Made by a program: the position numbers and the translations under genes. From Acidimicrobiales bacterium (GTDB lineage Bacteria; Actinomycetota; Acidimicrobiia; Acidimicrobiales; RAAP-2): a DNA stretch of 41,926 bases. Below the pieces are notes generated by a model. The model had not been told where the DNA came from. It searched no databases and saw only the letters and a program-made list of their open reading frames with translations. Shown in pieces: positions 1-41,926 of this stretch; within the stretch, counting starts at the first letter, position 1, and each line of letters opens with the position of its first letter. Location: the NCBI GenBank assembly GCA_017883105.1, contig JADGOF010000001.1:1-41926 (forward strand), in the 5' to 3' direction.

Positions 1-114
1 TGGTCCTCGACGGCACTAGGCGTGCGCAGTCCGTTTGCTCTCTTCGAGCAATGTGGGACTCAAGCCCGAATCTTGCGACCCTGCCCCCGAACACCGGTTT
101 GCGGCGTAGCCAAA

Positions 115-250
115 CCTGCCAGGCGCCGGGCGTGCTTGCGCTCCGCGAGCACATCCGACGTGCCGTTCTGCGATGCGGCTAGGGAGGCGACGCCCGTCGT
201 TATGGCGCTGCGTTCTGTACCGCCTCGACGGCGCAGTACGCCGATTCGGG
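115..250 (+). repeat. Intergenic repeat family, copy A
   Basis: Contains block GTGCTTGCG-CTC-CGCGAGC (132-150), core GTGCCGTTCTGCG (160-172), then ..CGTCGTTATGGCGC.. and ..CTCGACGGCGCAGTACGCC... Alignable by eye with copies B-F. Confidence 0.7.
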
Positions 251-466
251 GTGTGACATCCCTCGCCACCCCCAGTCCCTGCGGTCTCCGGCGAACGTTA
301 TGTGCGCCGGGGAAGCCCATCCGGCAACCTTGCTGCTTGCGAGAGTTTCCTGCGCCCGGAACAACACGAGTGGGCCACCGGATCACCCTCAATCGATCCC
401 AATTTCCTCCCGTCTCGACGGGTTTCCCGAAGTGACAATCCCCGTCCTGGAACCGAACCCCTGGAC

Positions 467-1927
467 CTACGAGGAACCATGCATGTCGGTCACGACAACC
501 GAAGTGAAAAGTCCAGAGCTCCTCAGCGCCATCGCATACTCACTGACCTGAGACGTCGAACCGACGAACGTCCAGTCCAGCACCGCGCCGACGTTGGCAA
601 TCGCACCTCCAGGCAACGTCACCGGGACGGACCTCGTGGTGTCCTGGACTGATGAGGGTGCCGAATAGCCGGACGTATTGGCTAGCCCGTACTCCTTCGC
701 TAACTGAGTCTGCAGCGCCTCCAGCTGGGAGTAGGGCACGGCGAGCTTTGCGGTGGCCGTGATCTTCCCGGACAACGTGACTTGCTGAGGAACCGAGAGA
801 TCCCCTGGAAGGGCGCTGGACGGCACAACTGTGCTCGTGCCGGTGGGGTCAATCCAGCGAATAGAAATGCCAGCCACACCACCCTCGGTGTCCAGACTCG
901 GCGTCGGCGGTGAAGCCAGGTACGCCGCCCCGATGCCCATGTAGGCAGACGGTGCGGGTACGTCTCGAGCCTCGAGGAGTGATCCTGTAGACGGATCGAC
1001 GATGATGACGCTGGTGCCCGTTGGGGATGTGCCGCTGAAGCCGACCCCGGTGGCACCCGTGTGGGTGGATATCGTGCCGAGGCCCTGAATCCCTGGCATC
1101 AAAGCCAGTGCGCCATAGAGGGCTGAGTCAAGTGCCGGACCACCCCCGGCGACAGGCCCGATGAGGAGAACTACTGCTCGCTCAAAGCCCGAGGCCTGAG
1201 CTCCGTCCGAGGTCATCTGATTCAACGCCGGAATTGGTGTCGTGCCCGTCACCAACTCACGTGCCAGCCCTACCGGATCAGTGGGAAGAGCCGACGCATC
1301 AATGGTGCCCGTTGCACCGCCGAAGCCGATTGGTGCTGAGCCACCATCTGCGCTGCTGGTGCAGCTCGTGACGGGCTGCACTGTCGGAGCGATCACCATG
1401 CCAGCAGCGTGCCACGCCGTTTGGTTGGCGGGAGTGGCGAACGTAGCCGGCCCTGTGGTGGCCGAGATGCAGTCATTCCCATACGCGTCAGACCAGAGCC
1501 TGACCGTTGCCGCAACCGTGGCTTCCGCTCCAGGAGTGGGGGTCGCCCCGATCTGGTTGACTTGGCCGCTGAGCGACACTTGCTGTTCGGTCGAAAGCCA
1601 CTGGCCCTTGGTGAGCTGAGGGGCCGCCTGGCTGGCGGCATTCGACGCGATCTGCTGCAGTTGTGCGGCCGCGGCGACTGGCTCGTGTTGTCCGGCTGAA
1701 GGCATGAAGACCACAATCAGAAGGGCAGCAAGCCCAACGGCAACGGTTCCACCAAGCGCGGCAAGACGTGGGACGTGCCGGACCCGGCGAGTTCGTTTCG
1801 TTTGCGCACTTTCGTGTTCCCAGTCTCGCCCTTCCAATTCCGACAGAGATGGGGACGGTGGCGCCGCATTCATCAGCTCAGAGATCACCGATCGGATCTG
1901 TTCGTCGACTTCGTCAGTCAAGGGCAT
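467..1927 (-). CDS. Membrane-anchored protein downstream of the ECF sigma gene (putative anti-sigma or sigma-associated partner)
   Basis: 486-aa ORF. Its ATG at 1927 overlaps the sigma gene stop (1914-1916) by 14 nt. Short N-terminal segment, one hydrophobic helix (LAALGGTVAVGLAALLIVVFM), then a long Ala/Gly/Thr/Ser-rich extracytoplasmic part. Function inferred from position only. Confidence 0.55.
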   Translation of the reverse strand: MPLTDEVDEQIRSVISELMNAAPPSPSLSELEGRDWEHESAQTKRTRRVRHVPRLAALGGTVAVGLAALLIVVFMPSAGQHEPVAAAAQLQQIASNAASQAAPQLTKGQWLSTEQQVSLSGQVNQIGATPTPGAEATVAATVRLWSDAYGNDCISATTGPATFATPANQTAWHAAGMVIAPTVQPVTSCTSSADGGSAPIGFGGATGTIDASALPTDPVGLARELVTGTTPIPALNQMTSDGAQASGFERAVVLLIGPVAGGGPALDSALYGALALMPGIQGLGTISTHTGATGVGFSGTSPTGTSVIIVDPSTGSLLEARDVPAPSAYMGIGAAYLASPPTPSLDTEGGVAGISIRWIDPTGTSTVVPSSALPGDLSVPQQVTLSGKITATAKLAVPYSQLEALQTQLAKEYGLANTSGYSAPSSVQDTTRSVPVTLPGGAIANVGAVLDWTFVGSTSQVSEYAMALRSSGLFTSVVVTDMHGSS

Positions 1928-2402
1928 TGAGGGCCTCCTTCAGGCGAGACTTTCCGCGAGCGAGGTGACGTCTCACCGATCCGTCACTGATGTCGAGGAG
2001 TTTGGCGATGGCAGCAGGATTGAGGTCATCCCAGTAGGTGAGGACGATGACTGCCCGCTGTTGAATGCTGAGCCTCATCACGGCGGCGAGCACCTCTGGC
2101 CTCACATCAGGCGGATCAATGCTCTCCGGCTGTGCAGCAACTTCCTCACGCACGCGGCGGCGCCGAGCCGAACGATGGAACTCGGCCGCCTTGTTGTAGA
2201 CGCTTCGGTACAAATACGAGCGCTTTTGTGTGACGGACGGCCAGCTCCTGGAGCTGAGGCAACTCAGGACCGCTTCTGAAACGACGTCGGCGGCATTCTG
2301 CGGACCAACGAGTCCCGTAGCGAAGCGTGTCAGGTCGTCAGCGTGTTTTCGATACAACTCGCTGTCAGCAATGTCCACACCCATAAGATGCCGCCGATCC
2401 AC
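1914..2402 (-). CDS. ECF-type RNA polymerase sigma-70 family factor
   Basis: 162 aa. Region-2-like segment (..SYLYRSVYNKAAEFHR..) and region-4 HTH (LSIQQRAVIVLTYWDDLNPAAIAKLLDISDGSVRRHLARGKSRL). GTG start at 2402; alternative ATG at 2384. Confidence 0.88.
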   Translation of the reverse strand: MDRRHLMGVDIADSELYRKHADDLTRFATGLVGPQNAADVVSEAVLSCLSSRSWPSVTQKRSYLYRSVYNKAAEFHRSARRRRVREEVAAQPESIDPPDVRPEVLAAVMRLSIQQRAVIVLTYWDDLNPAAIAKLLDISDGSVRRHLARGKSRLKEALNALD

Positions 2403-2687
2403 CTTTTGTGTGACACACCCGGAGGAATTCTCGACGACCCACGCCCTCAGGCGTGGGCTGGGCCATCAATCCACCCGAGGATGGTAGGCATCTCGATTCC
2501 GTCATACGTGATCGACGATGACTCCGAACGCCGGCTTGGGGATCGATATCTGGCACGGTCCTGGGGCGCCCGCTTGCTTCAGCAAGCGGTCCAGATCGCT
2601 CCATCTGAGCGGTCGGGCCGCATATTGCAATTGGCCCCCGAGCACGCCAGATCGACGGCTCTGGATTGTCGAGTCCGATTTCCGAAC

Positions 2688-2830
2688 GTCAGGTTCGATG
2701 CCGCGAGTCGATCGCACGAACGCAACCGACGTGCCGTTCTGCGCAGCGGCCGCGATGGCGCCAGCCGTCGTTCTGGCGCGTAGTTCGGCGCCCGAGCGGG
2801 TCCACTCCATCGCCGACTCCGGTGCGATCG
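2688..2830 (+). repeat. Intergenic repeat family, copy B
   Basis: Core GTGCCGTTCTGCG at 2731-2743, followed by GCGATGGCGCCAGCCGTCGTTCTGGCGCGTAGTTCGGCGCCCGAGCGGGTCCACTCCATCGCC. Shares the upstream GTC(A/G)GGTTCGAT block with copy E. Confidence 0.75.
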
Positions 2831-2934
2831 GCGTCACGGACAGCACCGGCAGCCAAGCGCTGTGACGCGCTGTGAATCCTCGGGAATACCCGGTGGCCGG
2901 TGGCCGCCAACATTGACACCTACGATCGATTGGC

Positions 2935-3756
2935 GTGACGAAGGACAAGTTCACTGGCGGAGATCAGCGCTACCTACGCGATGCTCAATACCGAGACCCT
3001 TCCAGGTTGACGGCCAGGGCTGACCTCCACGCCAAGTACGGGACCGCCGACGTGCGCTGGTTTCCTTGGATGGCTGGCCAGATCGAATGGCCTTCCGATG
3101 GAGTCATTCTGGAGGTTGGTTGCGGCCCCGGTTGGCTGTGGAGCGAGGCCGCCTCCCAACTTCCGAGCGGCCTACGGCTCATGCTCACCGACCTTTCTGC
3201 AGGCATGGTGGATGCCGCCCTTGACCGAGTATCCGGACTTTTTGAGATGACAGCGGGAAGCGAGGCCGATGCTCAGCTACTGCCCTTTTGCAACCGTGTG
3301 TTCGACGTGGTTGTCGCCAACCACATGCTGTATCACGTTCCTCAGCCCGGATTGGCGGTCAGCGAGTTCGCTCGAACTCTGCGACCTGATGGCGTTCTCA
3401 TCGCAGCGACTGTCGGCCCAGAGCATCTGCGGGAGCTGTGGGAGATTCGCTCCGAAGTCTTCGAGGAAGAGCCCGTCAATCGCACTGCCGCGGTGTTCGG
3501 CGCGATAACGGGGCTTCCGATTATCCAGCAGGGATTCTCCAGCGTCGAGTGGCGCGCCTACGAGGATCACTTGCACTGCACGAATCCTGACGCTGTCATC
3601 GCCTTCATGACATCGACTCCCCCAGCCGAGGATGCCTCGGAGCAACAACTCCGGAGCCTTCATGTCGCAGTCCGCCGACGTTTCGAAAAGGGTGGTGGGT
3701 CGTTCGATATAGCCAAGGAGGTCGGAATCTTCGTCGCCAGAGATCCATACCAATAG
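2935..3756 (+). CDS. Class I SAM-dependent methyltransferase (substrate unknown)
   Basis: 273 aa. Motif I LEVGCGPGWLW, acidic loop LTDLSAGMV, and VVANHMLYHV, typical of Methyltransf_11/25-type small-molecule methyltransferases. GTG start. Confidence 0.85.
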   Translation: MTKDKFTGGDQRYLRDAQYRDPSRLTARADLHAKYGTADVRWFPWMAGQIEWPSDGVILEVGCGPGWLWSEAASQLPSGLRLMLTDLSAGMVDAALDRVSGLFEMTAGSEADAQLLPFCNRVFDVVVANHMLYHVPQPGLAVSEFARTLRPDGVLIAATVGPEHLRELWEIRSEVFEEEPVNRTAAVFGAITGLPIIQQGFSSVEWRAYEDHLHCTNPDAVIAFMTSTPPAEDASEQQLRSLHVAVRRRFEKGGGSFDIAKEVGIFVARDPYQ

Positions 3757-3839
3757 GTTCGCTCAGAAGACCGTCTCACTGTTGGGTCTTCGGTGTCGTG
3801 GCCGTGACTGATCGCCGGTTCACTATGTGCCGTGTATCG

Positions 3840-3985
3840 CCTGACGCCGAGCATGCTTGCGGAACGCGACCACACGCGTAGGTGCCGTTCTGCGCTACGC
3901 CACGATGGCGCAGATCGTCCTTCTGGCGTGGTGTTCTGTGCTGGGCAAGAGGCACGAGATCGCCGAATCGAGCGGGTGCGGGACG
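3840..3985 (+). repeat. Intergenic repeat family, copy C
   Basis: CCTGACGCCGAG..ATGCTTGCG-GAA-CGCGACC (3853-3871), core GTGCCGTTCTGCG (3882-3894), ..GTCCTTCTGGCGTGG.., ..TCGAGCGGGTGCG (3968-3980). Confidence 0.7.
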
Positions 3986-4067
3986 AAGGGGGGCCGTTGT
4001 CGGACCCCGTATAGTTCCGCACGATTAGTCCCGGGTTTCCTCCATCTCCTCCCAGGGATGCCGCTGC

Positions 4068-5876
4068 CTAGGCCGTCGCCTGATGTACCGCGATTTCAAG
4101 TTCTCTAAGCGTGCCCACAGAACGCATTGACGAGAAGATCACCTGCGTGCAAGGTCCTGGGAGAACGTAGGGAACGTCGGGACACACAACTATTCCACGA
4201 ATGTCGACGCTCGGTGGGAGTGTCACCTTCAATAACGATGGCTTTGCCCTGATCGTTGCGACCTTCTTGCGCCAGCTCGCCTCCGCCTGTTCGACAGCTT
4301 GCCGGTGATTCCTCACGGCACGGAAGTCTCCGTATTCAAGTTCGGCAGACGTTGTCCAAGCCTTCGCGTCCACTAGGACAACTACTCGGTCCTTGCATGC
4401 AATCCCGTCTATGTCTGTAATGGTCCTGCCTCGGTCCTTGATCGGCTTGCCGACAAGATGGCGGAGTGACTCTGGAGGACGCCATGGGCTCGCGTCGATT
4501 ACAGCTTGGACGTCATGTTCAAACCGCTCGGCCCAGACATTCGCATCGGGACCATCCGCCTGCCTTGGAACCGCATAAGAGAGAACCCGCGTGGCATAGA
4601 TCAAGTCGACGCGAGCGATCCCCCCTGCGGGTAAGACGATAGCGGGTTCAGGTGTAACCCAATTCGAGAACTCAATCGGGGTGCTAGTGATCTCATTCAT
4701 GACCACATCGGGTTCCCAGGTGGAGACATACTGCGACGCGACTCGTTCCCAACGGGCAAGCCCCGCCTCGATATCGCCAATCGGAAGGTCCAAGTAGCCC
4801 CAGCTGAGCCATGATCCGCGGGGAGCTATCCGCCGTTTCTTTCCACCTTGGATGGTGCGCATGGCCGTCCACAGAGTGGCGGCTGCCCCAAGCGCCGATA
4901 ACGACGGTGGCGTGCTTAGTGATGTGGGGTTGAAAACACCGGAGCGCGACAACAGCCCGGGTTCGCACGTCGTGAGATCGAAAAACCGACGGGGCCCTCG
5001 GTAAATGTGGGCGTCCAAGCGATTCAACCAGCCGGGTATAACGGCATCAGGGGTATGCAATTCATCAATTGTTGCTTCTAGTTGGCGACCACTTCCCTGG
5101 CGCTCGGTATCCGTTCCAAATCCGGCAAAGCCTCTGCTGTCGTAAAGGAGAAGCGCTTCTGTAATGCGGCGATCGAGGGCAACGCCGACACCGACGAATG
5201 TCGGTCCGAGAAGGTGGCTTAGGATCATTCCCTTCGCCACCGAACGGTAGCAACGCCCGACTTGCCACATTGCAGTACCAATCATGATCAGATGATGCAG
5301 ATCCTCAAGTACGCGGTCGTCGGGGTCGGAAGGCATCGCCTCCAGCTGCGCGTAGTCCACAGAGCAAGTTGACTCGCGCGTCAAGAGTTCAAGAAACCAT
5401 CGCGGCGCCAACGTCGTGTGGTCGAGCGGTGTACGGCGGGTACGCCGCGTAATCGTCACCCATTCAGCCGGTGACCGTCGACCCACGACGTCTGAGGCGT
5501 TGCTCTTCAGGCGCCAATAGAGCTCAGCAAGCTCCTCGGTCCCTTCTTGGCCGCTGAAATTCAGTGGTCCAACCTCTTCAAGCTCCGCTCTGATCGAAAG
5601 GAGTTCCGTCGTGACCTCCCCGGGGAACGATGCGACGGATTCTCCCGAGAAGAAGGAGCGATTGATGAGTCTGTCTAACTTGTCATGGACGAAGTCATGC
5701 CGGCGCGATATGGGAAAGACAAAGCGGTCCGGGTTTTCGCGGCGCGGTGGCTCATATCTGACATCATCCGGGATGGTTATCTTACCGCTGCCTTGCGGGG
5801 GAAGTTCCGCCATCGCAAGTTCGGCATCTCTCTGTGCGCGAAGTCGCGCCGCTCGGCGAGCGGCGTCAGCCGACAC
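4068..5876 (-). CDS. 602-aa protein: unrecognised ~440-aa N-terminal region plus a C-terminal NERD-like / PD-(D/E)xK nuclease-like domain
   Basis: The C-terminal segment ..FEHDVQAVIDASPW..GRTITDIDGIACKDRVVVLVDAKAW.. matches the NERD pattern (E..V...L / (E/D)ID..+ / hhhh(E/D)xK). No NTPase motif seen. By eye the gene is less GC-rich than the T4SS genes. Confidence 0.55.
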   Translation of the reverse strand: MSADAARRAARLRAQRDAELAMAELPPQGSGKITIPDDVRYEPPRRENPDRFVFPISRRHDFVHDKLDRLINRSFFSGESVASFPGEVTTELLSIRAELEEVGPLNFSGQEGTEELAELYWRLKSNASDVVGRRSPAEWVTITRRTRRTPLDHTTLAPRWFLELLTRESTCSVDYAQLEAMPSDPDDRVLEDLHHLIMIGTAMWQVGRCYRSVAKGMILSHLLGPTFVGVGVALDRRITEALLLYDSRGFAGFGTDTERQGSGRQLEATIDELHTPDAVIPGWLNRLDAHIYRGPRRFFDLTTCEPGLLSRSGVFNPTSLSTPPSLSALGAAATLWTAMRTIQGGKKRRIAPRGSWLSWGYLDLPIGDIEAGLARWERVASQYVSTWEPDVVMNEITSTPIEFSNWVTPEPAIVLPAGGIARVDLIYATRVLSYAVPRQADGPDANVWAERFEHDVQAVIDASPWRPPESLRHLVGKPIKDRGRTITDIDGIACKDRVVVLVDAKAWTTSAELEYGDFRAVRNHRQAVEQAEASWRKKVATIRAKPSLLKVTLPPSVDIRGIVVCPDVPYVLPGPCTQVIFSSMRSVGTLRELEIAVHQATA

Positions 5877-6026
5877 CGGGAGCGATCCGCTGTCTCGGTC
5901 GTGTGTTCACAGGCGCCATTGCCGTGCGATTATCCCACGTCATCGCCTCGTCATCCCGCGTGTCACCACAGTGTTCTGTGGGACCACAGCGGCAGGACGC
6001 CACATCTGGACGGGGATTCGCGTAGA

Positions 6027-6203
6027 GCTGTCTGTCCGGTCGGCGACGTAACTTCGACGACAAACGGCATGGAATGCATCGGTGTCCTTTGGGGCTACGG
6101 GAGCGCCGAAGAGCTCGAGGCCGCCGGAGCTGCTGCCGTCGTCAGGACTCCAGCTGAGCTCCGGCGCCTTCTCCTGGCCAGAGTGACGATCACCTCCGAA
6201 TGA
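6027..6203 (+). pseudogene. 3' remnant of a HAD-superfamily phosphatase gene (truncated, decayed)
   Basis: The frame of ORF 5685-6203 ends ..AVCPVGDVTSTTNGMECIGVLWGYGSAEELEAAGAAAVVRTPAELRRLL. This resembles the HAD motif IV region plus C-terminal tail (..VGD....AG...IGV.WGYGS.EEL..AGA...V..P.EL..LL). The upstream part of the frame has no HAD motifs I-III. Confidence 0.5.
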
Positions 6204-6334
6204 CCGAAACGATCGTCCTCGCCGGCTGATCCACCACCTGCGACGCAGAATGACGGCCCACCGTGCGACGCTGCCAGCTCATTGCGCACGCCGAACCGGC
6301 GTTCGGCACCCCTGTCAATGACAGCGGACTGTCC

Positions 6335-6460
6335 CAGAACGCGCGCCTTCAAGCCCGCTCGCGCACGCCCGCATGTGCCGTTCGTGGGCGGCAACTACCT
6401 CGACCACGGCCGAGGGCGGGACCACACCCCGCTCAGATCCGAAGTGCCGACCATCGCCGG
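6335..6460 (+). repeat. Intergenic repeat family, copy F (most divergent)
   Basis: ..GCCCGCTCGCGCACGCCCGCATGTGCCGTTCGTGGGCGG.. (core-like at 6375-6391), then ..CCGAGGGCGGGACCAC..CCATCGCCGG, comparable to the CCGAGCGGGTCCAC..CATCGCCG block of copy B. Confidence 0.45.
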
Positions 6461-6606
6461 GGCTCGCTTCCGCCCCTTCCATGCATCTTGAACAGGAATA
6501 ACGCTGCAAGGGCGCAGATTGCGACCGCGGAACGTTTGGCCTGCCAGTGGCTGCTCGTCAAGCACAACGGTCTGCGAGTCCCCAAGTCCGAGGCCGCCCT
6601 GGAATG

Positions 6607-7662
6607 TCACTCCGAGCCGTTGGACCCAGAGGTGGGCCCCGTTGGCGCACTGTCGTTCCCCGGAGCACCGTTGTTGATCGTGGCCTCGAGTACGCCCACG
6701 CGGTCCATCACCCAATCGAAATCCGGTGGCTCAGCCCGGAACATCCCCGCGCTCGCCATCTCGGCATAGTCGGCCCGCAGCGCATCGAGTCCGATCTGGT
6801 CGGGAACCAGACGGATCCTGCCGGTCGTGCAGTCTTCGTAGTGCGAAGTGCTCCTAGCGAAATGGACGTTCTTCACGGCCACAACGTCAGCGAGGAGTCC
6901 GCGGTCCCTGAGCGCAGCCTCCCCGACCTCGTGCTCGGATAGCCGGGCCAGGTCGTACCAGTGACGGGAGATCCGATCGGCTCCCCGGTCCCACTGCCCA
7001 CGGTTGCACTCATCATGGGCCAGGGTCGCCTTCTCCCAGAAGGTCCGTGCAGCCGAGAGCACGTCGACGGTGGCATGGGGGAGCTCCACTTCCTCGGCAC
7101 TGAGGAAGTCGGTCACGTACGGAGTGATCACGTGGGACTCGCTCGGAACCACACGGTTGCGGGCCCCGAACTCGATCTTGACCCGCTCGGCGAGATAGCC
7201 GCCTTCCTTGTCAAAGCAGCTCGGGTAGTCGAGGACGACGGTCTCGTCGTCGAGCATGGTGACGAATTCGCTCGGGTCGTTGACGTACGGAACGAGGGCA
7301 GAACTGACGAGTGGCACCACCACCTCTTCGAGGTAGCTCTTCAGCTGGGCGCCGAGCTGTTCCCGGATCCTCTTTGCTGCACTCCTCGATGCGGGGAGCC
7401 CGGCGTTCGCGTCAGGATCGAGCGCGATCGTGATGTCGATGTCTTCGGAGAACCGGTCGATGACCCCGTAGACCTTCGAGAGCGAGGTACCGCCCTTGAA
7501 GGCCATTTCCGGACGGCCGTCCTGGCTGAAGAGCACGTCGAGGGTCCAGCAAAGCCAGACGTCCTTCTCGATGATTTTGGGCGGTAGACCGGTGCCGGCG
7601 GCAGCCACGGCGTACACGGCGCGGCGCTCGTCGGGCTCCGCGAGCAAGAACTGATCAGGCAT
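6607..7662 (-). CDS. abiEii: AbiEii/AbiGii-family nucleotidyltransferase toxin (type IV TA / abortive infection)
   Basis: 351 aa. FKGGTSLSKVYGVIDRFSEDIDITI is the hallmark N-terminal nucleotidyltransferase motif of DUF1814/AbiEii. The ATG at 7662 overlaps the upstream gene stop by 8 nt. Confidence 0.85.
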   Translation of the reverse strand: MPDQFLLAEPDERRAVYAVAAAGTGLPPKIIEKDVWLCWTLDVLFSQDGRPEMAFKGGTSLSKVYGVIDRFSEDIDITIALDPDANAGLPASRSAAKRIREQLGAQLKSYLEEVVVPLVSSALVPYVNDPSEFVTMLDDETVVLDYPSCFDKEGGYLAERVKIEFGARNRVVPSESHVITPYVTDFLSAEEVELPHATVDVLSAARTFWEKATLAHDECNRGQWDRGADRISRHWYDLARLSEHEVGEAALRDRGLLADVVAVKNVHFARSTSHYEDCTTGRIRLVPDQIGLDALRADYAEMASAGMFRAEPPDFDWVMDRVGVLEATINNGAPGNDSAPTGPTSGSNGSE

Positions 7663-8305
7663 CCGCCGGCTCTCTGACCACCTGGCGCTCCGAAGATCCG
7701 GACTGAGGGTGCTCGTAACGGTAGAACTCGTCGCTCAGCCAGGCCGGCATCGCGTTGGTCTCCTCACGCAGCGTCTTGAACTCCGCGACCGGCAGCGCGC
7801 CCCGCACTTGAGCGATGACCGCGGGGGTCACCTGATTGGGCCCGAGGTAACGCAGCGCACGCAGGGCCTCGCCGGCCGGTGTGCCCGCCAGCACCAGCTC
7901 TTTGGGGGCAGCGTGGCGGAGCTGCACTTTGAGCTGACCCGACTGGACGGTCCGGCTGCGGCCAGAGGTGAGGAACACCGGGGACAACGGGGCCTGGGTG
8001 CTCAGGCCGAGCCGGCGAGCGGCTTCGGCGCCATGTGCGGCGATCGACTCGCCCCGGCTCTCGGCCAGGGCCTCGGCCAGGGCCTGGGGCTCGGGAGGGA
8101 CTGAGCCGGCGAGGCGGCTGGTCTTCGGCCGGTAGTAGAGGCCACGAGCGGCGCGTGTGATCTCCCCAGCTCGCCCGAGCCGGCTGAGTGCCTGATCCAC
8201 GGCAGCCCTCGTGCCATGGCGAAGCAGCCGGGACGTCGGGATCAGGGCCCCGGGTCCGGCCTGCTCGAACTCCTTTCGGATCGCAGCGATGGTCGACGTA
8301 CGCAT
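7655..8305 (-). CDS. abiEi: AbiEi-like antitoxin / transcriptional regulator (wHTH N-terminus)
   Basis: 216 aa directly upstream of and overlapping abiEii. The N-terminal ..AVDQALSRLGRAGEITRAARGLYYRP.. is the typical AbiEi/DUF6088 winged-helix segment. Confidence 0.75.
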   Translation of the reverse strand: MRTSTIAAIRKEFEQAGPGALIPTSRLLRHGTRAAVDQALSRLGRAGEITRAARGLYYRPKTSRLAGSVPPEPQALAEALAESRGESIAAHGAEAARRLGLSTQAPLSPVFLTSGRSRTVQSGQLKVQLRHAAPKELVLAGTPAGEALRALRYLGPNQVTPAVIAQVRGALPVAEFKTLREETNAMPAWLSDEFYRYEHPQSGSSERQVVREPADA

Positions 8306-8332
8306 GTCAGAAATACTACACGATTATCTGAC
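8306..8332 (-). promoter_or_regulatory. Putative leaderless promoter/operator of abiEi: inverted repeat GTCAGA-N15-TCTGAC containing a -10-like TAGTAT
   Basis: The minus strand reads GTCAGATAATCGTGTAGTATTTCTGAC immediately before the ATG. TAGTAT ends 7 nt before the ATG, which is spacing compatible with a leaderless mRNA. The segment is AT-rich in a GC-rich context. Confidence 0.4.
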
Positions 8333-8566
8333 AGAGGCGAACACGCGATCCCGGCCGACCTCGCGTCTTTGGTGCGCTTCAGTGACGGTTGACCGAATCG
8401 AGGTCGGTCGGTCGGCCGTGGCAAGGCAAGGAAGACCTCGTCCGTCGAGCCGAGCCGAGTTGGGCCGCACGCTGCCGTGATTCGCCGGCAAGCTCCTTGT
8501 CTTGGTTTGTGCTGTGGAGGTCGACAAACGGGGCGGGCAAGTCGGGCTGGCTGAGTTCGTTGCCAC

Positions 8567-8821
8567 TCACACGCAGGACGCCACCGTCTCGGAGGCGACG
8601 ATCTCGTAGGGAATCCCGATCTGGTCGAGCAGTCGGGCCGTGGCGATCCGGTGGTGCGCTCCCGAGCCGCCTGCTCGGGGCAGTGTCGGGATGACGCCTG
8701 CCATGCAGTCGTCACGGATGGCATGGTCCGAACGCCCGAGCAGGGGAGCCACCTGCGATGGTGAGCACACCAGGGGCAGGTCGATTCCTCCGGTAGCGCG
8801 GACGAATAGGGCGGCGTTCAT
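8567..8821 (-). CDS. Excisionase/MerR-like helix-turn-helix DNA-binding protein
   Basis: 84 aa from the internal ATG at 8821 (MNAALFVRATGG..). ..SPSQVAPLLGRSDHAIRDDCMAGVIPTLPRAGGSGAHHRIATARLLDQIG resembles the excisionase-family HTH. ATGA overlap with the upstream ORF (8818-8821). Confidence 0.6.
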   Translation of the reverse strand: MNAALFVRATGGIDLPLVCSPSQVAPLLGRSDHAIRDDCMAGVIPTLPRAGGSGAHHRIATARLLDQIGIPYEIVASETVASCV

Positions 8822-9138
8822 GCGGCACCCCTGTCGGTCGGGGTTGACGTTGCCGGTCCGATCGTCGCGTACGGATCCGACTGCCCGCTGGGCTTCCAAG
8901 GTCTCAAGTGCGGACCCGGACGCAGCGCTCCGATTCCGTCGTCCTCGCGACGTGGGACCCGCTGCGTCCGCTGGGCGCGGGAGGAGAGAGGCAGAGGATC
9001 GTCGTCAGCGCCGAGGACGGCGATCGGGGGCTCGTGTGCCGGTGGGCTCTCGAATCCGACAATCGACCCGGGGGCATCCCTGACGGTCGGTCGGTCGGCA
9101 TGGAACTGGTCGGTCGTGAAGGAGTTCATGTCGGCCAC
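8818..9138 (-). CDS. Hypothetical protein, first gene of the HTH operon
   Basis: 106-aa ORF (GTG 9138 or ATG 9129). Its stop overlaps the start of the HTH gene (ATGA). No recognised domain; Pro/Arg-rich, so coding status is less certain. Confidence 0.4.
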   Translation of the reverse strand: MADMNSFTTDQFHADRPTVRDAPGSIVGFESPPAHEPPIAVLGADDDPLPLSSRAQRTQRVPRREDDGIGALRPGPHLRPWKPSGQSDPYATIGPATSTPTDRGAA

Positions 9139-9149
9139 GATGACGGTCG

Positions 9150-9418
9150 GGGCTCACAGATCCCCTCATCAAATGGCTCACAACCGGAGAAAGTTCGATA
9201 AATCCCGTTCGGCGGCCAAAGTGCCAGGTCGGAGACCCGCCGACTCCGGATGATTACGAAGTCCCAGCTCAAGGGGCTCACAAATCTTGTTGTGAGGGGT
9301 TCGCAACGCGGGAGCTGATCTGGCTCTCCGGACCCACGCTGACGGGGCGCCGCGACGTCGAAGTCGACGTCATGGCAGCTCAGGGGGCTCACAACTCAGT
9401 TTGTGAACCCCTCACAAA
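9150..9418. repeat. Iteron array I: GGGCTCACA(A/G) direct copies plus inverted copies
   Basis: Direct copies at 9150-9159, 9174-9183 (tGGCTCACAA), 9274-9283 and 9385-9394. Inverted copies TTGTGAGGGG at 9290-9299 and TTGTGAACCC at 9401-9410. CCCTCACAAA at 9409-9418. Confidence 0.75.
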
Positions 9419-9786
9419 CGTGTCGGGGCGCGTCGCGGTCGAAGCGGCCACCGCCGATCTCGCCGTGCCGCATTCGGCGGGGAACCACGCCGACGCCGTT
9501 CGGCGCTCGGCGTGAGGGACCTGGTGCGGCATTCCGGTTGGTGGACCCGTTCGACCCTTCAGTTGGTTTCACACCGTTGCCAGCCGTCAAACGTCGCTCC
9601 GGAATACGGCTCGACCCCGGAAGTCGCCGGCACGCCGGCGCCAGGGTCGGCCTTTATGTCCTCGCTCGACCTTCGGCCGCCCCTTGACTGCTGGCTCCGG
9701 CGTGGGCAATCGGCTTCCAGCGATTGATGACGGACCAGGCGGGGCGAGAAGCGCCCCACCCGTCACCAATCACAAGGAGAACAGCC

Positions 9787-10205
9787 ATGACCATCACAAC
9801 CACCACCATCGTGGGCAACCTGACCAGGGACCCGGAGATCCGCTACACCCGGGACGGCCAGGCCACCACGTCCCTGTCGGTGGCCGTCCACCGCAGGTGG
9901 CAGGACTGCACCACCAAGGAGTGGGAGGAGTCCGCCTCGTTCTTCGACGTCGTCTGCTGGCGTGACCTGGCCGAGAACGTGGCCCTCTCAGCCTGACCAA
10001 GGGCGCACGGGTCGTGGTCGCCGGTCGCCTGGAGCAACGGAGCTGGGAGAGCGACGAGGGGGAGAAGCGGTCCAAGGTCGAGATCGTGGCCGACGAGATC
10101 GGTGCCAGCCTCCGGTTCGCCACCGTGGACATCCACAAGGTCCAGCGCGCAGCCATCGCCGACGAGACCGCCGACGAGCCTGCCGACGAGGCGGCGTCCG
10201 CCTGA
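9787..10205 (+). pseudogene. ssb: Single-stranded DNA-binding protein gene interrupted by a frameshift near 9985-9990
   Basis: AAGGAG RBS 8 nt before the ATG at 9787. MTITTTTIVGNLTRDPEIRYTRDGQATTSLSVAV..FFDVVCWRDLAENVALS stops at TGA 9994-9996. The OB fold continues in another frame (LSLTKGARVVVAGRLEQRSWESDEGEKRSKVEIVADEIGASLRF.. to 10205). Confidence 0.8.
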
Positions 10206-10212
10206 CCGGACC

Positions 10213-10239
10213 GGAGGGGTCGGGACTCCCGACCCCTCC
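10213..10239 (+). terminator. GC-rich hairpin downstream of ssb-1
   Basis: GGAGGGGTCGGGA-C-TCCCGACCCCTCC is a near-perfect 13-nt inverted repeat starting 8 nt after the stop codon. Confidence 0.55.
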
Positions 10240-10464
10240 ACAACCCCCGTTTCTCCACATTTCCCCAGACGTTCCCTTCCGGGCGCCGTTGTGCGACCCA
10301 GTTCTTATGGTGAGCGATCCATCAGCATCCCGACCGGGCCGCTCTCTCCGAGTGGCCCGGTCGTCGTCCGTTGGTGCCCTGCTCGCCCCAGCCCAGTGGT
10401 CCGGCGATCGCCGTCTCCCGGGACCCTGCGATTTCCACCAGCAACCCACAAGAAAGGAACAACG

Positions 10465-10815
10465 ATGAACACTGTGACCATCACCGGCCGCTTCACTGCC
10501 GATCCGGAACTGAGGTTCACCTCCGGGACCGGCAAGGCGGTCGCCACAGTCAGGGTGGCCCTCAACGACCAGGGTCGGGACAAGGCGGTCTTCGTCGACC
10601 TCGAGTCCTGGGAGAAGACGGCGGAGTTCATCGCCGAGTACGGCACGAAGGGCCGCCTCTTCGAGGCAACCGCCCGCCTGGCCCTTGACCAGTGGACCGA
10701 CGCCGAGGGGGGACAGCACTCCAAGCACTACCTCGTCACCGGCCCCTACGAATTCCGGTTCCTGGACAAGGCCACCGGCACCGACGAGCCCGAGGCCCCG
10801 GCCGAAGATGTCTGA
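10465..10815 (+). CDS. ssb: Single-stranded DNA-binding protein (intact, short)
   Basis: 116 aa from the ATG at 10465. MNTVTITGRFTADPELRFTSGTGKAVATVRVALND..AVFVDLESWEKTAEFIAEYGTKGRLFEATARLALDQWTD is a canonical SSB OB-fold pattern with an acidic tail. Confidence 0.85.
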   Translation: MNTVTITGRFTADPELRFTSGTGKAVATVRVALNDQGRDKAVFVDLESWEKTAEFIAEYGTKGRLFEATARLALDQWTDAEGGQHSKHYLVTGPYEFRFLDKATGTDEPEAPAEDV

Positions 10816-10836
10816 TCGGGTGAGTCCAGACCGAAG

Positions 10837-10863
10837 GAGGGGGACCCCATCGGGGTCCCCCTC
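10837..10863. terminator. Bidirectional hairpin between convergent ssb-2 and the regulator gene
   Basis: GAGGGGGACCCC-ATC-GGGGTCCCCCTC is a perfect 12-bp stem followed by TTCT. Confidence 0.65.
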
Positions 10864-10894
10864 TTCTACGTTCCGGCCACAGTTGGCCGGCGGG

Positions 10895-11626
10895 TCAGGC
10901 CACCAGCTGGGTAATGGCGGACCGCCGTTGGCGCCGGAGCTGGGAGACGGGCTCCCCGGCGAGCTCGGACAACTCGGCCATGGTCAGGCCGAGCACACTC
11001 GTGGCGTAGAGCACGGCGGCGTCGGCCGCGGCCAAACCGTCACCGGTCGCCTCGGCGAGGGCATGGGCCAACAGCTCCTCGCCGGACCGATCGCCCCCTG
11101 CTCGGAACACGTCCATGCCTTCGGGGGCCGTGCCTCGCCGGGAGCGGTGGCGCCGCTCAGTCGTCTGGAGGGTCCGGAGTCGGGTTCGGGTCGCAGACAG
11201 CAGGTCGCCGGCGGCGTAGGGGCGCACCGTCCCGGTCCACACGGTGATCTGCTCCCAGAGGCACGAGATGGCGTCGGAAAGGAAGCCGTCGACGTCCTGC
11301 CACGGACCTTCGGAGATGTCGAACCGTTTCACCAGCGCCAGGACGCCGGGAAGGAGTGCCTGGACGATGGCCCGGGGGACGAGCTCGTCGGTCCCGGCCC
11401 TCGCCAGCATGGCGGCGATCACCGTGGCCGCCTCGTTACGGGTGAGGCGACCTGCCGCAGGCGACAGGGCGGCGACCAACCCGGCGAGGTCGTCGGCATC
11501 GAGTCGGGCGATCGCCGGCTCACTGTCGGCCAGGCGCAGATAGGCGGTGCGCGACGGGGGAGCAGTACCGAGGACCTGCCATTCACGTCGGAGCCGTCGG
11601 GTCGTGGGGGTGTCCATGGCCGACAC
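10895..11626 (-). CDS. Putative regulator with a sigma-70 region-4-like C-terminal HTH
   Basis: 243 aa (GTG 11626 or ATG 11617). The C-terminus ..LGLTMAELSELAGEPVSQLRRQRRSAITQLVA resembles a region-4/LuxR-type HTH. Monocistronic between iteron array II and the hairpin. Confidence 0.55.
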   Translation of the reverse strand: MSAMDTPTTRRLRREWQVLGTAPPSRTAYLRLADSEPAIARLDADDLAGLVAALSPAAGRLTRNEAATVIAAMLARAGTDELVPRAIVQALLPGVLALVKRFDISEGPWQDVDGFLSDAISCLWEQITVWTGTVRPYAAGDLLSATRTRLRTLQTTERRHRSRRGTAPEGMDVFRAGGDRSGEELLAHALAEATGDGLAAADAAVLYATSVLGLTMAELSELAGEPVSQLRRQRRSAITQLVA

Positions 11627-11637
11627 GATGAACGTGA

Positions 11638-11904
11638 GGGTTCACAGATCCCCTCACAGAACCCCTCATCACCGAAGATTTCCGAATTGAGCGCCGTCGG
11701 CGACGCGATCGTCCGCCGCGGTGGGCGAGCGAGCCAAGAACGGGCATACGCCCAGCCCAGAGGGTTCACAAATTCTGTGGCGGGCCCGATCACAGACTCG
11801 AGGCAGGGTTCACAAGTTCGACGCCTCAACCTGCCGGCGGATGTGCCGGAAACGGCATCGGCGCAGGTGGGAGGGTTCACAAAATCGCCAGGGGGGGTTC
11901 ACAA
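11638..11904 (+). repeat. Iteron array II: five direct copies of GGGTTCACA(A/G)
   Basis: Copies start at 11638, 11762, 11806, 11873 and 11895 (spacings 124, 44, 67, 22 bp). Degenerate CCCTCACAGA/CCCTCATCAC copies lie at 11651-11674. Confidence 0.8.
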
Positions 11905-12251
11905 ACGGCGAATCACCTCAATCGCGCTCCGTGCCCCTTCCCCTTCGGTGCGAACAATCGCCCGGCACGCCGACCGCCGCCGGACGGCGGCCGGCAATGC
12001 GATGGGCGCCGCGGAACGCTGTGCCTTCGTGCTCACCCAGCTCGGAGAGGACATACGGCCTGGCCACAGCGTCCGTTGTCGCCATGCTTCGACGCAGCTG
12101 AGCGGCTCCACCGAAGTGTTCGTCGCGTCCCGACGCAGGGGAATCGTCGGAAACTTCAGAAGAACGGAAAGCCCGGAGGGCTCGCTCTCCAATTGCCCGT
12201 CGCTCGGACTGCACTCGTTCGCGGGGCTGCGGAAGAGCGGGAGCAAGATGG

Positions 12252-12272
12252 ACGATCCGCTAAGCGGATCGT
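12252..12272 (+). promoter_or_regulatory. Perfect 9-bp inverted repeat upstream of mobC (oriT hairpin candidate)
   Basis: ACGATCCGC-TAA-GCGGATCGT lies ~70 nt upstream of the mobC-like start, in the 440-bp gene-free stretch after iteron array II. Confidence 0.3.
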
Positions 12273-12342
12273 GGCGGCGTTGCCGTTGGCCCCGGTCAGG
12301 ACCTGTCCCCGAGGTCTCCTCGTGGTCGCTGCGCTGGCGGAA

Positions 12343-12810
12343 ATGAAGCGGTCAGTGACCGACACAGCCGGCGACGGCGTGAGGGTGATCACCGGGAGCG
12401 CGGCTCGGATGAGGCGATCTCCCGGGGGGCGGAGCCGGGTGCTCTTTGTCCGCCTCACCGAGGAGGAAGATCGGCAAATCCGTGACCTAGCCGCGAAGGC
12501 GGGCCTCTCCGGCCAACGGTTCCTCGTCGAGGCCGCACTGTCTGGTTCGGCCGAGAGCGCAGCGACCCTTCGCCAGGCAGCGGTCGAAGCACGGGCCACC
12601 CGGGTCGTCCTGAAGGGTGTGGCGAACAATCTCAACCAGCTGACGAAATGGGCGAACGCCAACCATGCCCTCCCTGCCCATCTCGATCGCCTGTTGGACG
12701 ATCTCGGCCGGGCGGTCATGGCCGTGGAGCAGTCGGCTGCAATGCGCGGCATGGCGGCCGGTGGGGACGTGCCAACGATTGATGCCGGGACTACGGAGGG
12801 GCCGCGATGA
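12343..12810 (+). CDS. mobC: MobC-family relaxosome accessory protein
   Basis: ..RVLFVRLTEEEDRQIRDLAAKAGLSGQRFLVEAAL.. and ..VLKGVANNLNQLTKWANA.. form the characteristic MobC (GxxNNLNQLA) pattern. The stop overlaps the relaxase start (ATGA 12807-12810). Start uncertain (ATG 12343; the ORF is open from 12076). Confidence 0.8.
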   Translation: MKRSVTDTAGDGVRVITGSAARMRRSPGGRSRVLFVRLTEEEDRQIRDLAAKAGLSGQRFLVEAALSGSAESAATLRQAAVEARATRVVLKGVANNLNQLTKWANANHALPAHLDRLLDDLGRAVMAVEQSAAMRGMAAGGDVPTIDAGTTEGPR

Positions 12811-14321
12811 TCGCCAAAGTCACCCAAGGGGCAAGCGGCCGGGCTCTCCTCCGCTACCTCTTCGGGCCGGGCCGGGCGAACGAGCACACCGATCAGCGGG
12901 TGATCACGTCAGGAATCGTGATGGGAGTGGAGGAGGGGCGGGCCCTGACTGCGGCCGAGATCGCAGACCTGGGTACAGCACTCGAGGCCGCCAATGACTC
13001 CTATCGAACCAATCCCGCCAATGGGCACATCTGGCACCTCTCGCTCTCGCTCCCTTCCACTGATCTCCAACTGACCGACGACCAGTGGGCAGAAATCGCC
13101 CACAAGGCCGTGGAGGCCATCGGATTCGAGCGTGAGGGACTGGAGCCCGCCGCGTGGGTGGCCGTGAGGCACGGAACAAGCTCCACCGGCAACCAACACA
13201 TCCACATAGCGGCGTCGCTTGTCCGGGTTGATGGCAGCAGGGTGGACATCTGGCAGTCCAAGCGGACCCTCTCCCGAATGTGTGCCGAGATCGAGCACGC
13301 CTATGGCTTGACCCTCGTCGAGGGTCGAGAGGGCCGGGGAGTGCCTGGGCTGAGCAGGGCCGAACTGGAGCGGACCGCACGAGAGCAGCGGGCAGAGCCT
13401 CCACGGCTCACCCTGGCCCGCATGGTGCGGGAGGCATCGGTCGCCTCCAAGGGCGAGGCCGAGTTTGTCCGACGGCTCCGAGGGAGTGGGGCCCTCGTGC
13501 GGCCCCGCTTCGAGCCCGGGGGGAAAGAGGCGGTGGTCGGCTACTCGGTGGCACTCAGGATAGGGGATGGTGACAAGCCGATCTGGTTCGGCGGCGGGAA
13601 GCTGGCAAAGGACCTGACGTTGCCCAACCTGCGACAGTTCTGGGAGCAGTCAGGAGGGGAACGGAAGTCAGCGGTCGTCGAATGGGCCGCCACCAGGTCG
13701 GGTTTGCTGGGCAGAGAAGCCGTGCTTGGTGACCCGGAGGACTGGCAACGGGCGGTAGTGGGCATCGAGAGGTCGGTCGGAAGACTGATTGCCGTACCGG
13801 TGTCCGACCTCGCTGCGTGGAGGGGGGCGGCACGAGAAGCCGCCGGGGTGTTTTCCGCTTTGTCGAGACGCTTCGAGGGAGACAGCCCCGGACCGATGGC
13901 GGATGCTGCAGAGGCGTTGGGTCGATCGGCACAGAGCCGACCAGAGGATCCACCGCCGAGCCGGGCGGCTGTTCGTGACTTCCGGGGGATAGCGGCGATC
14001 GTGGCGCAATCCGAACTAGGGAACGACTCTCCGATTGCCTGGGCGATGTTGCTCAGCCAATTGGGAAGAACGCTCGACGCCATCGGTGATGCCCATGCGG
14101 TCCGAGGTGAATCGCAGATGGCGAAGACGCTCGGGGAGCGTCTGTCGGCTGAGATCCTCGAGCTGCACGGACGATTTGAGGCAAGCTCGAGCCAGGGTCT
14201 GCATCCCGGTGAGCAGACGCAGGACGCTCGCGCCGCTGCAACGATGCACGAGATCCCTAAGAGCCAACCCGGACGTCATCGCAGCCGCGGGCAAAACCAA
14301 GCTCGCAGCATCGAGCGCTGA
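12807..14321 (+). CDS. Relaxase / mobilisation nuclease (MobA/VirD2-type domain)
   Basis: 504 aa. N-terminal MIAKVTQGASGRALLRYLFGPG.., ..HIWHLSLSLP.. and the histidine triad region ..VRHGTSSTGNQHIHIAASLV.. are typical of the relaxase/mobilisation nuclease domain. Confidence 0.9.
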   Translation: MIAKVTQGASGRALLRYLFGPGRANEHTDQRVITSGIVMGVEEGRALTAAEIADLGTALEAANDSYRTNPANGHIWHLSLSLPSTDLQLTDDQWAEIAHKAVEAIGFEREGLEPAAWVAVRHGTSSTGNQHIHIAASLVRVDGSRVDIWQSKRTLSRMCAEIEHAYGLTLVEGREGRGVPGLSRAELERTAREQRAEPPRLTLARMVREASVASKGEAEFVRRLRGSGALVRPRFEPGGKEAVVGYSVALRIGDGDKPIWFGGGKLAKDLTLPNLRQFWEQSGGERKSAVVEWAATRSGLLGREAVLGDPEDWQRAVVGIERSVGRLIAVPVSDLAAWRGAAREAAGVFSALSRRFEGDSPGPMADAAEALGRSAQSRPEDPPPSRAAVRDFRGIAAIVAQSELGNDSPIAWAMLLSQLGRTLDAIGDAHAVRGESQMAKTLGERLSAEILELHGRFEASSSQGLHPGEQTQDARAAATMHEIPKSQPGRHRSRGQNQARSIER

Positions 14322-14359
14322 ACGCTGGGGTGCTCCGGCCTTTCGGCCACCGCGTTTAG

Positions 14360-14525
14360 CCCGACGCCGAGGGTGCTTGCGAAACGCGAGCGCACGCGTA
14401 GGTGCCGATATGTGCTGTTCGGTGAGGTCGCAACCATGTTGTACCGCGCCGGAATTCTGTGCGCGCGTTCGTTACCTCCGGGATGATCTCACTCACGAAC
14501 CCGGATCCGAGCGGGCATCGCTAGA
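14360..14525 (+). repeat. Intergenic repeat family, copy D (with internal insertion)
   Basis: CCCGACGCCGAGGGTGCTTGCG-AAA-CGCGAGCGCACGCGTAGGTGCCGATATGTGC.. is near-identical to copy C over ~45 nt. It continues ..GAATTCTGTGCGCGCGTTCG.. and ..TCCGAGCGGGCATCGC. Confidence 0.65.
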
Positions 14526-14675
14526 ACCGCTTCGTTATGTGAAGGCACGACTTGGTGAGAACGATTGGCATTTGGGGTGACGTTCCAGTTTGGAGCGGGT
14601 CCGCGCGACCGATGGACGGGCAGCAACGAGCCGGACCCGAACCCTTGCGGACGAACTTGTGCCTACGCTTGAGCC

Positions 14676-15611
14676 ATGCGGCTCAACACCGAGGAACGGC
14701 GCCGGCTCCGCCTCATGGAGTGGCTGATCGAACAGGATCCAGGGCTGCAGAGCGTTGGACCGCTCTACGAAGGCCAGCCCCGCTCGTTCGACCTTTCCCG
14801 GGGAGACGTGAAGCACCTCGAGGCGGACGGCTTCGTGACCAGCTATTTTGCCGGCGGCATGCTCGCCCGAGCCGAGGCGACCTCCGACGGCCGTGCCTGG
14901 TTCGACGATATTCGAGTCCATCGGGACAACAAGATCGAGCGGCGGTGGGCTTGCCGAATGGGACTCGTCGAGTGGCTCGACCACGTCGGTGCCGCCTCTG
15001 TGCGCACGCTCGCGGCGCTGGATGGTTTTGGCGGAGACGTGCGCGCCGACTTCTACGGCCAGCCATTCACTGCTGACGAAATGGACGCTGCCGCCGCTTG
15101 GCTTCGGGACAGAGGTCTCATCGATGGCATTTCCGTGGAGGAGCTCCTCGGGCCGGTCAGAGCCCACCTCACGAACGCAGGCCTCGACTGCGTCGAGAAT
15201 TGCGGCGGGGACGTCCGCCGATATGTATCCGAAAGCGAGCGGGCAAGGCTGGAAGGGCCCAACATCAGAATCACCGCCGGGGGACACGTCCAATTTGCTA
15301 CGGGGTCAGGATCCAACCAGCACATCGAGGTCAACGAGGCCGCGGCGCAGATCCGACTGGAGGTCTCTGGGCTGGTCGAAATTCTAAGAGCCTTGGGCGT
15401 CGCCGACGCCGAAGAACTCGAGGCACTCTACGAAGATGCCGTCGTCGGCCTGAGCGGTGGCGAACCCACGGAGGAACCGTTCCATCGATTCTCTGTCCGC
15501 GCACGCAGCCTTGCCGGGAAGACTGGCAACATCGCTGCGACGGCAGCCGTCTCGACCCTCGTGACCACCCTCGTCACCAACGCTCAGCATCTGATCGCGG
15601 GTTTTCACTGA
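14676..15611 (+). CDS. Hypothetical protein (311 aa)
   Basis: ATG start and GC3-rich codons. The N-terminal half has two similar ..(E/M)WL....G..// L...G(L/F)(I/V).G.. modules (possibly tandem winged-helix). The C-terminal tail is hydrophobic/Thr-rich. No family recognised. Confidence 0.6.
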   Translation: MRLNTEERRRLRLMEWLIEQDPGLQSVGPLYEGQPRSFDLSRGDVKHLEADGFVTSYFAGGMLARAEATSDGRAWFDDIRVHRDNKIERRWACRMGLVEWLDHVGAASVRTLAALDGFGGDVRADFYGQPFTADEMDAAAAWLRDRGLIDGISVEELLGPVRAHLTNAGLDCVENCGGDVRRYVSESERARLEGPNIRITAGGHVQFATGSGSNQHIEVNEAAAQIRLEVSGLVEILRALGVADAEELEALYEDAVVGLSGGEPTEEPFHRFSVRARSLAGKTGNIAATAAVSTLVTTLVTNAQHLIAGFH

Positions 15612-15703
15612 GCACGATGTCCGGCGACGAAGCCGAGTAGGCAGCCGGTCACGACCGAGGATGATCCGGTCTTCCCCGTACCCGAATGACAGAAAGGGCA
15701 CGC

Positions 15704-16396
15704 TTACCCGAGCCAGTACATATGGTCGATCCCCTTCATGGTGACCGAGATGTTCGATGGGAGGCCAGCCGTGGCGAGCGTCTGATAGGTCGCCAAGTAG
15801 CGGAGCGTGTGTTCGAAATAGACAGAGTTGGCTTTGTCCGCCACCATCGCGGCCCGGAGTGGCTTTGCAGCCGCTGCATAGTCAAGACGGTGAAGTCGTG
15901 CGTGCTCATCCGTGTTGCCGTCGAAGATGGGGACGAGATTCGGTGCGGCGGGCCAAAGAAACTTTGATGCGAAGGACGTCGCCCGGCCTGAGTTCGGGAA
16001 CGCACCTTGGAGAATCGTGACGATCGCCTGGTGGGCGATTACGACCGCGGCCATGGCGGTAGCATTTGGCGTCGCGAACGCGGCCAGAGAAGTGACCACA
16101 TCCGTCACGGTCGACCACTGCGACTGGAGTGCCTTGGCGGCAACGAAGTCGGCATTCGAGCCGATCGTCCGATTGAGTTGGGCCCGGTACACCCCGTGCA
16201 TGAACACGACTCGGAGGTGGATGTCCTCGAACGACCCGGAGCTGTGCGTCCGCACTAGGTTGACCAGCTCGGCGTCGACATGCTGCCAGTCGGTCAGATA
16301 CGACGCCCACGCCGACTGGTAACGCTGAGCGAGTGTGGGCTTGGCGAGTTGCGTCACGAATCGCCTCCCATCGAAGCTACGGCCAGCACTCGGCAT
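15704..16396 (-). CDS. Hypothetical protein (230 aa from the internal ATG)
   Basis: ORF open to 16576, but its first 60 codons are Pro/Arg/Gly-rich. ATG at 16396 (MPSAGRSF..) is taken as the start. Convergent with the 311-aa gene. No family recognised with confidence. Confidence 0.5.
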   Translation of the reverse strand: MPSAGRSFDGRRFVTQLAKPTLAQRYQSAWASYLTDWQHVDAELVNLVRTHSSGSFEDIHLRVVFMHGVYRAQLNRTIGSNADFVAAKALQSQWSTVTDVVTSLAAFATPNATAMAAVVIAHQAIVTILQGAFPNSGRATSFASKFLWPAAPNLVPIFDGNTDEHARLHRLDYAAAAKPLRAAMVADKANSVYFEHTLRYLATYQTLATAGLPSNISVTMKGIDHMYWLG

Positions 16397-16589
16397 TCGT
16401 GGATCTGGTTTGGGGGTTAGTACGAAGGTCGTGGGAATCCGCCCACATCGTATGGAGTCTCGCGGTCCACGGCCACCGGGGCCTCCCTGACGCCTCCGCG
16501 GCGAAGGCGGCGACGCTCCCGAATACCGAGACACGCGGGAGAAGGTCAACGGACGGATTGAGTCAGGCGTATCCAAGATGACCCCGGAT

Positions 16590-16725
16590 GTCGGGTTCGA
16601 TATTGCTGCCGGACCAGCTGATGGAGGATGCCGGGAAGGCCGGTCTGCGCTGAGGTCATGGTGGCGGCGGTCGTTCTGGCGCGTCGTTCGGCACTCGAGC
16701 GGGTGCGCTCAATGGCCGCCTGTAG
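16590..16725 (+). repeat. Intergenic repeat family, copy E
   Basis: GTCGGGTTCGAT.. then ..GCCGGTCTGCGCTGAGGTCATGGTGGCGGCGGTCGTTCTGGCGCGTCGTTCGGCACTCGAGCGGGTGCGCTCAATGGCCGCC. Aligns with copy B over ~80 nt. Confidence 0.7.
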
Positions 16726-16755
16726 CAAGGCGCCCGCGATGTGAAGACAGCGAAG

Positions 16756-19437
16756 TCAGCGTCGTCTTGAGTACGCCGAACTAGGCGACGTCGGCCGCTT
16801 CGGCAGGTCGCGTTTGTTCTTGCATGCCGGAAAGGCGGAGCAGCCGAGGAACGGACCGAACTTGCTGGTTCGTTCGACCATCGTCCCTTGACCACACCGT
16901 GAGCAGACCTCGACGGGGGTATCGCTGTCCCCTGTCACGGTCACGGTCACGTGAGGCTCGTCGAGGAGTTCGATTACGAACGGCGACATCCGCAGCGGCG
17001 GGGTGATGAGCGTGACCCCACGGCGCGCCCGGGTTAACGCCACGTAGAGGAGACGGCGTTCCTCAGCGTGAGCAAAGGATTCCGGTGCCGGCATGACCAA
17101 GTCGAGCACGGGGTCGTCGGCGATGTTGCTCGGGAATCCGTACGTGCCGGTCGTCATGCCGGGGATCACGATGAAGTCGGCCTCCAGCCCCTTGGACCCG
17201 TGCACGGTCCGGAACGTGACGCGCAAGTTTGACGGCAATTGCTTAGGGAGGAGGTCGCGATCGTGCCTGTAGCGCCCGAGAACGTCGACGCTGACCATTC
17301 CGGAGCGGTCGCTTGGGATGCTGCCGTCGGCAATGGCAGCGGACAGATCGCGGAGGTAGGAGGCGAGTGTGCCGGCGACGTCGTCGGCTCGTATGACCAT
17401 GATGGGCGCACCCGGATCGTGATGCGCAGACCGCATCGGCTTCTTGAACTGATTCGGGTTCTTGGACACGAAGTTGCGGGCGACGTCGCAGATCGGCTGC
17501 GTGCAACGGAAGGTGGTCGTCAACGCCAGCTGGCTTCCCCGGCCGAACCAGGCTTCGAAGTTCGTCATCACCGATAGGTCGGCCCCTGCGAACCGGTTGA
17601 TCGACTGCCAGTCGTCGCCTACCGAAAGTAGGAACCGACCCGGCGTCTTCACCAAACCGCGGACGATTCGGGCGCGGGCCTGGCTGACGTCCTGGAACTC
17701 GTCGACCATGATCAGGTCGTAGGGCCAGTCGGCGTTCCCTGTTTCGAGGTGGTCGGCCGCCTGGAGCAGCATGTCCTCGAAGTCAACGGCCTGGTCGGCA
17801 GCCAGTCTGCGTTCCCACTCGGTGTGGATCTGCCAATACACCTCGAGGAACAGCCGGGTCCTGAAGCCATCGAGATGGGCCGCGTCAGAGGCGAGCCGGT
17901 GTCCGAGATCTTCCTCTGTCCACGAGTTCGACTTGACGTTGGTCATGAACGTCCTGGCGAACCGCGCCAGGTCCTCGTGCTTCATGGGCCGCGCCCACTC
18001 GTCGCCGAGAGGACGGTCTGGGTTCCAGTCGAAGCTCAGCCCGAGCCGAGTGAGCTCGTCCTTGAGCTTCGTGAGGCCGTCACCGAACATGACGTCGGCC
18101 CATGTGGACTCGACGAGCATCGTCCCGTGCTGGGCGTGTAGGCGGCGCTTCCATGCCATGCCCTCTGAGTAGCCGTCGAACGCAGCGGGAGGCTTGCCGG
18201 CACGGTCAAGCGCCCAGTGCTCGTGCCAGACGCCGATGTCCGAGTAGTAGAAGTCCGGGTGGTACTGCGAGTGAGTGGCGTCCGCGACATTGACGTCGTA
18301 TGGCCGCTCGTACTCGTAGTTGACCCCGTTGAGGTACAGGAAGTTGGCGATCAGCCGTTCGCTGTGGCTCTTGACGACCTCGCCGGCGAACGTCCGGTAG
18401 CCGGTCTCGCTGGTCGCTTTGTCGTAGCCGTCCGGTTCGTTCTCAGTGAGGTCTATCGGGGCGTTCGCAAACAGCATCCGGTAGAGATCCCAGCGGTACC
18501 GGAAGGACAGGGAAGAATCCCGCAGCTCGTCGACGATGCGCATGACCATCCGGACGTCGCCCCCCTGATCAAGCCACTGCGCCAGACGGGGCTTTTCGCC
18601 GGTGGCTCGGCCGATGACGTCGAGTCCGAACGAGTGGAACGTGGAGGCCTGCAGCCCGGACGAGTCGATCCTGGCGGCGGCAAACCGCTCAGAAACACGT
18701 TCCTGCAGCTCGGTCGCGGCAGCCTTGTTGAACGCCAGCAGCAGGATGCGGTCAGGGGCAGTGAACCCGCGGGTGACGGCGTAGGCGGCCCGGGCGACCA
18801 TCACGGAGGTCTTTCCGGACCCGGCGGCGGCGAGCACCTGGACCCGGTTGTCGAAGCACACAACCGCTCGTGCTTGCTCGTCAGTGAGCGGGCTCTTCTC
18901 GATCGTGTCGAAGAATGCCCGTCGGGACGAGAGCTCGGCGACCATAATGTGTTCGTTGGTCTCTGCGACCAGGGTCTTCAGGTCGGTGTCCAGGAAGCCC
19001 ACCGCCTCGAGCTGACCCTCGGTGAGGAGCGGCTCACACCCAGCAGTACGGACACGGTCGAGAAGTCGCGGTTCGGGACGGGTCGCGAGCAATGCGTCAA
19101 CAGCTTCGGCAGGGATCCACCGTTGCCCGGTGCACGCCACGGCGAGGTGGTGAGTGACGGCGGCGTGCCATGCGGTCGCATCAGTGATCGCCGGTGTCAG
19201 AGCAAGTCGCTGGAGCGCCCGTGTCAGGGCAGAGGCCTCGGATCGCGTCATGCCACGAAGGTGGGTTCGTGACTGGCCGTCGTGGTGGAGGCTCCAGTGC
19301 AGCCACCGGCGGCGCACCTCGAGCCGGGAGGCTTCCGTGCTGGGGATGCCGATGGAGCCCGACGCCTGAGCGATGGTGATCTCCGTCTCGGTGACGGTGA
19401 TCTTCCAGCCCTTGCCCGACCACTTGTCCGCGCTCAC
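16756..19437 (-). CDS. helD: Helicase IV (HelD)-like UvrD-family helicase with an inserted PD-(D/E)xK-like module and a C-terminal topoisomerase-type Zn ribbon
   Basis: 893 aa. FFDTIEKSPLTDEQARAVV..VLAAAGSGKTSVMVARAAY.., ..LIMVDEFQDVSQARARIV.., ..SVGDDWQSINRFAGAD.., ..VHGSKGLEADFIVIPG.. and ..AEERRLLYVALTRARRGV.. are colinear with E. coli helicase IV as I recall it. Insert: SERLIANFLYLNGVNYEYERPY..YHPDFYY..GVWHEHW. C-terminus: CSRCGQGTMVERTSKFGPFLGCSAFPACKNK. Confidence 0.88.
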   Translation of the reverse strand: MSADKWSGKGWKITVTETEITIAQASGSIGIPSTEASRLEVRRRWLHWSLHHDGQSRTHLRGMTRSEASALTRALQRLALTPAITDATAWHAAVTHHLAVACTGQRWIPAEAVDALLATRPEPRLLDRVRTAGCEPLLTEGQLEAVGFLDTDLKTLVAETNEHIMVAELSSRRAFFDTIEKSPLTDEQARAVVCFDNRVQVLAAAGSGKTSVMVARAAYAVTRGFTAPDRILLLAFNKAAATELQERVSERFAAARIDSSGLQASTFHSFGLDVIGRATGEKPRLAQWLDQGGDVRMVMRIVDELRDSSLSFRYRWDLYRMLFANAPIDLTENEPDGYDKATSETGYRTFAGEVVKSHSERLIANFLYLNGVNYEYERPYDVNVADATHSQYHPDFYYSDIGVWHEHWALDRAGKPPAAFDGYSEGMAWKRRLHAQHGTMLVESTWADVMFGDGLTKLKDELTRLGLSFDWNPDRPLGDEWARPMKHEDLARFARTFMTNVKSNSWTEEDLGHRLASDAAHLDGFRTRLFLEVYWQIHTEWERRLAADQAVDFEDMLLQAADHLETGNADWPYDLIMVDEFQDVSQARARIVRGLVKTPGRFLLSVGDDWQSINRFAGADLSVMTNFEAWFGRGSQLALTTTFRCTQPICDVARNFVSKNPNQFKKPMRSAHHDPGAPIMVIRADDVAGTLASYLRDLSAAIADGSIPSDRSGMVSVDVLGRYRHDRDLLPKQLPSNLRVTFRTVHGSKGLEADFIVIPGMTTGTYGFPSNIADDPVLDLVMPAPESFAHAEERRLLYVALTRARRGVTLITPPLRMSPFVIELLDEPHVTVTVTGDSDTPVEVCSRCGQGTMVERTSKFGPFLGCSAFPACKNKRDLPKRPTSPSSAYSRRR

Positions 19438-19620
19438 CGGGTGTCTCGCATGCCGTCGCCCCTCGCGAGCTTGCTTGCTCGCCGGGTGGCGTCGATCGTC
19501 ACTCTCAACACGGTCGTGATATCGGCAACTCCGCCTGTTAGCTGAACACGACCGGCTTCGTCGGCCCCGGGCGGTGGCACGTCGGGAACTGCCATTCGAC
19601 TCGCCCCCTTCCGTCTGGAT

Positions 19621-20328
19621 TCAGCTGGGCGCGCATTGTGAGGGTGCCCGAACTCTCACGTCGATTCGTCGCGCGGTGTCTGGATCCGCATCGAGGTAGG
19701 CCAGAATTCGATATGACCCGGGTCCCGGCGCGTCAACTCTGACATGGAACATGTGTTCAACCCCGGGTCCGAAAGTGTCGTAGCCGACAGTGCAAGCCAT
19801 AAAATCGGGATCACCCTTGGCTCGATCCTCCGCTGTGGTCTCAACTGGCAGAACTGCCAGATAGTGCTGCCTCCGTGGGTCATCGATCACGGTGAGGTCA
19901 CAGTCGACAGGTGCATAGATGTTGAGGAGTGCGTCATCGAGTGGAGTGACCCCGTTGTTCACTGCAGTGACCCGCACGATGAACGTCTTTTCCTCCAGTT
20001 CAACGGATGGGATACCGTTCCGGTTCAGATCCACACGACGCGGCACCGATCCTGGGCTGTCGGCGATCTCGAATCCGAGCGCCATCTTGGGCGATCGGAT
20101 CTGTGATGTCGCCCAAGCCCAAAACGATGGCAGTGCAATGACAACCGCTGTCAATGCGGCGGAGACGGCGATGAGGCCAAACGCCGCCGAGAATCCTTCG
20201 TAGGCCCGGGGTGCGCGCTTCCCGAGGACAGAGGCAGCTTCCAGATCCACGGCAAGGACGATTGTGATGATGGCCACGACCATGAGGCCAATCAGCACGA
20301 TGGCGGCTCGTTTGCCACTCCCTCTCAT
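19621..20328 (-). CDS. Membrane protein with two N-terminal TM helices and a beta-rich C-terminal domain (235 aa)
   Basis: AAIVLIGLMVVAIITIVLAV and FGLIAVSAALTAVVIALPSFWAWA are hydrophobic helices. The remainder is unrecognised. Lies between the putative REase and helD on the same strand. Confidence 0.6.
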   Translation of the reverse strand: MRGSGKRAAIVLIGLMVVAIITIVLAVDLEAASVLGKRAPRAYEGFSAAFGLIAVSAALTAVVIALPSFWAWATSQIRSPKMALGFEIADSPGSVPRRVDLNRNGIPSVELEEKTFIVRVTAVNNGVTPLDDALLNIYAPVDCDLTVIDDPRRQHYLAVLPVETTAEDRAKGDPDFMACTVGYDTFGPGVEHMFHVRVDAPGPGSYRILAYLDADPDTARRIDVRVRAPSQCAPS

Positions 20329-20446
20329 TGCCGTCGGTTTCCGCGCATTGTCATTGCCATAGTCCTACGAGTGACACCACGCGACCGGTTGTGATGCCAA
20401 GCCGCGCGCTCGAGCCGAGGAAGCAGCTGAGCAACCGTCGAAGGGT

Positions 20447-21448
20447 TCAGATCGGTATGTATCCGCAAGCGTCCTCATGTGCTGTGTCCAGGTAGACCTT
20501 GGATTCCGGTGCCGCCCGGAATCGTCCATGGCTCCAACGGATCTCCACGTGGCCCTCGGTTTCGTGCGTGAACCCGGTCTCGCGACTGATGAACGATGCC
20601 TTCCACTGGACTTGCGGCTGCCCGGCCTCCCCAGGCGAGATGTCCAGCCCATCGAAGCTGAATATCCTGCGAAGGTCCCAAGGGGTGAGCACGCGTAGAC
20701 GGGTGGGGCCAGAGGGTTGGCGGCCAAGAATGAAGTAAGGCGCGCTATGGATCCGCAGGAGTCTCCAATAGAAGCGCTCTCGGTCCCTCGTGGTGGCCAG
20801 CGTCTGAATCAAGAGAGTGGCACTCCTGATGCTCACTGCGCTCACCAGCGCTGCCACCTCTGGGGCTAGAGCATCTGGCCACTTGCGAGGCAACCGGGTC
20901 TTGAGGACGATCCGCTGCTCACGGGTCAGTTCAGAAGGCGTCGTGGGGAAACCGGTCAGAGCGAGATGACGGACAGCGGCCTTGTAGAGGTTGGCGAGTT
21001 CGACTGGAGCGATCTCCTCGTACCAGTCGCTGCCGCCGAAGTCCGGATTGCGCAGTGCTGAACGAAAGAGGGCTGCAGGTGACGGATTAAGGAGAACCTT
21101 GGAGAGGTTCTTGCAGCTGACGATGAAGACGCCGTCGATCCGGAGATCTGCTGGAAGCGGATCGTCCTCGGGGGGGAGATGAGGTCCCTTCCATTCGATT
21201 GACAGGGGTGCCCGACGCCTCAGCCCGAGTTCGGACTCGAAGAAATAGCGGCCGTCGGCGAGTGCATCGGCAAACGGCTGGGCATAGGTGCCCGTCGACC
21301 ACAACCCCCGGAGGGTCTCCCACGTTCCAGTATCCACTCCGACGAGTACATGGGGAACGCCGGCGTCGAAGGCATCCTGCAAGTCCAGACCCGGGATCAT
21401 GCCGAGTCCGGTTCCGATCTCCGTGATGAGCGTCAGTTCACGACTCAT
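20447..21448 (-). CDS. Putative type II restriction endonuclease partner of the adjacent methyltransferase (family not recognised)
   Basis: 333 aa. The ATG at 21448 overlaps the methylase stop (ATGA 21445-21448). Possible PD..(D/E/S)xK-like element ..PADLRIDGVFIVSCKN... The call rests mainly on genomic context. Confidence 0.45.
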   Translation of the reverse strand: MSRELTLITEIGTGLGMIPGLDLQDAFDAGVPHVLVGVDTGTWETLRGLWSTGTYAQPFADALADGRYFFESELGLRRRAPLSIEWKGPHLPPEDDPLPADLRIDGVFIVSCKNLSKVLLNPSPAALFRSALRNPDFGGSDWYEEIAPVELANLYKAAVRHLALTGFPTTPSELTREQRIVLKTRLPRKWPDALAPEVAALVSAVSIRSATLLIQTLATTRDRERFYWRLLRIHSAPYFILGRQPSGPTRLRVLTPWDLRRIFSFDGLDISPGEAGQPQVQWKASFISRETGFTHETEGHVEIRWSHGRFRAAPESKVYLDTAHEDACGYIPI

Positions 21449-22665
21449 GGGTCGACCTGAGGCTTTGCTCTCTCGGCCTTGATCCGTGCCCGAGCAAGAG
21501 CCACGTATTTTCGGTCGGTGTCGTAGCCGACGTAGTGCCGACCTGTCTGAACCGCGGCGACCCCGGTCGTACCGGCCCCGACGAAAGGATCGAGGACGAG
21601 GTCATCCTTGTAGGTGTAGAGCTCGATCAGCCGACGGGGCAGGTCCACCGGGAAGGGCGCCGGATGTCCGACCCGTGTGGCCGACTCGGGTCGGATCTTC
21701 CACGTATCAAGGGTCGCATCGAGGAACTCGTCCTTGCTGATCGTGTTCTCGTGGGGCATCCCGAGCTTCGCTCGCTTCTTCCGGTCGATCGCCCGGTCCA
21801 GTCGGAGCTTGCTCGCGACCACCACCCGCTCGGTGACATCACGCAACACGGGATTGGCGGCCGAAAGGTACGAGCCCCAGGCGCATGATCCTGACGCCCC
21901 CTCGGCCTTGACCCAGAGGATCTCCCCTCGCATCAGGAATCCAAGATCATCCTGGAGGATTCTCGTCACGTCGGCACTCAGGGAGCGATAGGGCTTGCGT
22001 CCCAGATTGGCTACGTTCACGGCGATACGCCCGCCAGGCTCTAGCACCCGCCAGCATTCCGCAAACACGTCGCTGAGCATGATCAAGTAGTCGATGTAGC
22101 TCGACGGAACCCCGCCTTTGCCCAGCTCGGTCTCGTATTCTTTGCCTGCATAGTACGGCGGTGATGTCACCACTAGGGCCACTGAGTTGTCATTGACTAC
22201 CCTCATGTGGCGAGAGTCGCCGGTGACGAGCTTGTCGACGGTCACGGGTGCAGCAGGAACTCCTGTCGAGTCCTGTTGCAGCGGGGTGAATCGACTGTAG
22301 AAGTCGGACGAGTCGTGGCCTTCCCGGTTCGAGACACCGAAGGTCGAAGTCTTTGTGGGCGCCCCACGCCGGCGAGCAGGTCCCGTCGGGTTCGCCGGGG
22401 TTGTCTCCTTCTCTTGGGTCAAGTCGAATCCTTTGTTGGTCAAGGGAGAACTTAGCCGTCTGTGGTCCCATACGATCTTGGAGGGAGACTTTTCCGAGGG
22501 CGCTCCTGGAGCCCTGAGCGCTCGGTTCCCACGGGGCGAGGCCGGCACCCCGAAGGAGCGTGCGTCGGCTTCGACGGTCAATCTACGTTCGGGCTGTATC
22601 ACTTCGCCCTGAGGCCCAGGAAGCCCGACCGAATGGACCGGCGAGGAAGGGACACTCCTTGTCAT
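21445..22665 (-). CDS. Beta-class DNA methyltransferase (N4-cytosine/N6-adenine; SPPY motif suggests N4C)
   Basis: Motif IV ..ALVVTSPPYYAGKEYE.. precedes motif I ..LVLDPFVGAGTTGVAAVQTGRHYVGYD.. (beta-class permutation). The ORF is open to 23079, but the first ~138 codons look non-coding. ATG 22665 is taken as the earliest plausible start and the true start may lie further downstream. Confidence 0.85.
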   Translation of the reverse strand: MTRSVPSSPVHSVGLPGPQGEVIQPERRLTVEADARSFGVPASPRGNRALRAPGAPSEKSPSKIVWDHRRLSSPLTNKGFDLTQEKETTPANPTGPARRRGAPTKTSTFGVSNREGHDSSDFYSRFTPLQQDSTGVPAAPVTVDKLVTGDSRHMRVVNDNSVALVVTSPPYYAGKEYETELGKGGVPSSYIDYLIMLSDVFAECWRVLEPGGRIAVNVANLGRKPYRSLSADVTRILQDDLGFLMRGEILWVKAEGASGSCAWGSYLSAANPVLRDVTERVVVASKLRLDRAIDRKKRAKLGMPHENTISKDEFLDATLDTWKIRPESATRVGHPAPFPVDLPRRLIELYTYKDDLVLDPFVGAGTTGVAAVQTGRHYVGYDTDRKYVALARARIKAERAKPQVDP

Positions 22666-22794
22666 CGGACACCTCTTGACCCGTGGATCATTGACGGTGC
22701 GAACATGCAAGCGAGGTCCTGCGCCTTCCTCCGACCAGCGAGACCGTGCGGCAAGGGTCCCGTTGTTGGTCTGGTTGAACCGGCCTGGGATCCC

Positions 22795-22824
22795 CGGAGG
22801 CTCTGGCGGATCCCAGAGGCTCCG
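22795..22824. repeat. Imperfect 12-bp inverted repeat (also a direct repeat of GGATCCC(C/A)G(G)AGGCTC) in the long region between the methylase gene and the divergent operon
   Basis: CGGAGGCTCTGG-CGGATC-CCAGAGGCTCCG has one mismatch in the stem. Confidence 0.4.
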
Positions 22825-23278
22825 CACGTTCCCTCGTTCGCTAGTCAGACCGCCCCGGCCGGTCCGGACGTACGCAACAGTTCGGCGCCGGCCTCCCGCA
22901 CGCAGCCACGCATAATGACGCCCTGCACAGCCACCCTGCCGGGTCAGACCGAGAGCGGAACCGGCGTTATCTGGAGCCCTCTCCAAGAATGAGGGCTCAG
23001 CTGAAGGTTCGTGTGGTGGTCGTGTCACTGACGTGCATCCGTGTCCAAGGCAAACGCACAACTGTGACCCCTTAGGCATCCAGCGTCGATACCTGAATCG
23101 ATCCTGAAGTTCACGAACGCGGCCGCCAATACGGCCACGGTCGTCTGCGTTGCTCCAAAACGCAGGTTCCCCACACTAATTACCACGAGGCAGCCAGCGG
23201 CCATATCCAGCCTTCTTGTTACACCCCGCCACTACGATCGGTGACTACTTCGCTTGACGAACAGCAGGGAGCCTTGAG

Positions 23279-24193
23279 ATGCCGACCGTCCAACGTGGCC
23301 TCTACGCGTATTCCATCCATGGACGCGGGCGGTCGGGTGAGGTTATCGACTACACCGCGTTCGTCCAGTCTCTGGCGGCTGCCACTTCCGTCTTGCGGCG
23401 GGCAATCATCAACCAGGACGAGGTTGTCTTGCTTCGCGACATTCGGCAGTACGGACGAGTTTGGGAACTCCGATTCCTGTCCGGCAGCGATCGAGAGTCG
23501 CTGACACTGTTCGATGTCGGTAACGACCGTGAGCGGGACGACCCACGATCAGAAGGGGAGATAGTCGTTCGGCCGACATTTCTGTATCTCAATCCGGAAA
23601 CCCGTTTTGTCGCCCTAGAGCGTCGTCGCCCTGGACTCAGCGCAACCGAGATCGGCAAGGCGCTCGGGATCATTGGCACCGCTGTCGGCTTTGCTGACGA
23701 CCTTGTGATTGACCTGAACCCTGTGACCGCCGAATCCTTCAATGAAGAGTTGGCGCACTTCGAGCGGATTCGGCAAGCGTCCGTGACGGTGGCACGTCCG
23801 AACCTCGACTGGACGGAGAACGCCAACACCCTGACGGCCTACGCTGCAGAGTCGGATGGCCAGTCCGCCGAGCTGGAGATTTCGGCGCCCCGGGGCGGCT
23901 CACTGGCGAAGGAGCGGGGCATCGTGAAAGACATCAAGGAGCTCGTGCTCCATGCCATCGGACCCCTAAAGAAGGTCAAGATCGTCGGCCGCCACGCTGA
24001 CGAGAAGCGCGAGCGCACGCTCACGCTGGCTAACCATCAGGAGCGCCAGTTTGTGCCCGTCGAACGGAGCGGCACCGCCGATGATGAACGTGCCCAGGTC
24101 GCCCAGGGGGCAGAAAGCCTCCTCGACCGACTTGAACTTGCCGCCGCTTCGGCCGACCCACCAGAACCCATCAACTCCGAGCCAAATGAGTAA
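23279..24193 (+). CDS. Hypothetical soluble protein (304 aa), first gene of a two-gene operon
   Basis: GGGAG 8 nt upstream of the ATG at 23279. No NTPase, nuclease or HTH motif recognised. Charged C-terminal third. The stop TAA 24191-24193 overlaps the next gene (ATGAGTAA). Confidence 0.7.
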   Translation: MPTVQRGLYAYSIHGRGRSGEVIDYTAFVQSLAAATSVLRRAIINQDEVVLLRDIRQYGRVWELRFLSGSDRESLTLFDVGNDRERDDPRSEGEIVVRPTFLYLNPETRFVALERRRPGLSATEIGKALGIIGTAVGFADDLVIDLNPVTAESFNEELAHFERIRQASVTVARPNLDWTENANTLTAYAAESDGQSAELEISAPRGGSLAKERGIVKDIKELVLHAIGPLKKVKIVGRHADEKRERTLTLANHQERQFVPVERSGTADDERAQVAQGAESLLDRLELAAASADPPEPINSEPNE

Positions 24194-24764
24194 CGAGACC
24201 GAACCAACGGATAATCAAAACAACTTTTGGTCATGCCAAGTGTGGCAACGGCGCGGGAAGCTCTTCACCTGGCGACGTGGCATCTTGGCTGCGGTAGTCG
24301 GACTGGCAGCGGCATTCCTGATCCCGCGGACCGGCAACGAACAAGCCCTGGTATCGGATCTGGCGGCAACCGCATTGACCTTCGCTTCGATCTCCTTCGG
24401 GGCATGTCTCACCGGAGCCGTCTTGGCACTCACGGTGCCATCGAAGGACCAGCGAGAATACTGGTCGCAGTCTGGTCTTAGCGATAGCCCGTTCTCGCAC
24501 TTCAGCGATTTGATGTTCGTCTTCACCTGGTCATCCATGAGTCAGCTTGCCGTTGTCGGCGCCGGCCTGGGTCTATATATCTCCGAGGCTCCTCCGGCTC
24601 CAATTGCCGGGCAACACGTGTATCTTGCGCTGCGCATCTTCCTCGGGATCCTCGGAGCTGTCAGCGTCAACGCTTTCCTTCAGCTCACCGCCGTCGTCAA
24701 GACCATCTCCCAAATGGCGGTCGTCGGCTCGAAGCCAGGTTCAGGCGTTGACAACGGTGGTTGA
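24186..24764 (+). CDS. Four-TM membrane protein (192 aa), second gene of the two-gene operon
   Basis: The ATG at 24186 overlaps the upstream stop by 8 nt. Hydrophobic helices GILAAVVGLAAAFLIP, ATALTFASISFGACLTGAVLALTV, LMFVFTWSSMSQLAVVGAGLGLYI and VYLALRIFLGILGAVSVNAFLQLTAVV. Confidence 0.7.
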   Translation: MSNETEPTDNQNNFWSCQVWQRRGKLFTWRRGILAAVVGLAAAFLIPRTGNEQALVSDLAATALTFASISFGACLTGAVLALTVPSKDQREYWSQSGLSDSPFSHFSDLMFVFTWSSMSQLAVVGAGLGLYISEAPPAPIAGQHVYLALRIFLGILGAVSVNAFLQLTAVVKTISQMAVVGSKPGSGVDNGG

Positions 24765-25468
24765 GCTTGGCTGTCGCCCGGCCTGCGAGCGAGGATGCGC
24801 AGACCGTCGCCATCTGATTCGTGCCGTGCGCCGCCAGGGTGGTCGACTTAACCATCGGAGAACGCGATGGCAGTTCCATCTTCGTCAGAAGATACCGTCC
24901 GGGCCTCGCAGGCAGAGGGCAAGCTGAGTCGTCCGGCCTGTCGCCGTCGAGCGGCGATCATCATGCCGAATCGCCGCCGCAAACAAGTCGGCAGACGATC
25001 GCCCACAATGACACTCGAGAGCGTCTCAATCGAGTACGGATATTCCGATTGGCTTTCGGCAATGTAGCTACCGCGGCCACGGATTCGCCGCCCATCTGGC
25101 ATGCATCGACGGTCTCGGTGGCGAACAGCGGACAGCCTCGCAGCGTTGAGTCCACCACAGTTGCGTACGAGGGAGTACCCGACCTGAGGGTCGCCCGAAG
25201 TCACCACAACATCCACCGCAGCTATTCGGGCGAGCGAACTGCAGATCAGCTATGGGCCCGCCGCGATTTTGATCGATCGGTTGCGAGGGTGCTGACCAGC
25301 GCGGATGCCCAAGGAATCGTGCAACTTGTTCAGCGGCGAGCCCTATGTCTTGATTGCGGACAAGAGGCGCGACTACGCGAGATGGACACGCGTGGCATGT
25401 AGTCCGTTGGATCCGGCTCGTGTGGGCCAGCACTTCATTTGCTGTGCGACCAACCGTCTGGATCCGGG

Positions 25469-28400
25469 CTACCGGCCGAGATCGGACGGGGACAGTGACG
25501 CCGCTCGCCCGTGGTGGCGTGTCAACGAGGTATCGCCAGCCCGCGCCGTCACAAGGGCATCCCCGATTGAAGTTGGAAACGCAGTGACCGGCGAGTTGGC
25601 CACCTCATGGTCAATACATTCGGGTCCTTGGGCTCGGCGTTCTTCCTCGGCAATGGAAGCGCTCGACGACCCCGGCTCCGTTTCCTGAGTCGGCTTTGGC
25701 GTCAAGGCTTCGGTGATCTCGGCTTGCCGGCCACGTAGGGCTGCGAGTCGGGGCATCTGGTCGAAGGGCCGGCCGATCATCGCGCCGGCCTGCTCGGCGT
25801 TTGCTGTGGCGGAGCCAAGTTCCCGTGCGTCGTCGGTTAGCCGCTCTTCAAGATCTCCGAGCCGGTTGGCGAGCCTGCTCACTAGACCTACGGGATGTTC
25901 GCGCTCGATGTCGGCGGCACCGATCACAGTCGGGTGGAGCGGGGCGTCGGGGAAGAAGAGATGGAGCTCGTCCTCCCCGATCTCGCCCTTGACGGCGATC
26001 GCAAGGTCGAGCCCGGCGAGGTTCCCGATGCCAATGGTCTCCCCGTGCCGATATCGGGCATCGACGAGTGCGGCTTTGATGCGATCGCCGGCATCGGCGC
26101 GCTTCTCACAAGTAACACCCGTGATGGTGGCTCGGAAGGCGTCGCCGGAGATGTCCGTTCGGAGCGCCAATGCGCGTTCGATCCTGGCCATGTCGCGTTG
26201 AAGCCGTTCTATAGTGGGACCAGAGCCAGCGATCGTCTTGGACAGGCGGCGCTGTTCGACTGCGTGGGCCGATGCCATGCGTTCGAGCTTTGCCACCTCG
26301 GAGTCCACGCCGGCCTTCTCCATGATGAGCGGGTTGCCGGTGGCGAGTGCCTTCACCTCGCCGTAGCTGAGTGACTGCTCGCCGACGTCGTCCAGCTGGC
26401 GGGCAAGGGTTGCGTCTCCCCTAGTGACCTGGGCGATGAAGCCAGCCTTGCGCTCGACGGTGCCCCACATGAAGACGTCGAAGCTGGACTCGGTGACGTA
26501 GCGGAGGATCTCTATGTCTCGGTTGAGATTCCCTTGGCGGAGGATGCGACCTTCCCGTTGCTCGATGTCGGCCGGCCTCCAGGGGCAGTCCACATGGTGG
26601 AGCGCGACCGCACGGGCCTGCACGTTGGTTCCCACACCCATCTTCTCTGTCGATCCGATCAATACCCCCACCAATCCCGATCGGCACTGCGCGAACAGTT
26701 CGGCCTTCTCCCGGTCATTCTTCGCGTCGTGCATGAAGCGGACGGCCTCGGTCGGCACGCCCCGGTCGATGAGTTGGGACTTCAGCTCGTCGTAGACGTT
26801 CCACTCGCGTCGGGGTGTACCGATGTCGCAGAAGACCAACTGGAGCGCCCCGCGGCGCGATCCCTGCTCTGGGTACTCACGGTCGTTGTTGTCGACCCAG
26901 ATGCGACTGATCCGTTCTGCCGCCGCGCCGATCTTCCCGCCGTCGGGGTCGGGGTGCAGCCCGACGAGGCGGAGGTCGAGGGCGGCCTTTCGACCGTCGC
27001 CGGTCACTTTCAACATGTTGTCCTCTTCCGGCCTTACGGCACCCCGGGAGACGGCCTCGGCCCGAGCCACGAGGCCCTCGACATAGGTGAGGAGGCGATC
27101 GGAAGGTGGAACAACCACCACTTCGGCACGGCCGCCAAGGAGATTCGGCGTCGGAAGGGCGAGCTGCTCGGCTGTCCTGATGTCGGCCACCTCGGAGAAC
27201 ATCGAGACCAGTTCGGGGACGTTGGCGAACCGGGCGAAGCGGTCCTTCATCCGGTAGCTGCCACCGTCAGGGGCAAGCTCCAGGTTGGTCACGGTCCTCC
27301 CGAAGTTCGCGGCCCAGCCATCGAAAGTGGCAATTCCGGCTGCCGCCAGGGCATCGGGCTGCAGATAGCGCTGCATGACGTAGAGCTCGGAGATGGAGTT
27401 GGCTACGAACGTGGCGGTGGCGAACGTGGCAACCCGGTCACCGTGACGCCCCCGTAGAACCCGCAGCTTGAGTTCGATGTCCATGGCGCGCTTCGATCCC
27501 GAGCCGCCCACGCCCTGGATGCGGGTGGGGAAAGCGAGGTTCTTCGCCACGTGGGCCTCGTCCAAGAAGATGTAGTCGACCCCGGTCTCCTCGAATGTCA
27601 CCCCGTCGAGCCGTCGTCCGTCCTCTCGGGACTCCTTGATCCGCTCCTCCATCCGGATGATGGCGGCTTCCAGCTTCTTCACGCTGAGCCCGTGTTCCGC
27701 AGTCGACTGGGCCTGGGCGGTCCTGTAGGCGGCGACCTGGGAGTCGAGGTAGTCCGTCTCGGCCTCCTTGGAAACCGGGATCCGCACGAAGGCGTCGTGG
27801 GTGATGACGACGGCGTCCCAGTCTCCGGTGGCACACCGGGCCACGAACTCCTTTCGTGCGTCGGCTGCGGTGGCGTCCCTGGTCGCCACCAGGACGTTTG
27901 CCAGCGGGTAGGCCTGAAGGAATTCGGCGCTGAACTGTTCGAGCATGTGGTTGGGGACGACGTAGGCGGGCTTGGAAACGAGCCCGAGGCGCTTCATCTC
28001 CATTCCGGCGATCGCCATGGTGGCGGTCTTGCCCGCTCCGACCGCATGTCCGAGCAGCACGGCCGGCTCTTGCACCGATCGCCACGCCGCATCCAGCTGG
28101 TGTTGGTGCGGCCGGAACGCGGATGACAGACCGGGCAGCGACTGATGACTACCGTCCCAGCTCGGGAGGACAACCGAGTTGAACAGCTCGTTGTACCGGC
28201 CGGCCAGCCGTTCGGCCCGGTCTTCGTCCTCCCAGATCCATGCAGCGAAGCGGTCGGAGAGGACCTGCTGCTTCTCCCTGGCCAGGAGCGTCGCCTCCGG
28301 GTTGAACACCCGTCCGCCGTCCCCGTCGGGGTCGTAGACGACGGCCGAGGTCTGATTGAGCGATTTGGTGAGCAGGTTCACGGCATCGAGCCGGTCGGTA

Positions 28401-30484
28401 CCCCAGGCGGACGTCATGGTCACGCTCTGCTTCTGCCAGGTCGGAACGGCGATGGTCCAGGTGGCCGTGACCTCGATGTGCTCGACGGCTACCTGAGTGG
28501 CACCAAGGGCCTCGCGGACGAACGCGGCCACATCGGTGGACTCGATCCAGGTGGCTCCGGGCCGGGCGTCAATCTCTTCCGGTAGCAGGTCGTCGGGGAG
28601 GACTATTCGGAGTGCGGCCACGTTAGGTGCGAACCGGGCGTCATCGGCGACGGCCGCCTCTGCCTCGCGGAGCTTCACCCGTACATTGCCCGAGAGGTAC
28701 CGGGCGCCAGGGACGAGTTGATCCGTCAATGGGTCGTCGAAGACCAGGGTCCCGAGACGGTGCCGGGCATCGACAGCTTCGATGCCGAGCAGGGCGGCCA
28801 CCCGGTCAAGGGTGACGATTCCCGATTCGTCGAGGCAGATGGTGACTGCCTCTTCGGGGCTGTCCGCTCGTCCCCTCACCTCCCGGGGACCGACCACCCG
28901 CTCGGAGAAGATCGCAGCTTTCTGTGCCGACTTGGTCTCGGAGTCGAACACTTCGAGGGCGAGGAGGGACGGGAAGTCCGGGTCGGTGCGGAACCCACCG
29001 AGCTTCGGGCTCCGGCGGCCGAAGATCGCCTCACCGGACTCCGCGTCGATCCTCCCCGTCTCGTAGCTGGTGAAGCGACTGATGGGTTCGTAGCGGGCCA
29101 CGTAGTCGTCGTAGTGGTCGTTCAACCGCTCCTGTGCGTTCCGGAACACGTCATCATCGGTACTCCCGGCCTGGAGGGTGAGCACCTCGGCCAGGGTGTT
29201 ACGCAGCTCGCAGAGTGCGCGCAATTCCTTTGCCTGGCCCTTCGGCGTCGCCTGGAACGGCTCCAGCTCGCCGTTCCGCACCCGGGCGAAGGTCGCCACG
29301 CCGGTGGCGATGATGGAGCCCTCCTTGTGCACCGGGAACGCTTCGAGCGTGAGGCCGGACAGGCCGGTGGCCGGACCGGGGATCCGTGTGGGCTCGGACC
29401 GTGGCTGGTAGGTGAGGCCGGCGTCTCGTGCCCGGGTGACGATGGCGGCCATTGCCGGTGCAATGGTCTTGTCCGGGTCGGCAATCACGTCCAGGTCGTC
29501 CGCCCCGTACTGGCCGTTCACCCGGCGGAGTTCCCCGAGGATCATCTCGGGATGGGCGGCGAAGTATTCGTTGACGGTGACCTCGCCGTCGACAGTGGTC
29601 ACCGGGCTGAGGGAGAGCCAACGCTCGCCGGCAAGCGCGGCGCCGGGCATCCGTTTTCGGAGGAGCACGATGTCGGTGACGACATCGGTACCCGACGTGG
29701 CTCGGAAGGTCCCGGCCGGGAGCCGGACGGCCCCGAGCAGGTTGGCTCGTTCGGCCATTTCCTGGCGGGCCGCGTCGGCCTGGGCGTCAAGGGTGAATCG
29801 GCTGGTGACGACAGCCAGGAGCCCGCCGGGCCGTGTCAGATCGAGGCTCTTGATGATGAAGTGGTTGTGGATCGAGTGGCGACCGGTGTTGTGATCGGGA
29901 TCGTGCAGTGTGATCTTGCCGAACGGGACGTTCCCGATGACCAGGTCCAGGTCGCCCTCCGGTAGAGCAGTGTCCGCGAAGCTTTCTGCTCGGATGGTGG
30001 CCGACGGATAGAGCGCGGCGGCGATGCCAGCCGTGGCCGGGTCGAGCTCCACCCCGGTGATCGAACACTCCGGCGGTGCGAAGCCGATGAAGTTGCCCGA
30101 CCCACAACCGGGTTCCAGGACCTTGCCGCCAGCGAAGCCGAGGTCGGCGACGGCAGACCAGACGGCTTGGACCACTTCGGCCGAGGTGTAATGGGCGTTG
30201 ATCGTTGTCCGTCGTGCTGCCGCCCACTCCGTGTCGGACAGAAGGGTGTGCAGCTCGACTCGGGTGGCGGCAAAGCGTGGATTGGACTCGTCGAACACTT
30301 CGGGAACCGCTCCCCAGCTCGCCCATCGCGCCAGGGTGGCCCGTTCCGACTGGGTTGCCGATCGCCCATCGGATTGCAGTTGCCGGAGGACCCGGAGGGC
30401 CGCCAGGTTCGCTGCGGTCTTGGCTACCGCTCCTGGCGGAGCAAGGTCGTGCTGTCCGGCTGGTCGGAATCCATCGCCGCCCAA
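25469..30484 (-). CDS. Giant N6-adenine DNA methyltransferase / SNF2-family helicase fusion (conjugative-element type)
   Basis: MTase motif I VLEPGCGSGNFIGF and motif IV VIGNVPFGK. Helicase motif I LLGHAVGAGKTATM, motif II IFLDEAHVAKN, motif V ..GSTEKMGVGTNVQ and motif VI QREGRILRQGN. The ORF is open to 30886, but the recognisable N-terminus starts ~GFRPAGQHDLAPPGAVAKTAANLAALRVL. An in-frame TTG at 30484 is given as a tentative start. Confidence 0.9.
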   Translation of the reverse strand: MGGDGFRPAGQHDLAPPGAVAKTAANLAALRVLRQLQSDGRSATQSERATLARWASWGAVPEVFDESNPRFAATRVELHTLLSDTEWAAARRTTINAHYTSAEVVQAVWSAVADLGFAGGKVLEPGCGSGNFIGFAPPECSITGVELDPATAGIAAALYPSATIRAESFADTALPEGDLDLVIGNVPFGKITLHDPDHNTGRHSIHNHFIIKSLDLTRPGGLLAVVTSRFTLDAQADAARQEMAERANLLGAVRLPAGTFRATSGTDVVTDIVLLRKRMPGAALAGERWLSLSPVTTVDGEVTVNEYFAAHPEMILGELRRVNGQYGADDLDVIADPDKTIAPAMAAIVTRARDAGLTYQPRSEPTRIPGPATGLSGLTLEAFPVHKEGSIIATGVATFARVRNGELEPFQATPKGQAKELRALCELRNTLAEVLTLQAGSTDDDVFRNAQERLNDHYDDYVARYEPISRFTSYETGRIDAESGEAIFGRRSPKLGGFRTDPDFPSLLALEVFDSETKSAQKAAIFSERVVGPREVRGRADSPEEAVTICLDESGIVTLDRVAALLGIEAVDARHRLGTLVFDDPLTDQLVPGARYLSGNVRVKLREAEAAVADDARFAPNVAALRIVLPDDLLPEEIDARPGATWIESTDVAAFVREALGATQVAVEHIEVTATWTIAVPTWQKQSVTMTSAWGTDRLDAVNLLTKSLNQTSAVVYDPDGDGGRVFNPEATLLAREKQQVLSDRFAAWIWEDEDRAERLAGRYNELFNSVVLPSWDGSHQSLPGLSSAFRPHQHQLDAAWRSVQEPAVLLGHAVGAGKTATMAIAGMEMKRLGLVSKPAYVVPNHMLEQFSAEFLQAYPLANVLVATRDATAADARKEFVARCATGDWDAVVITHDAFVRIPVSKEAETDYLDSQVAAYRTAQAQSTAEHGLSVKKLEAAIIRMEERIKESREDGRRLDGVTFEETGVDYIFLDEAHVAKNLAFPTRIQGVGGSGSKRAMDIELKLRVLRGRHGDRVATFATATFVANSISELYVMQRYLQPDALAAAGIATFDGWAANFGRTVTNLELAPDGGSYRMKDRFARFANVPELVSMFSEVADIRTAEQLALPTPNLLGGRAEVVVVPPSDRLLTYVEGLVARAEAVSRGAVRPEEDNMLKVTGDGRKAALDLRLVGLHPDPDGGKIGAAAERISRIWVDNNDREYPEQGSRRGALQLVFCDIGTPRREWNVYDELKSQLIDRGVPTEAVRFMHDAKNDREKAELFAQCRSGLVGVLIGSTEKMGVGTNVQARAVALHHVDCPWRPADIEQREGRILRQGNLNRDIEILRYVTESSFDVFMWGTVERKAGFIAQVTRGDATLARQLDDVGEQSLSYGEVKALATGNPLIMEKAGVDSEVAKLERMASAHAVEQRRLSKTIAGSGPTIERLQRDMARIERALALRTDISGDAFRATITGVTCEKRADAGDRIKAALVDARYRHGETIGIGNLAGLDLAIAVKGEIGEDELHLFFPDAPLHPTVIGAADIEREHPVGLVSRLANRLGDLEERLTDDARELGSATANAEQAGAMIGRPFDQMPRLAALRGRQAEITEALTPKPTQETEPGSSSASIAEEERRAQGPECIDHEVANSPVTAFPTSIGDALVTARAGDTSLTRHHGRAASLSPSDLGR

Positions 30485-30792
30485 AGGTCCTGTTGCACCT
30501 GGATACTGAAGGCCATCGCCGAGTCCGGGTCCATTGGCTCCTCCGGCTGCTCCGGCTGCTCCGGTGACGTCGGGTAGATCAGGTCTTGGACCGACTCCTC
30601 GGCCATCATCCTGGCCGCCAAGTCCTTCTCCCCGAGTTCCGGCTTCGAGAGCCTCAAGTAGGTCGAGGAGACTTGGCGTTCGGCCTCCTCCCCGATCTCG
30701 GTGAAGTACGCCTCCGGGTCCTCGATCGCGCTGTACTGGTCCGGGAAGTGTTGGAGCAGGTGCTGCTTGGCCTTCAGTCCATAGTGGTTCAC
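30424..30792 (-). CDS. Small conserved conjugative-element protein (TnpV-like pattern), overlapping the 5' end of the giant ORF in another frame
   Basis: ..NHYGLKAKQHLLQHFPDQYSAIEDPEAYFTEIGEEAERQVSS..LAARMMAEESVQDLIYP.. matches the pattern I recall for small proteins preceding such methylase-helicases. AAGGTGG lies 5 nt before the GTG at 30792 (ORF open from 30801). Confidence 0.55.
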   Translation of the reverse strand: MNHYGLKAKQHLLQHFPDQYSAIEDPEAYFTEIGEEAERQVSSTYLRLSKPELGEKDLAARMMAEESVQDLIYPTSPEQPEQPEEPMDPDSAMAFSIQVQQDLWAAMDSDQPDSTTLLRQER

Positions 30793-31065
30793 CGCTACCA
30801 CCTTTCAATAGCTGGTCGAAATCTAGTTGTTGCGTATCTCCGAGTTGCTCTGTTCCGCTGTCTCGTCGGGCTCCCCAGCGCCTCACGCCGACCTCCTGTC
30901 ACCGTAATTGGTGGATGCGACAGGTCGAGCGGGTGCCGGGGAGCTGGGGCGATTGTCGGGAGTTGAGCACGGCCATCTTGGCCACCGCCGAAGGGGGGCA
31001 CCTGGATGGCCGAGGACGAGGGTGTCCCCACGTGGCTGGAAGTTGTCGGGCATGGAAGGAGTGGC

Positions 31066-31521
31066 CTACCGTCCGAGTTCGGCTGGTTGTCTCGACGTGC
31101 CCCGATCCCGCTCATGGCAGGTCTTGGCCGTGCTGTCTGCCTGGCGTCCCCGGATGCCGGCCAAGGCCTCGTCGACCGACGTCGGGAATGCTGTCGACGC
31201 GTGTTCGGCACTGTCCTCGACAGTGGCCCTTTCAGCGTCCCTAGTACCGGCATCGGCGTCTCTGCGGGCGTCGGCTGCGCGCTCCTGTTCCTGGCGGGTA
31301 ATGGTCTGCTGGGCCACGAGTGCACTGGCTTCGCGCTCGGCCCGCTTTCGTTCGTCGAGCTGTCGGGCAGCCTCGGTAGCCAATCGCCGTTCGGCTTCTG
31401 CTTCCTGTTGGCGGCGGCGGGCGCGTTGCTCGGTCATCTGGAGCCCACCGGACATCGAGGTGCGGAGCACCTGGGTCAGATGCCCGTGGAGCTCCTGGGC
31501 GATGTTCTCCTCTCCGCTCAT
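31066..31521 (-). CDS. Coiled-coil, charged protein (151 aa)
   Basis: The ATG at 31521 overlaps the upstream stop (ATGA). Arg/Glu/Ala/Gln-rich heptad-like middle (..RARRRQQEAEAERRLATEAARQLDERKRAEREAS..). Confidence 0.6.
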   Translation of the reverse strand: MSGEENIAQELHGHLTQVLRTSMSGGLQMTEQRARRRQQEAEAERRLATEAARQLDERKRAEREASALVAQQTITRQEQERAADARRDADAGTRDAERATVEDSAEHASTAFPTSVDEALAGIRGRQADSTAKTCHERDRGTSRQPAELGR

Positions 31522-31958
31522 GCCTTCTCCTCACGGTTAGTCGCGACTGCTGTTGTGGACGGGTTCGTCGTTGGTCCCGGCCTGAGCAGCCAGTCGTCGG
31601 GCGGGTCGAGTGCGAGGAGCGGTGGGATGTCACGGCCGTGTGTCGTGTGGCAGTGGCCGAACGGGCCAATGTCGGGGTTGCACAGTTGGGTCAACTGGGG
31701 ATCGGCGTGGTCCACCCACCACGTGTTCATCCCCGTCCCTCCTTCGAGACGGAGGGCCTCCCAGGCGCGCCACAGCGCCTCGATTCGCTGGACGGCCTCT
31801 GGGTGGTCCCACCATGACGGGCACCACTCAAACGTGCGCTTGATCTCGCGCTCGAGATTCGGACACAGCCACTGGGCCACCCAGGTCGCGCTGTCGGGGA
31901 AGCCAGGCTTCGGTGGCTGATCCATCTCGCCTACTGGGCCCTCTACAGTGATGCTCAC
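31518..31958 (-). CDS. DUF4913-like protein
   Basis: ..TFEWCPSWWDHPEAVQRIEALWRAWEALRLEGGTGMNTWWVDHADPQL.. is the pattern I associate with DUF4913 proteins that follow coupling proteins in actinobacterial elements. AAGGAG lies 7 nt before the GTG at 31958. GTGA overlap with the T4CP stop. Confidence 0.7.
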   Translation of the reverse strand: MSITVEGPVGEMDQPPKPGFPDSATWVAQWLCPNLEREIKRTFEWCPSWWDHPEAVQRIEALWRAWEALRLEGGTGMNTWWVDHADPQLTQLCNPDIGPFGHCHTTHGRDIPPLLALDPPDDWLLRPGPTTNPSTTAVATNREEKA

Positions 31959-33685
31959 GTTCGGTCTCCTTTTGTCTTCGCTTCGGCATGGTTCGCCACC
32001 GCCGCGGCCAGCGAGGCCCGGACCTCTGCGGCGTAGGGGCCGTCGAGCACGCTTTCGGTGCGGATCAGCACCGGGTCGATGCCCGAAGCCATGAGGACTG
32101 CCCGGCCCCGGGGGAGCGCGGCCAGTGTCGCCACGTCGAAGATCGGCTCTCGTCGCGTCGCATACGACCGGCTGTGGCCCTGGTGGCCGCCGTTGTAGGA
32201 GGTGGTGAGCTGGCGGGTGTCCATCTCCCCGCAGACCGAGGAGATGTCGTCCAAGAACCCCTGTTCGTTCGACCCGCCGCCGTAGAGACGGATGTTGGCT
32301 GCACCCCAGAGCTTCCGCATGCCCTGCTCGCCCCACACGTCGACCCCTTGGGACCATGACTGGAGGAACGACATCAGGATGATTCCCCGAGACCCGTAGT
32401 GGCTGTACAGGTCGGGGAGCTCTCGCCAGCGGCACACGTTCGCTACCTCATCGAGGGGACAGACCATCGGGACCGCCAGCCGGCCACCGGCGGAGCGGGC
32501 GGCCAACCGCTCGGCGGAGAGCACCACCGCGGCGGTGAGGGCAGCCGTGAGCGGCCCGGCCGAACCGGGTCCTTCCTTGGACAGGGAGTACAGCGTGCCG
32601 GACGACGCCGCGAACACATCGGTGTCGAACCGGGGCCGATCGTCATGACGGTCGGTGATCCAGTCACCGAGATTGGGGTCGGCCAGGAAGGAGACGTCCT
32701 TTCGGGCGGTGCCGAACACCCCGGCTCGCTGCTTGTCCGGTTGGTTCATGACGTCGAGCAGGGCCTGGGCGGCCAGTTCGTGGCCAGAGGCGGCCAGCCG
32801 GGAGACCACCCGGTCGTTCCGACCGGTCGACAGCCACTGGTAGACGGTGGTGAGGGGCTGATCGGACAGCCGAGCGGCCAGCAACAGGATCGCCAGCAGT
32901 TCCTCTCCTTCGGGGTCGAAGTAGGCGTCACGTTGGGCCCCCGGCGGTCGGCTGGCCGCGGAAAACAGCCCGGCCAGGACGCGCGCGCCGGCCAAGTCTC
33001 CGGCCATGTCAAGGGGATTCCACCACCAGGTGGGCCGCCCCTCGGCGATGCCCTGGGGATCGAAGACCCACACCGCGGCGCGCATACTGCGGGGGCCCGA
33101 CGTGAGGTCGACCACGTCGCGCTTGTTCGAACATGTGTAGACCGCCCCGGGGGCAGCGAGGATGGCCGGGGCCACTTGGGTGGTGGTCTTGCCGGTCCTT
33201 GCCCCGGCGATGATGGCGGCCACGTCCTCCCAGCTCTGGCGGATTACCTGTCCACTGACTACGTCGGTTCCGAGCGCGAGTCCCTTGCCCACCTCGGGGG
33301 CGACCGGAGCGTGCTGCTGGTCGGTATAGCGACGCAGGGCCTTGGCATTGCGGGGGAGCCGCTTGGCCAGGACGTCGACCAGCTCTCGACTCGAGCGGAC
33401 GTGCGAGACGATTATTGCGATGACGCCAGCAATCAGTCCTCCGGCTGCCAATTCGGCGCCGAGGAGGTACGTAGCGGCCAGTGGCCACGACATGTTCTTC
33501 CGGATCAGATCGATTATCAGCGCCACCGGGTTTTTCGGCGGCGCGGCTATGTGGTCGATGGAGGCGCCGAGCAGGACAGCTGTCCAGACGAGGGCAACGA
33601 GCACCACAACGGCTACCACCGCGACGGTGGCGTAGATCTCCTCGGCCATTGTGTTCTGGGACATGCGATTGCGCGGTCGTCTCAT
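31955..33685 (-). CDS. Type IV coupling protein (VirD4/TraD/TraG family)
   Basis: 576 aa. N-terminal TM helices, Walker A ..AGARTGKTTTQV.., Walker B-like ..MVCPLDEVANV.. Confidence 0.88.
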   Translation of the reverse strand: MRRPRNRMSQNTMAEEIYATVAVVAVVVLVALVWTAVLLGASIDHIAAPPKNPVALIIDLIRKNMSWPLAATYLLGAELAAGGLIAGVIAIIVSHVRSSRELVDVLAKRLPRNAKALRRYTDQQHAPVAPEVGKGLALGTDVVSGQVIRQSWEDVAAIIAGARTGKTTTQVAPAILAAPGAVYTCSNKRDVVDLTSGPRSMRAAVWVFDPQGIAEGRPTWWWNPLDMAGDLAGARVLAGLFSAASRPPGAQRDAYFDPEGEELLAILLLAARLSDQPLTTVYQWLSTGRNDRVVSRLAASGHELAAQALLDVMNQPDKQRAGVFGTARKDVSFLADPNLGDWITDRHDDRPRFDTDVFAASSGTLYSLSKEGPGSAGPLTAALTAAVVLSAERLAARSAGGRLAVPMVCPLDEVANVCRWRELPDLYSHYGSRGIILMSFLQSWSQGVDVWGEQGMRKLWGAANIRLYGGGSNEQGFLDDISSVCGEMDTRQLTTSYNGGHQGHSRSYATRREPIFDVATLAALPRGRAVLMASGIDPVLIRTESVLDGPYAAEVRASLAAAVANHAEAKTKGDRT

Positions 33686-33695
33686 CGTTCCTGCC

Positions 33696-35198
33696 TCATC
33701 GCTGCCGCCACTGCTTGTTGGTGTCGTTCACGGCATGTTCCGCTTCGGTCAGGACGACCTCGACTGGGATGCCCGGTCGACCGCCGACCTTGATGAGGAA
33801 CTTTCCTCGCCCTGGTGGAGGTGCCTCCTGTTCTGCGACCACGTCCCAGCTGGGTGGAGAGGACCACGAGGTGATGAGGTCGCGTTCGGGTTGGGAGAGG
33901 GCGACCACCCGTTCCAGGGCCGGGAGCTGATCGGCGGCCAGGCCCGCCGTGGCGATGAAGCCGGCCCGTTCGGCAAACCCTTGTGCCTTCATGCGGTCGG
34001 CCTCGCTGGGCAGGGCGAGCAGGTCGGCCATGGTGTGGGTGATGAGCGCCATCCCGACACCCTTTTGCCGGTTGAGACGGGTAAGGGCGTCCACCCGGTC
34101 GACCAGGCCTTCGCCGGCACGCAGCACCCGCCAAAGCTCGTCGAGCACGATGAAGAAGTTCCGCTGTGGTTCGATATTGGCATCGGCCAGGGCCTGAGCC
34201 GCAGCGATCGCTCCGAACCCCTCGCCCCAACAGGCGAGGAGCACTGCGGCTTGGAGCTTCTCGTCGGTCTCGGCAATACCGGAGATGTCGATGCAGAGTG
34301 GGGCAGCAAGCGTCACCGGCACCGAGGTGCGCGTGGCAAACGTGGAGCCAAGGGCACCGTCGACCAGGGCTACGAGCGATGCCTGGAGGCCGTCGGTCGC
34401 CTCCCGGTATCGCGCGGTGTCATCACGGGCCAGGGTCACCCGCCGTAGCTCCTCGGGTCCCTCTTCGAGGACAGCGATCAGCTCCATCAGGGTCGCCTCT
34501 CCCGGTTGATGGTGGTCGTCGAGCACACCGAGGGCGCTGGCGATGATGGACTCCTCGACATCGGTGACTTGGGACCGTCGATTCAGCCCGACCAGGGCTG
34601 CCACCATGGTGAGTCGACGACCCAACGCGTCCTGGGTCAGCTTCTGGCGGGCGGCGCCGGTCAGGCGCAGGGCTGCCGCCGTGGCCGCGCCTGGGTCGAG
34701 CACGTTGAGGGCGCCCTGTCCACGGCCGAGTGCGACCACGTTGCCGCCGAGGGCACCGATGAGGTCGACGTAGTCGGGCTTCAGGTCCCCGAAGATGAGC
34801 GGTTGGACGCCGAAGCCACAGAGTCCGATAGCCATGCGGCGGATCAGGCTCGACTTGCCGAGGCCCGGCTTCCCGAGCACGAACATGGACGGATTGGCGA
34901 TCAATCCGGCCCGAGCGAACCAGCTGATGGGGTCACAGCAGACCGTGGCGTGGGAGCGGAGGTGGCGGCCTATCGGCACGCCGACCATCGGGGTGCCGGA
35001 ACCGGCGATGAAGGGCCACAGCCCACAGACCTGGCGGGTGGTCGCCCGCCACTCCGGTGCGGCCTCCACGTAGGACGCTCTGCCCCCGCCTCTGCCGGGG
35101 AGGCCACGACTCGGTAGTCGCAGGGTCGCGGCATCGCCGTTGGAGGAAGCGTCAGACCCGGTCGACCGGATGTTCGGTGCCGGTAGTTTCCCGATCAC
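33696..35198 (-). CDS. VirB4-like conjugation ATPase (short form)
   Basis: 500 aa. Walker A ..VLGKPGLGKSSLIRR.., Walker B ..FFIVLDELWRVL... GTGA overlap with the upstream gene. Confidence 0.88.
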   Translation of the reverse strand: MIGKLPAPNIRSTGSDASSNGDAATLRLPSRGLPGRGGGRASYVEAAPEWRATTRQVCGLWPFIAGSGTPMVGVPIGRHLRSHATVCCDPISWFARAGLIANPSMFVLGKPGLGKSSLIRRMAIGLCGFGVQPLIFGDLKPDYVDLIGALGGNVVALGRGQGALNVLDPGAATAAALRLTGAARQKLTQDALGRRLTMVAALVGLNRRSQVTDVEESIIASALGVLDDHHQPGEATLMELIAVLEEGPEELRRVTLARDDTARYREATDGLQASLVALVDGALGSTFATRTSVPVTLAAPLCIDISGIAETDEKLQAAVLLACWGEGFGAIAAAQALADANIEPQRNFFIVLDELWRVLRAGEGLVDRVDALTRLNRQKGVGMALITHTMADLLALPSEADRMKAQGFAERAGFIATAGLAADQLPALERVVALSQPERDLITSWSSPPSWDVVAEQEAPPPGRGKFLIKVGGRPGIPVEVVLTEAEHAVNDTNKQWRQR

Positions 35199-36700
35199 AG
35201 CATCTCCCGTACGACCTGGGGCACGCGGAGGTGGCTGGGCAGATTGATGCCGAGGGGGAGCGTGGCGGCGAAGGCCGATGCCTGACAGCCGTATGCCGGG
35301 CGGAGGGCGATCCGTGACGCATTCCCCATGTTTTCCATGGCGACACCGGCGAGATCGAGGTCGGTAGCGGCAAGGACGGTGGCGGTTGCGATCAGTCCGA
35401 ACCGTACGAGTCCGGCCCCTTGGGCCTCTTCCTCGGCGCTCTTGTCGGCCGCGGTCTTGGAGATGGCGTCTCGTGCCCGTCCGAACTTCTTTCCCGAGGC
35501 CGCAAACTGCGCGTCCAGCCGGTCCCGCTCCACGGTCTTTGCTGCCGAGGCCGGATCGTGGGGTCGATAAACGAGCGTCACCCGCTTGCGGGCGATGTCA
35601 GGGTGGGGAGCAAGCAGCTGGGCGAGGGTGTTGGAGAACACGTGGCCGGCCGGGGCCTTGGCCATGAACCAGCTGGCTGAGATGCCCGAGTCATGGCGAT
35701 AGCGGTCCCAACTCTCCTGTGCCGCTACGGGTCCGGCGTCTGCCCAGGCAACGCCGGGGGAGTGGAGGGTGGTGAGTTCGATGGCACCGTCGGAGGCGGG
35801 GTCATAGGCAACGCGACAGCACGCCGCCAGCTGATCTGTGGTCATCGGGCGGGCCGCACCTGCGCCCGTTGCCCCTAGCGTTCGAGTAAAGCCAGGGAGT
35901 CGATGGCCGATATGGACCGCCATCTCCGCGACACTGCGGCGCTTGCCCCCGCCCACCCGAGGAGCCGTTGACCAGGTGAGCGTGATGTAACAGGCCATGG
36001 CGGCAGATCCCGTCGGGTAGGTATCGGTGATCGAGGCGAGCACCTCTTGGGCGAGGGCGGGAGAACCCGGGTCGATGTTGTGCTCCACTTCGTGGCGCAG
36101 GCGGGTGCCCGTGTCGGGAGCTGCCTCGATGGTCACCGAGGCGGCCACGAGGCCCGGTTCGTGGCCGAGGTCGGCCAGCCACGCCCCCCAATGGGCCACC
36201 CGGTTATCGACTTCGGAGGCGTCGACCAGGGCTGCCCCGTCAGATGCCGCGGCAATTACCGCGGTGACCTGTCCAAGATGGGGGTGGGAGAGCACTGCGA
36301 ACGGTCGTCCCCACGCGTCCAGCGCGTCGAGCGCTTCGATTTCTGCAGCGACCCCTGGTAGGCGGCAGTGGCCCTGGGGCACGCGGCTCAGTGGTCCCGA
36401 CCGGTAGAGATCGCTTCCCGTGCGGGCGGCACGGGCCGAGGCCAGGCGTGGGAGTAGCACTTGAAATCCGTTCCGGCCGTGGCGGTCGTGGATCGCCAGC
36501 GGCACGAGCGTGATGACGGTGAGAAAGACCACCACGAGCGCCAACGGCCAGAAGACCATCGACGAGATCACCGCAGCCACCGTTCCCCCCAACAGGATCA
36601 TCGTGGCGAGCAGACCGAGGCTCCCGATCCCTGGTGAAGTCGGGCGGCGCCAGTTGCCATAGGTGCGCGGTTCGGTGCTCGGTGCGGAGGAGTTGGTCAT
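35195..36700 (-). CDS. SCO6880-like membrane protein (possible VirB3/VirB4 N-terminal equivalent)
   Basis: 501 aa. N-terminal ..TYGNWRRPTSPGIGSLGLLATMILLGG.. plus a second TM helix. Sits directly upstream of the VirB4-like ATPase, as in actinobacterial T4SS clusters. Confidence 0.65.
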   Translation of the reverse strand: MTNSSAPSTEPRTYGNWRRPTSPGIGSLGLLATMILLGGTVAAVISSMVFWPLALVVVFLTVITLVPLAIHDRHGRNGFQVLLPRLASARAARTGSDLYRSGPLSRVPQGHCRLPGVAAEIEALDALDAWGRPFAVLSHPHLGQVTAVIAAASDGAALVDASEVDNRVAHWGAWLADLGHEPGLVAASVTIEAAPDTGTRLRHEVEHNIDPGSPALAQEVLASITDTYPTGSAAMACYITLTWSTAPRVGGGKRRSVAEMAVHIGHRLPGFTRTLGATGAGAARPMTTDQLAACCRVAYDPASDGAIELTTLHSPGVAWADAGPVAAQESWDRYRHDSGISASWFMAKAPAGHVFSNTLAQLLAPHPDIARKRVTLVYRPHDPASAAKTVERDRLDAQFAASGKKFGRARDAISKTAADKSAEEEAQGAGLVRFGLIATATVLAATDLDLAGVAMENMGNASRIALRPAYGCQASAFAATLPLGINLPSHLRVPQVVREML

Positions 36701-38025
36701 GACGATGCCGCCCCGGCCGCGGGCTCACCCTCAATGACCTGGCTGGCGCCGGTGCCGCCCTGCATCGCCCCGACCAGATGGGAGAGGCCGACCCCACGGG
36801 AGACGCCGGATCCCGATGAACCCGGCGAGGAGGACGGTGACGCCGGGATGGACCCAGCTCCGGACGGCGCTCCACCAGGTGCAGCGCCGTCGCCTGCCGA
36901 TGCGCCACCCGCCGAGCCACCGCCACTTGATCCACTGTCTGGCGAGCCAGCGCCACTCGATCCACCGCCAGGTGACACGCCTTCACCGGAGGCACCACCG
37001 CCAGCCCCTCCGCCGGCAGCTCCACCAGCCGCCCCACCAGCGGCAGAGCCGGCCATCGCGCCGGCTCCGGCCGCCGCGGCACCGACGCCAGCGGTGCCGA
37101 CGACCATCGCCGCCCCGGTCGCAGCAGCGATGCCGGCCCCGAGGACCTCGCCTGCTCCCATGGAACCGACCGAGGAGACCGCCGGCACGATGAACTTCAT
37201 GAGGGCCGGGAGGGTGAGGGAGGCGAGGATGATCAGGATGATCCCCTCGATGCTCGCCAGCTCGCTGTCGGCGGTGAGCGTCATCTTGATTGCCGCGGCG
37301 TAGACGATGGCGGCGGCCGGCTTGAACAAGAGGAAGGCGATCATCCAGCCGGTGATCTTCTTGTACCACTGGCGGCCCATCTCGGTCATCGAGGACGCTG
37401 CCGCCAGCGGCCACACTCCGACCAATACCACCAGCAGCACCGAGCGGATGAGCACCATCGCCAGCTGTACGACCATGCCGATGATGGCGAGGACCGACAA
37501 GAGGATGATGAGACCGGGGCCGGCGGTGGCCACGAGACCGGCGAAGCTTCCGAGTTGGGTCAGTGCCTGGGTGGGGGTGGTGCTTCCGGCCGCTTGGTCG
37601 AGGATCCAGGTCGAGAACGCATCACCTGCCGCGGAGAGGAGCGAAATGGTGGCCACTCCCGCCCCGATGGTCAACATCGTGGTGAGCATCCCGGTAGCCG
37701 CCTCTTTGGCCGCATCGGGCTTGCGTTCGATGGCCAAGCGACCAGCCGCGACCAGCAACCCGAGGACCGCGGCGGCAGCCACATACCAACTGAGACTGCT
37801 CTGGAGGAAGCCGACCGTCCCTGAGGTCGAGGACAGACTCGGGGACGGCACGTTCACCCACGCGGAAAGCAGCAACTTCAACATCTCGCCTTCCGCTGAG
37901 GAGAAGTCGCTGGCGATCGAATTCAGAATGCCCCCGCTGACGGCACCGGTGGCTGCGCTCGCTGCGCCTTGGCCCACCGAACAGATTGGCCCGGCGACGA
38001 CACACACGGTCGAGAGCACGGACAT
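36697..38025 (-). CDS. TrbL/VirB6-like polytopic membrane protein with a Gly/Ala/Ser-rich C-terminal tail
   Basis: Multiple hydrophobic helices over ~330 aa, then a low-complexity ..GAGAMAGSAAGGAAGGAAGGGAGGGASGEG.. tail. The ATG at 38025 shares one base with the upstream stop (TGATG). The ORF is open to 38118. Confidence 0.7.
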   Translation of the reverse strand: MSVLSTVCVVAGPICSVGQGAASAATGAVSGGILNSIASDFSSAEGEMLKLLLSAWVNVPSPSLSSTSGTVGFLQSSLSWYVAAAAVLGLLVAAGRLAIERKPDAAKEAATGMLTTMLTIGAGVATISLLSAAGDAFSTWILDQAAGSTTPTQALTQLGSFAGLVATAGPGLIILLSVLAIIGMVVQLAMVLIRSVLLVVLVGVWPLAAASSMTEMGRQWYKKITGWMIAFLLFKPAAAIVYAAAIKMTLTADSELASIEGIILIILASLTLPALMKFIVPAVSSVGSMGAGEVLGAGIAAATGAAMVVGTAGVGAAAAGAGAMAGSAAGGAAGGAAGGGAGGGASGEGVSPGGGSSGAGSPDSGSSGGGSAGGASAGDGAAPGGAPSGAGSIPASPSSSPGSSGSGVSRGVGLSHLVGAMQGGTGASQVIEGEPAAGAASS

Positions 38026-38783
38026 CACACACCTCCCCACAGGACAAATCCGACCGGAGAGGACACGATCTGTTGGTTGGGAGAATCGGTACCGTCGGCT
38101 TGCAGCACGAGTTGCCAATCGGTGCCGTCCCAGGCGACGCTCAGTGTGCTGACTTGGTACGAACCGTCCGGGCGGGCCGTGAGCAGTTGGATGACTGCGG
38201 TCGAGGTCGTGTAGCTCACGAACTGGAACCCGGTCAGTTGCAGATAGGTCCCGGGTTCCGGATTCGCCGGATTGGTGAGGCCGTCGGCTTCCACCAAATT
38301 GAAGAACTTCGCCCTCCCGGGCGTGTTCGCCACATCGGCTTGGGTGACGGCCACGAAGTTCGGTTCGATCAGGTGACGAAAATCGATCTGGACCATCGCC
38401 ACCAAGGCGCCAGTTGGCGTGTGGGCGAATCCCGAGGGGATCCCGTCTGCAACATTGGCCGGGCCGGCGCTGGCCGAGGAGGGAAGGGCAACGGTGTCGA
38501 TGATCTGCCAGGCGACGCCCGGGGGAGGCGAATCGGGCACGCTCTGGTCGAGGGAAGACGGTGATGCGGTGGCAGACGGGGAGGGAATGCTCGGCGACGA
38601 TGCGGCCTGTCTGGTCACCGCGTGATGGTGAGACCCAGCGCGCACGGATTGGCCGGGAGAAGCGATGACCCAGACCGCCAGCGCGGCAAGGAAGCCCGTA
38701 GCGATGACGGGAACCAGCCAGCGCGGTCGGGCACTAGTGACCTCGTCGGAGACACCACCTGGTGCGATCGGGTGCAGTCTCAA
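38025..38783 (-). CDS. Membrane-anchored protein (single N-terminal TM, Ser/Pro linker, globular C-terminal domain); VirB8-like role possible
   Basis: ..RPRWLVPVIATGFLAALAVWVIA.. is the TM helix. Function is inferred from position in the T4SS operon. TTG start at 38783 (TTGA overlap); the true start may be downstream. Confidence 0.55.
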   Translation of the reverse strand: MRLHPIAPGGVSDEVTSARPRWLVPVIATGFLAALAVWVIASPGQSVRAGSHHHAVTRQAASSPSIPSPSATASPSSLDQSVPDSPPPGVAWQIIDTVALPSSASAGPANVADGIPSGFAHTPTGALVAMVQIDFRHLIEPNFVAVTQADVANTPGRAKFFNLVEADGLTNPANPEPGTYLQLTGFQFVSYTTSTAVIQLLTARPDGSYQVSTLSVAWDGTDWQLVLQADGTDSPNQQIVSSPVGFVLWGGV

Positions 38784-39064
38784 ATCAGTGCCCCGACGAC
38801 CCCGGAACCAGCCGCCACCAGAATGCAGGCAGCGAGCACCCAGGCGAGGCCGCTCATGTGCTCACCGCCGATGCCCTGGCGATGGTGGAGCGCCATGCGC
38901 CCGGCGACCAGCAACACGCCGGTGACGCACAGTGCACAGACCACCCAGGACACGTAGCCCATTGCCGTGACGATGCCTTGGGTCCCGGGGGGCTGGATCC
39001 CGGTGCCCGGGTCGACCACCGCGAGCAAGGCGGTCTTGGTGAAGAGAAGGGCTGCCGTAGTCAT
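38780..39064 (-). CDS. Small hydrophobic protein (94 aa, 2-3 TM), pilin/VirB2-like position
   Basis: Internal ATG at 39064 (MTTAALLFTKTALLAVV..) with an ATGA overlap to the upstream stop. Two long hydrophobic helices. Confidence 0.55.
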   Translation of the reverse strand: MTTAALLFTKTALLAVVDPGTGIQPPGTQGIVTAMGYVSWVVCALCVTGVLLVAGRMALHHRQGIGGEHMSGLAWVLAACILVAAGSGVVGALI

Positions 39065-39636
39065 AGGTGCTCCCGTGTTGGATGGATGGCCGGATGGATG
39101 GACGAGCGAAGAAGACGGGCGAGGCGGTTTGGTCGGCGGGCAGCGGTGGGCCGGGGACTCGACGGATGTGTCCGCCAGGACTCCATCCACGGGATGGGCC
39201 AGTGGTCGGGGTAGCCGCCGAGGATGAGAGCAGCCAACTCCGCCAGCGGTGTGGCCAACGAACCGGGACCGTCGGCCACCACCACGAGTCCGAGGCAGGT
39301 CCAGGTTGAGGTTCCGCACAGTTCGCCTGCGGCAAGGTGTTGGGCGGCAATGAGGCCGTCGGCCGAGGATCGACAGACGACGAGTGTGGGCAAGCCCGTC
39401 CTGCTTGACAGCCCGAGATCAGCTCCGCCGAGTTCCCTGGCAAGCGTGGTGACGCCGGCTCCAGGATGTGCGCCCCGCCACGCCCACTTTGGACTCTGGC
39501 CGAGGGCGAACCCCGAGATCAGCGGCAGTGCGGATCCGGGCGGAGGGGACGGGGGTTTCGCTAACCTCCCCGCATCTCGTGCCAGGGAACGGCGCGGCAG
39601 CTGCGGAAGGCCGGAACTTGTGGTCAGTGGGCTCAC
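39061..39636 (-). CDS. Conserved conjugative-element protein with a degenerate ParA/MinD-like P-loop segment
   Basis: The GTG at 39636 overlaps the upstream stop (GTGA). ..WAWRGAHPGAGVTTLARELGG..LVVCRSSADGLIAAQ..LGLVVVADGPGSLATPLAELAALILGGYPDHWPIPWMESWR. The upstream part of ORF 39061-40287 is judged spurious. Confidence 0.5.
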   Translation of the reverse strand: MSPLTTSSGLPQLPRRSLARDAGRLAKPPSPPPGSALPLISGFALGQSPKWAWRGAHPGAGVTTLARELGGADLGLSSRTGLPTLVVCRSSADGLIAAQHLAAGELCGTSTWTCLGLVVVADGPGSLATPLAELAALILGGYPDHWPIPWMESWRTHPSSPRPTAARRPNRLARLLRSSIHPAIHPTREHL

Positions 39637-40343
39637 TGCGTGGTCTCCGTCATGGCCACCTGCCAGGGGGCATCGACTGAGGTGCGCGAGACCACGAGAT
39701 AGGTCACCCAGACCTTCGCCTGCCCCACCCATTGGTCTGTGCCGCCTCGTGACACCGAGCCGTCCGGCGTCACCGCGCCGTTTGGTGCCGCACCGCCGTC
39801 CAGCGATGCCGCGCTGCTCGCTGACGCTGTGTTGTTCAGTGACACTGTGCTGTTCCGTGACACTCTGCCGTGGGGCATCACCGTGGCCACTACCTTGCGG
39901 TAGGCGGTGAATGCGGTATCGATCGGGCCACCGGGATCGGTCTCGACGCTTGCTGACACCGTCGTTGTCGCATCGTGTGCTGCCCAGACGTCCCACATCG
40001 CCCCAGGAGCACCAGCCGGCGGGCGACGTCGGATCGAGGCCGCATAGCTCGGTGTCATGTAGGCACTGGCGGCGAGTTCGCCGACGTACCACCCGGTATC
40101 GACTGTGGTGTTGACGGTCCAGGTCGCCTCTACCTCCGCAATCGCTGCCGCGGTGGCGGAGTAGAGATCGATACCTGGCGCGGGGGAAGGAAATGACGCC
40201 TTCGCCGTCGGGCAGGTGCCGATCGACGTGATCGGACTGGTCCGGTGGGCCTTGCGTGTGGCCAGGGGCGTCAGTGCCGTGGAACACGCGGTTCCTGTTG
40301 CGGCGAGCGCACAGAGGAGGACCATGGCCACAGACCGCTTCAT
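39633..40343 (-). CDS. Secreted protein / putative lipoprotein
   Basis: Signal peptide MKRSVAMVLLCALAATGTAC with a Cys after a lipobox-like GTA. ATGA overlap with the hydrolase gene stop (40340-40343). Confidence 0.65.
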   Translation of the reverse strand: MKRSVAMVLLCALAATGTACSTALTPLATRKAHRTSPITSIGTCPTAKASFPSPAPGIDLYSATAAAIAEVEATWTVNTTVDTGWYVGELAASAYMTPSYAASIRRRPPAGAPGAMWDVWAAHDATTTVSASVETDPGGPIDTAFTAYRKVVATVMPHGRVSRNSTVSLNNTASASSAASLDGGAAPNGAVTPDGSVSRGGTDQWVGQAKVWVTYLVVSRTSVDAPWQVAMTETTQ

Positions 40344-41347
40344 CCGAAGCTCCGGATCACCGAAGGCACGCCCTGCCAGTAGGAGCTGAGCGTGTCCACC
40401 CGAACGAAAGCGCCCGTGTCGGGGGCGTCGATCATCTCGTTGTTACCGATGTAGATACCGATGTGGTCGAAGTCGGTCTGGTTGGCGCCGAGGGCAAAGG
40501 CGATCACGTCGCCCGGCTGGATATCGGCTGGTGCGACCGGCATACCCATCGTTGCCTGCAGCTCCGAGGAGTGCGGCAGCACGATCTCGCCGCTGGACGC
40601 TTGGGCGACTGCAAAGAGGAGGAGGCCAGAACAGTCGAAGCCGATTGTGTTCGCACCCTGTGCGATCCCAACGGTCGGACCGGAGGCGTTCCCGCCGGCC
40701 CATGAGTACGGAAGACCCAGCTCGCCGGTGGCGGCAGCCACGACCAGTTGCCCAAACGAGGAGGTAGAGGAGCTCGAGCTGAGGGACGCTGTGTAGATCG
40801 GTACGAGTGACTCCACTTGTCCCACGTAGGCCTCGGTCTCCGGATACGGCGGGATGCCTTTGAACTCCAGAACCGCGCCGACGCCGGCGTTGTAGGCGGC
40901 GAGCATGAGCGACGTGGGTGTTTGACCCGTGAGCCCGGAGACGTCGTCAAGGAGCGCACAGTCGTAACGGCCCATGGCCATCACGGCGTCGACTGGGTTG
41001 AAGGGCGACACGTACCCCGTGCCGTCGTCATTGCGCGCATAGGCGGTGAACGTGGCCGGCAGGAACTGGGCTATGCCCTCTGCCCCAGCGGGGGAGACCG
41101 CAGATGGGTTCCAACCGGATTCCGCGTCGATCTGAGCAGCCAGCAGTGGTGCAGAGATTCCCGGGCACAGGGAGCCGGCCTCATCGAGGACCGGGATCAG
41201 GGCGGGGGTCGGCACAGCCGAAGTGGCGAGGACAAGAGCGGTCGATGAGTTGCTGGCACCGTTGGCCGCTACAGCGACCAGACCGACGACCCCGAAGACG
41301 AGGGCGCAGAGCGCACCGCCGATCACCGTCATCGTGGTCGTCGGCAC
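40340..41347 (-). CDS. Bifunctional peptidoglycan hydrolase: lytic transglycosylase (SLT) + NlpC/P60 endopeptidase
   Basis: N-terminal TM helix. SLT motif ..AAQIDAESGWNPSAVSPAGAEGIAQF... NlpC/P60 ..PYSWAGGN..GFDCSGLLLFAVAQ..GDVIAF..DHIGIYIGNNEMIDAP. Confidence 0.9.
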   Translation of the reverse strand: MPTTTMTVIGGALCALVFGVVGLVAVAANGASNSSTALVLATSAVPTPALIPVLDEAGSLCPGISAPLLAAQIDAESGWNPSAVSPAGAEGIAQFLPATFTAYARNDDGTGYVSPFNPVDAVMAMGRYDCALLDDVSGLTGQTPTSLMLAAYNAGVGAVLEFKGIPPYPETEAYVGQVESLVPIYTASLSSSSSTSSFGQLVVAAATGELGLPYSWAGGNASGPTVGIAQGANTIGFDCSGLLLFAVAQASSGEIVLPHSSELQATMGMPVAPADIQPGDVIAFALGANQTDFDHIGIYIGNNEMIDAPDTGAFVRVDTLSSYWQGVPSVIRSFG

Positions 41348-41367
41348 GACCCGCCCCTTCGAGATTT

Positions 41368-41466
41368 CCTCACACGAAGAACTGGGCCGAGAAACGACAC
41401 TTGTGACGAGAAATCCGGAAAGTCTTGCGAGGTGTCTCCAGAACTCTGGCCTATGGCCCAGTTCTT
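41368..41466. promoter_or_regulatory. Control region upstream of the T4SS operon: 12-bp perfect inverted repeat plus an iteron-core pair
   Basis: AAGAACTGGGCC (41377-41388) and GGCCCAGTTCTT (41455-41466). CCTCACA (41368-41374) and TTGTGA (41401-41406). Relatively AT-rich. Confidence 0.4.
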
Positions 41467-41550
41467 GATATGAGCCTTCCTCGGAAACACACGCACGCCG
41501 GTCGGACGACCGTCACCCGGATCGATCTCATTGCCCAAGCGTGTCGGCCG

Positions 41551-41874
41551 ATGGCCAACTACCTCTTCGAAGAGGTGCTCGGGGTGCCACCCTCGAAAGA
41601 CCTTCTTCGCTCGGCGAAGGACGCACTGTTGCCGCTCCGGAACCACCCAGGAGGGATCGGTCGGGCAGTGATCGTCCTGCTTGAGGGAGGCGAATCACAA
41701 ACGGACTATGACGACGCGGTCAGTGTCTTGTTGCACGCCGCCCGGGGCGCCAAGGTTGGTGCATCGGACCGTTCAGGCGAGTGGGCACATGACCGGGAGT
41801 CCGCCCCGGCGGTGATCGCCCTCCTCACGAGGCCCTCGGGAGTCCAGCTCACCTTTCCCGGCCTCGACGACTGA
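41551..41874 (+). CDS. Hypothetical protein (107 aa from the internal ATG)
   Basis: MANYLFEEVLGVPPSKDLL... Divergent from the T4SS operon. No domain recognised. Confidence 0.4.
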   Translation: MANYLFEEVLGVPPSKDLLRSAKDALLPLRNHPGGIGRAVIVLLEGGESQTDYDDAVSVLLHAARGAKVGASDRSGEWAHDRESAPAVIALLTRPSGVQLTFPGLDD

Positions 41875-41884
41875 GCACAGGGCT

Positions 41885-41926
41885 ATGGCGAACTACGTCG
41901 ACCTTGACTCGCTCTCCGCCAGCACC
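41885..41926 (+). CDS. 5' end of a further ORF (partial, runs off the window)
   Basis: The ATG at 41885 gives MANYVDLDSLSAST, the same MANY start as the preceding ORF. Only 14 codons are visible. Confidence 0.2.
   Translation, partial: MANYVDLDSLSAST

Follow-up and report, generated by a model that had tools for sequence, protein, structure and literature searches.

A direct intergenic repeat as a probable att-like junction between gene cassettes in Acidimicrobiales conjugative elements and genomic islands

Introduction

Why does one intergenic repeat recur in a single orientation between unrelated genes? The question is raised by a 41,926-nucleotide stretch of Acidimicrobiales DNA (the window), a conjugative element with genes for MobC/NikA, a MOBP-like relaxase, a VirD4 coupling protein, a VirB4-like ATPase and ssb. 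A preliminary description counted six same-orientation copies, A to F in its lettering, saw them as partitioning the cargo into single-module cassettes, and proposed two origins: scars of serial site-specific insertion or a MITE-like element. Here we examine the copies, their relatives in genomes and metagenomes, and the breakpoints between related loci.

Results

Repeat copies and modules in the window

Self-blastn of the window pairs A with B, A with C, B with C, B with E and C with D, all plus/plus, with E values between 1e-12 and 7e-5 for a search space of 42 kb. The same families were returned by a separate repeat search, and an nhmmer profile built from the five copies gives exactly five matches in the window, all on the + strand, at 95-276, 2662-2857, 3816-4009, 14336-14531 and 16567-16750. 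Copies A to E are therefore real, share one orientation and are all intergenic with respect to Pfam-supported genes, as had been described (Table 1). The sixth, F (6335-6460), is not supported as a copy: it scores E = 4.4 over just 24 nt with the five-copy profile and is missing at E ≤ 1 with a profile of ~50 family members, and its GTGCCGTTCGTGG is a 10/13 match in surroundings without homology.

The shared blocks had been quoted correctly. Copies A (160-172), B (2731-2743) and C (3882-3894) carry GTGCCGTTCTGCG unchanged; in D (GTGCCGATATGTG, 14402) and E (AGGCCGGTCTGCG, 16637) it is degenerate. An exact GTCGTTCTGGCGCG occurs in B and E. Upstream, both alternative blocks, one of A/C/D type and one of B/E type, are real and recur throughout the family. 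The element is, however, longer and more modular than first thought. Copy A is a long form which, in family blastn, extends from -92 to +220 relative to box 1; its long right arm ends near ..TGCGCCCGGAACAACAC (~365-380), and it aligns with further long-form copies, for example those of loci L074, L024 and L049. With 1-nt indels and no 3-periodicity, the repeat is non-coding, in agreement with the preliminary description.

Table 1. Repeat copies and repeat-associated modules in the window
Feature	Position	Strand	Evidence and remarks
Copy A, long form	75-385 (~310 nt)	+	nhmmer E = 3.7e-37; left arm of A/C/D type with inverted repeat GTGCTTGCG-CTC-CGCGAGCAC (132-152)
Copy A boxes	box 1 GTGCCGTTCTGCGA 160-173; box 2 CGTCGTTATGGCGC 195-208; box 3 TGCGTTCTGTAC 209-220	+	
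A-B module	467-2402	-	ECF sigma factor (1914-2402) and CU044_5270-family partner (467-1927); Pfam, NCBIfam
Copy B	2637-2865	+	nhmmer E = 2.8e-40; left arm of B/E type (GGATTGTCGAGTCCGATTTCCGAACGTCAGGTTCGATG); between the divergent ECF sigma (-) and SAM methyltransferase (+) genes
Copy B boxes	box 1 2731-2744; box 2 2766-2780; box 3 2781-2792	+	
B-C module, single-gene cassette	2935-3756	+	class I SAM-dependent methyltransferase; Pfam
Copy C, short form	3799-3985	+	nhmmer E = 2.2e-43; blastn to A, B and D; left arm of A/C/D type; between the convergent methyltransferase gene and a 602-aa gene (4068-5876, -)
Copy C boxes	box 1 3882-3895; box 2 CGTCCTTCTGGCGTG 3916-3930; box 3 3931-3941	+	
Copy D	14350-14465	+	nhmmer E = 1.2e-33 (full profile), 2.4e-8 (core profile); starts ~30-40 nt past the relaxase stop codon (14321); left arm intact, box 1 degenerate (GTGCCGATATGTGC, 14402-14415), right part decayed
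D-E module	14676-16576		two genes, function unassigned: 14676-15611 (+) and 15704-16576 (-, weak DUF6308 match); Pfam, Logan gene calls
Copy E	16584-16725	+	nhmmer E = 2.3e-31; left arm of B/E type; box 1 degenerate (AGGCCGGTCTGCGC, 16637-16650), box 2 (GTCGTTCTGGCGCG, 16670-16683) and box 3 intact; left junction of the helicase cassette
Helicase cassette	16639-19625	-	UvrD-type helicase with Top1-type zinc ribbon (16756-19437) and small upstream ORF; Pfam, synteny

The sites in the window bound three modules, namely the sigma/partner pair, the methyltransferase and the two-gene module. The proposed partition into single modules holds for A-B, B-C and D-E but not for C-F or the region after F, which are not repeat-bounded. 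Nor are C and D consecutive cassette boundaries: the 10.5-kb interval between them holds several modules, including the backbone genes (ssb fragments, mobC/nikA and the relaxase), so that the repeat does not partition cargo alone. Pfam confirms the ECF sigma, SAM methyltransferase, AbiEi/AbiEii and UvrD-type helicase annotations and gives no match for the genes labelled "NERD-like" and "HAD scar".

Related loci show where homology to the window begins and ends. The helicase cassette matches L004, L202 and L119 at 91-92% identity, with homology starting inside copy E, and occurs in at least three different left-hand contexts (the window, L004/L202 and L119); L004/L202 have a repeat copy on both sides of it, the right-hand one being seen only there. 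The left arm of copy B and its flank are common to L024 (86%) as far as about +50, and the Logan contig L001 terminates 16 nt left of box 1 of this copy. At copy D, identity of L078 and L147 with the window is 92-95% over the relaxase and the left arm, and divergence sets in at box 1 position +8; L239 shares ~40 nt after the relaxase stop codon with the window, yet has no repeat at that position.

Anatomy and distribution of the repeat family

The conserved core of ~60 bp consists of three direct CGTTCTG boxes. Box 1, GTGCCGTTCTGCGC, is an invariant 14 bp; box 2, CCGTCGTTCTGGCGCG, lies 35 nt downstream of it and box 3 another 15 nt on. On its left the core has an arm of ~85 bp, of which there are at least two types; the right arm measures ~95 or ~220 bp and comes in two or three types at the least. 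The arms are interchangeable, and sites across the family measure 180-330 bp. Both search patterns included box 1, and its invariance is thus partly ascertainment. Box 2 was only partly specified in the first scan pattern and is nevertheless 90-99% conserved (arms, 35-75%), which places the core under constraint independently of how copies were found. Classical tyrosine-recombinase core sites have dyad symmetry around a 6-8-bp spacer; on direct reading of its sequence, box 1 shows no clear dyad symmetry about a spacer of this size.

Genome and metagenome scans gave 229 copies in 146 loci, in hosts that are nearly all uncultured Acidimicrobiales from peat and permafrost. True members in the genome scan belong to Acidimicrobiales/Acidimicrobiaceae MAGs and a few other Actinomycetota MAGs, and the family is apparently undescribed. 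Copy orientation is uniform in all 57 multi-copy loci (16 genome loci with 45 copies and 41 metagenome loci with 98 copies), a result with a probability of about 2^-86 if orientation were random, and it is independent of GC skew, which is positive in 17 of 29 loci. Consecutive copies start 0.47-5.3 kb apart (median ~1.5 kb), the C-D interval of the window being the exception. Up to 4-5 junctions occur within 8-17 kb, and arrays lie inside islands adjoining tRNA genes. Most modules consist of one gene, and their functions are unrelated: 14 of 27 intervals between consecutive copies hold a single gene, and 150 flanking ORFs fall into 120 different Pfam families. The right-hand gene is on the + strand in 25 cases and on the - strand in 21; for the left-hand gene the counts are 31 and 16.

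Breakpoints and crossover position

Module boundaries in related loci coincide with the repeats. Synteny breakpoints are about ninefold enriched at the core, with 38 of 139 lying within -40 to +60 of box 1 against 4.0 expected and a maximum of 11 in 1000 randomisations; the whole element contains 71 of the 139 (13.7 expected). Fine mapping places most of the strand exchange inside box 1, which is overlapped by the crossover intervals of 21 of 30 pairs. Among right-shared pairs the last diverged base is -1 and identity begins at the G of GTGCC in 13 of 17. Eight left-shared pairs were mapped across box 1, and their mismatches start between +8 and +17; of the other left-shared pairs one is shared to +88 and one has an ambiguous fit. 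The variable segment from +14 to +35 and boxes 2 and 3 always go with the right side. No crossover lies clearly at boxes 2 and 3 in the 30 pairs, though these boxes are equally conserved; RecA-type recombination should also use them, because they offer an equally long identical tract.

Fitted crossover intervals lie right of +14 in six of the 30 pairs. In three pairs the fitted switch is left of box 1, ending at -4 and -1, both beside box 1, and at -33 in L175/L188, where the automatic fit conflicts with a first mismatch at +14 in the printed alignment. In two pairs the shared sequence runs through the entire core or element, starting at about -50 in L033/L159 and reaching +88 in L163/L225, and between copy E of the window and L004 the switch is apparently near +31, though box 1 of copy E is degenerate.

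The left arm moves with the upstream module, and box 1 and everything to its right, including the right arm, with the downstream module. The right sides of L152, L205 and L228 are 99.2-99.5% identical and their left sides unrelated, and one right-hand module is found beside three different left neighbours. The contigs are short, and among them we captured neither a presence/absence polymorphism of a cassette with both flanks conserved nor a circular cassette intermediate.

Search for a recombinase

No recombinase is encoded in the 42-kb window, and no cognate recombinase was found at related loci, so that "site-specific" rests here on breakpoint mapping and not on an enzyme. Tyrosine recombinases occur in just 8 of ~146 loci, at no fixed distance or orientation. 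The best of them score 31 bits against the 265-bit cutoff of the integron integrase model TIGR02249, and no IntI was found. One family is an ordinary tRNA-Lys island integrase; four further loci encode homologues of it and lack a repeat within 10 kb of them. Neither these local tyrosine integrases nor the relaxase, both of which were tested, proved to be specifically associated with the repeat.

Discussion

On balance, we think that the repeats are composite att-like junctions at which site-specific recombination has inserted, removed and swapped cassettes within the cargo regions of Acidimicrobiales conjugative elements and genomic islands. The earlier suggestion of serial site-specific insertion is favoured by the uniform orientation, the co-inheritance of arms, the enrichment of breakpoints and the crossovers in box 1; against it, no cognate recombinase was found in the window or at related loci. 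A cassette would circularise carrying one complete site and would then insert Campbell-style into a resident site, a route that yields direct repeats automatically. Protein may bind boxes 2 and 3 and the arms as accessory or arm-type sites. Recombination would be the work of a dedicated site-specific enzyme encoded elsewhere, by analogy most likely a tyrosine recombinase.

A different possibility, to which we give limited credence, is a dispersed operator or binding platform for a protein of the element or host, with shuffling as a by-product of homologous recombination between copies. The core does resemble three direct protein-binding boxes without dyad symmetry, the repeat has no associated recombinase, any dispersed repeat favours Campbell-type exchange, and a few crossovers lie beyond box 1, at about +50, +88 and +200. 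Yet the crossovers cluster in a 14-bp tract, below the minimal efficient processing segment that RecA usually needs, and spare boxes 2 and 3, a neighbouring tract of ~25 bp that hardly varies; a binding site has no need of strict direct orientation, placement relative to the flanking genes is not promoter-like, and direct reading of the GC-rich core finds no sigma-70-like or ECF-like promoter. Another reading, which we consider unlikely, makes each copy a nick site of oriT type, cut by an HUH enzyme (relaxase or Rep-type protein). Processing would begin at one copy and end at the following copy in the same orientation, so that a single cassette is excised or transferred and the crossover falls precisely on the nick. 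The window does encode a relaxase, a coupling protein and ssb; copy D directly follows the relaxase gene here and in L078; and the A/C/D-type left arm has an oriT-like layout, with a 9-bp inverted repeat 7 nt upstream of box 1. We also count as a lead the presumed resemblance of TTCTG/C in box 1 to the MOBP nick motif ATCCTG/Y (slash, nick). Recombination between oriT copies by relaxases is documented (PMC4902927, PMC3264647). Against this, elements with 71-78% identical relaxases (L241-L245) have no repeat within 10 kb, most arrays lack a relaxase in their 8-kb locus, and the likely true oriT region upstream of mobC is dissimilar to the repeat. The inverted repeat shows no compensatory changes and is missing from the B/E-type arm, and no single-stranded DNA hairpin is more stable than in shuffled sequences. 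The transferred strand, moreover, would presumably be -, opposite to the repeat, since ssb is transcribed toward the presumed oriT.

Two further readings are very improbable, each to a similar degree. A non-autonomous transposable element (MITE, REP-like or an IS200/IS605 single-stranded DNA derivative) repeatedly inserted into intergenic DNA would account for the many dispersed copies of 180-330 nt and for a mosaic build like that of BIMEs, and transposition of single-stranded DNA into one strand could give a shared orientation. Terminal inverted repeats and copy-specific target duplications are nevertheless missing from 60 long-form copies, where own and mismatched pairs of ends score 5.93 and 5.91 (inverted) and 5.65 and 5.64 (direct). 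Conservation peaks at the centre and variation lies at the ends, the reverse of a transposon; the two halves are inherited independently, with different neighbours; orientation is not tied to GC skew; and there are no conserved subterminal hairpins. The transposable-element reading, including the MITE-like origin proposed at the outset, is thus largely refuted. A folded nucleic acid, whether a small or cis-regulatory RNA or a single-stranded DNA promoter or priming site (Frpo/ssi-like) of a plasmid leading region, would suit a strand-specific repeat on a conjugative element beside ssb, and RNAalifold on five sequences suggests a central + strand hairpin rich in G-U pairs. With 50 sequences, however, neither strand has a consensus structure (-3.2 and -0.7 kcal/mol), and the covariance check suggested earlier returned 0 covarying pairs; folded as RNA or as DNA, the window copies do not outperform shuffled sequences (z between -1.4 and +1.3), there is no match to Rfam and no tRNA or tmRNA, and arm exchange is incompatible with long-range pairing.

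If the repeats are indeed cassette junctions, they define a cassette system unlike integrons in Actinobacteria, a group without complete integrons (PMC9024848). As in integrons, co-oriented sites form arrays on mobile elements and chromosomes with mostly one gene between sites, gene functions are highly diverse, cassettes are reshuffled between genomes at the sites, and a site more often follows a same-strand gene (here 31 against 16). Unlike integrons, the system has no IntI, and ~40% of genes are oppositely oriented. The sites, too, differ from attC: they lack a hairpin-forming imperfect palindrome and R''/R' boxes (RYYYAAC/GTTRRRY), measure 180-330 bp against 57-141 bp, and conserve primary sequence across genomes where attC conserves structure; crossover is in mid-site, each neighbour owning an arm, and not at the 3' edge.

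The pdif (XerC/XerD) dif modules of Acinetobacter plasmids likewise hold accessory cargo, including toxin-antitoxin genes, in site-bounded modules that are shuffled between replicons, with the recombinase encoded elsewhere and not beside the sites (PMC13141974, PMC6449649). A pdif site, however, has 28 bp (11-6-11, with a dyad) and alternates in orientation, whereas the repeat is far longer, asymmetric and always direct. Its core is GC-rich and non-palindromic and apparently does not resemble dif-type consensus sequences. The dif-module system has been described as unique to Acinetobacter (PMC13141974).

Relaxase-mediated oriT-oriT recombination, by TrwC of R388 or by Mob02281/oriT of Bacillus thuringiensis, shares two direct sites on a conjugative replicon and precise recombination at one phosphodiester, its enzyme belonging to the conjugation machinery (PMC3264647, PMC4902927); it differs in that the repeat is missing from several close relatives of the relaxase backbone, most arrays have no nearby relaxase, and no conserved hairpin lies beside the presumed nick site. 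Tandem accretion at one att site, with attL/attR hybrids of tyrosine-recombinase islands as in actinomycete integrative elements, differs in that the units here are single genes with no integrase of their own, the tested island integrase is not linked to the repeat, the identity segment does not derive from a tRNA or other recognisable host gene, and junctions are as dense as 4-5 within 8-17 kb. The likenesses are that direct repeats share an identity segment with arms from different neighbours, crossover occurs at a fixed point of that segment, the site, at ~200-300 bp, is about as large as an attP and contains direct repeats that may be arm-type sites, and the arrays lie in islands beside tRNA genes.

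The repeat family and its anatomy

Five copies of the repeat, A to E, are recovered in the window by repeat detection, by a sensitive self-blastn and by a profile search alike. E-values between pairs of copies range from 1e-12 to 7e-5 in self-blastn of the 42-kb window. The sequence blocks quoted in the preliminary description are accurate, and its statement that there are six copies in one orientation holds for these five, all of which lie on the + strand. The sixth, copy F at 6335–6460, is not supported as a family member by either of two profiles: one built from the five copies gives E = 4.4 across only 24 nt, and one built from about 50 family members does not recover it at E ≤ 1.

Alignment of the family reveals a conserved core of about 60 bp, composed of GTGCCGTTCTGCGC (box 1), a variable segment of about 20 nt, CCGTCGTTCTGGCGCG (box 2) and GTCGTTCTGTGC (box 3). 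Boxes 1–3 are three CGTTCTG boxes in direct orientation. The core is preceded by a left arm of about 85 bp that exists in two alternatives, one found in copies A, C and D and the other in copies B and E. The right arm has a short form of about 95 bp and a long form of about 220 bp, the latter of at least two types. Copy A has the long form and extends from about 75 to 385. The length of the whole element is 180–330 nt.

A pattern scan of one genome per species matched at least 116 loci. Part of these matches are chance occurrences inside genes, for example in the PhzF motif EVPFCGHATVA in Streptomyces. True homologues are present in about 30 loci among the genome-scan matches listed, and those with readable titles are Acidimicrobiales/Acidimicrobiaceae MAGs from bog, palsa, permafrost and soil, plus a small number of MAGs from other Actinomycetota. 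Scanning metagenome contigs in a second round added at least 120 loci, and the family from the two scans comprises at least 229 copies in at least 146 loci. Since box 1 is contained in both search patterns, its invariance is partly due to ascertainment; this bias hardly affects the conservation of box 2 seen in the first scan. Among PLSDB plasmids there is no megablast match to the first 20 kb of the window and no blastn match to copy A; the relaxase alone has relatives there, at ~40% identity. In the literature we found no account of the repeat family, no paper containing the box sequences and none that ties Acidimicrobiia to integrons or attC.

The window is part of a conjugative element

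The gene content identifies the window as a piece of a conjugative element. The modules named in the preliminary description are borne out as an ECF sigma factor with its partner, a SAM methyltransferase, AbiEi/AbiEii and a UvrD-type helicase. The repeats had been taken to partition the cargo only; they partition more than that, since the 10.5-kb interval between copies C and D carries the mob/ssb backbone.

Repeat copies and features of the conjugative element in the window
Feature	Position (nt)	Strand
Repeat copy A	~95–276	+
Repeat copy B	2662–2857	+
Repeat copy C	3816–4009	+
Iteron-like cluster, left	9150–9420	both
ssb fragments	9787–10815	+
Palindrome, 27 nt	10213–10239	
Iteron-like cluster, right	11630–11910	both
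MobC/NikA	12076–12810	
MOBP-like relaxase	12807–14321	
Repeat copy D	14336–14531	+
Repeat copy E	16567–16750	+
VirD4-type coupling protein	31955–33685	
VirB4-like ATPase	33696–35198	
SLT/NlpC-P60 hydrolase		
1805-aa helicase/methylase		

Gene calls on the Logan assembly, which has the same sequence, break ssb into three apparent pieces, with SSB Pfam matches at 9787–9996, 10014–10205 and 10465–10815. The split suggests a frameshifted or decaying gene in the presumed leading region. The palindrome inside the ssb region is near-perfect (96% self-complementary). The two iteron-like clusters contain several boxes each of the form GGG(T/C)TCACAA(A/C), and 79-nt stretches at 9112–9190 and 11600–11678 are 73% identical. 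These clusters flank the ssb fragments, lie just upstream of mobC/nikA and the relaxase gene, and are probably oriT, replication or partition iterons.

A second short repeat, unrelated to the family, is seen at 6240–6303 and 22905–22968 (70%), and the segment 6298–6319 recurs inverted at 21198–21219 (91%). As the homology of the AbiE module with the related locus L116 (95%) begins exactly at 6240, this second repeat may mark another kind of module boundary. Two short-read Logan contigs from sample SRR10489815 with the exact window sequence (L001 and L002) end to the left of box 1 of copies B and D, at a distance of 16 nt and 29 nt, respectively (~2715 and ~14373). The assembly graph thus branches at these junctions, a pattern that other copies or alternative junctions in that sample would explain.

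Orientation and gene content of the repeat arrays

The copies within a multi-copy locus share one orientation in 16 of 16 genome loci (45 copies) and in 41 of 41 metagenome loci (98 copies). Neighbouring copies are 0.5–5 kb apart (median ~1.5 kb), with the C–D interval of the window, 10.5 kb, as the exception, and most commonly enclose a single gene. The gene to the left of a copy is on the + strand in 31 cases and on the – strand in 16, and the gene to the right in 25 and 21 cases, respectively. The 150 flanking ORFs belong to 120 different Pfam families, including an alpha/beta hydrolase, an MFS transporter, a desaturase, an adenylate cyclase, a radical-SAM enzyme, a CobQ-like amidotransferase and an FAD monooxygenase. 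Repeat orientation has no consistent tie to GC skew, and a link to the direction of replication was rejected. A 3.5-kb module (90% identical) lies directly downstream of a + repeat in two related loci, L008 (1446–4982) and L022 (4010–7576), in opposite orientations relative to the repeat; modules can therefore face either way beside a junction.

Breakpoints are enriched around box 1

Breakpoints between related loci were taken from segments of ≥500 nt with ≥88% identity (n = 139). Thirty-eight of them lie between –40 and +60 of box 1, compared to 4.0 expected (maximum 11 in 1000 randomisations), and 71 lie inside the element, compared to 13.7 expected. Since many of the pairs come from related peat samples, independent events are fewer than pairs; we estimate at least 15.

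Fine mapping places the crossover in box 1. In 13 of 17 pairs that share the right-hand side (96–99.5% identity), no relation is seen up to position –1, and identity sets in with the first G of box 1. Eight pairs that share the left-hand side could be mapped across box 1 and have their first mismatches at +8 to +17; for one further pair the sharing extends to +88, and for another the fit was ambiguous. Of the 30 crossover intervals, 21 overlap box 1. What follows box 1 in the core, the variable segment with boxes 2 and 3, stays with the right-hand module in every case, even though boxes 2 and 3 offer an identical tract as long as that of box 1.

Individual modules recur beside different neighbours. 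One right-hand module is found in three contexts with different left neighbours (loci L152, L205 and L228). The helicase cassette of the window (16639–19625) has a 91% identical counterpart in L004/L202, there with a repeat on both sides, and the helicase cassette of L119, 99.4% identical to the L004/L202 copy, lies behind yet another neighbour. Copy D has its left arm and the relaxase gene in common with L078 and L147, and divergence starts at +8; between copy E and L004 everything to the right is shared and nothing to the left. Taken together, orientation, architecture, content, synteny breaks, fine mapping and shared modules indicate that the repeat is a junction with a fixed crossover point, in which each adjoining module owns one arm. 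This shows that the cargo of the conjugative element, with its AbiE-adjacent, sigma-factor, methyltransferase and helicase modules, consists of units that can be exchanged. Because the contigs are short, neither array ends, nor circular forms, nor presence/absence or replacement polymorphisms with both flanks kept were captured among them.

Two loci that are otherwise 97–99.5% identical differ by a 1041-nt insertion with one 335-aa ORF (L049 5168–6209 versus L055 6723–6728). It lies away from any repeat copy and may thus be an insertion sequence or an independent gene gain.

Recombinases and relaxases at related loci

No recombinase is encoded in the window. Tyrosine recombinases are present in 8 of the ~146 loci listed, at variable positions, and a gamma-delta-resolvase query found a serine recombinase in one of the 146 loci listed. 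All-against-all clustering of flanking ORFs returned tyrosine integrases and otherwise only generic families (ABC transporter/GntR modules and secreted repeat proteins). The best candidate family, the integrase type of locus L189, was rejected: it is an integrase of islands at tRNA-Lys, and the four further loci that carry homologues lack a repeat within 10 kb. The tRNA-Arg/His/Lys cluster beside a ParA-like gene (L246–L249 and L189) is a conserved chromosomal site in Acidimicrobiales and an integration hot spot, where islands with a phage-type integrase are found at tRNA-Lys(CTT). One of these islands, L246, encodes a TrwC-type relaxase, SSB and AbiEii.

The repeat is absent from three of four related relaxase backbones. 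Backbones with relaxases 71–78% identical to that of the window have no repeat within 10 kb, while a relative at 84% has three copies in its cargo. On these sequence comparisons the relaxase would not be the partner of the repeat, at least not obligatorily. As for oriT features, an inverted repeat occurs in the A/C/D-type arm only and shows no compensatory change, and the MOBP nick motif YATCCTG|Y is absent at the repeats and upstream of mobC. The site directly downstream of this relaxase family (L239–L245, 71–84% identity) is a hot spot for cargo rich in defence genes: L239/L240 have NACHT and SIR2, and L245 has DUF6308 and a complete CBASS operon (SMODS, HORMA, TRIP13-like AAA and TIR-SAVED). 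L243 has several methyltransferases there, and L241 almost no cargo between the relaxase and a large helicase gene.

Possible functions of the repeat

A structured RNA is ruled out: in the repeat region there is no Rfam match at E ≤ 1 and no tRNA or tmRNA, and RNAalifold of 50 copies gives no consensus structure on either strand (–3.2 kcal/mol, four invariant pairs, no covariation). A hairpin rich in G-U pairs, hinted at by five sequences, was gone with 50. A leading-region site of the Frpo or ssi type is expected to form a long stable hairpin in the transferred strand. Such sites, and folded single-stranded sites of the attC type, are rejected, as the window copies, folded as DNA or as RNA, do not outperform their dinucleotide shuffles; z ranges from –0.42 to +1.27 for DNA folds of the five copies on both strands, and the 331-nt copy A folded as DNA gives 0.00 (+ strand) and +0.77 (– strand). 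The earlier view that the repeat is non-coding stands: reading frames differ among copies, and indels of 1 nt and 7 nt occur within the conserved part. These features, the fully invariant runs of 13–16 nt in the core and the lack of 3-periodicity dismiss a gene or pseudogene family; across the codon phases, variability is even in the first core run (0.14/0.14/0.15) and 0.08/0.165/0.137 in the second, a 23-column run. Minus-strand ORFs overlapping the copies cluster only because the DNA is conserved. The MITE-like element considered in the preliminary description is rejected: the ends show no TIR, no TSD and neither inverted nor direct repeats above background, conservation is higher in the middle than towards the ends, and each half goes with a different neighbour and has its own history. 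Inspection by eye of the core and of the long-arm end for sigma-70 and ECF (GGAAC-N17-CGT) promoter motifs revealed none with proper spacing.

Our preferred reading is site-specific recombination at box 1 by a putative recombinase, with boxes 2 and 3 and the arms as predicted accessory binding sites. The logic of attP, attL and attR would apply, here to mostly single-gene cassettes without their own integrase, and a circle with one site would insert Campbell-type into a resident site, giving sites in direct orientation. Homologous recombination between functional binding sites stays the main rival, since no recombinase or relaxase is tied to the sites. That crossovers keep to a tract of 14 bp speaks against it.

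Significance and comparison with known systems

Much of the assembly and exchange of adaptive genes among bacteria runs through gene-cassette systems such as integrons and the dif modules of Acinetobacter, a major route. The cassette systems described so far are mainly proteobacterial, and dif modules belong to one genus. Dif modules are described as unique to Acinetobacter (PMC13141974); complete integrons are reported to be lacking in Actinobacteria, and the reason is an acknowledged open question (PMC9024848). Sequence-defined sites with mapped crossovers make this question testable. We tentatively propose, with slightly less than even confidence, that Acidimicrobiales (Actinomycetota) have their own integron-independent system of cassette capture and shuffling. 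Its sites would be composite, double-stranded and att-like, ~180–330 bp long, each comprising a 14-bp box for the crossover and three CGTTCTG boxes in direct orientation; its recombinase would be encoded away from the arrays and maybe be of an unrecognised type. Genes for metabolism, regulation and anti-phage functions would in this way be loaded into the cargo regions of conjugative elements and islands of peat and permafrost communities. The repeat provides a search model for cataloguing cassettes in the abundant uncultured Acidimicrobiales of soil and peat, and a defined 14-bp substrate with which phylogenetic profiling or biochemistry could trace the recombinase. Should the enzyme prove simple, high-GC organisms could gain a new tool for site-specific recombination.

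Integron attC sites, 57–141 nt long, are imperfect hairpins of single-stranded DNA in which R''-L'' pairs with L'-R', the conserved boxes at the two ends being RYYYAAC for R'' and GTTRRRY for R'. The repeat, in contrast, has no hairpin and no R'/R'' boxes and measures 180–330 nt; in its consensus, GTT/AAC triplets are seen inside the CGTTCTG boxes only, direct rather than inverted. The tyrosine recombinases at related loci score 28–31 bits against a TIGR02249 cutoff of 265 bits, although absence of IntI alone is not decisive, as CALINs by definition are without it. An integron array is co-oriented, with about one promoterless gene per cassette; the repeat arrays are co-oriented at a spacing of roughly one gene, but the orientation of their genes is mixed. 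Integron membership fails on hairpin, R'/R'' boxes, site size and IntI. A pdif site has 28 bp, with 11-bp XerC and XerD arms around a 6-bp spacer, and pdif sites alternate in orientation. Read directly, box 1 has no 11-6-11 dyad, and all repeat sites are direct, so that the repeat falls outside pdif both in the architecture of the site and in orientation. Functionally, the arrays are comparable to integron cassette arrays and to the dif modules of Acinetobacter. The logic of their sites is that of tandemly accreted integrative elements, with direct repeats, a common identity segment, a fixed crossover and arms that are hybrids of their neighbours; unlike in such elements, the unit beside the site encodes no cognate integrase. 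We regard the family as a probable site-specific cassette system, with a real chance that its recombinase, and hence the system itself, is new in kind.

Follow-up and report, generated by a model that had tools for sequence, protein, structure and literature searches.

The question raised by this locus is whether two overlapping genes, which encode a soluble protein (ORF1) followed by a small membrane protein (ORF2), form a defense operon of a new kind, as proposed in the initial annotation, or whether they represent a system that is already known. We refer to the whole stretch of DNA that was analyzed, 41,926 nucleotides from an Acidimicrobiales bacterium, as the window. In the window, the neighbors of the pair are genes for a type II methyltransferase and a putative endonuclease, a UvrD-type helicase, and conjugative type IV secretion system (T4SS) genes. 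No cI-like repressor gene is located adjacent to the pair in the window, and the locus is not a prophage immunity region.

Both of the overlapping genes are genuine (Table 1). The codon-position GC periodicity of ORF1 as well as of ORF2 is typical of real genes, and conserved homologs were identified for both proteins, with a mean column identity of 65% for ORF1 (n = 21) and of 55% for ORF2 (n = 17). In other contigs, independent gene calls placed the start of ORF2 at the identical overlapping ATG. The short overlap of the two reading frames and the ribosome-binding site of the first gene were found as initially annotated, and so was the gene-free DNA of about 700 bp that follows the pair; in these 704 bp (positions 24765–25468), coding periodicity is absent, no gene call is supported and Rfam gave no match. 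An overlap of 8 nt is also present in contigs L001–L004 and L031, while the overlap is 11 nt in L005, and the 8-nt overlap suggests that translation of the two genes is coupled. The GC content of ORF1 (0.615) and ORF2 (0.584) is lower than that of the whole window (0.648), in agreement with the earlier impression of a less GC-rich pair, but this property is shared by the entire accessory stretch from 19.5 to 25.5 kb and is not specific to the pair. Scans for promoters, terminators and repeats in positions 22300–25600, and for Rfam families in positions 22000–26000, gave nothing over background.

Table 1. Features of the two-gene cassette, with positions numbered from the first nucleotide of the window.
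Feature	Position	Strand	Description or basis
Whole cassette	23094-24780	+	Control region and both genes; blastn unit common to other contigs
Conserved leader, presumed promoter	23094-23278	+	185 nt, including GGGAG; conservation with L031, promoter inferred
Ribosome-binding site GGGAG	23267-23271	+	7 nt 5' of the ORF1 ATG
ORF1	23279-24193	+	ATG start, 304 aa
Overlap ATGAGTAA	24186-24193	+	8 nt, ORF1 stop and ORF2 start; direct sequence reading
ORF2	24186-24764	+	ATG start, 192 aa

The pair is a conserved, mobile and self-contained cassette of 1.7 kb. In a blastn comparison, contig L031 was 97.5% identical to the window over exactly the segment delimited in Table 1 as the whole cassette, with unrelated sequences on both flanks. 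Eight other contigs (L001–L004, L012, L018–L020) matched with 72–76% identity, and only from position 23216 or 23278 to about position 24723. The last ~60 nt of the leader are retained in L012 and L018–L020. No sigma-70 consensus was found on the cassette strand of the leader, and the repeat scan revealed no terminal repeats at the edges of the cassette. In Dactylosporangium, the pair is located in an islet of low GC3 (0.58, as compared to 0.85–0.9 in the surrounding genes).

In every locus with enough sequence, a homolog of ORF2 was identified directly downstream of the ORF1 relative (hmmsearch, E-values from 1e-9 to 1e-100), while the contigs of three distant representatives were too short for any neighbors to be seen. 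This pairing is maintained in the Dactylosporangium, Aldehydirespiratoraceae and Acidobacteriaceae loci, in which the identity of ORF1 is down to 32–35%, and the pair as a whole ranges over the Actinomycetota and the Acidobacteriota. The initial annotation had singled out the co-occurrence of the two homologs and their proximity to known defense genes as points on which the proposal could be examined. The two genes adjoin each other wherever the sequence suffices, and the homologs were found amid restriction-modification (R-M) and other defense genes in many contexts.

Both the window and L001 carry the pair inside a conjugative element with genes for TraG/VirD4, DUF4913, VirB4-like, Tad and ArdC proteins, and a tblastn search with the proteins of L001 against the window recovered only the pair and a VirB4-like ATPase. 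The pair is located next to genes for Vsr and a C5 methyltransferase in L005, next to SduA_C (a Shedu-type nuclease domain), Mrr and an integrase in L012, and next to the Res subunit of a type III system and an IS30-type transposase in L021, while hsdR is located directly upstream of it in L023. The neighbors in L028–L030 include genes for a C5 methyltransferase, an IS3-type transposase, an integrase and a complete Wadjet system. Across the contigs, the neighborhood covers restriction genes of types I, II, III and IV, Wadjet, the Shedu-type nuclease domain, integrases and transposases. In L021 and L023, the pair adjoins restriction genes of the chromosome, and the neighbors that were scanned include no conjugation gene. 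In a 2026 paper, “DUF4747/CarolAnn” operons were listed among immune operons that are often located next to R-M systems. As a separate observation, genes for integrases, resolvases and transposases are common beside the pair.

The distance between the pair and the R-M genes in the window is larger than the open reading frames suggest. The 5' end of the methyltransferase ORF has been extended too far, with profile matches that begin only at residue 238, coding periodicity that fades at about positions 22400–22480 and an independent gene call that starts at position 22665. The gap therefore measures about 0.6–0.85 kb, not about 200 bp, and is apparently non-coding. Regulators of the capK/capS type, which have been reported upstream of some DUF4747 operons, were considered for this segment and judged unlikely: it shows no coding periodicity, and its ORFs resemble GC-rich noise. 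A third cassette gene was also considered and rejected; a conserved membrane protein of 428–432 aa is encoded after the pair in L001–L003 and L018–L019, of which no remnant was found in the window.

ORF1 is a soluble protein with a pI of 5.15 and no transmembrane segment. It had been described as a 304-aa protein with no assignable motif, and this description holds at the sequence level, in that searches of Pfam, NCBIfam, PADLOC and PHROGs gave no match (E ≤ 1 for Pfam and PADLOC), not even to the models for RexA, RexB and Kiwa. The family comprises 276 clusters at 50% identity and has the invariant motifs RPNxDW and GIVxD. Precomputed matches to DUF4747 (PF15931.11) are associated with six close homologs of ORF1, whereas the window protein itself has none. 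Unmarked DUF4747 matches were seen in P0150 and P0060, which are more distantly related, and a weak one in the ORF1-type protein of L028–L030. In a set of 70 diverse family members, five matched DUF4747 (PF15931.10) weakly (best value 3.4e-4, below the gathering score) and eight matched DUF6731 weakly (best value 1e-6). An HMM search of the PDB sequences with the ORF1-family profiles A1 and A3 returned noise only. No relatives of ORF1 were identified by tblastn in GenBank phages (50,697 records) or in PLSDB plasmids, and no relatives of the pair by a pattern scan of IMG/VR.

The comparison of a predicted structure with known folds had also been proposed in the initial annotation. The AlphaFold2 model of ORF1 has a pLDDT of 81.4 and a pTM of 0.81, and the two top-scoring PDB matches in Foldseek were both chains of the lambda RexA protein (8twq_B and 8twq_A, E = 1.8e-8 and 6.3e-8, probability 1.0), with an alignment over the full length (~313 aligned columns). 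The next PDB match was RdgC, also over the full length, with an E-value of about 1e-4. The global TM-score of the model against RexA is low (0.39–0.42, rmsd ~14 Å), which may reflect a different orientation of the domains. The order of the secondary structure elements fits RexA, with a split globular domain, a four-stranded insert and a long C-terminal helix. On the basis of the model, ORF1 is predicted to have a two-domain fold of the RexA/RdgC type. Five uncharacterized phage proteins in BFVD also matched the model (E-values from 7e-18 to 1e-9).

The hydropathy profile and the AlphaFold helices agree on four hydrophobic helices in ORF2 (approximately residues 29–45, 52–83, 105–133 and 142–181), as expected from the initial annotation of the partner as a protein with four transmembrane (TM) segments. 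The charge distribution fits a predicted N-in/C-in topology. As for ORF1, Pfam, NCBIfam, PADLOC and PHROGs contained no matching model, and this holds for their RexA/RexB and Kiwa entries as well. Conservation peaks at the end of TM2, in the central cytoplasmic loop (approximately residues 85–104) and at the start of TM3, where an invariant block is formed by F71–L82 and F103–Q120, and the invariant motifs of the family are FGACLTGAVLAL and FSDLxFVFTW. The AlphaFold model of ORF2 is of low confidence (pLDDT 61), and its best match in BFVD, a Sbash protein of 165 aa, is weak by E-value (E = 0.086, probability 0.99, TM-scores of 0.49/0.55). The matched Sbash protein has the same length as gp31. 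The match at rank 6 in BFVD is to a protein from virus ctylc9, which is also the source of the best match to ORF1.

We consider the pair to be a Rex-like two-component phage-exclusion (abortive-infection) module that is carried as a 1.7-kb cassette in the accessory/defense region of an actinobacterial conjugative element, with a probability of roughly 0.58. Because the modeled fold of ORF1 is that of RexA and its partner is a four-helix membrane protein, the pair is most likely a highly diverged representative of a known group, the Rex-like phage-exclusion systems, and not a new kind of system. The general idea of a defense-type operon with a soluble, sensor-like protein and a compact 4-TM effector gains support from the strict pairing, the mobility and the defense neighbors. 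To call it an undescribed system was an overstatement in view of the predicted RexA fold of ORF1, the relatives that touch upon DUF4747 and the gene order as in Sbash, CarolAnn and lambda.

Lambda RexAB, Sbash gp30/31 and CarolAnn gp44/43 are the analogs from which we infer dimerization, a trigger, a contact between ORF1 and ORF2, depolarization and a phage phenotype. ORF1 would be a cytosolic sensor or activator with a RexA fold, and ORF2 a RexB-like inner-membrane effector with four TM segments, whose translation would be coupled to that of ORF1 on a shared transcript. ORF1 may stay idle until an invading phage or other DNA element yields the trigger, which could be a phage protein or a DNA–protein intermediate. 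Activated ORF1 would then engage ORF2 at its conserved central loop on the cytoplasmic side, whereupon ORF2 would open or disturb the membrane, so that the membrane potential and the ATP level would collapse and the infection would be aborted.

The structural match to RdgC and the location of the pair inside a conjugative element, in the window and in L001, are also what would be expected if the pair served the mobile element itself, a reading that we regard as unlikely. ORF1 could in this case be an RdgC/RexA-like DNA binder for recombination or for the switch of the element, with ORF2 as its membrane partner, or the pair could be an addiction (toxin–antitoxin-like) or entry-exclusion module that stabilizes the conjugative element. 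Such roles would be in line with the rank of RdgC as second-best structural match of ORF1, with the integrases, resolvases and transposases that often adjoin the pair, and with the role of RexA in DNA binding at the lambda switch, which is independent of RexB and biases the switch between lysis and lysogeny. However, the pairs next to chromosomal restriction genes in L021 and L023 have no conjugation gene among their scanned neighbors, the match to RdgC is ~10^4-fold weaker than that to RexA, and ORF1 has no match to the RdgC model in Pfam. A function in the backbone of the element is a poor fit because the cassette moves alone between unrelated contexts, and a purely DNA-directed role is a poor fit because ORF1 is strictly linked to a 4-TM protein.

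It is improbable, in our opinion, that the pair is a new defense system with a likeness to Rex that has arisen by convergence, i.e., that ORF1 and RexA have a common alpha/beta scaffold with neither common ancestry nor a common mechanism, and that ORF2 is an unrelated 4-TM effector. This would explain why the profile–profile comparisons to the lambda RexA/RexB, CarolAnn and Sbash proteins gave no significant similarity, why the global TM-score of ORF1 against RexA is only ~0.4, and why the invariant motifs of the family (RPNxDW and GIVxD in ORF1, FGACLTGAVLAL and FSDLxFVFTW in ORF2) have no described counterpart in Rex proteins. Yet RexA is the single best match in the whole PDB, with a probability of 1.0 and over the full length, and several family members match DUF4747 independently at the sequence level. 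Moreover, ORF2 independently points to a Sbash protein of the length of gp31, and the order and overlap of the two genes are as in the actinophage Rex-like systems. The resemblance to Kiwa, which had been noted at first, would make the pair a distant variant with KwaB-like and KwaA-like proteins in reversed gene order. The agreement is confined to the sizes and the 4-TM topology, and a Kiwa variant is highly improbable, as no match to KwaA, KwaB or DUF4868 was obtained in PADLOC and Pfam, the gene order is opposite, and the model of ORF1 matches RexA and RdgC.

If the pair is a Rex-like module, as we favor, the design of a RexA-fold protein with a 4-TM partner is far more widespread than the profile libraries reveal, and it extends outside phages to conjugative and integrative elements and to chromosomal defense islands of Actinomycetota and Acidobacteriota. 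The cassette is invisible to Pfam-A, NCBIfam, PADLOC 2.0 and PHROGs, and our family alignments are usable as new detection profiles. Mutagenesis could be directed at the RPNxDW and GIVxD motifs of ORF1 and at the stretch of ORF2 that runs from the end of TM2 through the central loop to the start of TM3. A more tentative idea, which we hold to be doubtful, is that this large unannotated Rex-like clade of 276 clusters has moved out of prophages as an autonomous 1.7-kb cassette that lands beside R-M systems (types I–IV), Wadjet and Shedu-type systems. The RexA-fold protein may then sense DNA or DNA–protein products of these systems and provide a second-line layer of abortive infection coupled to restriction, which might also act on conjugative or plasmid DNA. 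The repeated adjacency to R-M genes could be of use in testing what sets off Rex-like sensors.

We compared the pair to the known systems that it resembles. Kiwa is similar in its two-gene architecture of a membrane and a soluble protein of similar sizes; as a candidate it was rejected, with the membrane gene located downstream and not upstream, and no Kiwa protein among the 50 PDB matches listed for ORF1. RdgC is encoded by a chromosomal gene that stands alone and is not known to have a 4-TM partner, whereas the relatives of ORF1 are paired with a 4-TM gene wherever the sequence suffices. The model of ORF1 matches RdgC (PDB 2OWL/2OWY) over the full length, though less well than RexA, and RdgC is itself a structural relative of RexA (PMC11077077).

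With lambda RexAB, the pair shares a soluble protein of ~280–300 aa, predicted to have the RexA two-domain fold, that is encoded first, a small 4-TM membrane protein whose gene follows directly in the same orientation, and a mobile element as the carrier of the module. Rex was one of the first systems of phage exclusion to be described, with a mechanism that is still not settled. To our knowledge, its known relatives are few, and nearly all of them are prophage-borne. The pair is part of the cargo of a conjugative element, where its neighbors are an R-M pair and not the cI-type repressor of a prophage. ORF2 is larger than RexB (192 aa vs. 144 aa), and its reading frame shares 8 nt with that of ORF1, in contrast to rexA and rexB, which have the same order but a gap of 15 nt. 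At the sequence level, no similarity to RexA or RexB was detected: ORF1 did not match the RexA profiles (Pfam PF15969, PADLOC PDLC02339) at E ≤ 1, and ORF2 did not match the RexB profiles (PF15968, PDLC02340), while lambda RexA (1e-97 and 9e-110) and lambda RexB (8.5e-92 and 8.6e-61) were recovered as positive controls in Pfam and PADLOC. In hhalign, the comparison of the ORF1-family profiles A1 and A3 with the single lambda RexA sequence was not significant, and that of the ORF2 profile A2 with lambda RexB was at noise level (E = 0.4). In RexA, the dimer is made by the four-stranded alpha/beta insert, and DNA binding is dispensable for the exclusion of T4rII (PMC11077077).

The pair was also compared to the Rex-like prophage defense systems of actinophages, namely gp30/gp31 of Mycobacterium phage Sbash, gp44/gp43 of Gordonia phage CarolAnn and gp30/gp31 of Butters, which go by the name of “DUF4747/CarolAnn”. 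DUF4747 has been reported in RexA, Sbash gp30, CarolAnn gp44 and Butters gp30, and overlapping genes in the order of soluble and then 4-TM protein have been described for Sbash 30/31 and CarolAnn 44/43 (PMC6426596, PMC6426606, PMC7542560). The overlap is 41 nt in Sbash and 26 nt in CarolAnn, as compared to 8 nt in the window. At the sequence level, the hhalign comparison of the ORF1 profile A3 with the profile of the Sbash gp30 family, A4, was marginal (E = 0.0087, probability 4.6%, 143 colinear columns). HMM searches between the ORF1 and Sbash gp30 families in both directions recovered nothing, and alignments of the family profiles with the single CarolAnn gp44 and gp43 sequences were at noise level. 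ORF1 is shorter than its counterparts in Sbash and CarolAnn (304 aa vs. 370–372 aa), and the pair differs from all three systems in that it is not phage-borne and in that its family reaches the Acidobacteriota. Common to the pair and the three systems are the actinobacterial hosts and the arrangement of a gene for a cytoplasmic protein followed by an overlapping 4-TM gene, with matches to DUF4747 on the side of the pair in some relatives of ORF1. Expression of Sbash 30/31 is driven by a promoter belonging to this gene pair, and the cassette in the window has a conserved leader of its own. In the membrane protein, conservation of the central cytoplasmic loop is a further feature that the pair shares with these systems, and in Sbash gp31 the substitutions R70A and D73A in this loop abolish defense.

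The gene pair is organized as an operon, with the coordinates listed in the table below. In both frames, ORF1 (the first, soluble gene product) and ORF2 (the second, membrane-bound one), the codon-position GC pattern is that of genuine genes in GC-rich DNA, and each has conserved homologues, namely 21 for ORF1, aligned with a mean column identity of 65%, and 17 for ORF2, with 55%. The start of the ORF2 homologues is the same overlapping ATG in independent gene calls on other contigs, and the 8-nt overlap and the GGGAG motif before ORF1, as described in the initial annotation, were both confirmed in the window sequence. The GC content of ORF1 (0.615) and ORF2 (0.584), as compared to 0.648 in the window, agrees with the previous impression that the pair is less GC-rich than the backbone, but this is not specific to the pair, as the lowered GC spans the entire accessory stretch at 19.5-25.5 kb.

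Features of the window and of related loci (L numbers) that carry homologous pairs
Feature	Position	Strand	Remarks
ORF1	23279-24193	+	ATG start, 304 aa
ORF2	24186-24764	+	ATG start, 192 aa
ORF1/ORF2 overlap, 8 nt	24186-24193	+	ATGAGTAA, read from sequence
GGGAG	23267-23271	+	7 nt 5' of ORF1 start codon
UvrD-type helicase, 893 aa	16756-19437	-	~180-aa N-terminal extension, C-terminal topoisomerase-type zinc ribbon
235-aa protein	19621-20328	-	Window left side; hydrophobic N-terminus, no family match
Methyltransferase ORF, 544 aa	21445-23079	-	Window left side; type II N4/N6, overlapping 333-aa putative endonuclease (R-M pair)
Methylase-helicase, 1805 aa	25469-30886	-	Window right side; 1609 aa in another gene call
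428-432-aa gene	L001 11511-12809; L018 9511-10797; L019 3730-5016; L003 2715-4013	same as pair	Conserved
L001 neighbourhood			Tad/T4SS genes, ArdC
L005 neighbourhood			Vsr, C5 methyltransferase, 283-aa gene, resolvases
L012 neighbourhood			SduA_C (Shedu nuclease domain), Mrr, integrase
L021 neighbourhood			IS30-type transposase, type III Res subunit
L023 neighbourhood			Type I HsdR immediately 5' of pair
L028-L030 neighbourhood			C5 methyltransferase, IS3-type transposase, excisionase-like HTH, tyrosine integrase, complete Wadjet JetABCD
L031 neighbourhood			HicA-like toxin, LysR

The pair is conserved as a unit. An ORF2 homologue was recovered directly 3' of the ORF1 relative, overlapping it or at most ~70 nt away, in all related loci with enough sequence (partner E-values of 1e-9 to 1e-100 with hmmsearch). 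These loci include the close metagenomic contigs (L001-L008, L012, L018-L020, L031) as well as the Acidithrix copy (L011) and L028-L030; the pairing was also seen in distant loci, where ORF1 identity is 32-35%, namely an Aldehydirespiratoraceae MAG (L021), Dactylosporangium (L022) and Acidobacteriaceae MAGs (L023-L025), and in the metagenomic contig L013. No partner was detected in L014, but just 219 nt are available there 3' of the ORF1 relative. On shared contigs, the two families diverge in parallel.

The pair also moves as a cassette. Contig L031 is 97.5% identical to the window at the DNA level across exactly 23094-24780, with unrelated flanks, and seven contigs (L001-L004, L018-L020) are 75-76% and L012 72% identical, limited to 23216/23278-~24723. 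At the module edges, the DNA-level resemblance of the window to other contigs breaks off, and besides the pair, L001 shares only a VirB4-like ATPase with the window at the protein level. The Dactylosporangium pair resides in a low-GC3 islet (0.58 vs 0.85-0.9 in the surrounding genes).

Other observations concern individual copies. The chromosomal copy in Acidithrix sp. C25 (L011 8996-10429) looks decayed, with an ORF1 call of 280 aa and an ORF2 truncated to 142 aa; a longer ORF2-like frame is still readable, and a DDE transposase and a group II intron reverse transcriptase are located nearby. A second segment of 464 nt, spanning the 5' end of the UvrD-type helicase gene and its upstream sequence, is 92.7% identical between the window (19112-19575) and L031 (5187-5650). 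The DNA from this segment to the cassette differs, with the R-M pair and the 235-aa gene in the window and a 524-aa gene and LysR in L031, and the arrangement suggests a variable slot within a mosaic element. In a subgroup with 77-84% ORF1 identity, a third gene coding for 428-432 aa is located ~25 nt 3' of the pair. Its product is hydrophobic around residues 220-250 and 310-370, did not match Pfam, and may be an optional third component; the gene is absent from the window, where tblastn found no remnant.

Searches of Pfam-A, NCBIfam, PADLOC and PHROGs returned no match for ORF1 or ORF2, in line with the original description of ORF1 as a protein with no assignable motif; as a positive control, the RexA and RexB models scored the lambda proteins themselves with E-values of 1e-61 to 1e-110. 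The structure prediction and Foldseek search that had been proposed gave a RexA fold for ORF1, a soluble, acidic protein (pI 5.15), and a low-confidence model for ORF2. The AlphaFold2 model of ORF1, built from 15 homologues, is confident (mean pLDDT 81.4, pTM 0.81), and the top two hits across the whole PDB were the two chains of 8TWQ, the crystal structure of lambda RexA (E-values 1.8e-8 and 6.3e-8, probability 1.0), with ~313 aligned columns, so that the match is full length. Ranked thereafter were RdgC (E ~1e-4) and the kinetochore protein CENP-N, a set that parallels the structural relatives reported for RexA, which are RdgC and the yeast kinetochore proteins IML3 and CHL4 (PMC11077077). 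In the model, a beta-rich N-terminal domain extends to residue ~137 and is followed by a beta-alpha-beta-alpha-beta-alpha-beta insert (143-239), a pair of strands and finally a long helix at the C-terminus; this predicted order fits the split globular domain and four-stranded dimerisation domain of RexA. The global TM-score to RexA was only 0.39-0.42, which may be due to a difference in domain orientation, because RexA is a hinged two-domain protein. ORF1 also matched five predicted viral structures, all of uncharacterised phage proteins (~280-320 aa), with E-values of 7e-18 to 1e-9.

A profile search that covered 1.84 billion representative proteins recovered ORF1 relatives in 276 clusters at 50% identity, nearly all of ~290 aa, with 235 of the 276 at E <= 1e-10. 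Weak matches were obtained for 8 of 70 diverse family members to DUF6731 (Pfam; best 1e-6, near full length) and for 5 of 70 to DUF4747 (best 3.4e-4). With a newer DUF4747 model, PF15931 is a precomputed annotation on six close ORF1 homologues, and is also found on two more distant relatives (P0150, P0060) and weakly on the L028 protein. According to the literature, lambda RexA, Sbash gp30 and CarolAnn gp44 contain DUF4747, as does Butters gp30 with a weak match; these are the cytoplasmic halves of experimentally studied Rex-like exclusion systems, each followed by a four-TM protein (PMC6426596, PMC6426606, PMC7542560). The direct comparisons were weak: the ORF1 family profile aligned to a 19-sequence Sbash gp30 profile over 143 colinear columns with an E-value of 0.0087 and a probability of 4.6% (hhalign), and comparisons to the single RexA and gp44 sequences, as well as plain HMM searches both ways, were at noise level. 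The suggested Rex homology of ORF1 therefore rests on the predicted fold and the peripheral DUF4747 matches, with no significant alignment to any characterised protein.

ORF2 is a four-TM protein, as first proposed, with hydrophobic helices at residues ~29-45, 52-83, 105-133 and 142-181. The N-terminus and the TM2-TM3 loop carry positive charges, which indicates a probable N-in/C-in topology, and the invariant residues of the family cluster in three places: the last part of TM2 (FGACLTGAVLAL), the central cytoplasmic loop (R90) and the first part of TM3 (FSDLxFVFTW). Because the model is of low confidence (pLDDT 61), its structural matches are hints only. The top viral match was a 165-aa protein from Mycobacterium phage Sbash (probability 0.99, TM 0.49/0.55, E 0.086), the exact length of Sbash gp31, the RexB-like component; rank 6 was a 172-aa protein of 'Siphoviridae sp. 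ctylc9', which is also the source of the best viral match to ORF1. Sequence comparisons of ORF2 to RexB, gp43, gp31 and Sejanus gp45 gave noise-level scores.

The methyltransferase ORF is oriented divergently to ORF1, and its 5' end is over-extended; type II methyltransferase profiles align only from residue 238, the GC3 periodicity weakens at ~22400-22480, and an independent gene call places the start at 22665 (406 aa). The apparently non-coding DNA to ORF1 is therefore ~0.6-0.85 kb rather than ~200 bp, and the 0.4-0.65 kb between the R-M pair and the cassette (22445/22665 to 23093) has no coding signal. On the other side, ORF2 and the 1805-aa gene are convergent, and the 704 bp in between (24765-25468) contain no supported gene, coding periodicity, Rfam match or convincing terminator, which bears out the gene-free ~700 bp noted before. 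A 66-aa ORF at 24867-25067 was called by one pipeline, without support, and an imperfect inverted repeat of 20 nt is present at 24770-24789/24905-24924. The 1805-aa protein has an N6-methyltransferase-like region (mad2 and orphan-methyltransferase matches at residues ~210-410) and a SNF2/DrmD/BrxH-like helicase in the C-terminal region. Its gene adjoins DUF4913 and TraG/VirD4 coupling protein genes of a conjugative-element backbone, and the gene content on both sides identifies the window as the cargo region of an actinobacterial conjugative element. The UvrD-type helicase has strong GajB-like PADLOC matches but no GajA partner, and may, along with the 235-aa protein, represent another defence or accessory module.

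Defence-island contexts recur in other loci, with the association drawn from about eight independent contexts. A compact integrative defence island is present in L028 (12816-19550), and also in L029 and L030, where a distant copy of the pair is flanked by a complete Wadjet system (JetA/DUF3375, JetB, JetC and JetD), a tyrosine integrase gene and an HTH_17 excisionase-like gene. In a 2026 study, 'DUF4747/CarolAnn' operons are counted as known or predicted immune operons and are noted to be frequently sandwiched with R-M ones (PMC13373217).

The best reading of the pair, by analogy, is a Rex-like defence system, to which we assign a probability of about 0.6. On the model of RexAB and Sbash 30/31, ORF1 would act in the cytosol as a dimeric sensor; a phage protein or a DNA-protein intermediate would activate it, and it would then engage the central loop of ORF2, which would dissipate membrane potential and ATP, whereby infection aborts. 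T4rII exclusion does not need DNA binding by RexA, and the Rex mechanism is itself unsettled (PMC11077077); the analogy says more about the kind of system than about its details. A role for an RdgC/RexA-like DNA-binding protein in mobile-element control, addiction or exclusion seems unlikely, given that the cassette is mobile by itself and also occurs in chromosomal R-M contexts. Still less probable is a convergent, truly new system, against which stand RexA as the best PDB match, the DUF4747 matches and the Sbash match of the partner. The relation to Kiwa raised initially was not supported, as no KwaA, KwaB or DUF4868 matches were obtained in Pfam or PADLOC and the gene order is reversed, which makes a Kiwa variant highly improbable.

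The proposal of a sensor and membrane-effector pair was reasonable, and the pair is real, but it would not be of an undescribed kind. Most probably it is instead a strongly diverged representative of the Rex-like (DUF4747/CarolAnn) systems that is undetected by sequence profiles. Compared with these systems, what is new is the escape from all profile libraries searched (Pfam-A, NCBIfam, PADLOC 2.0, PHROGs), the family size of 276 clusters, the reach into Acidobacteriota, and the residence outside prophages, in a 1.7-kb cassette beside restriction systems.
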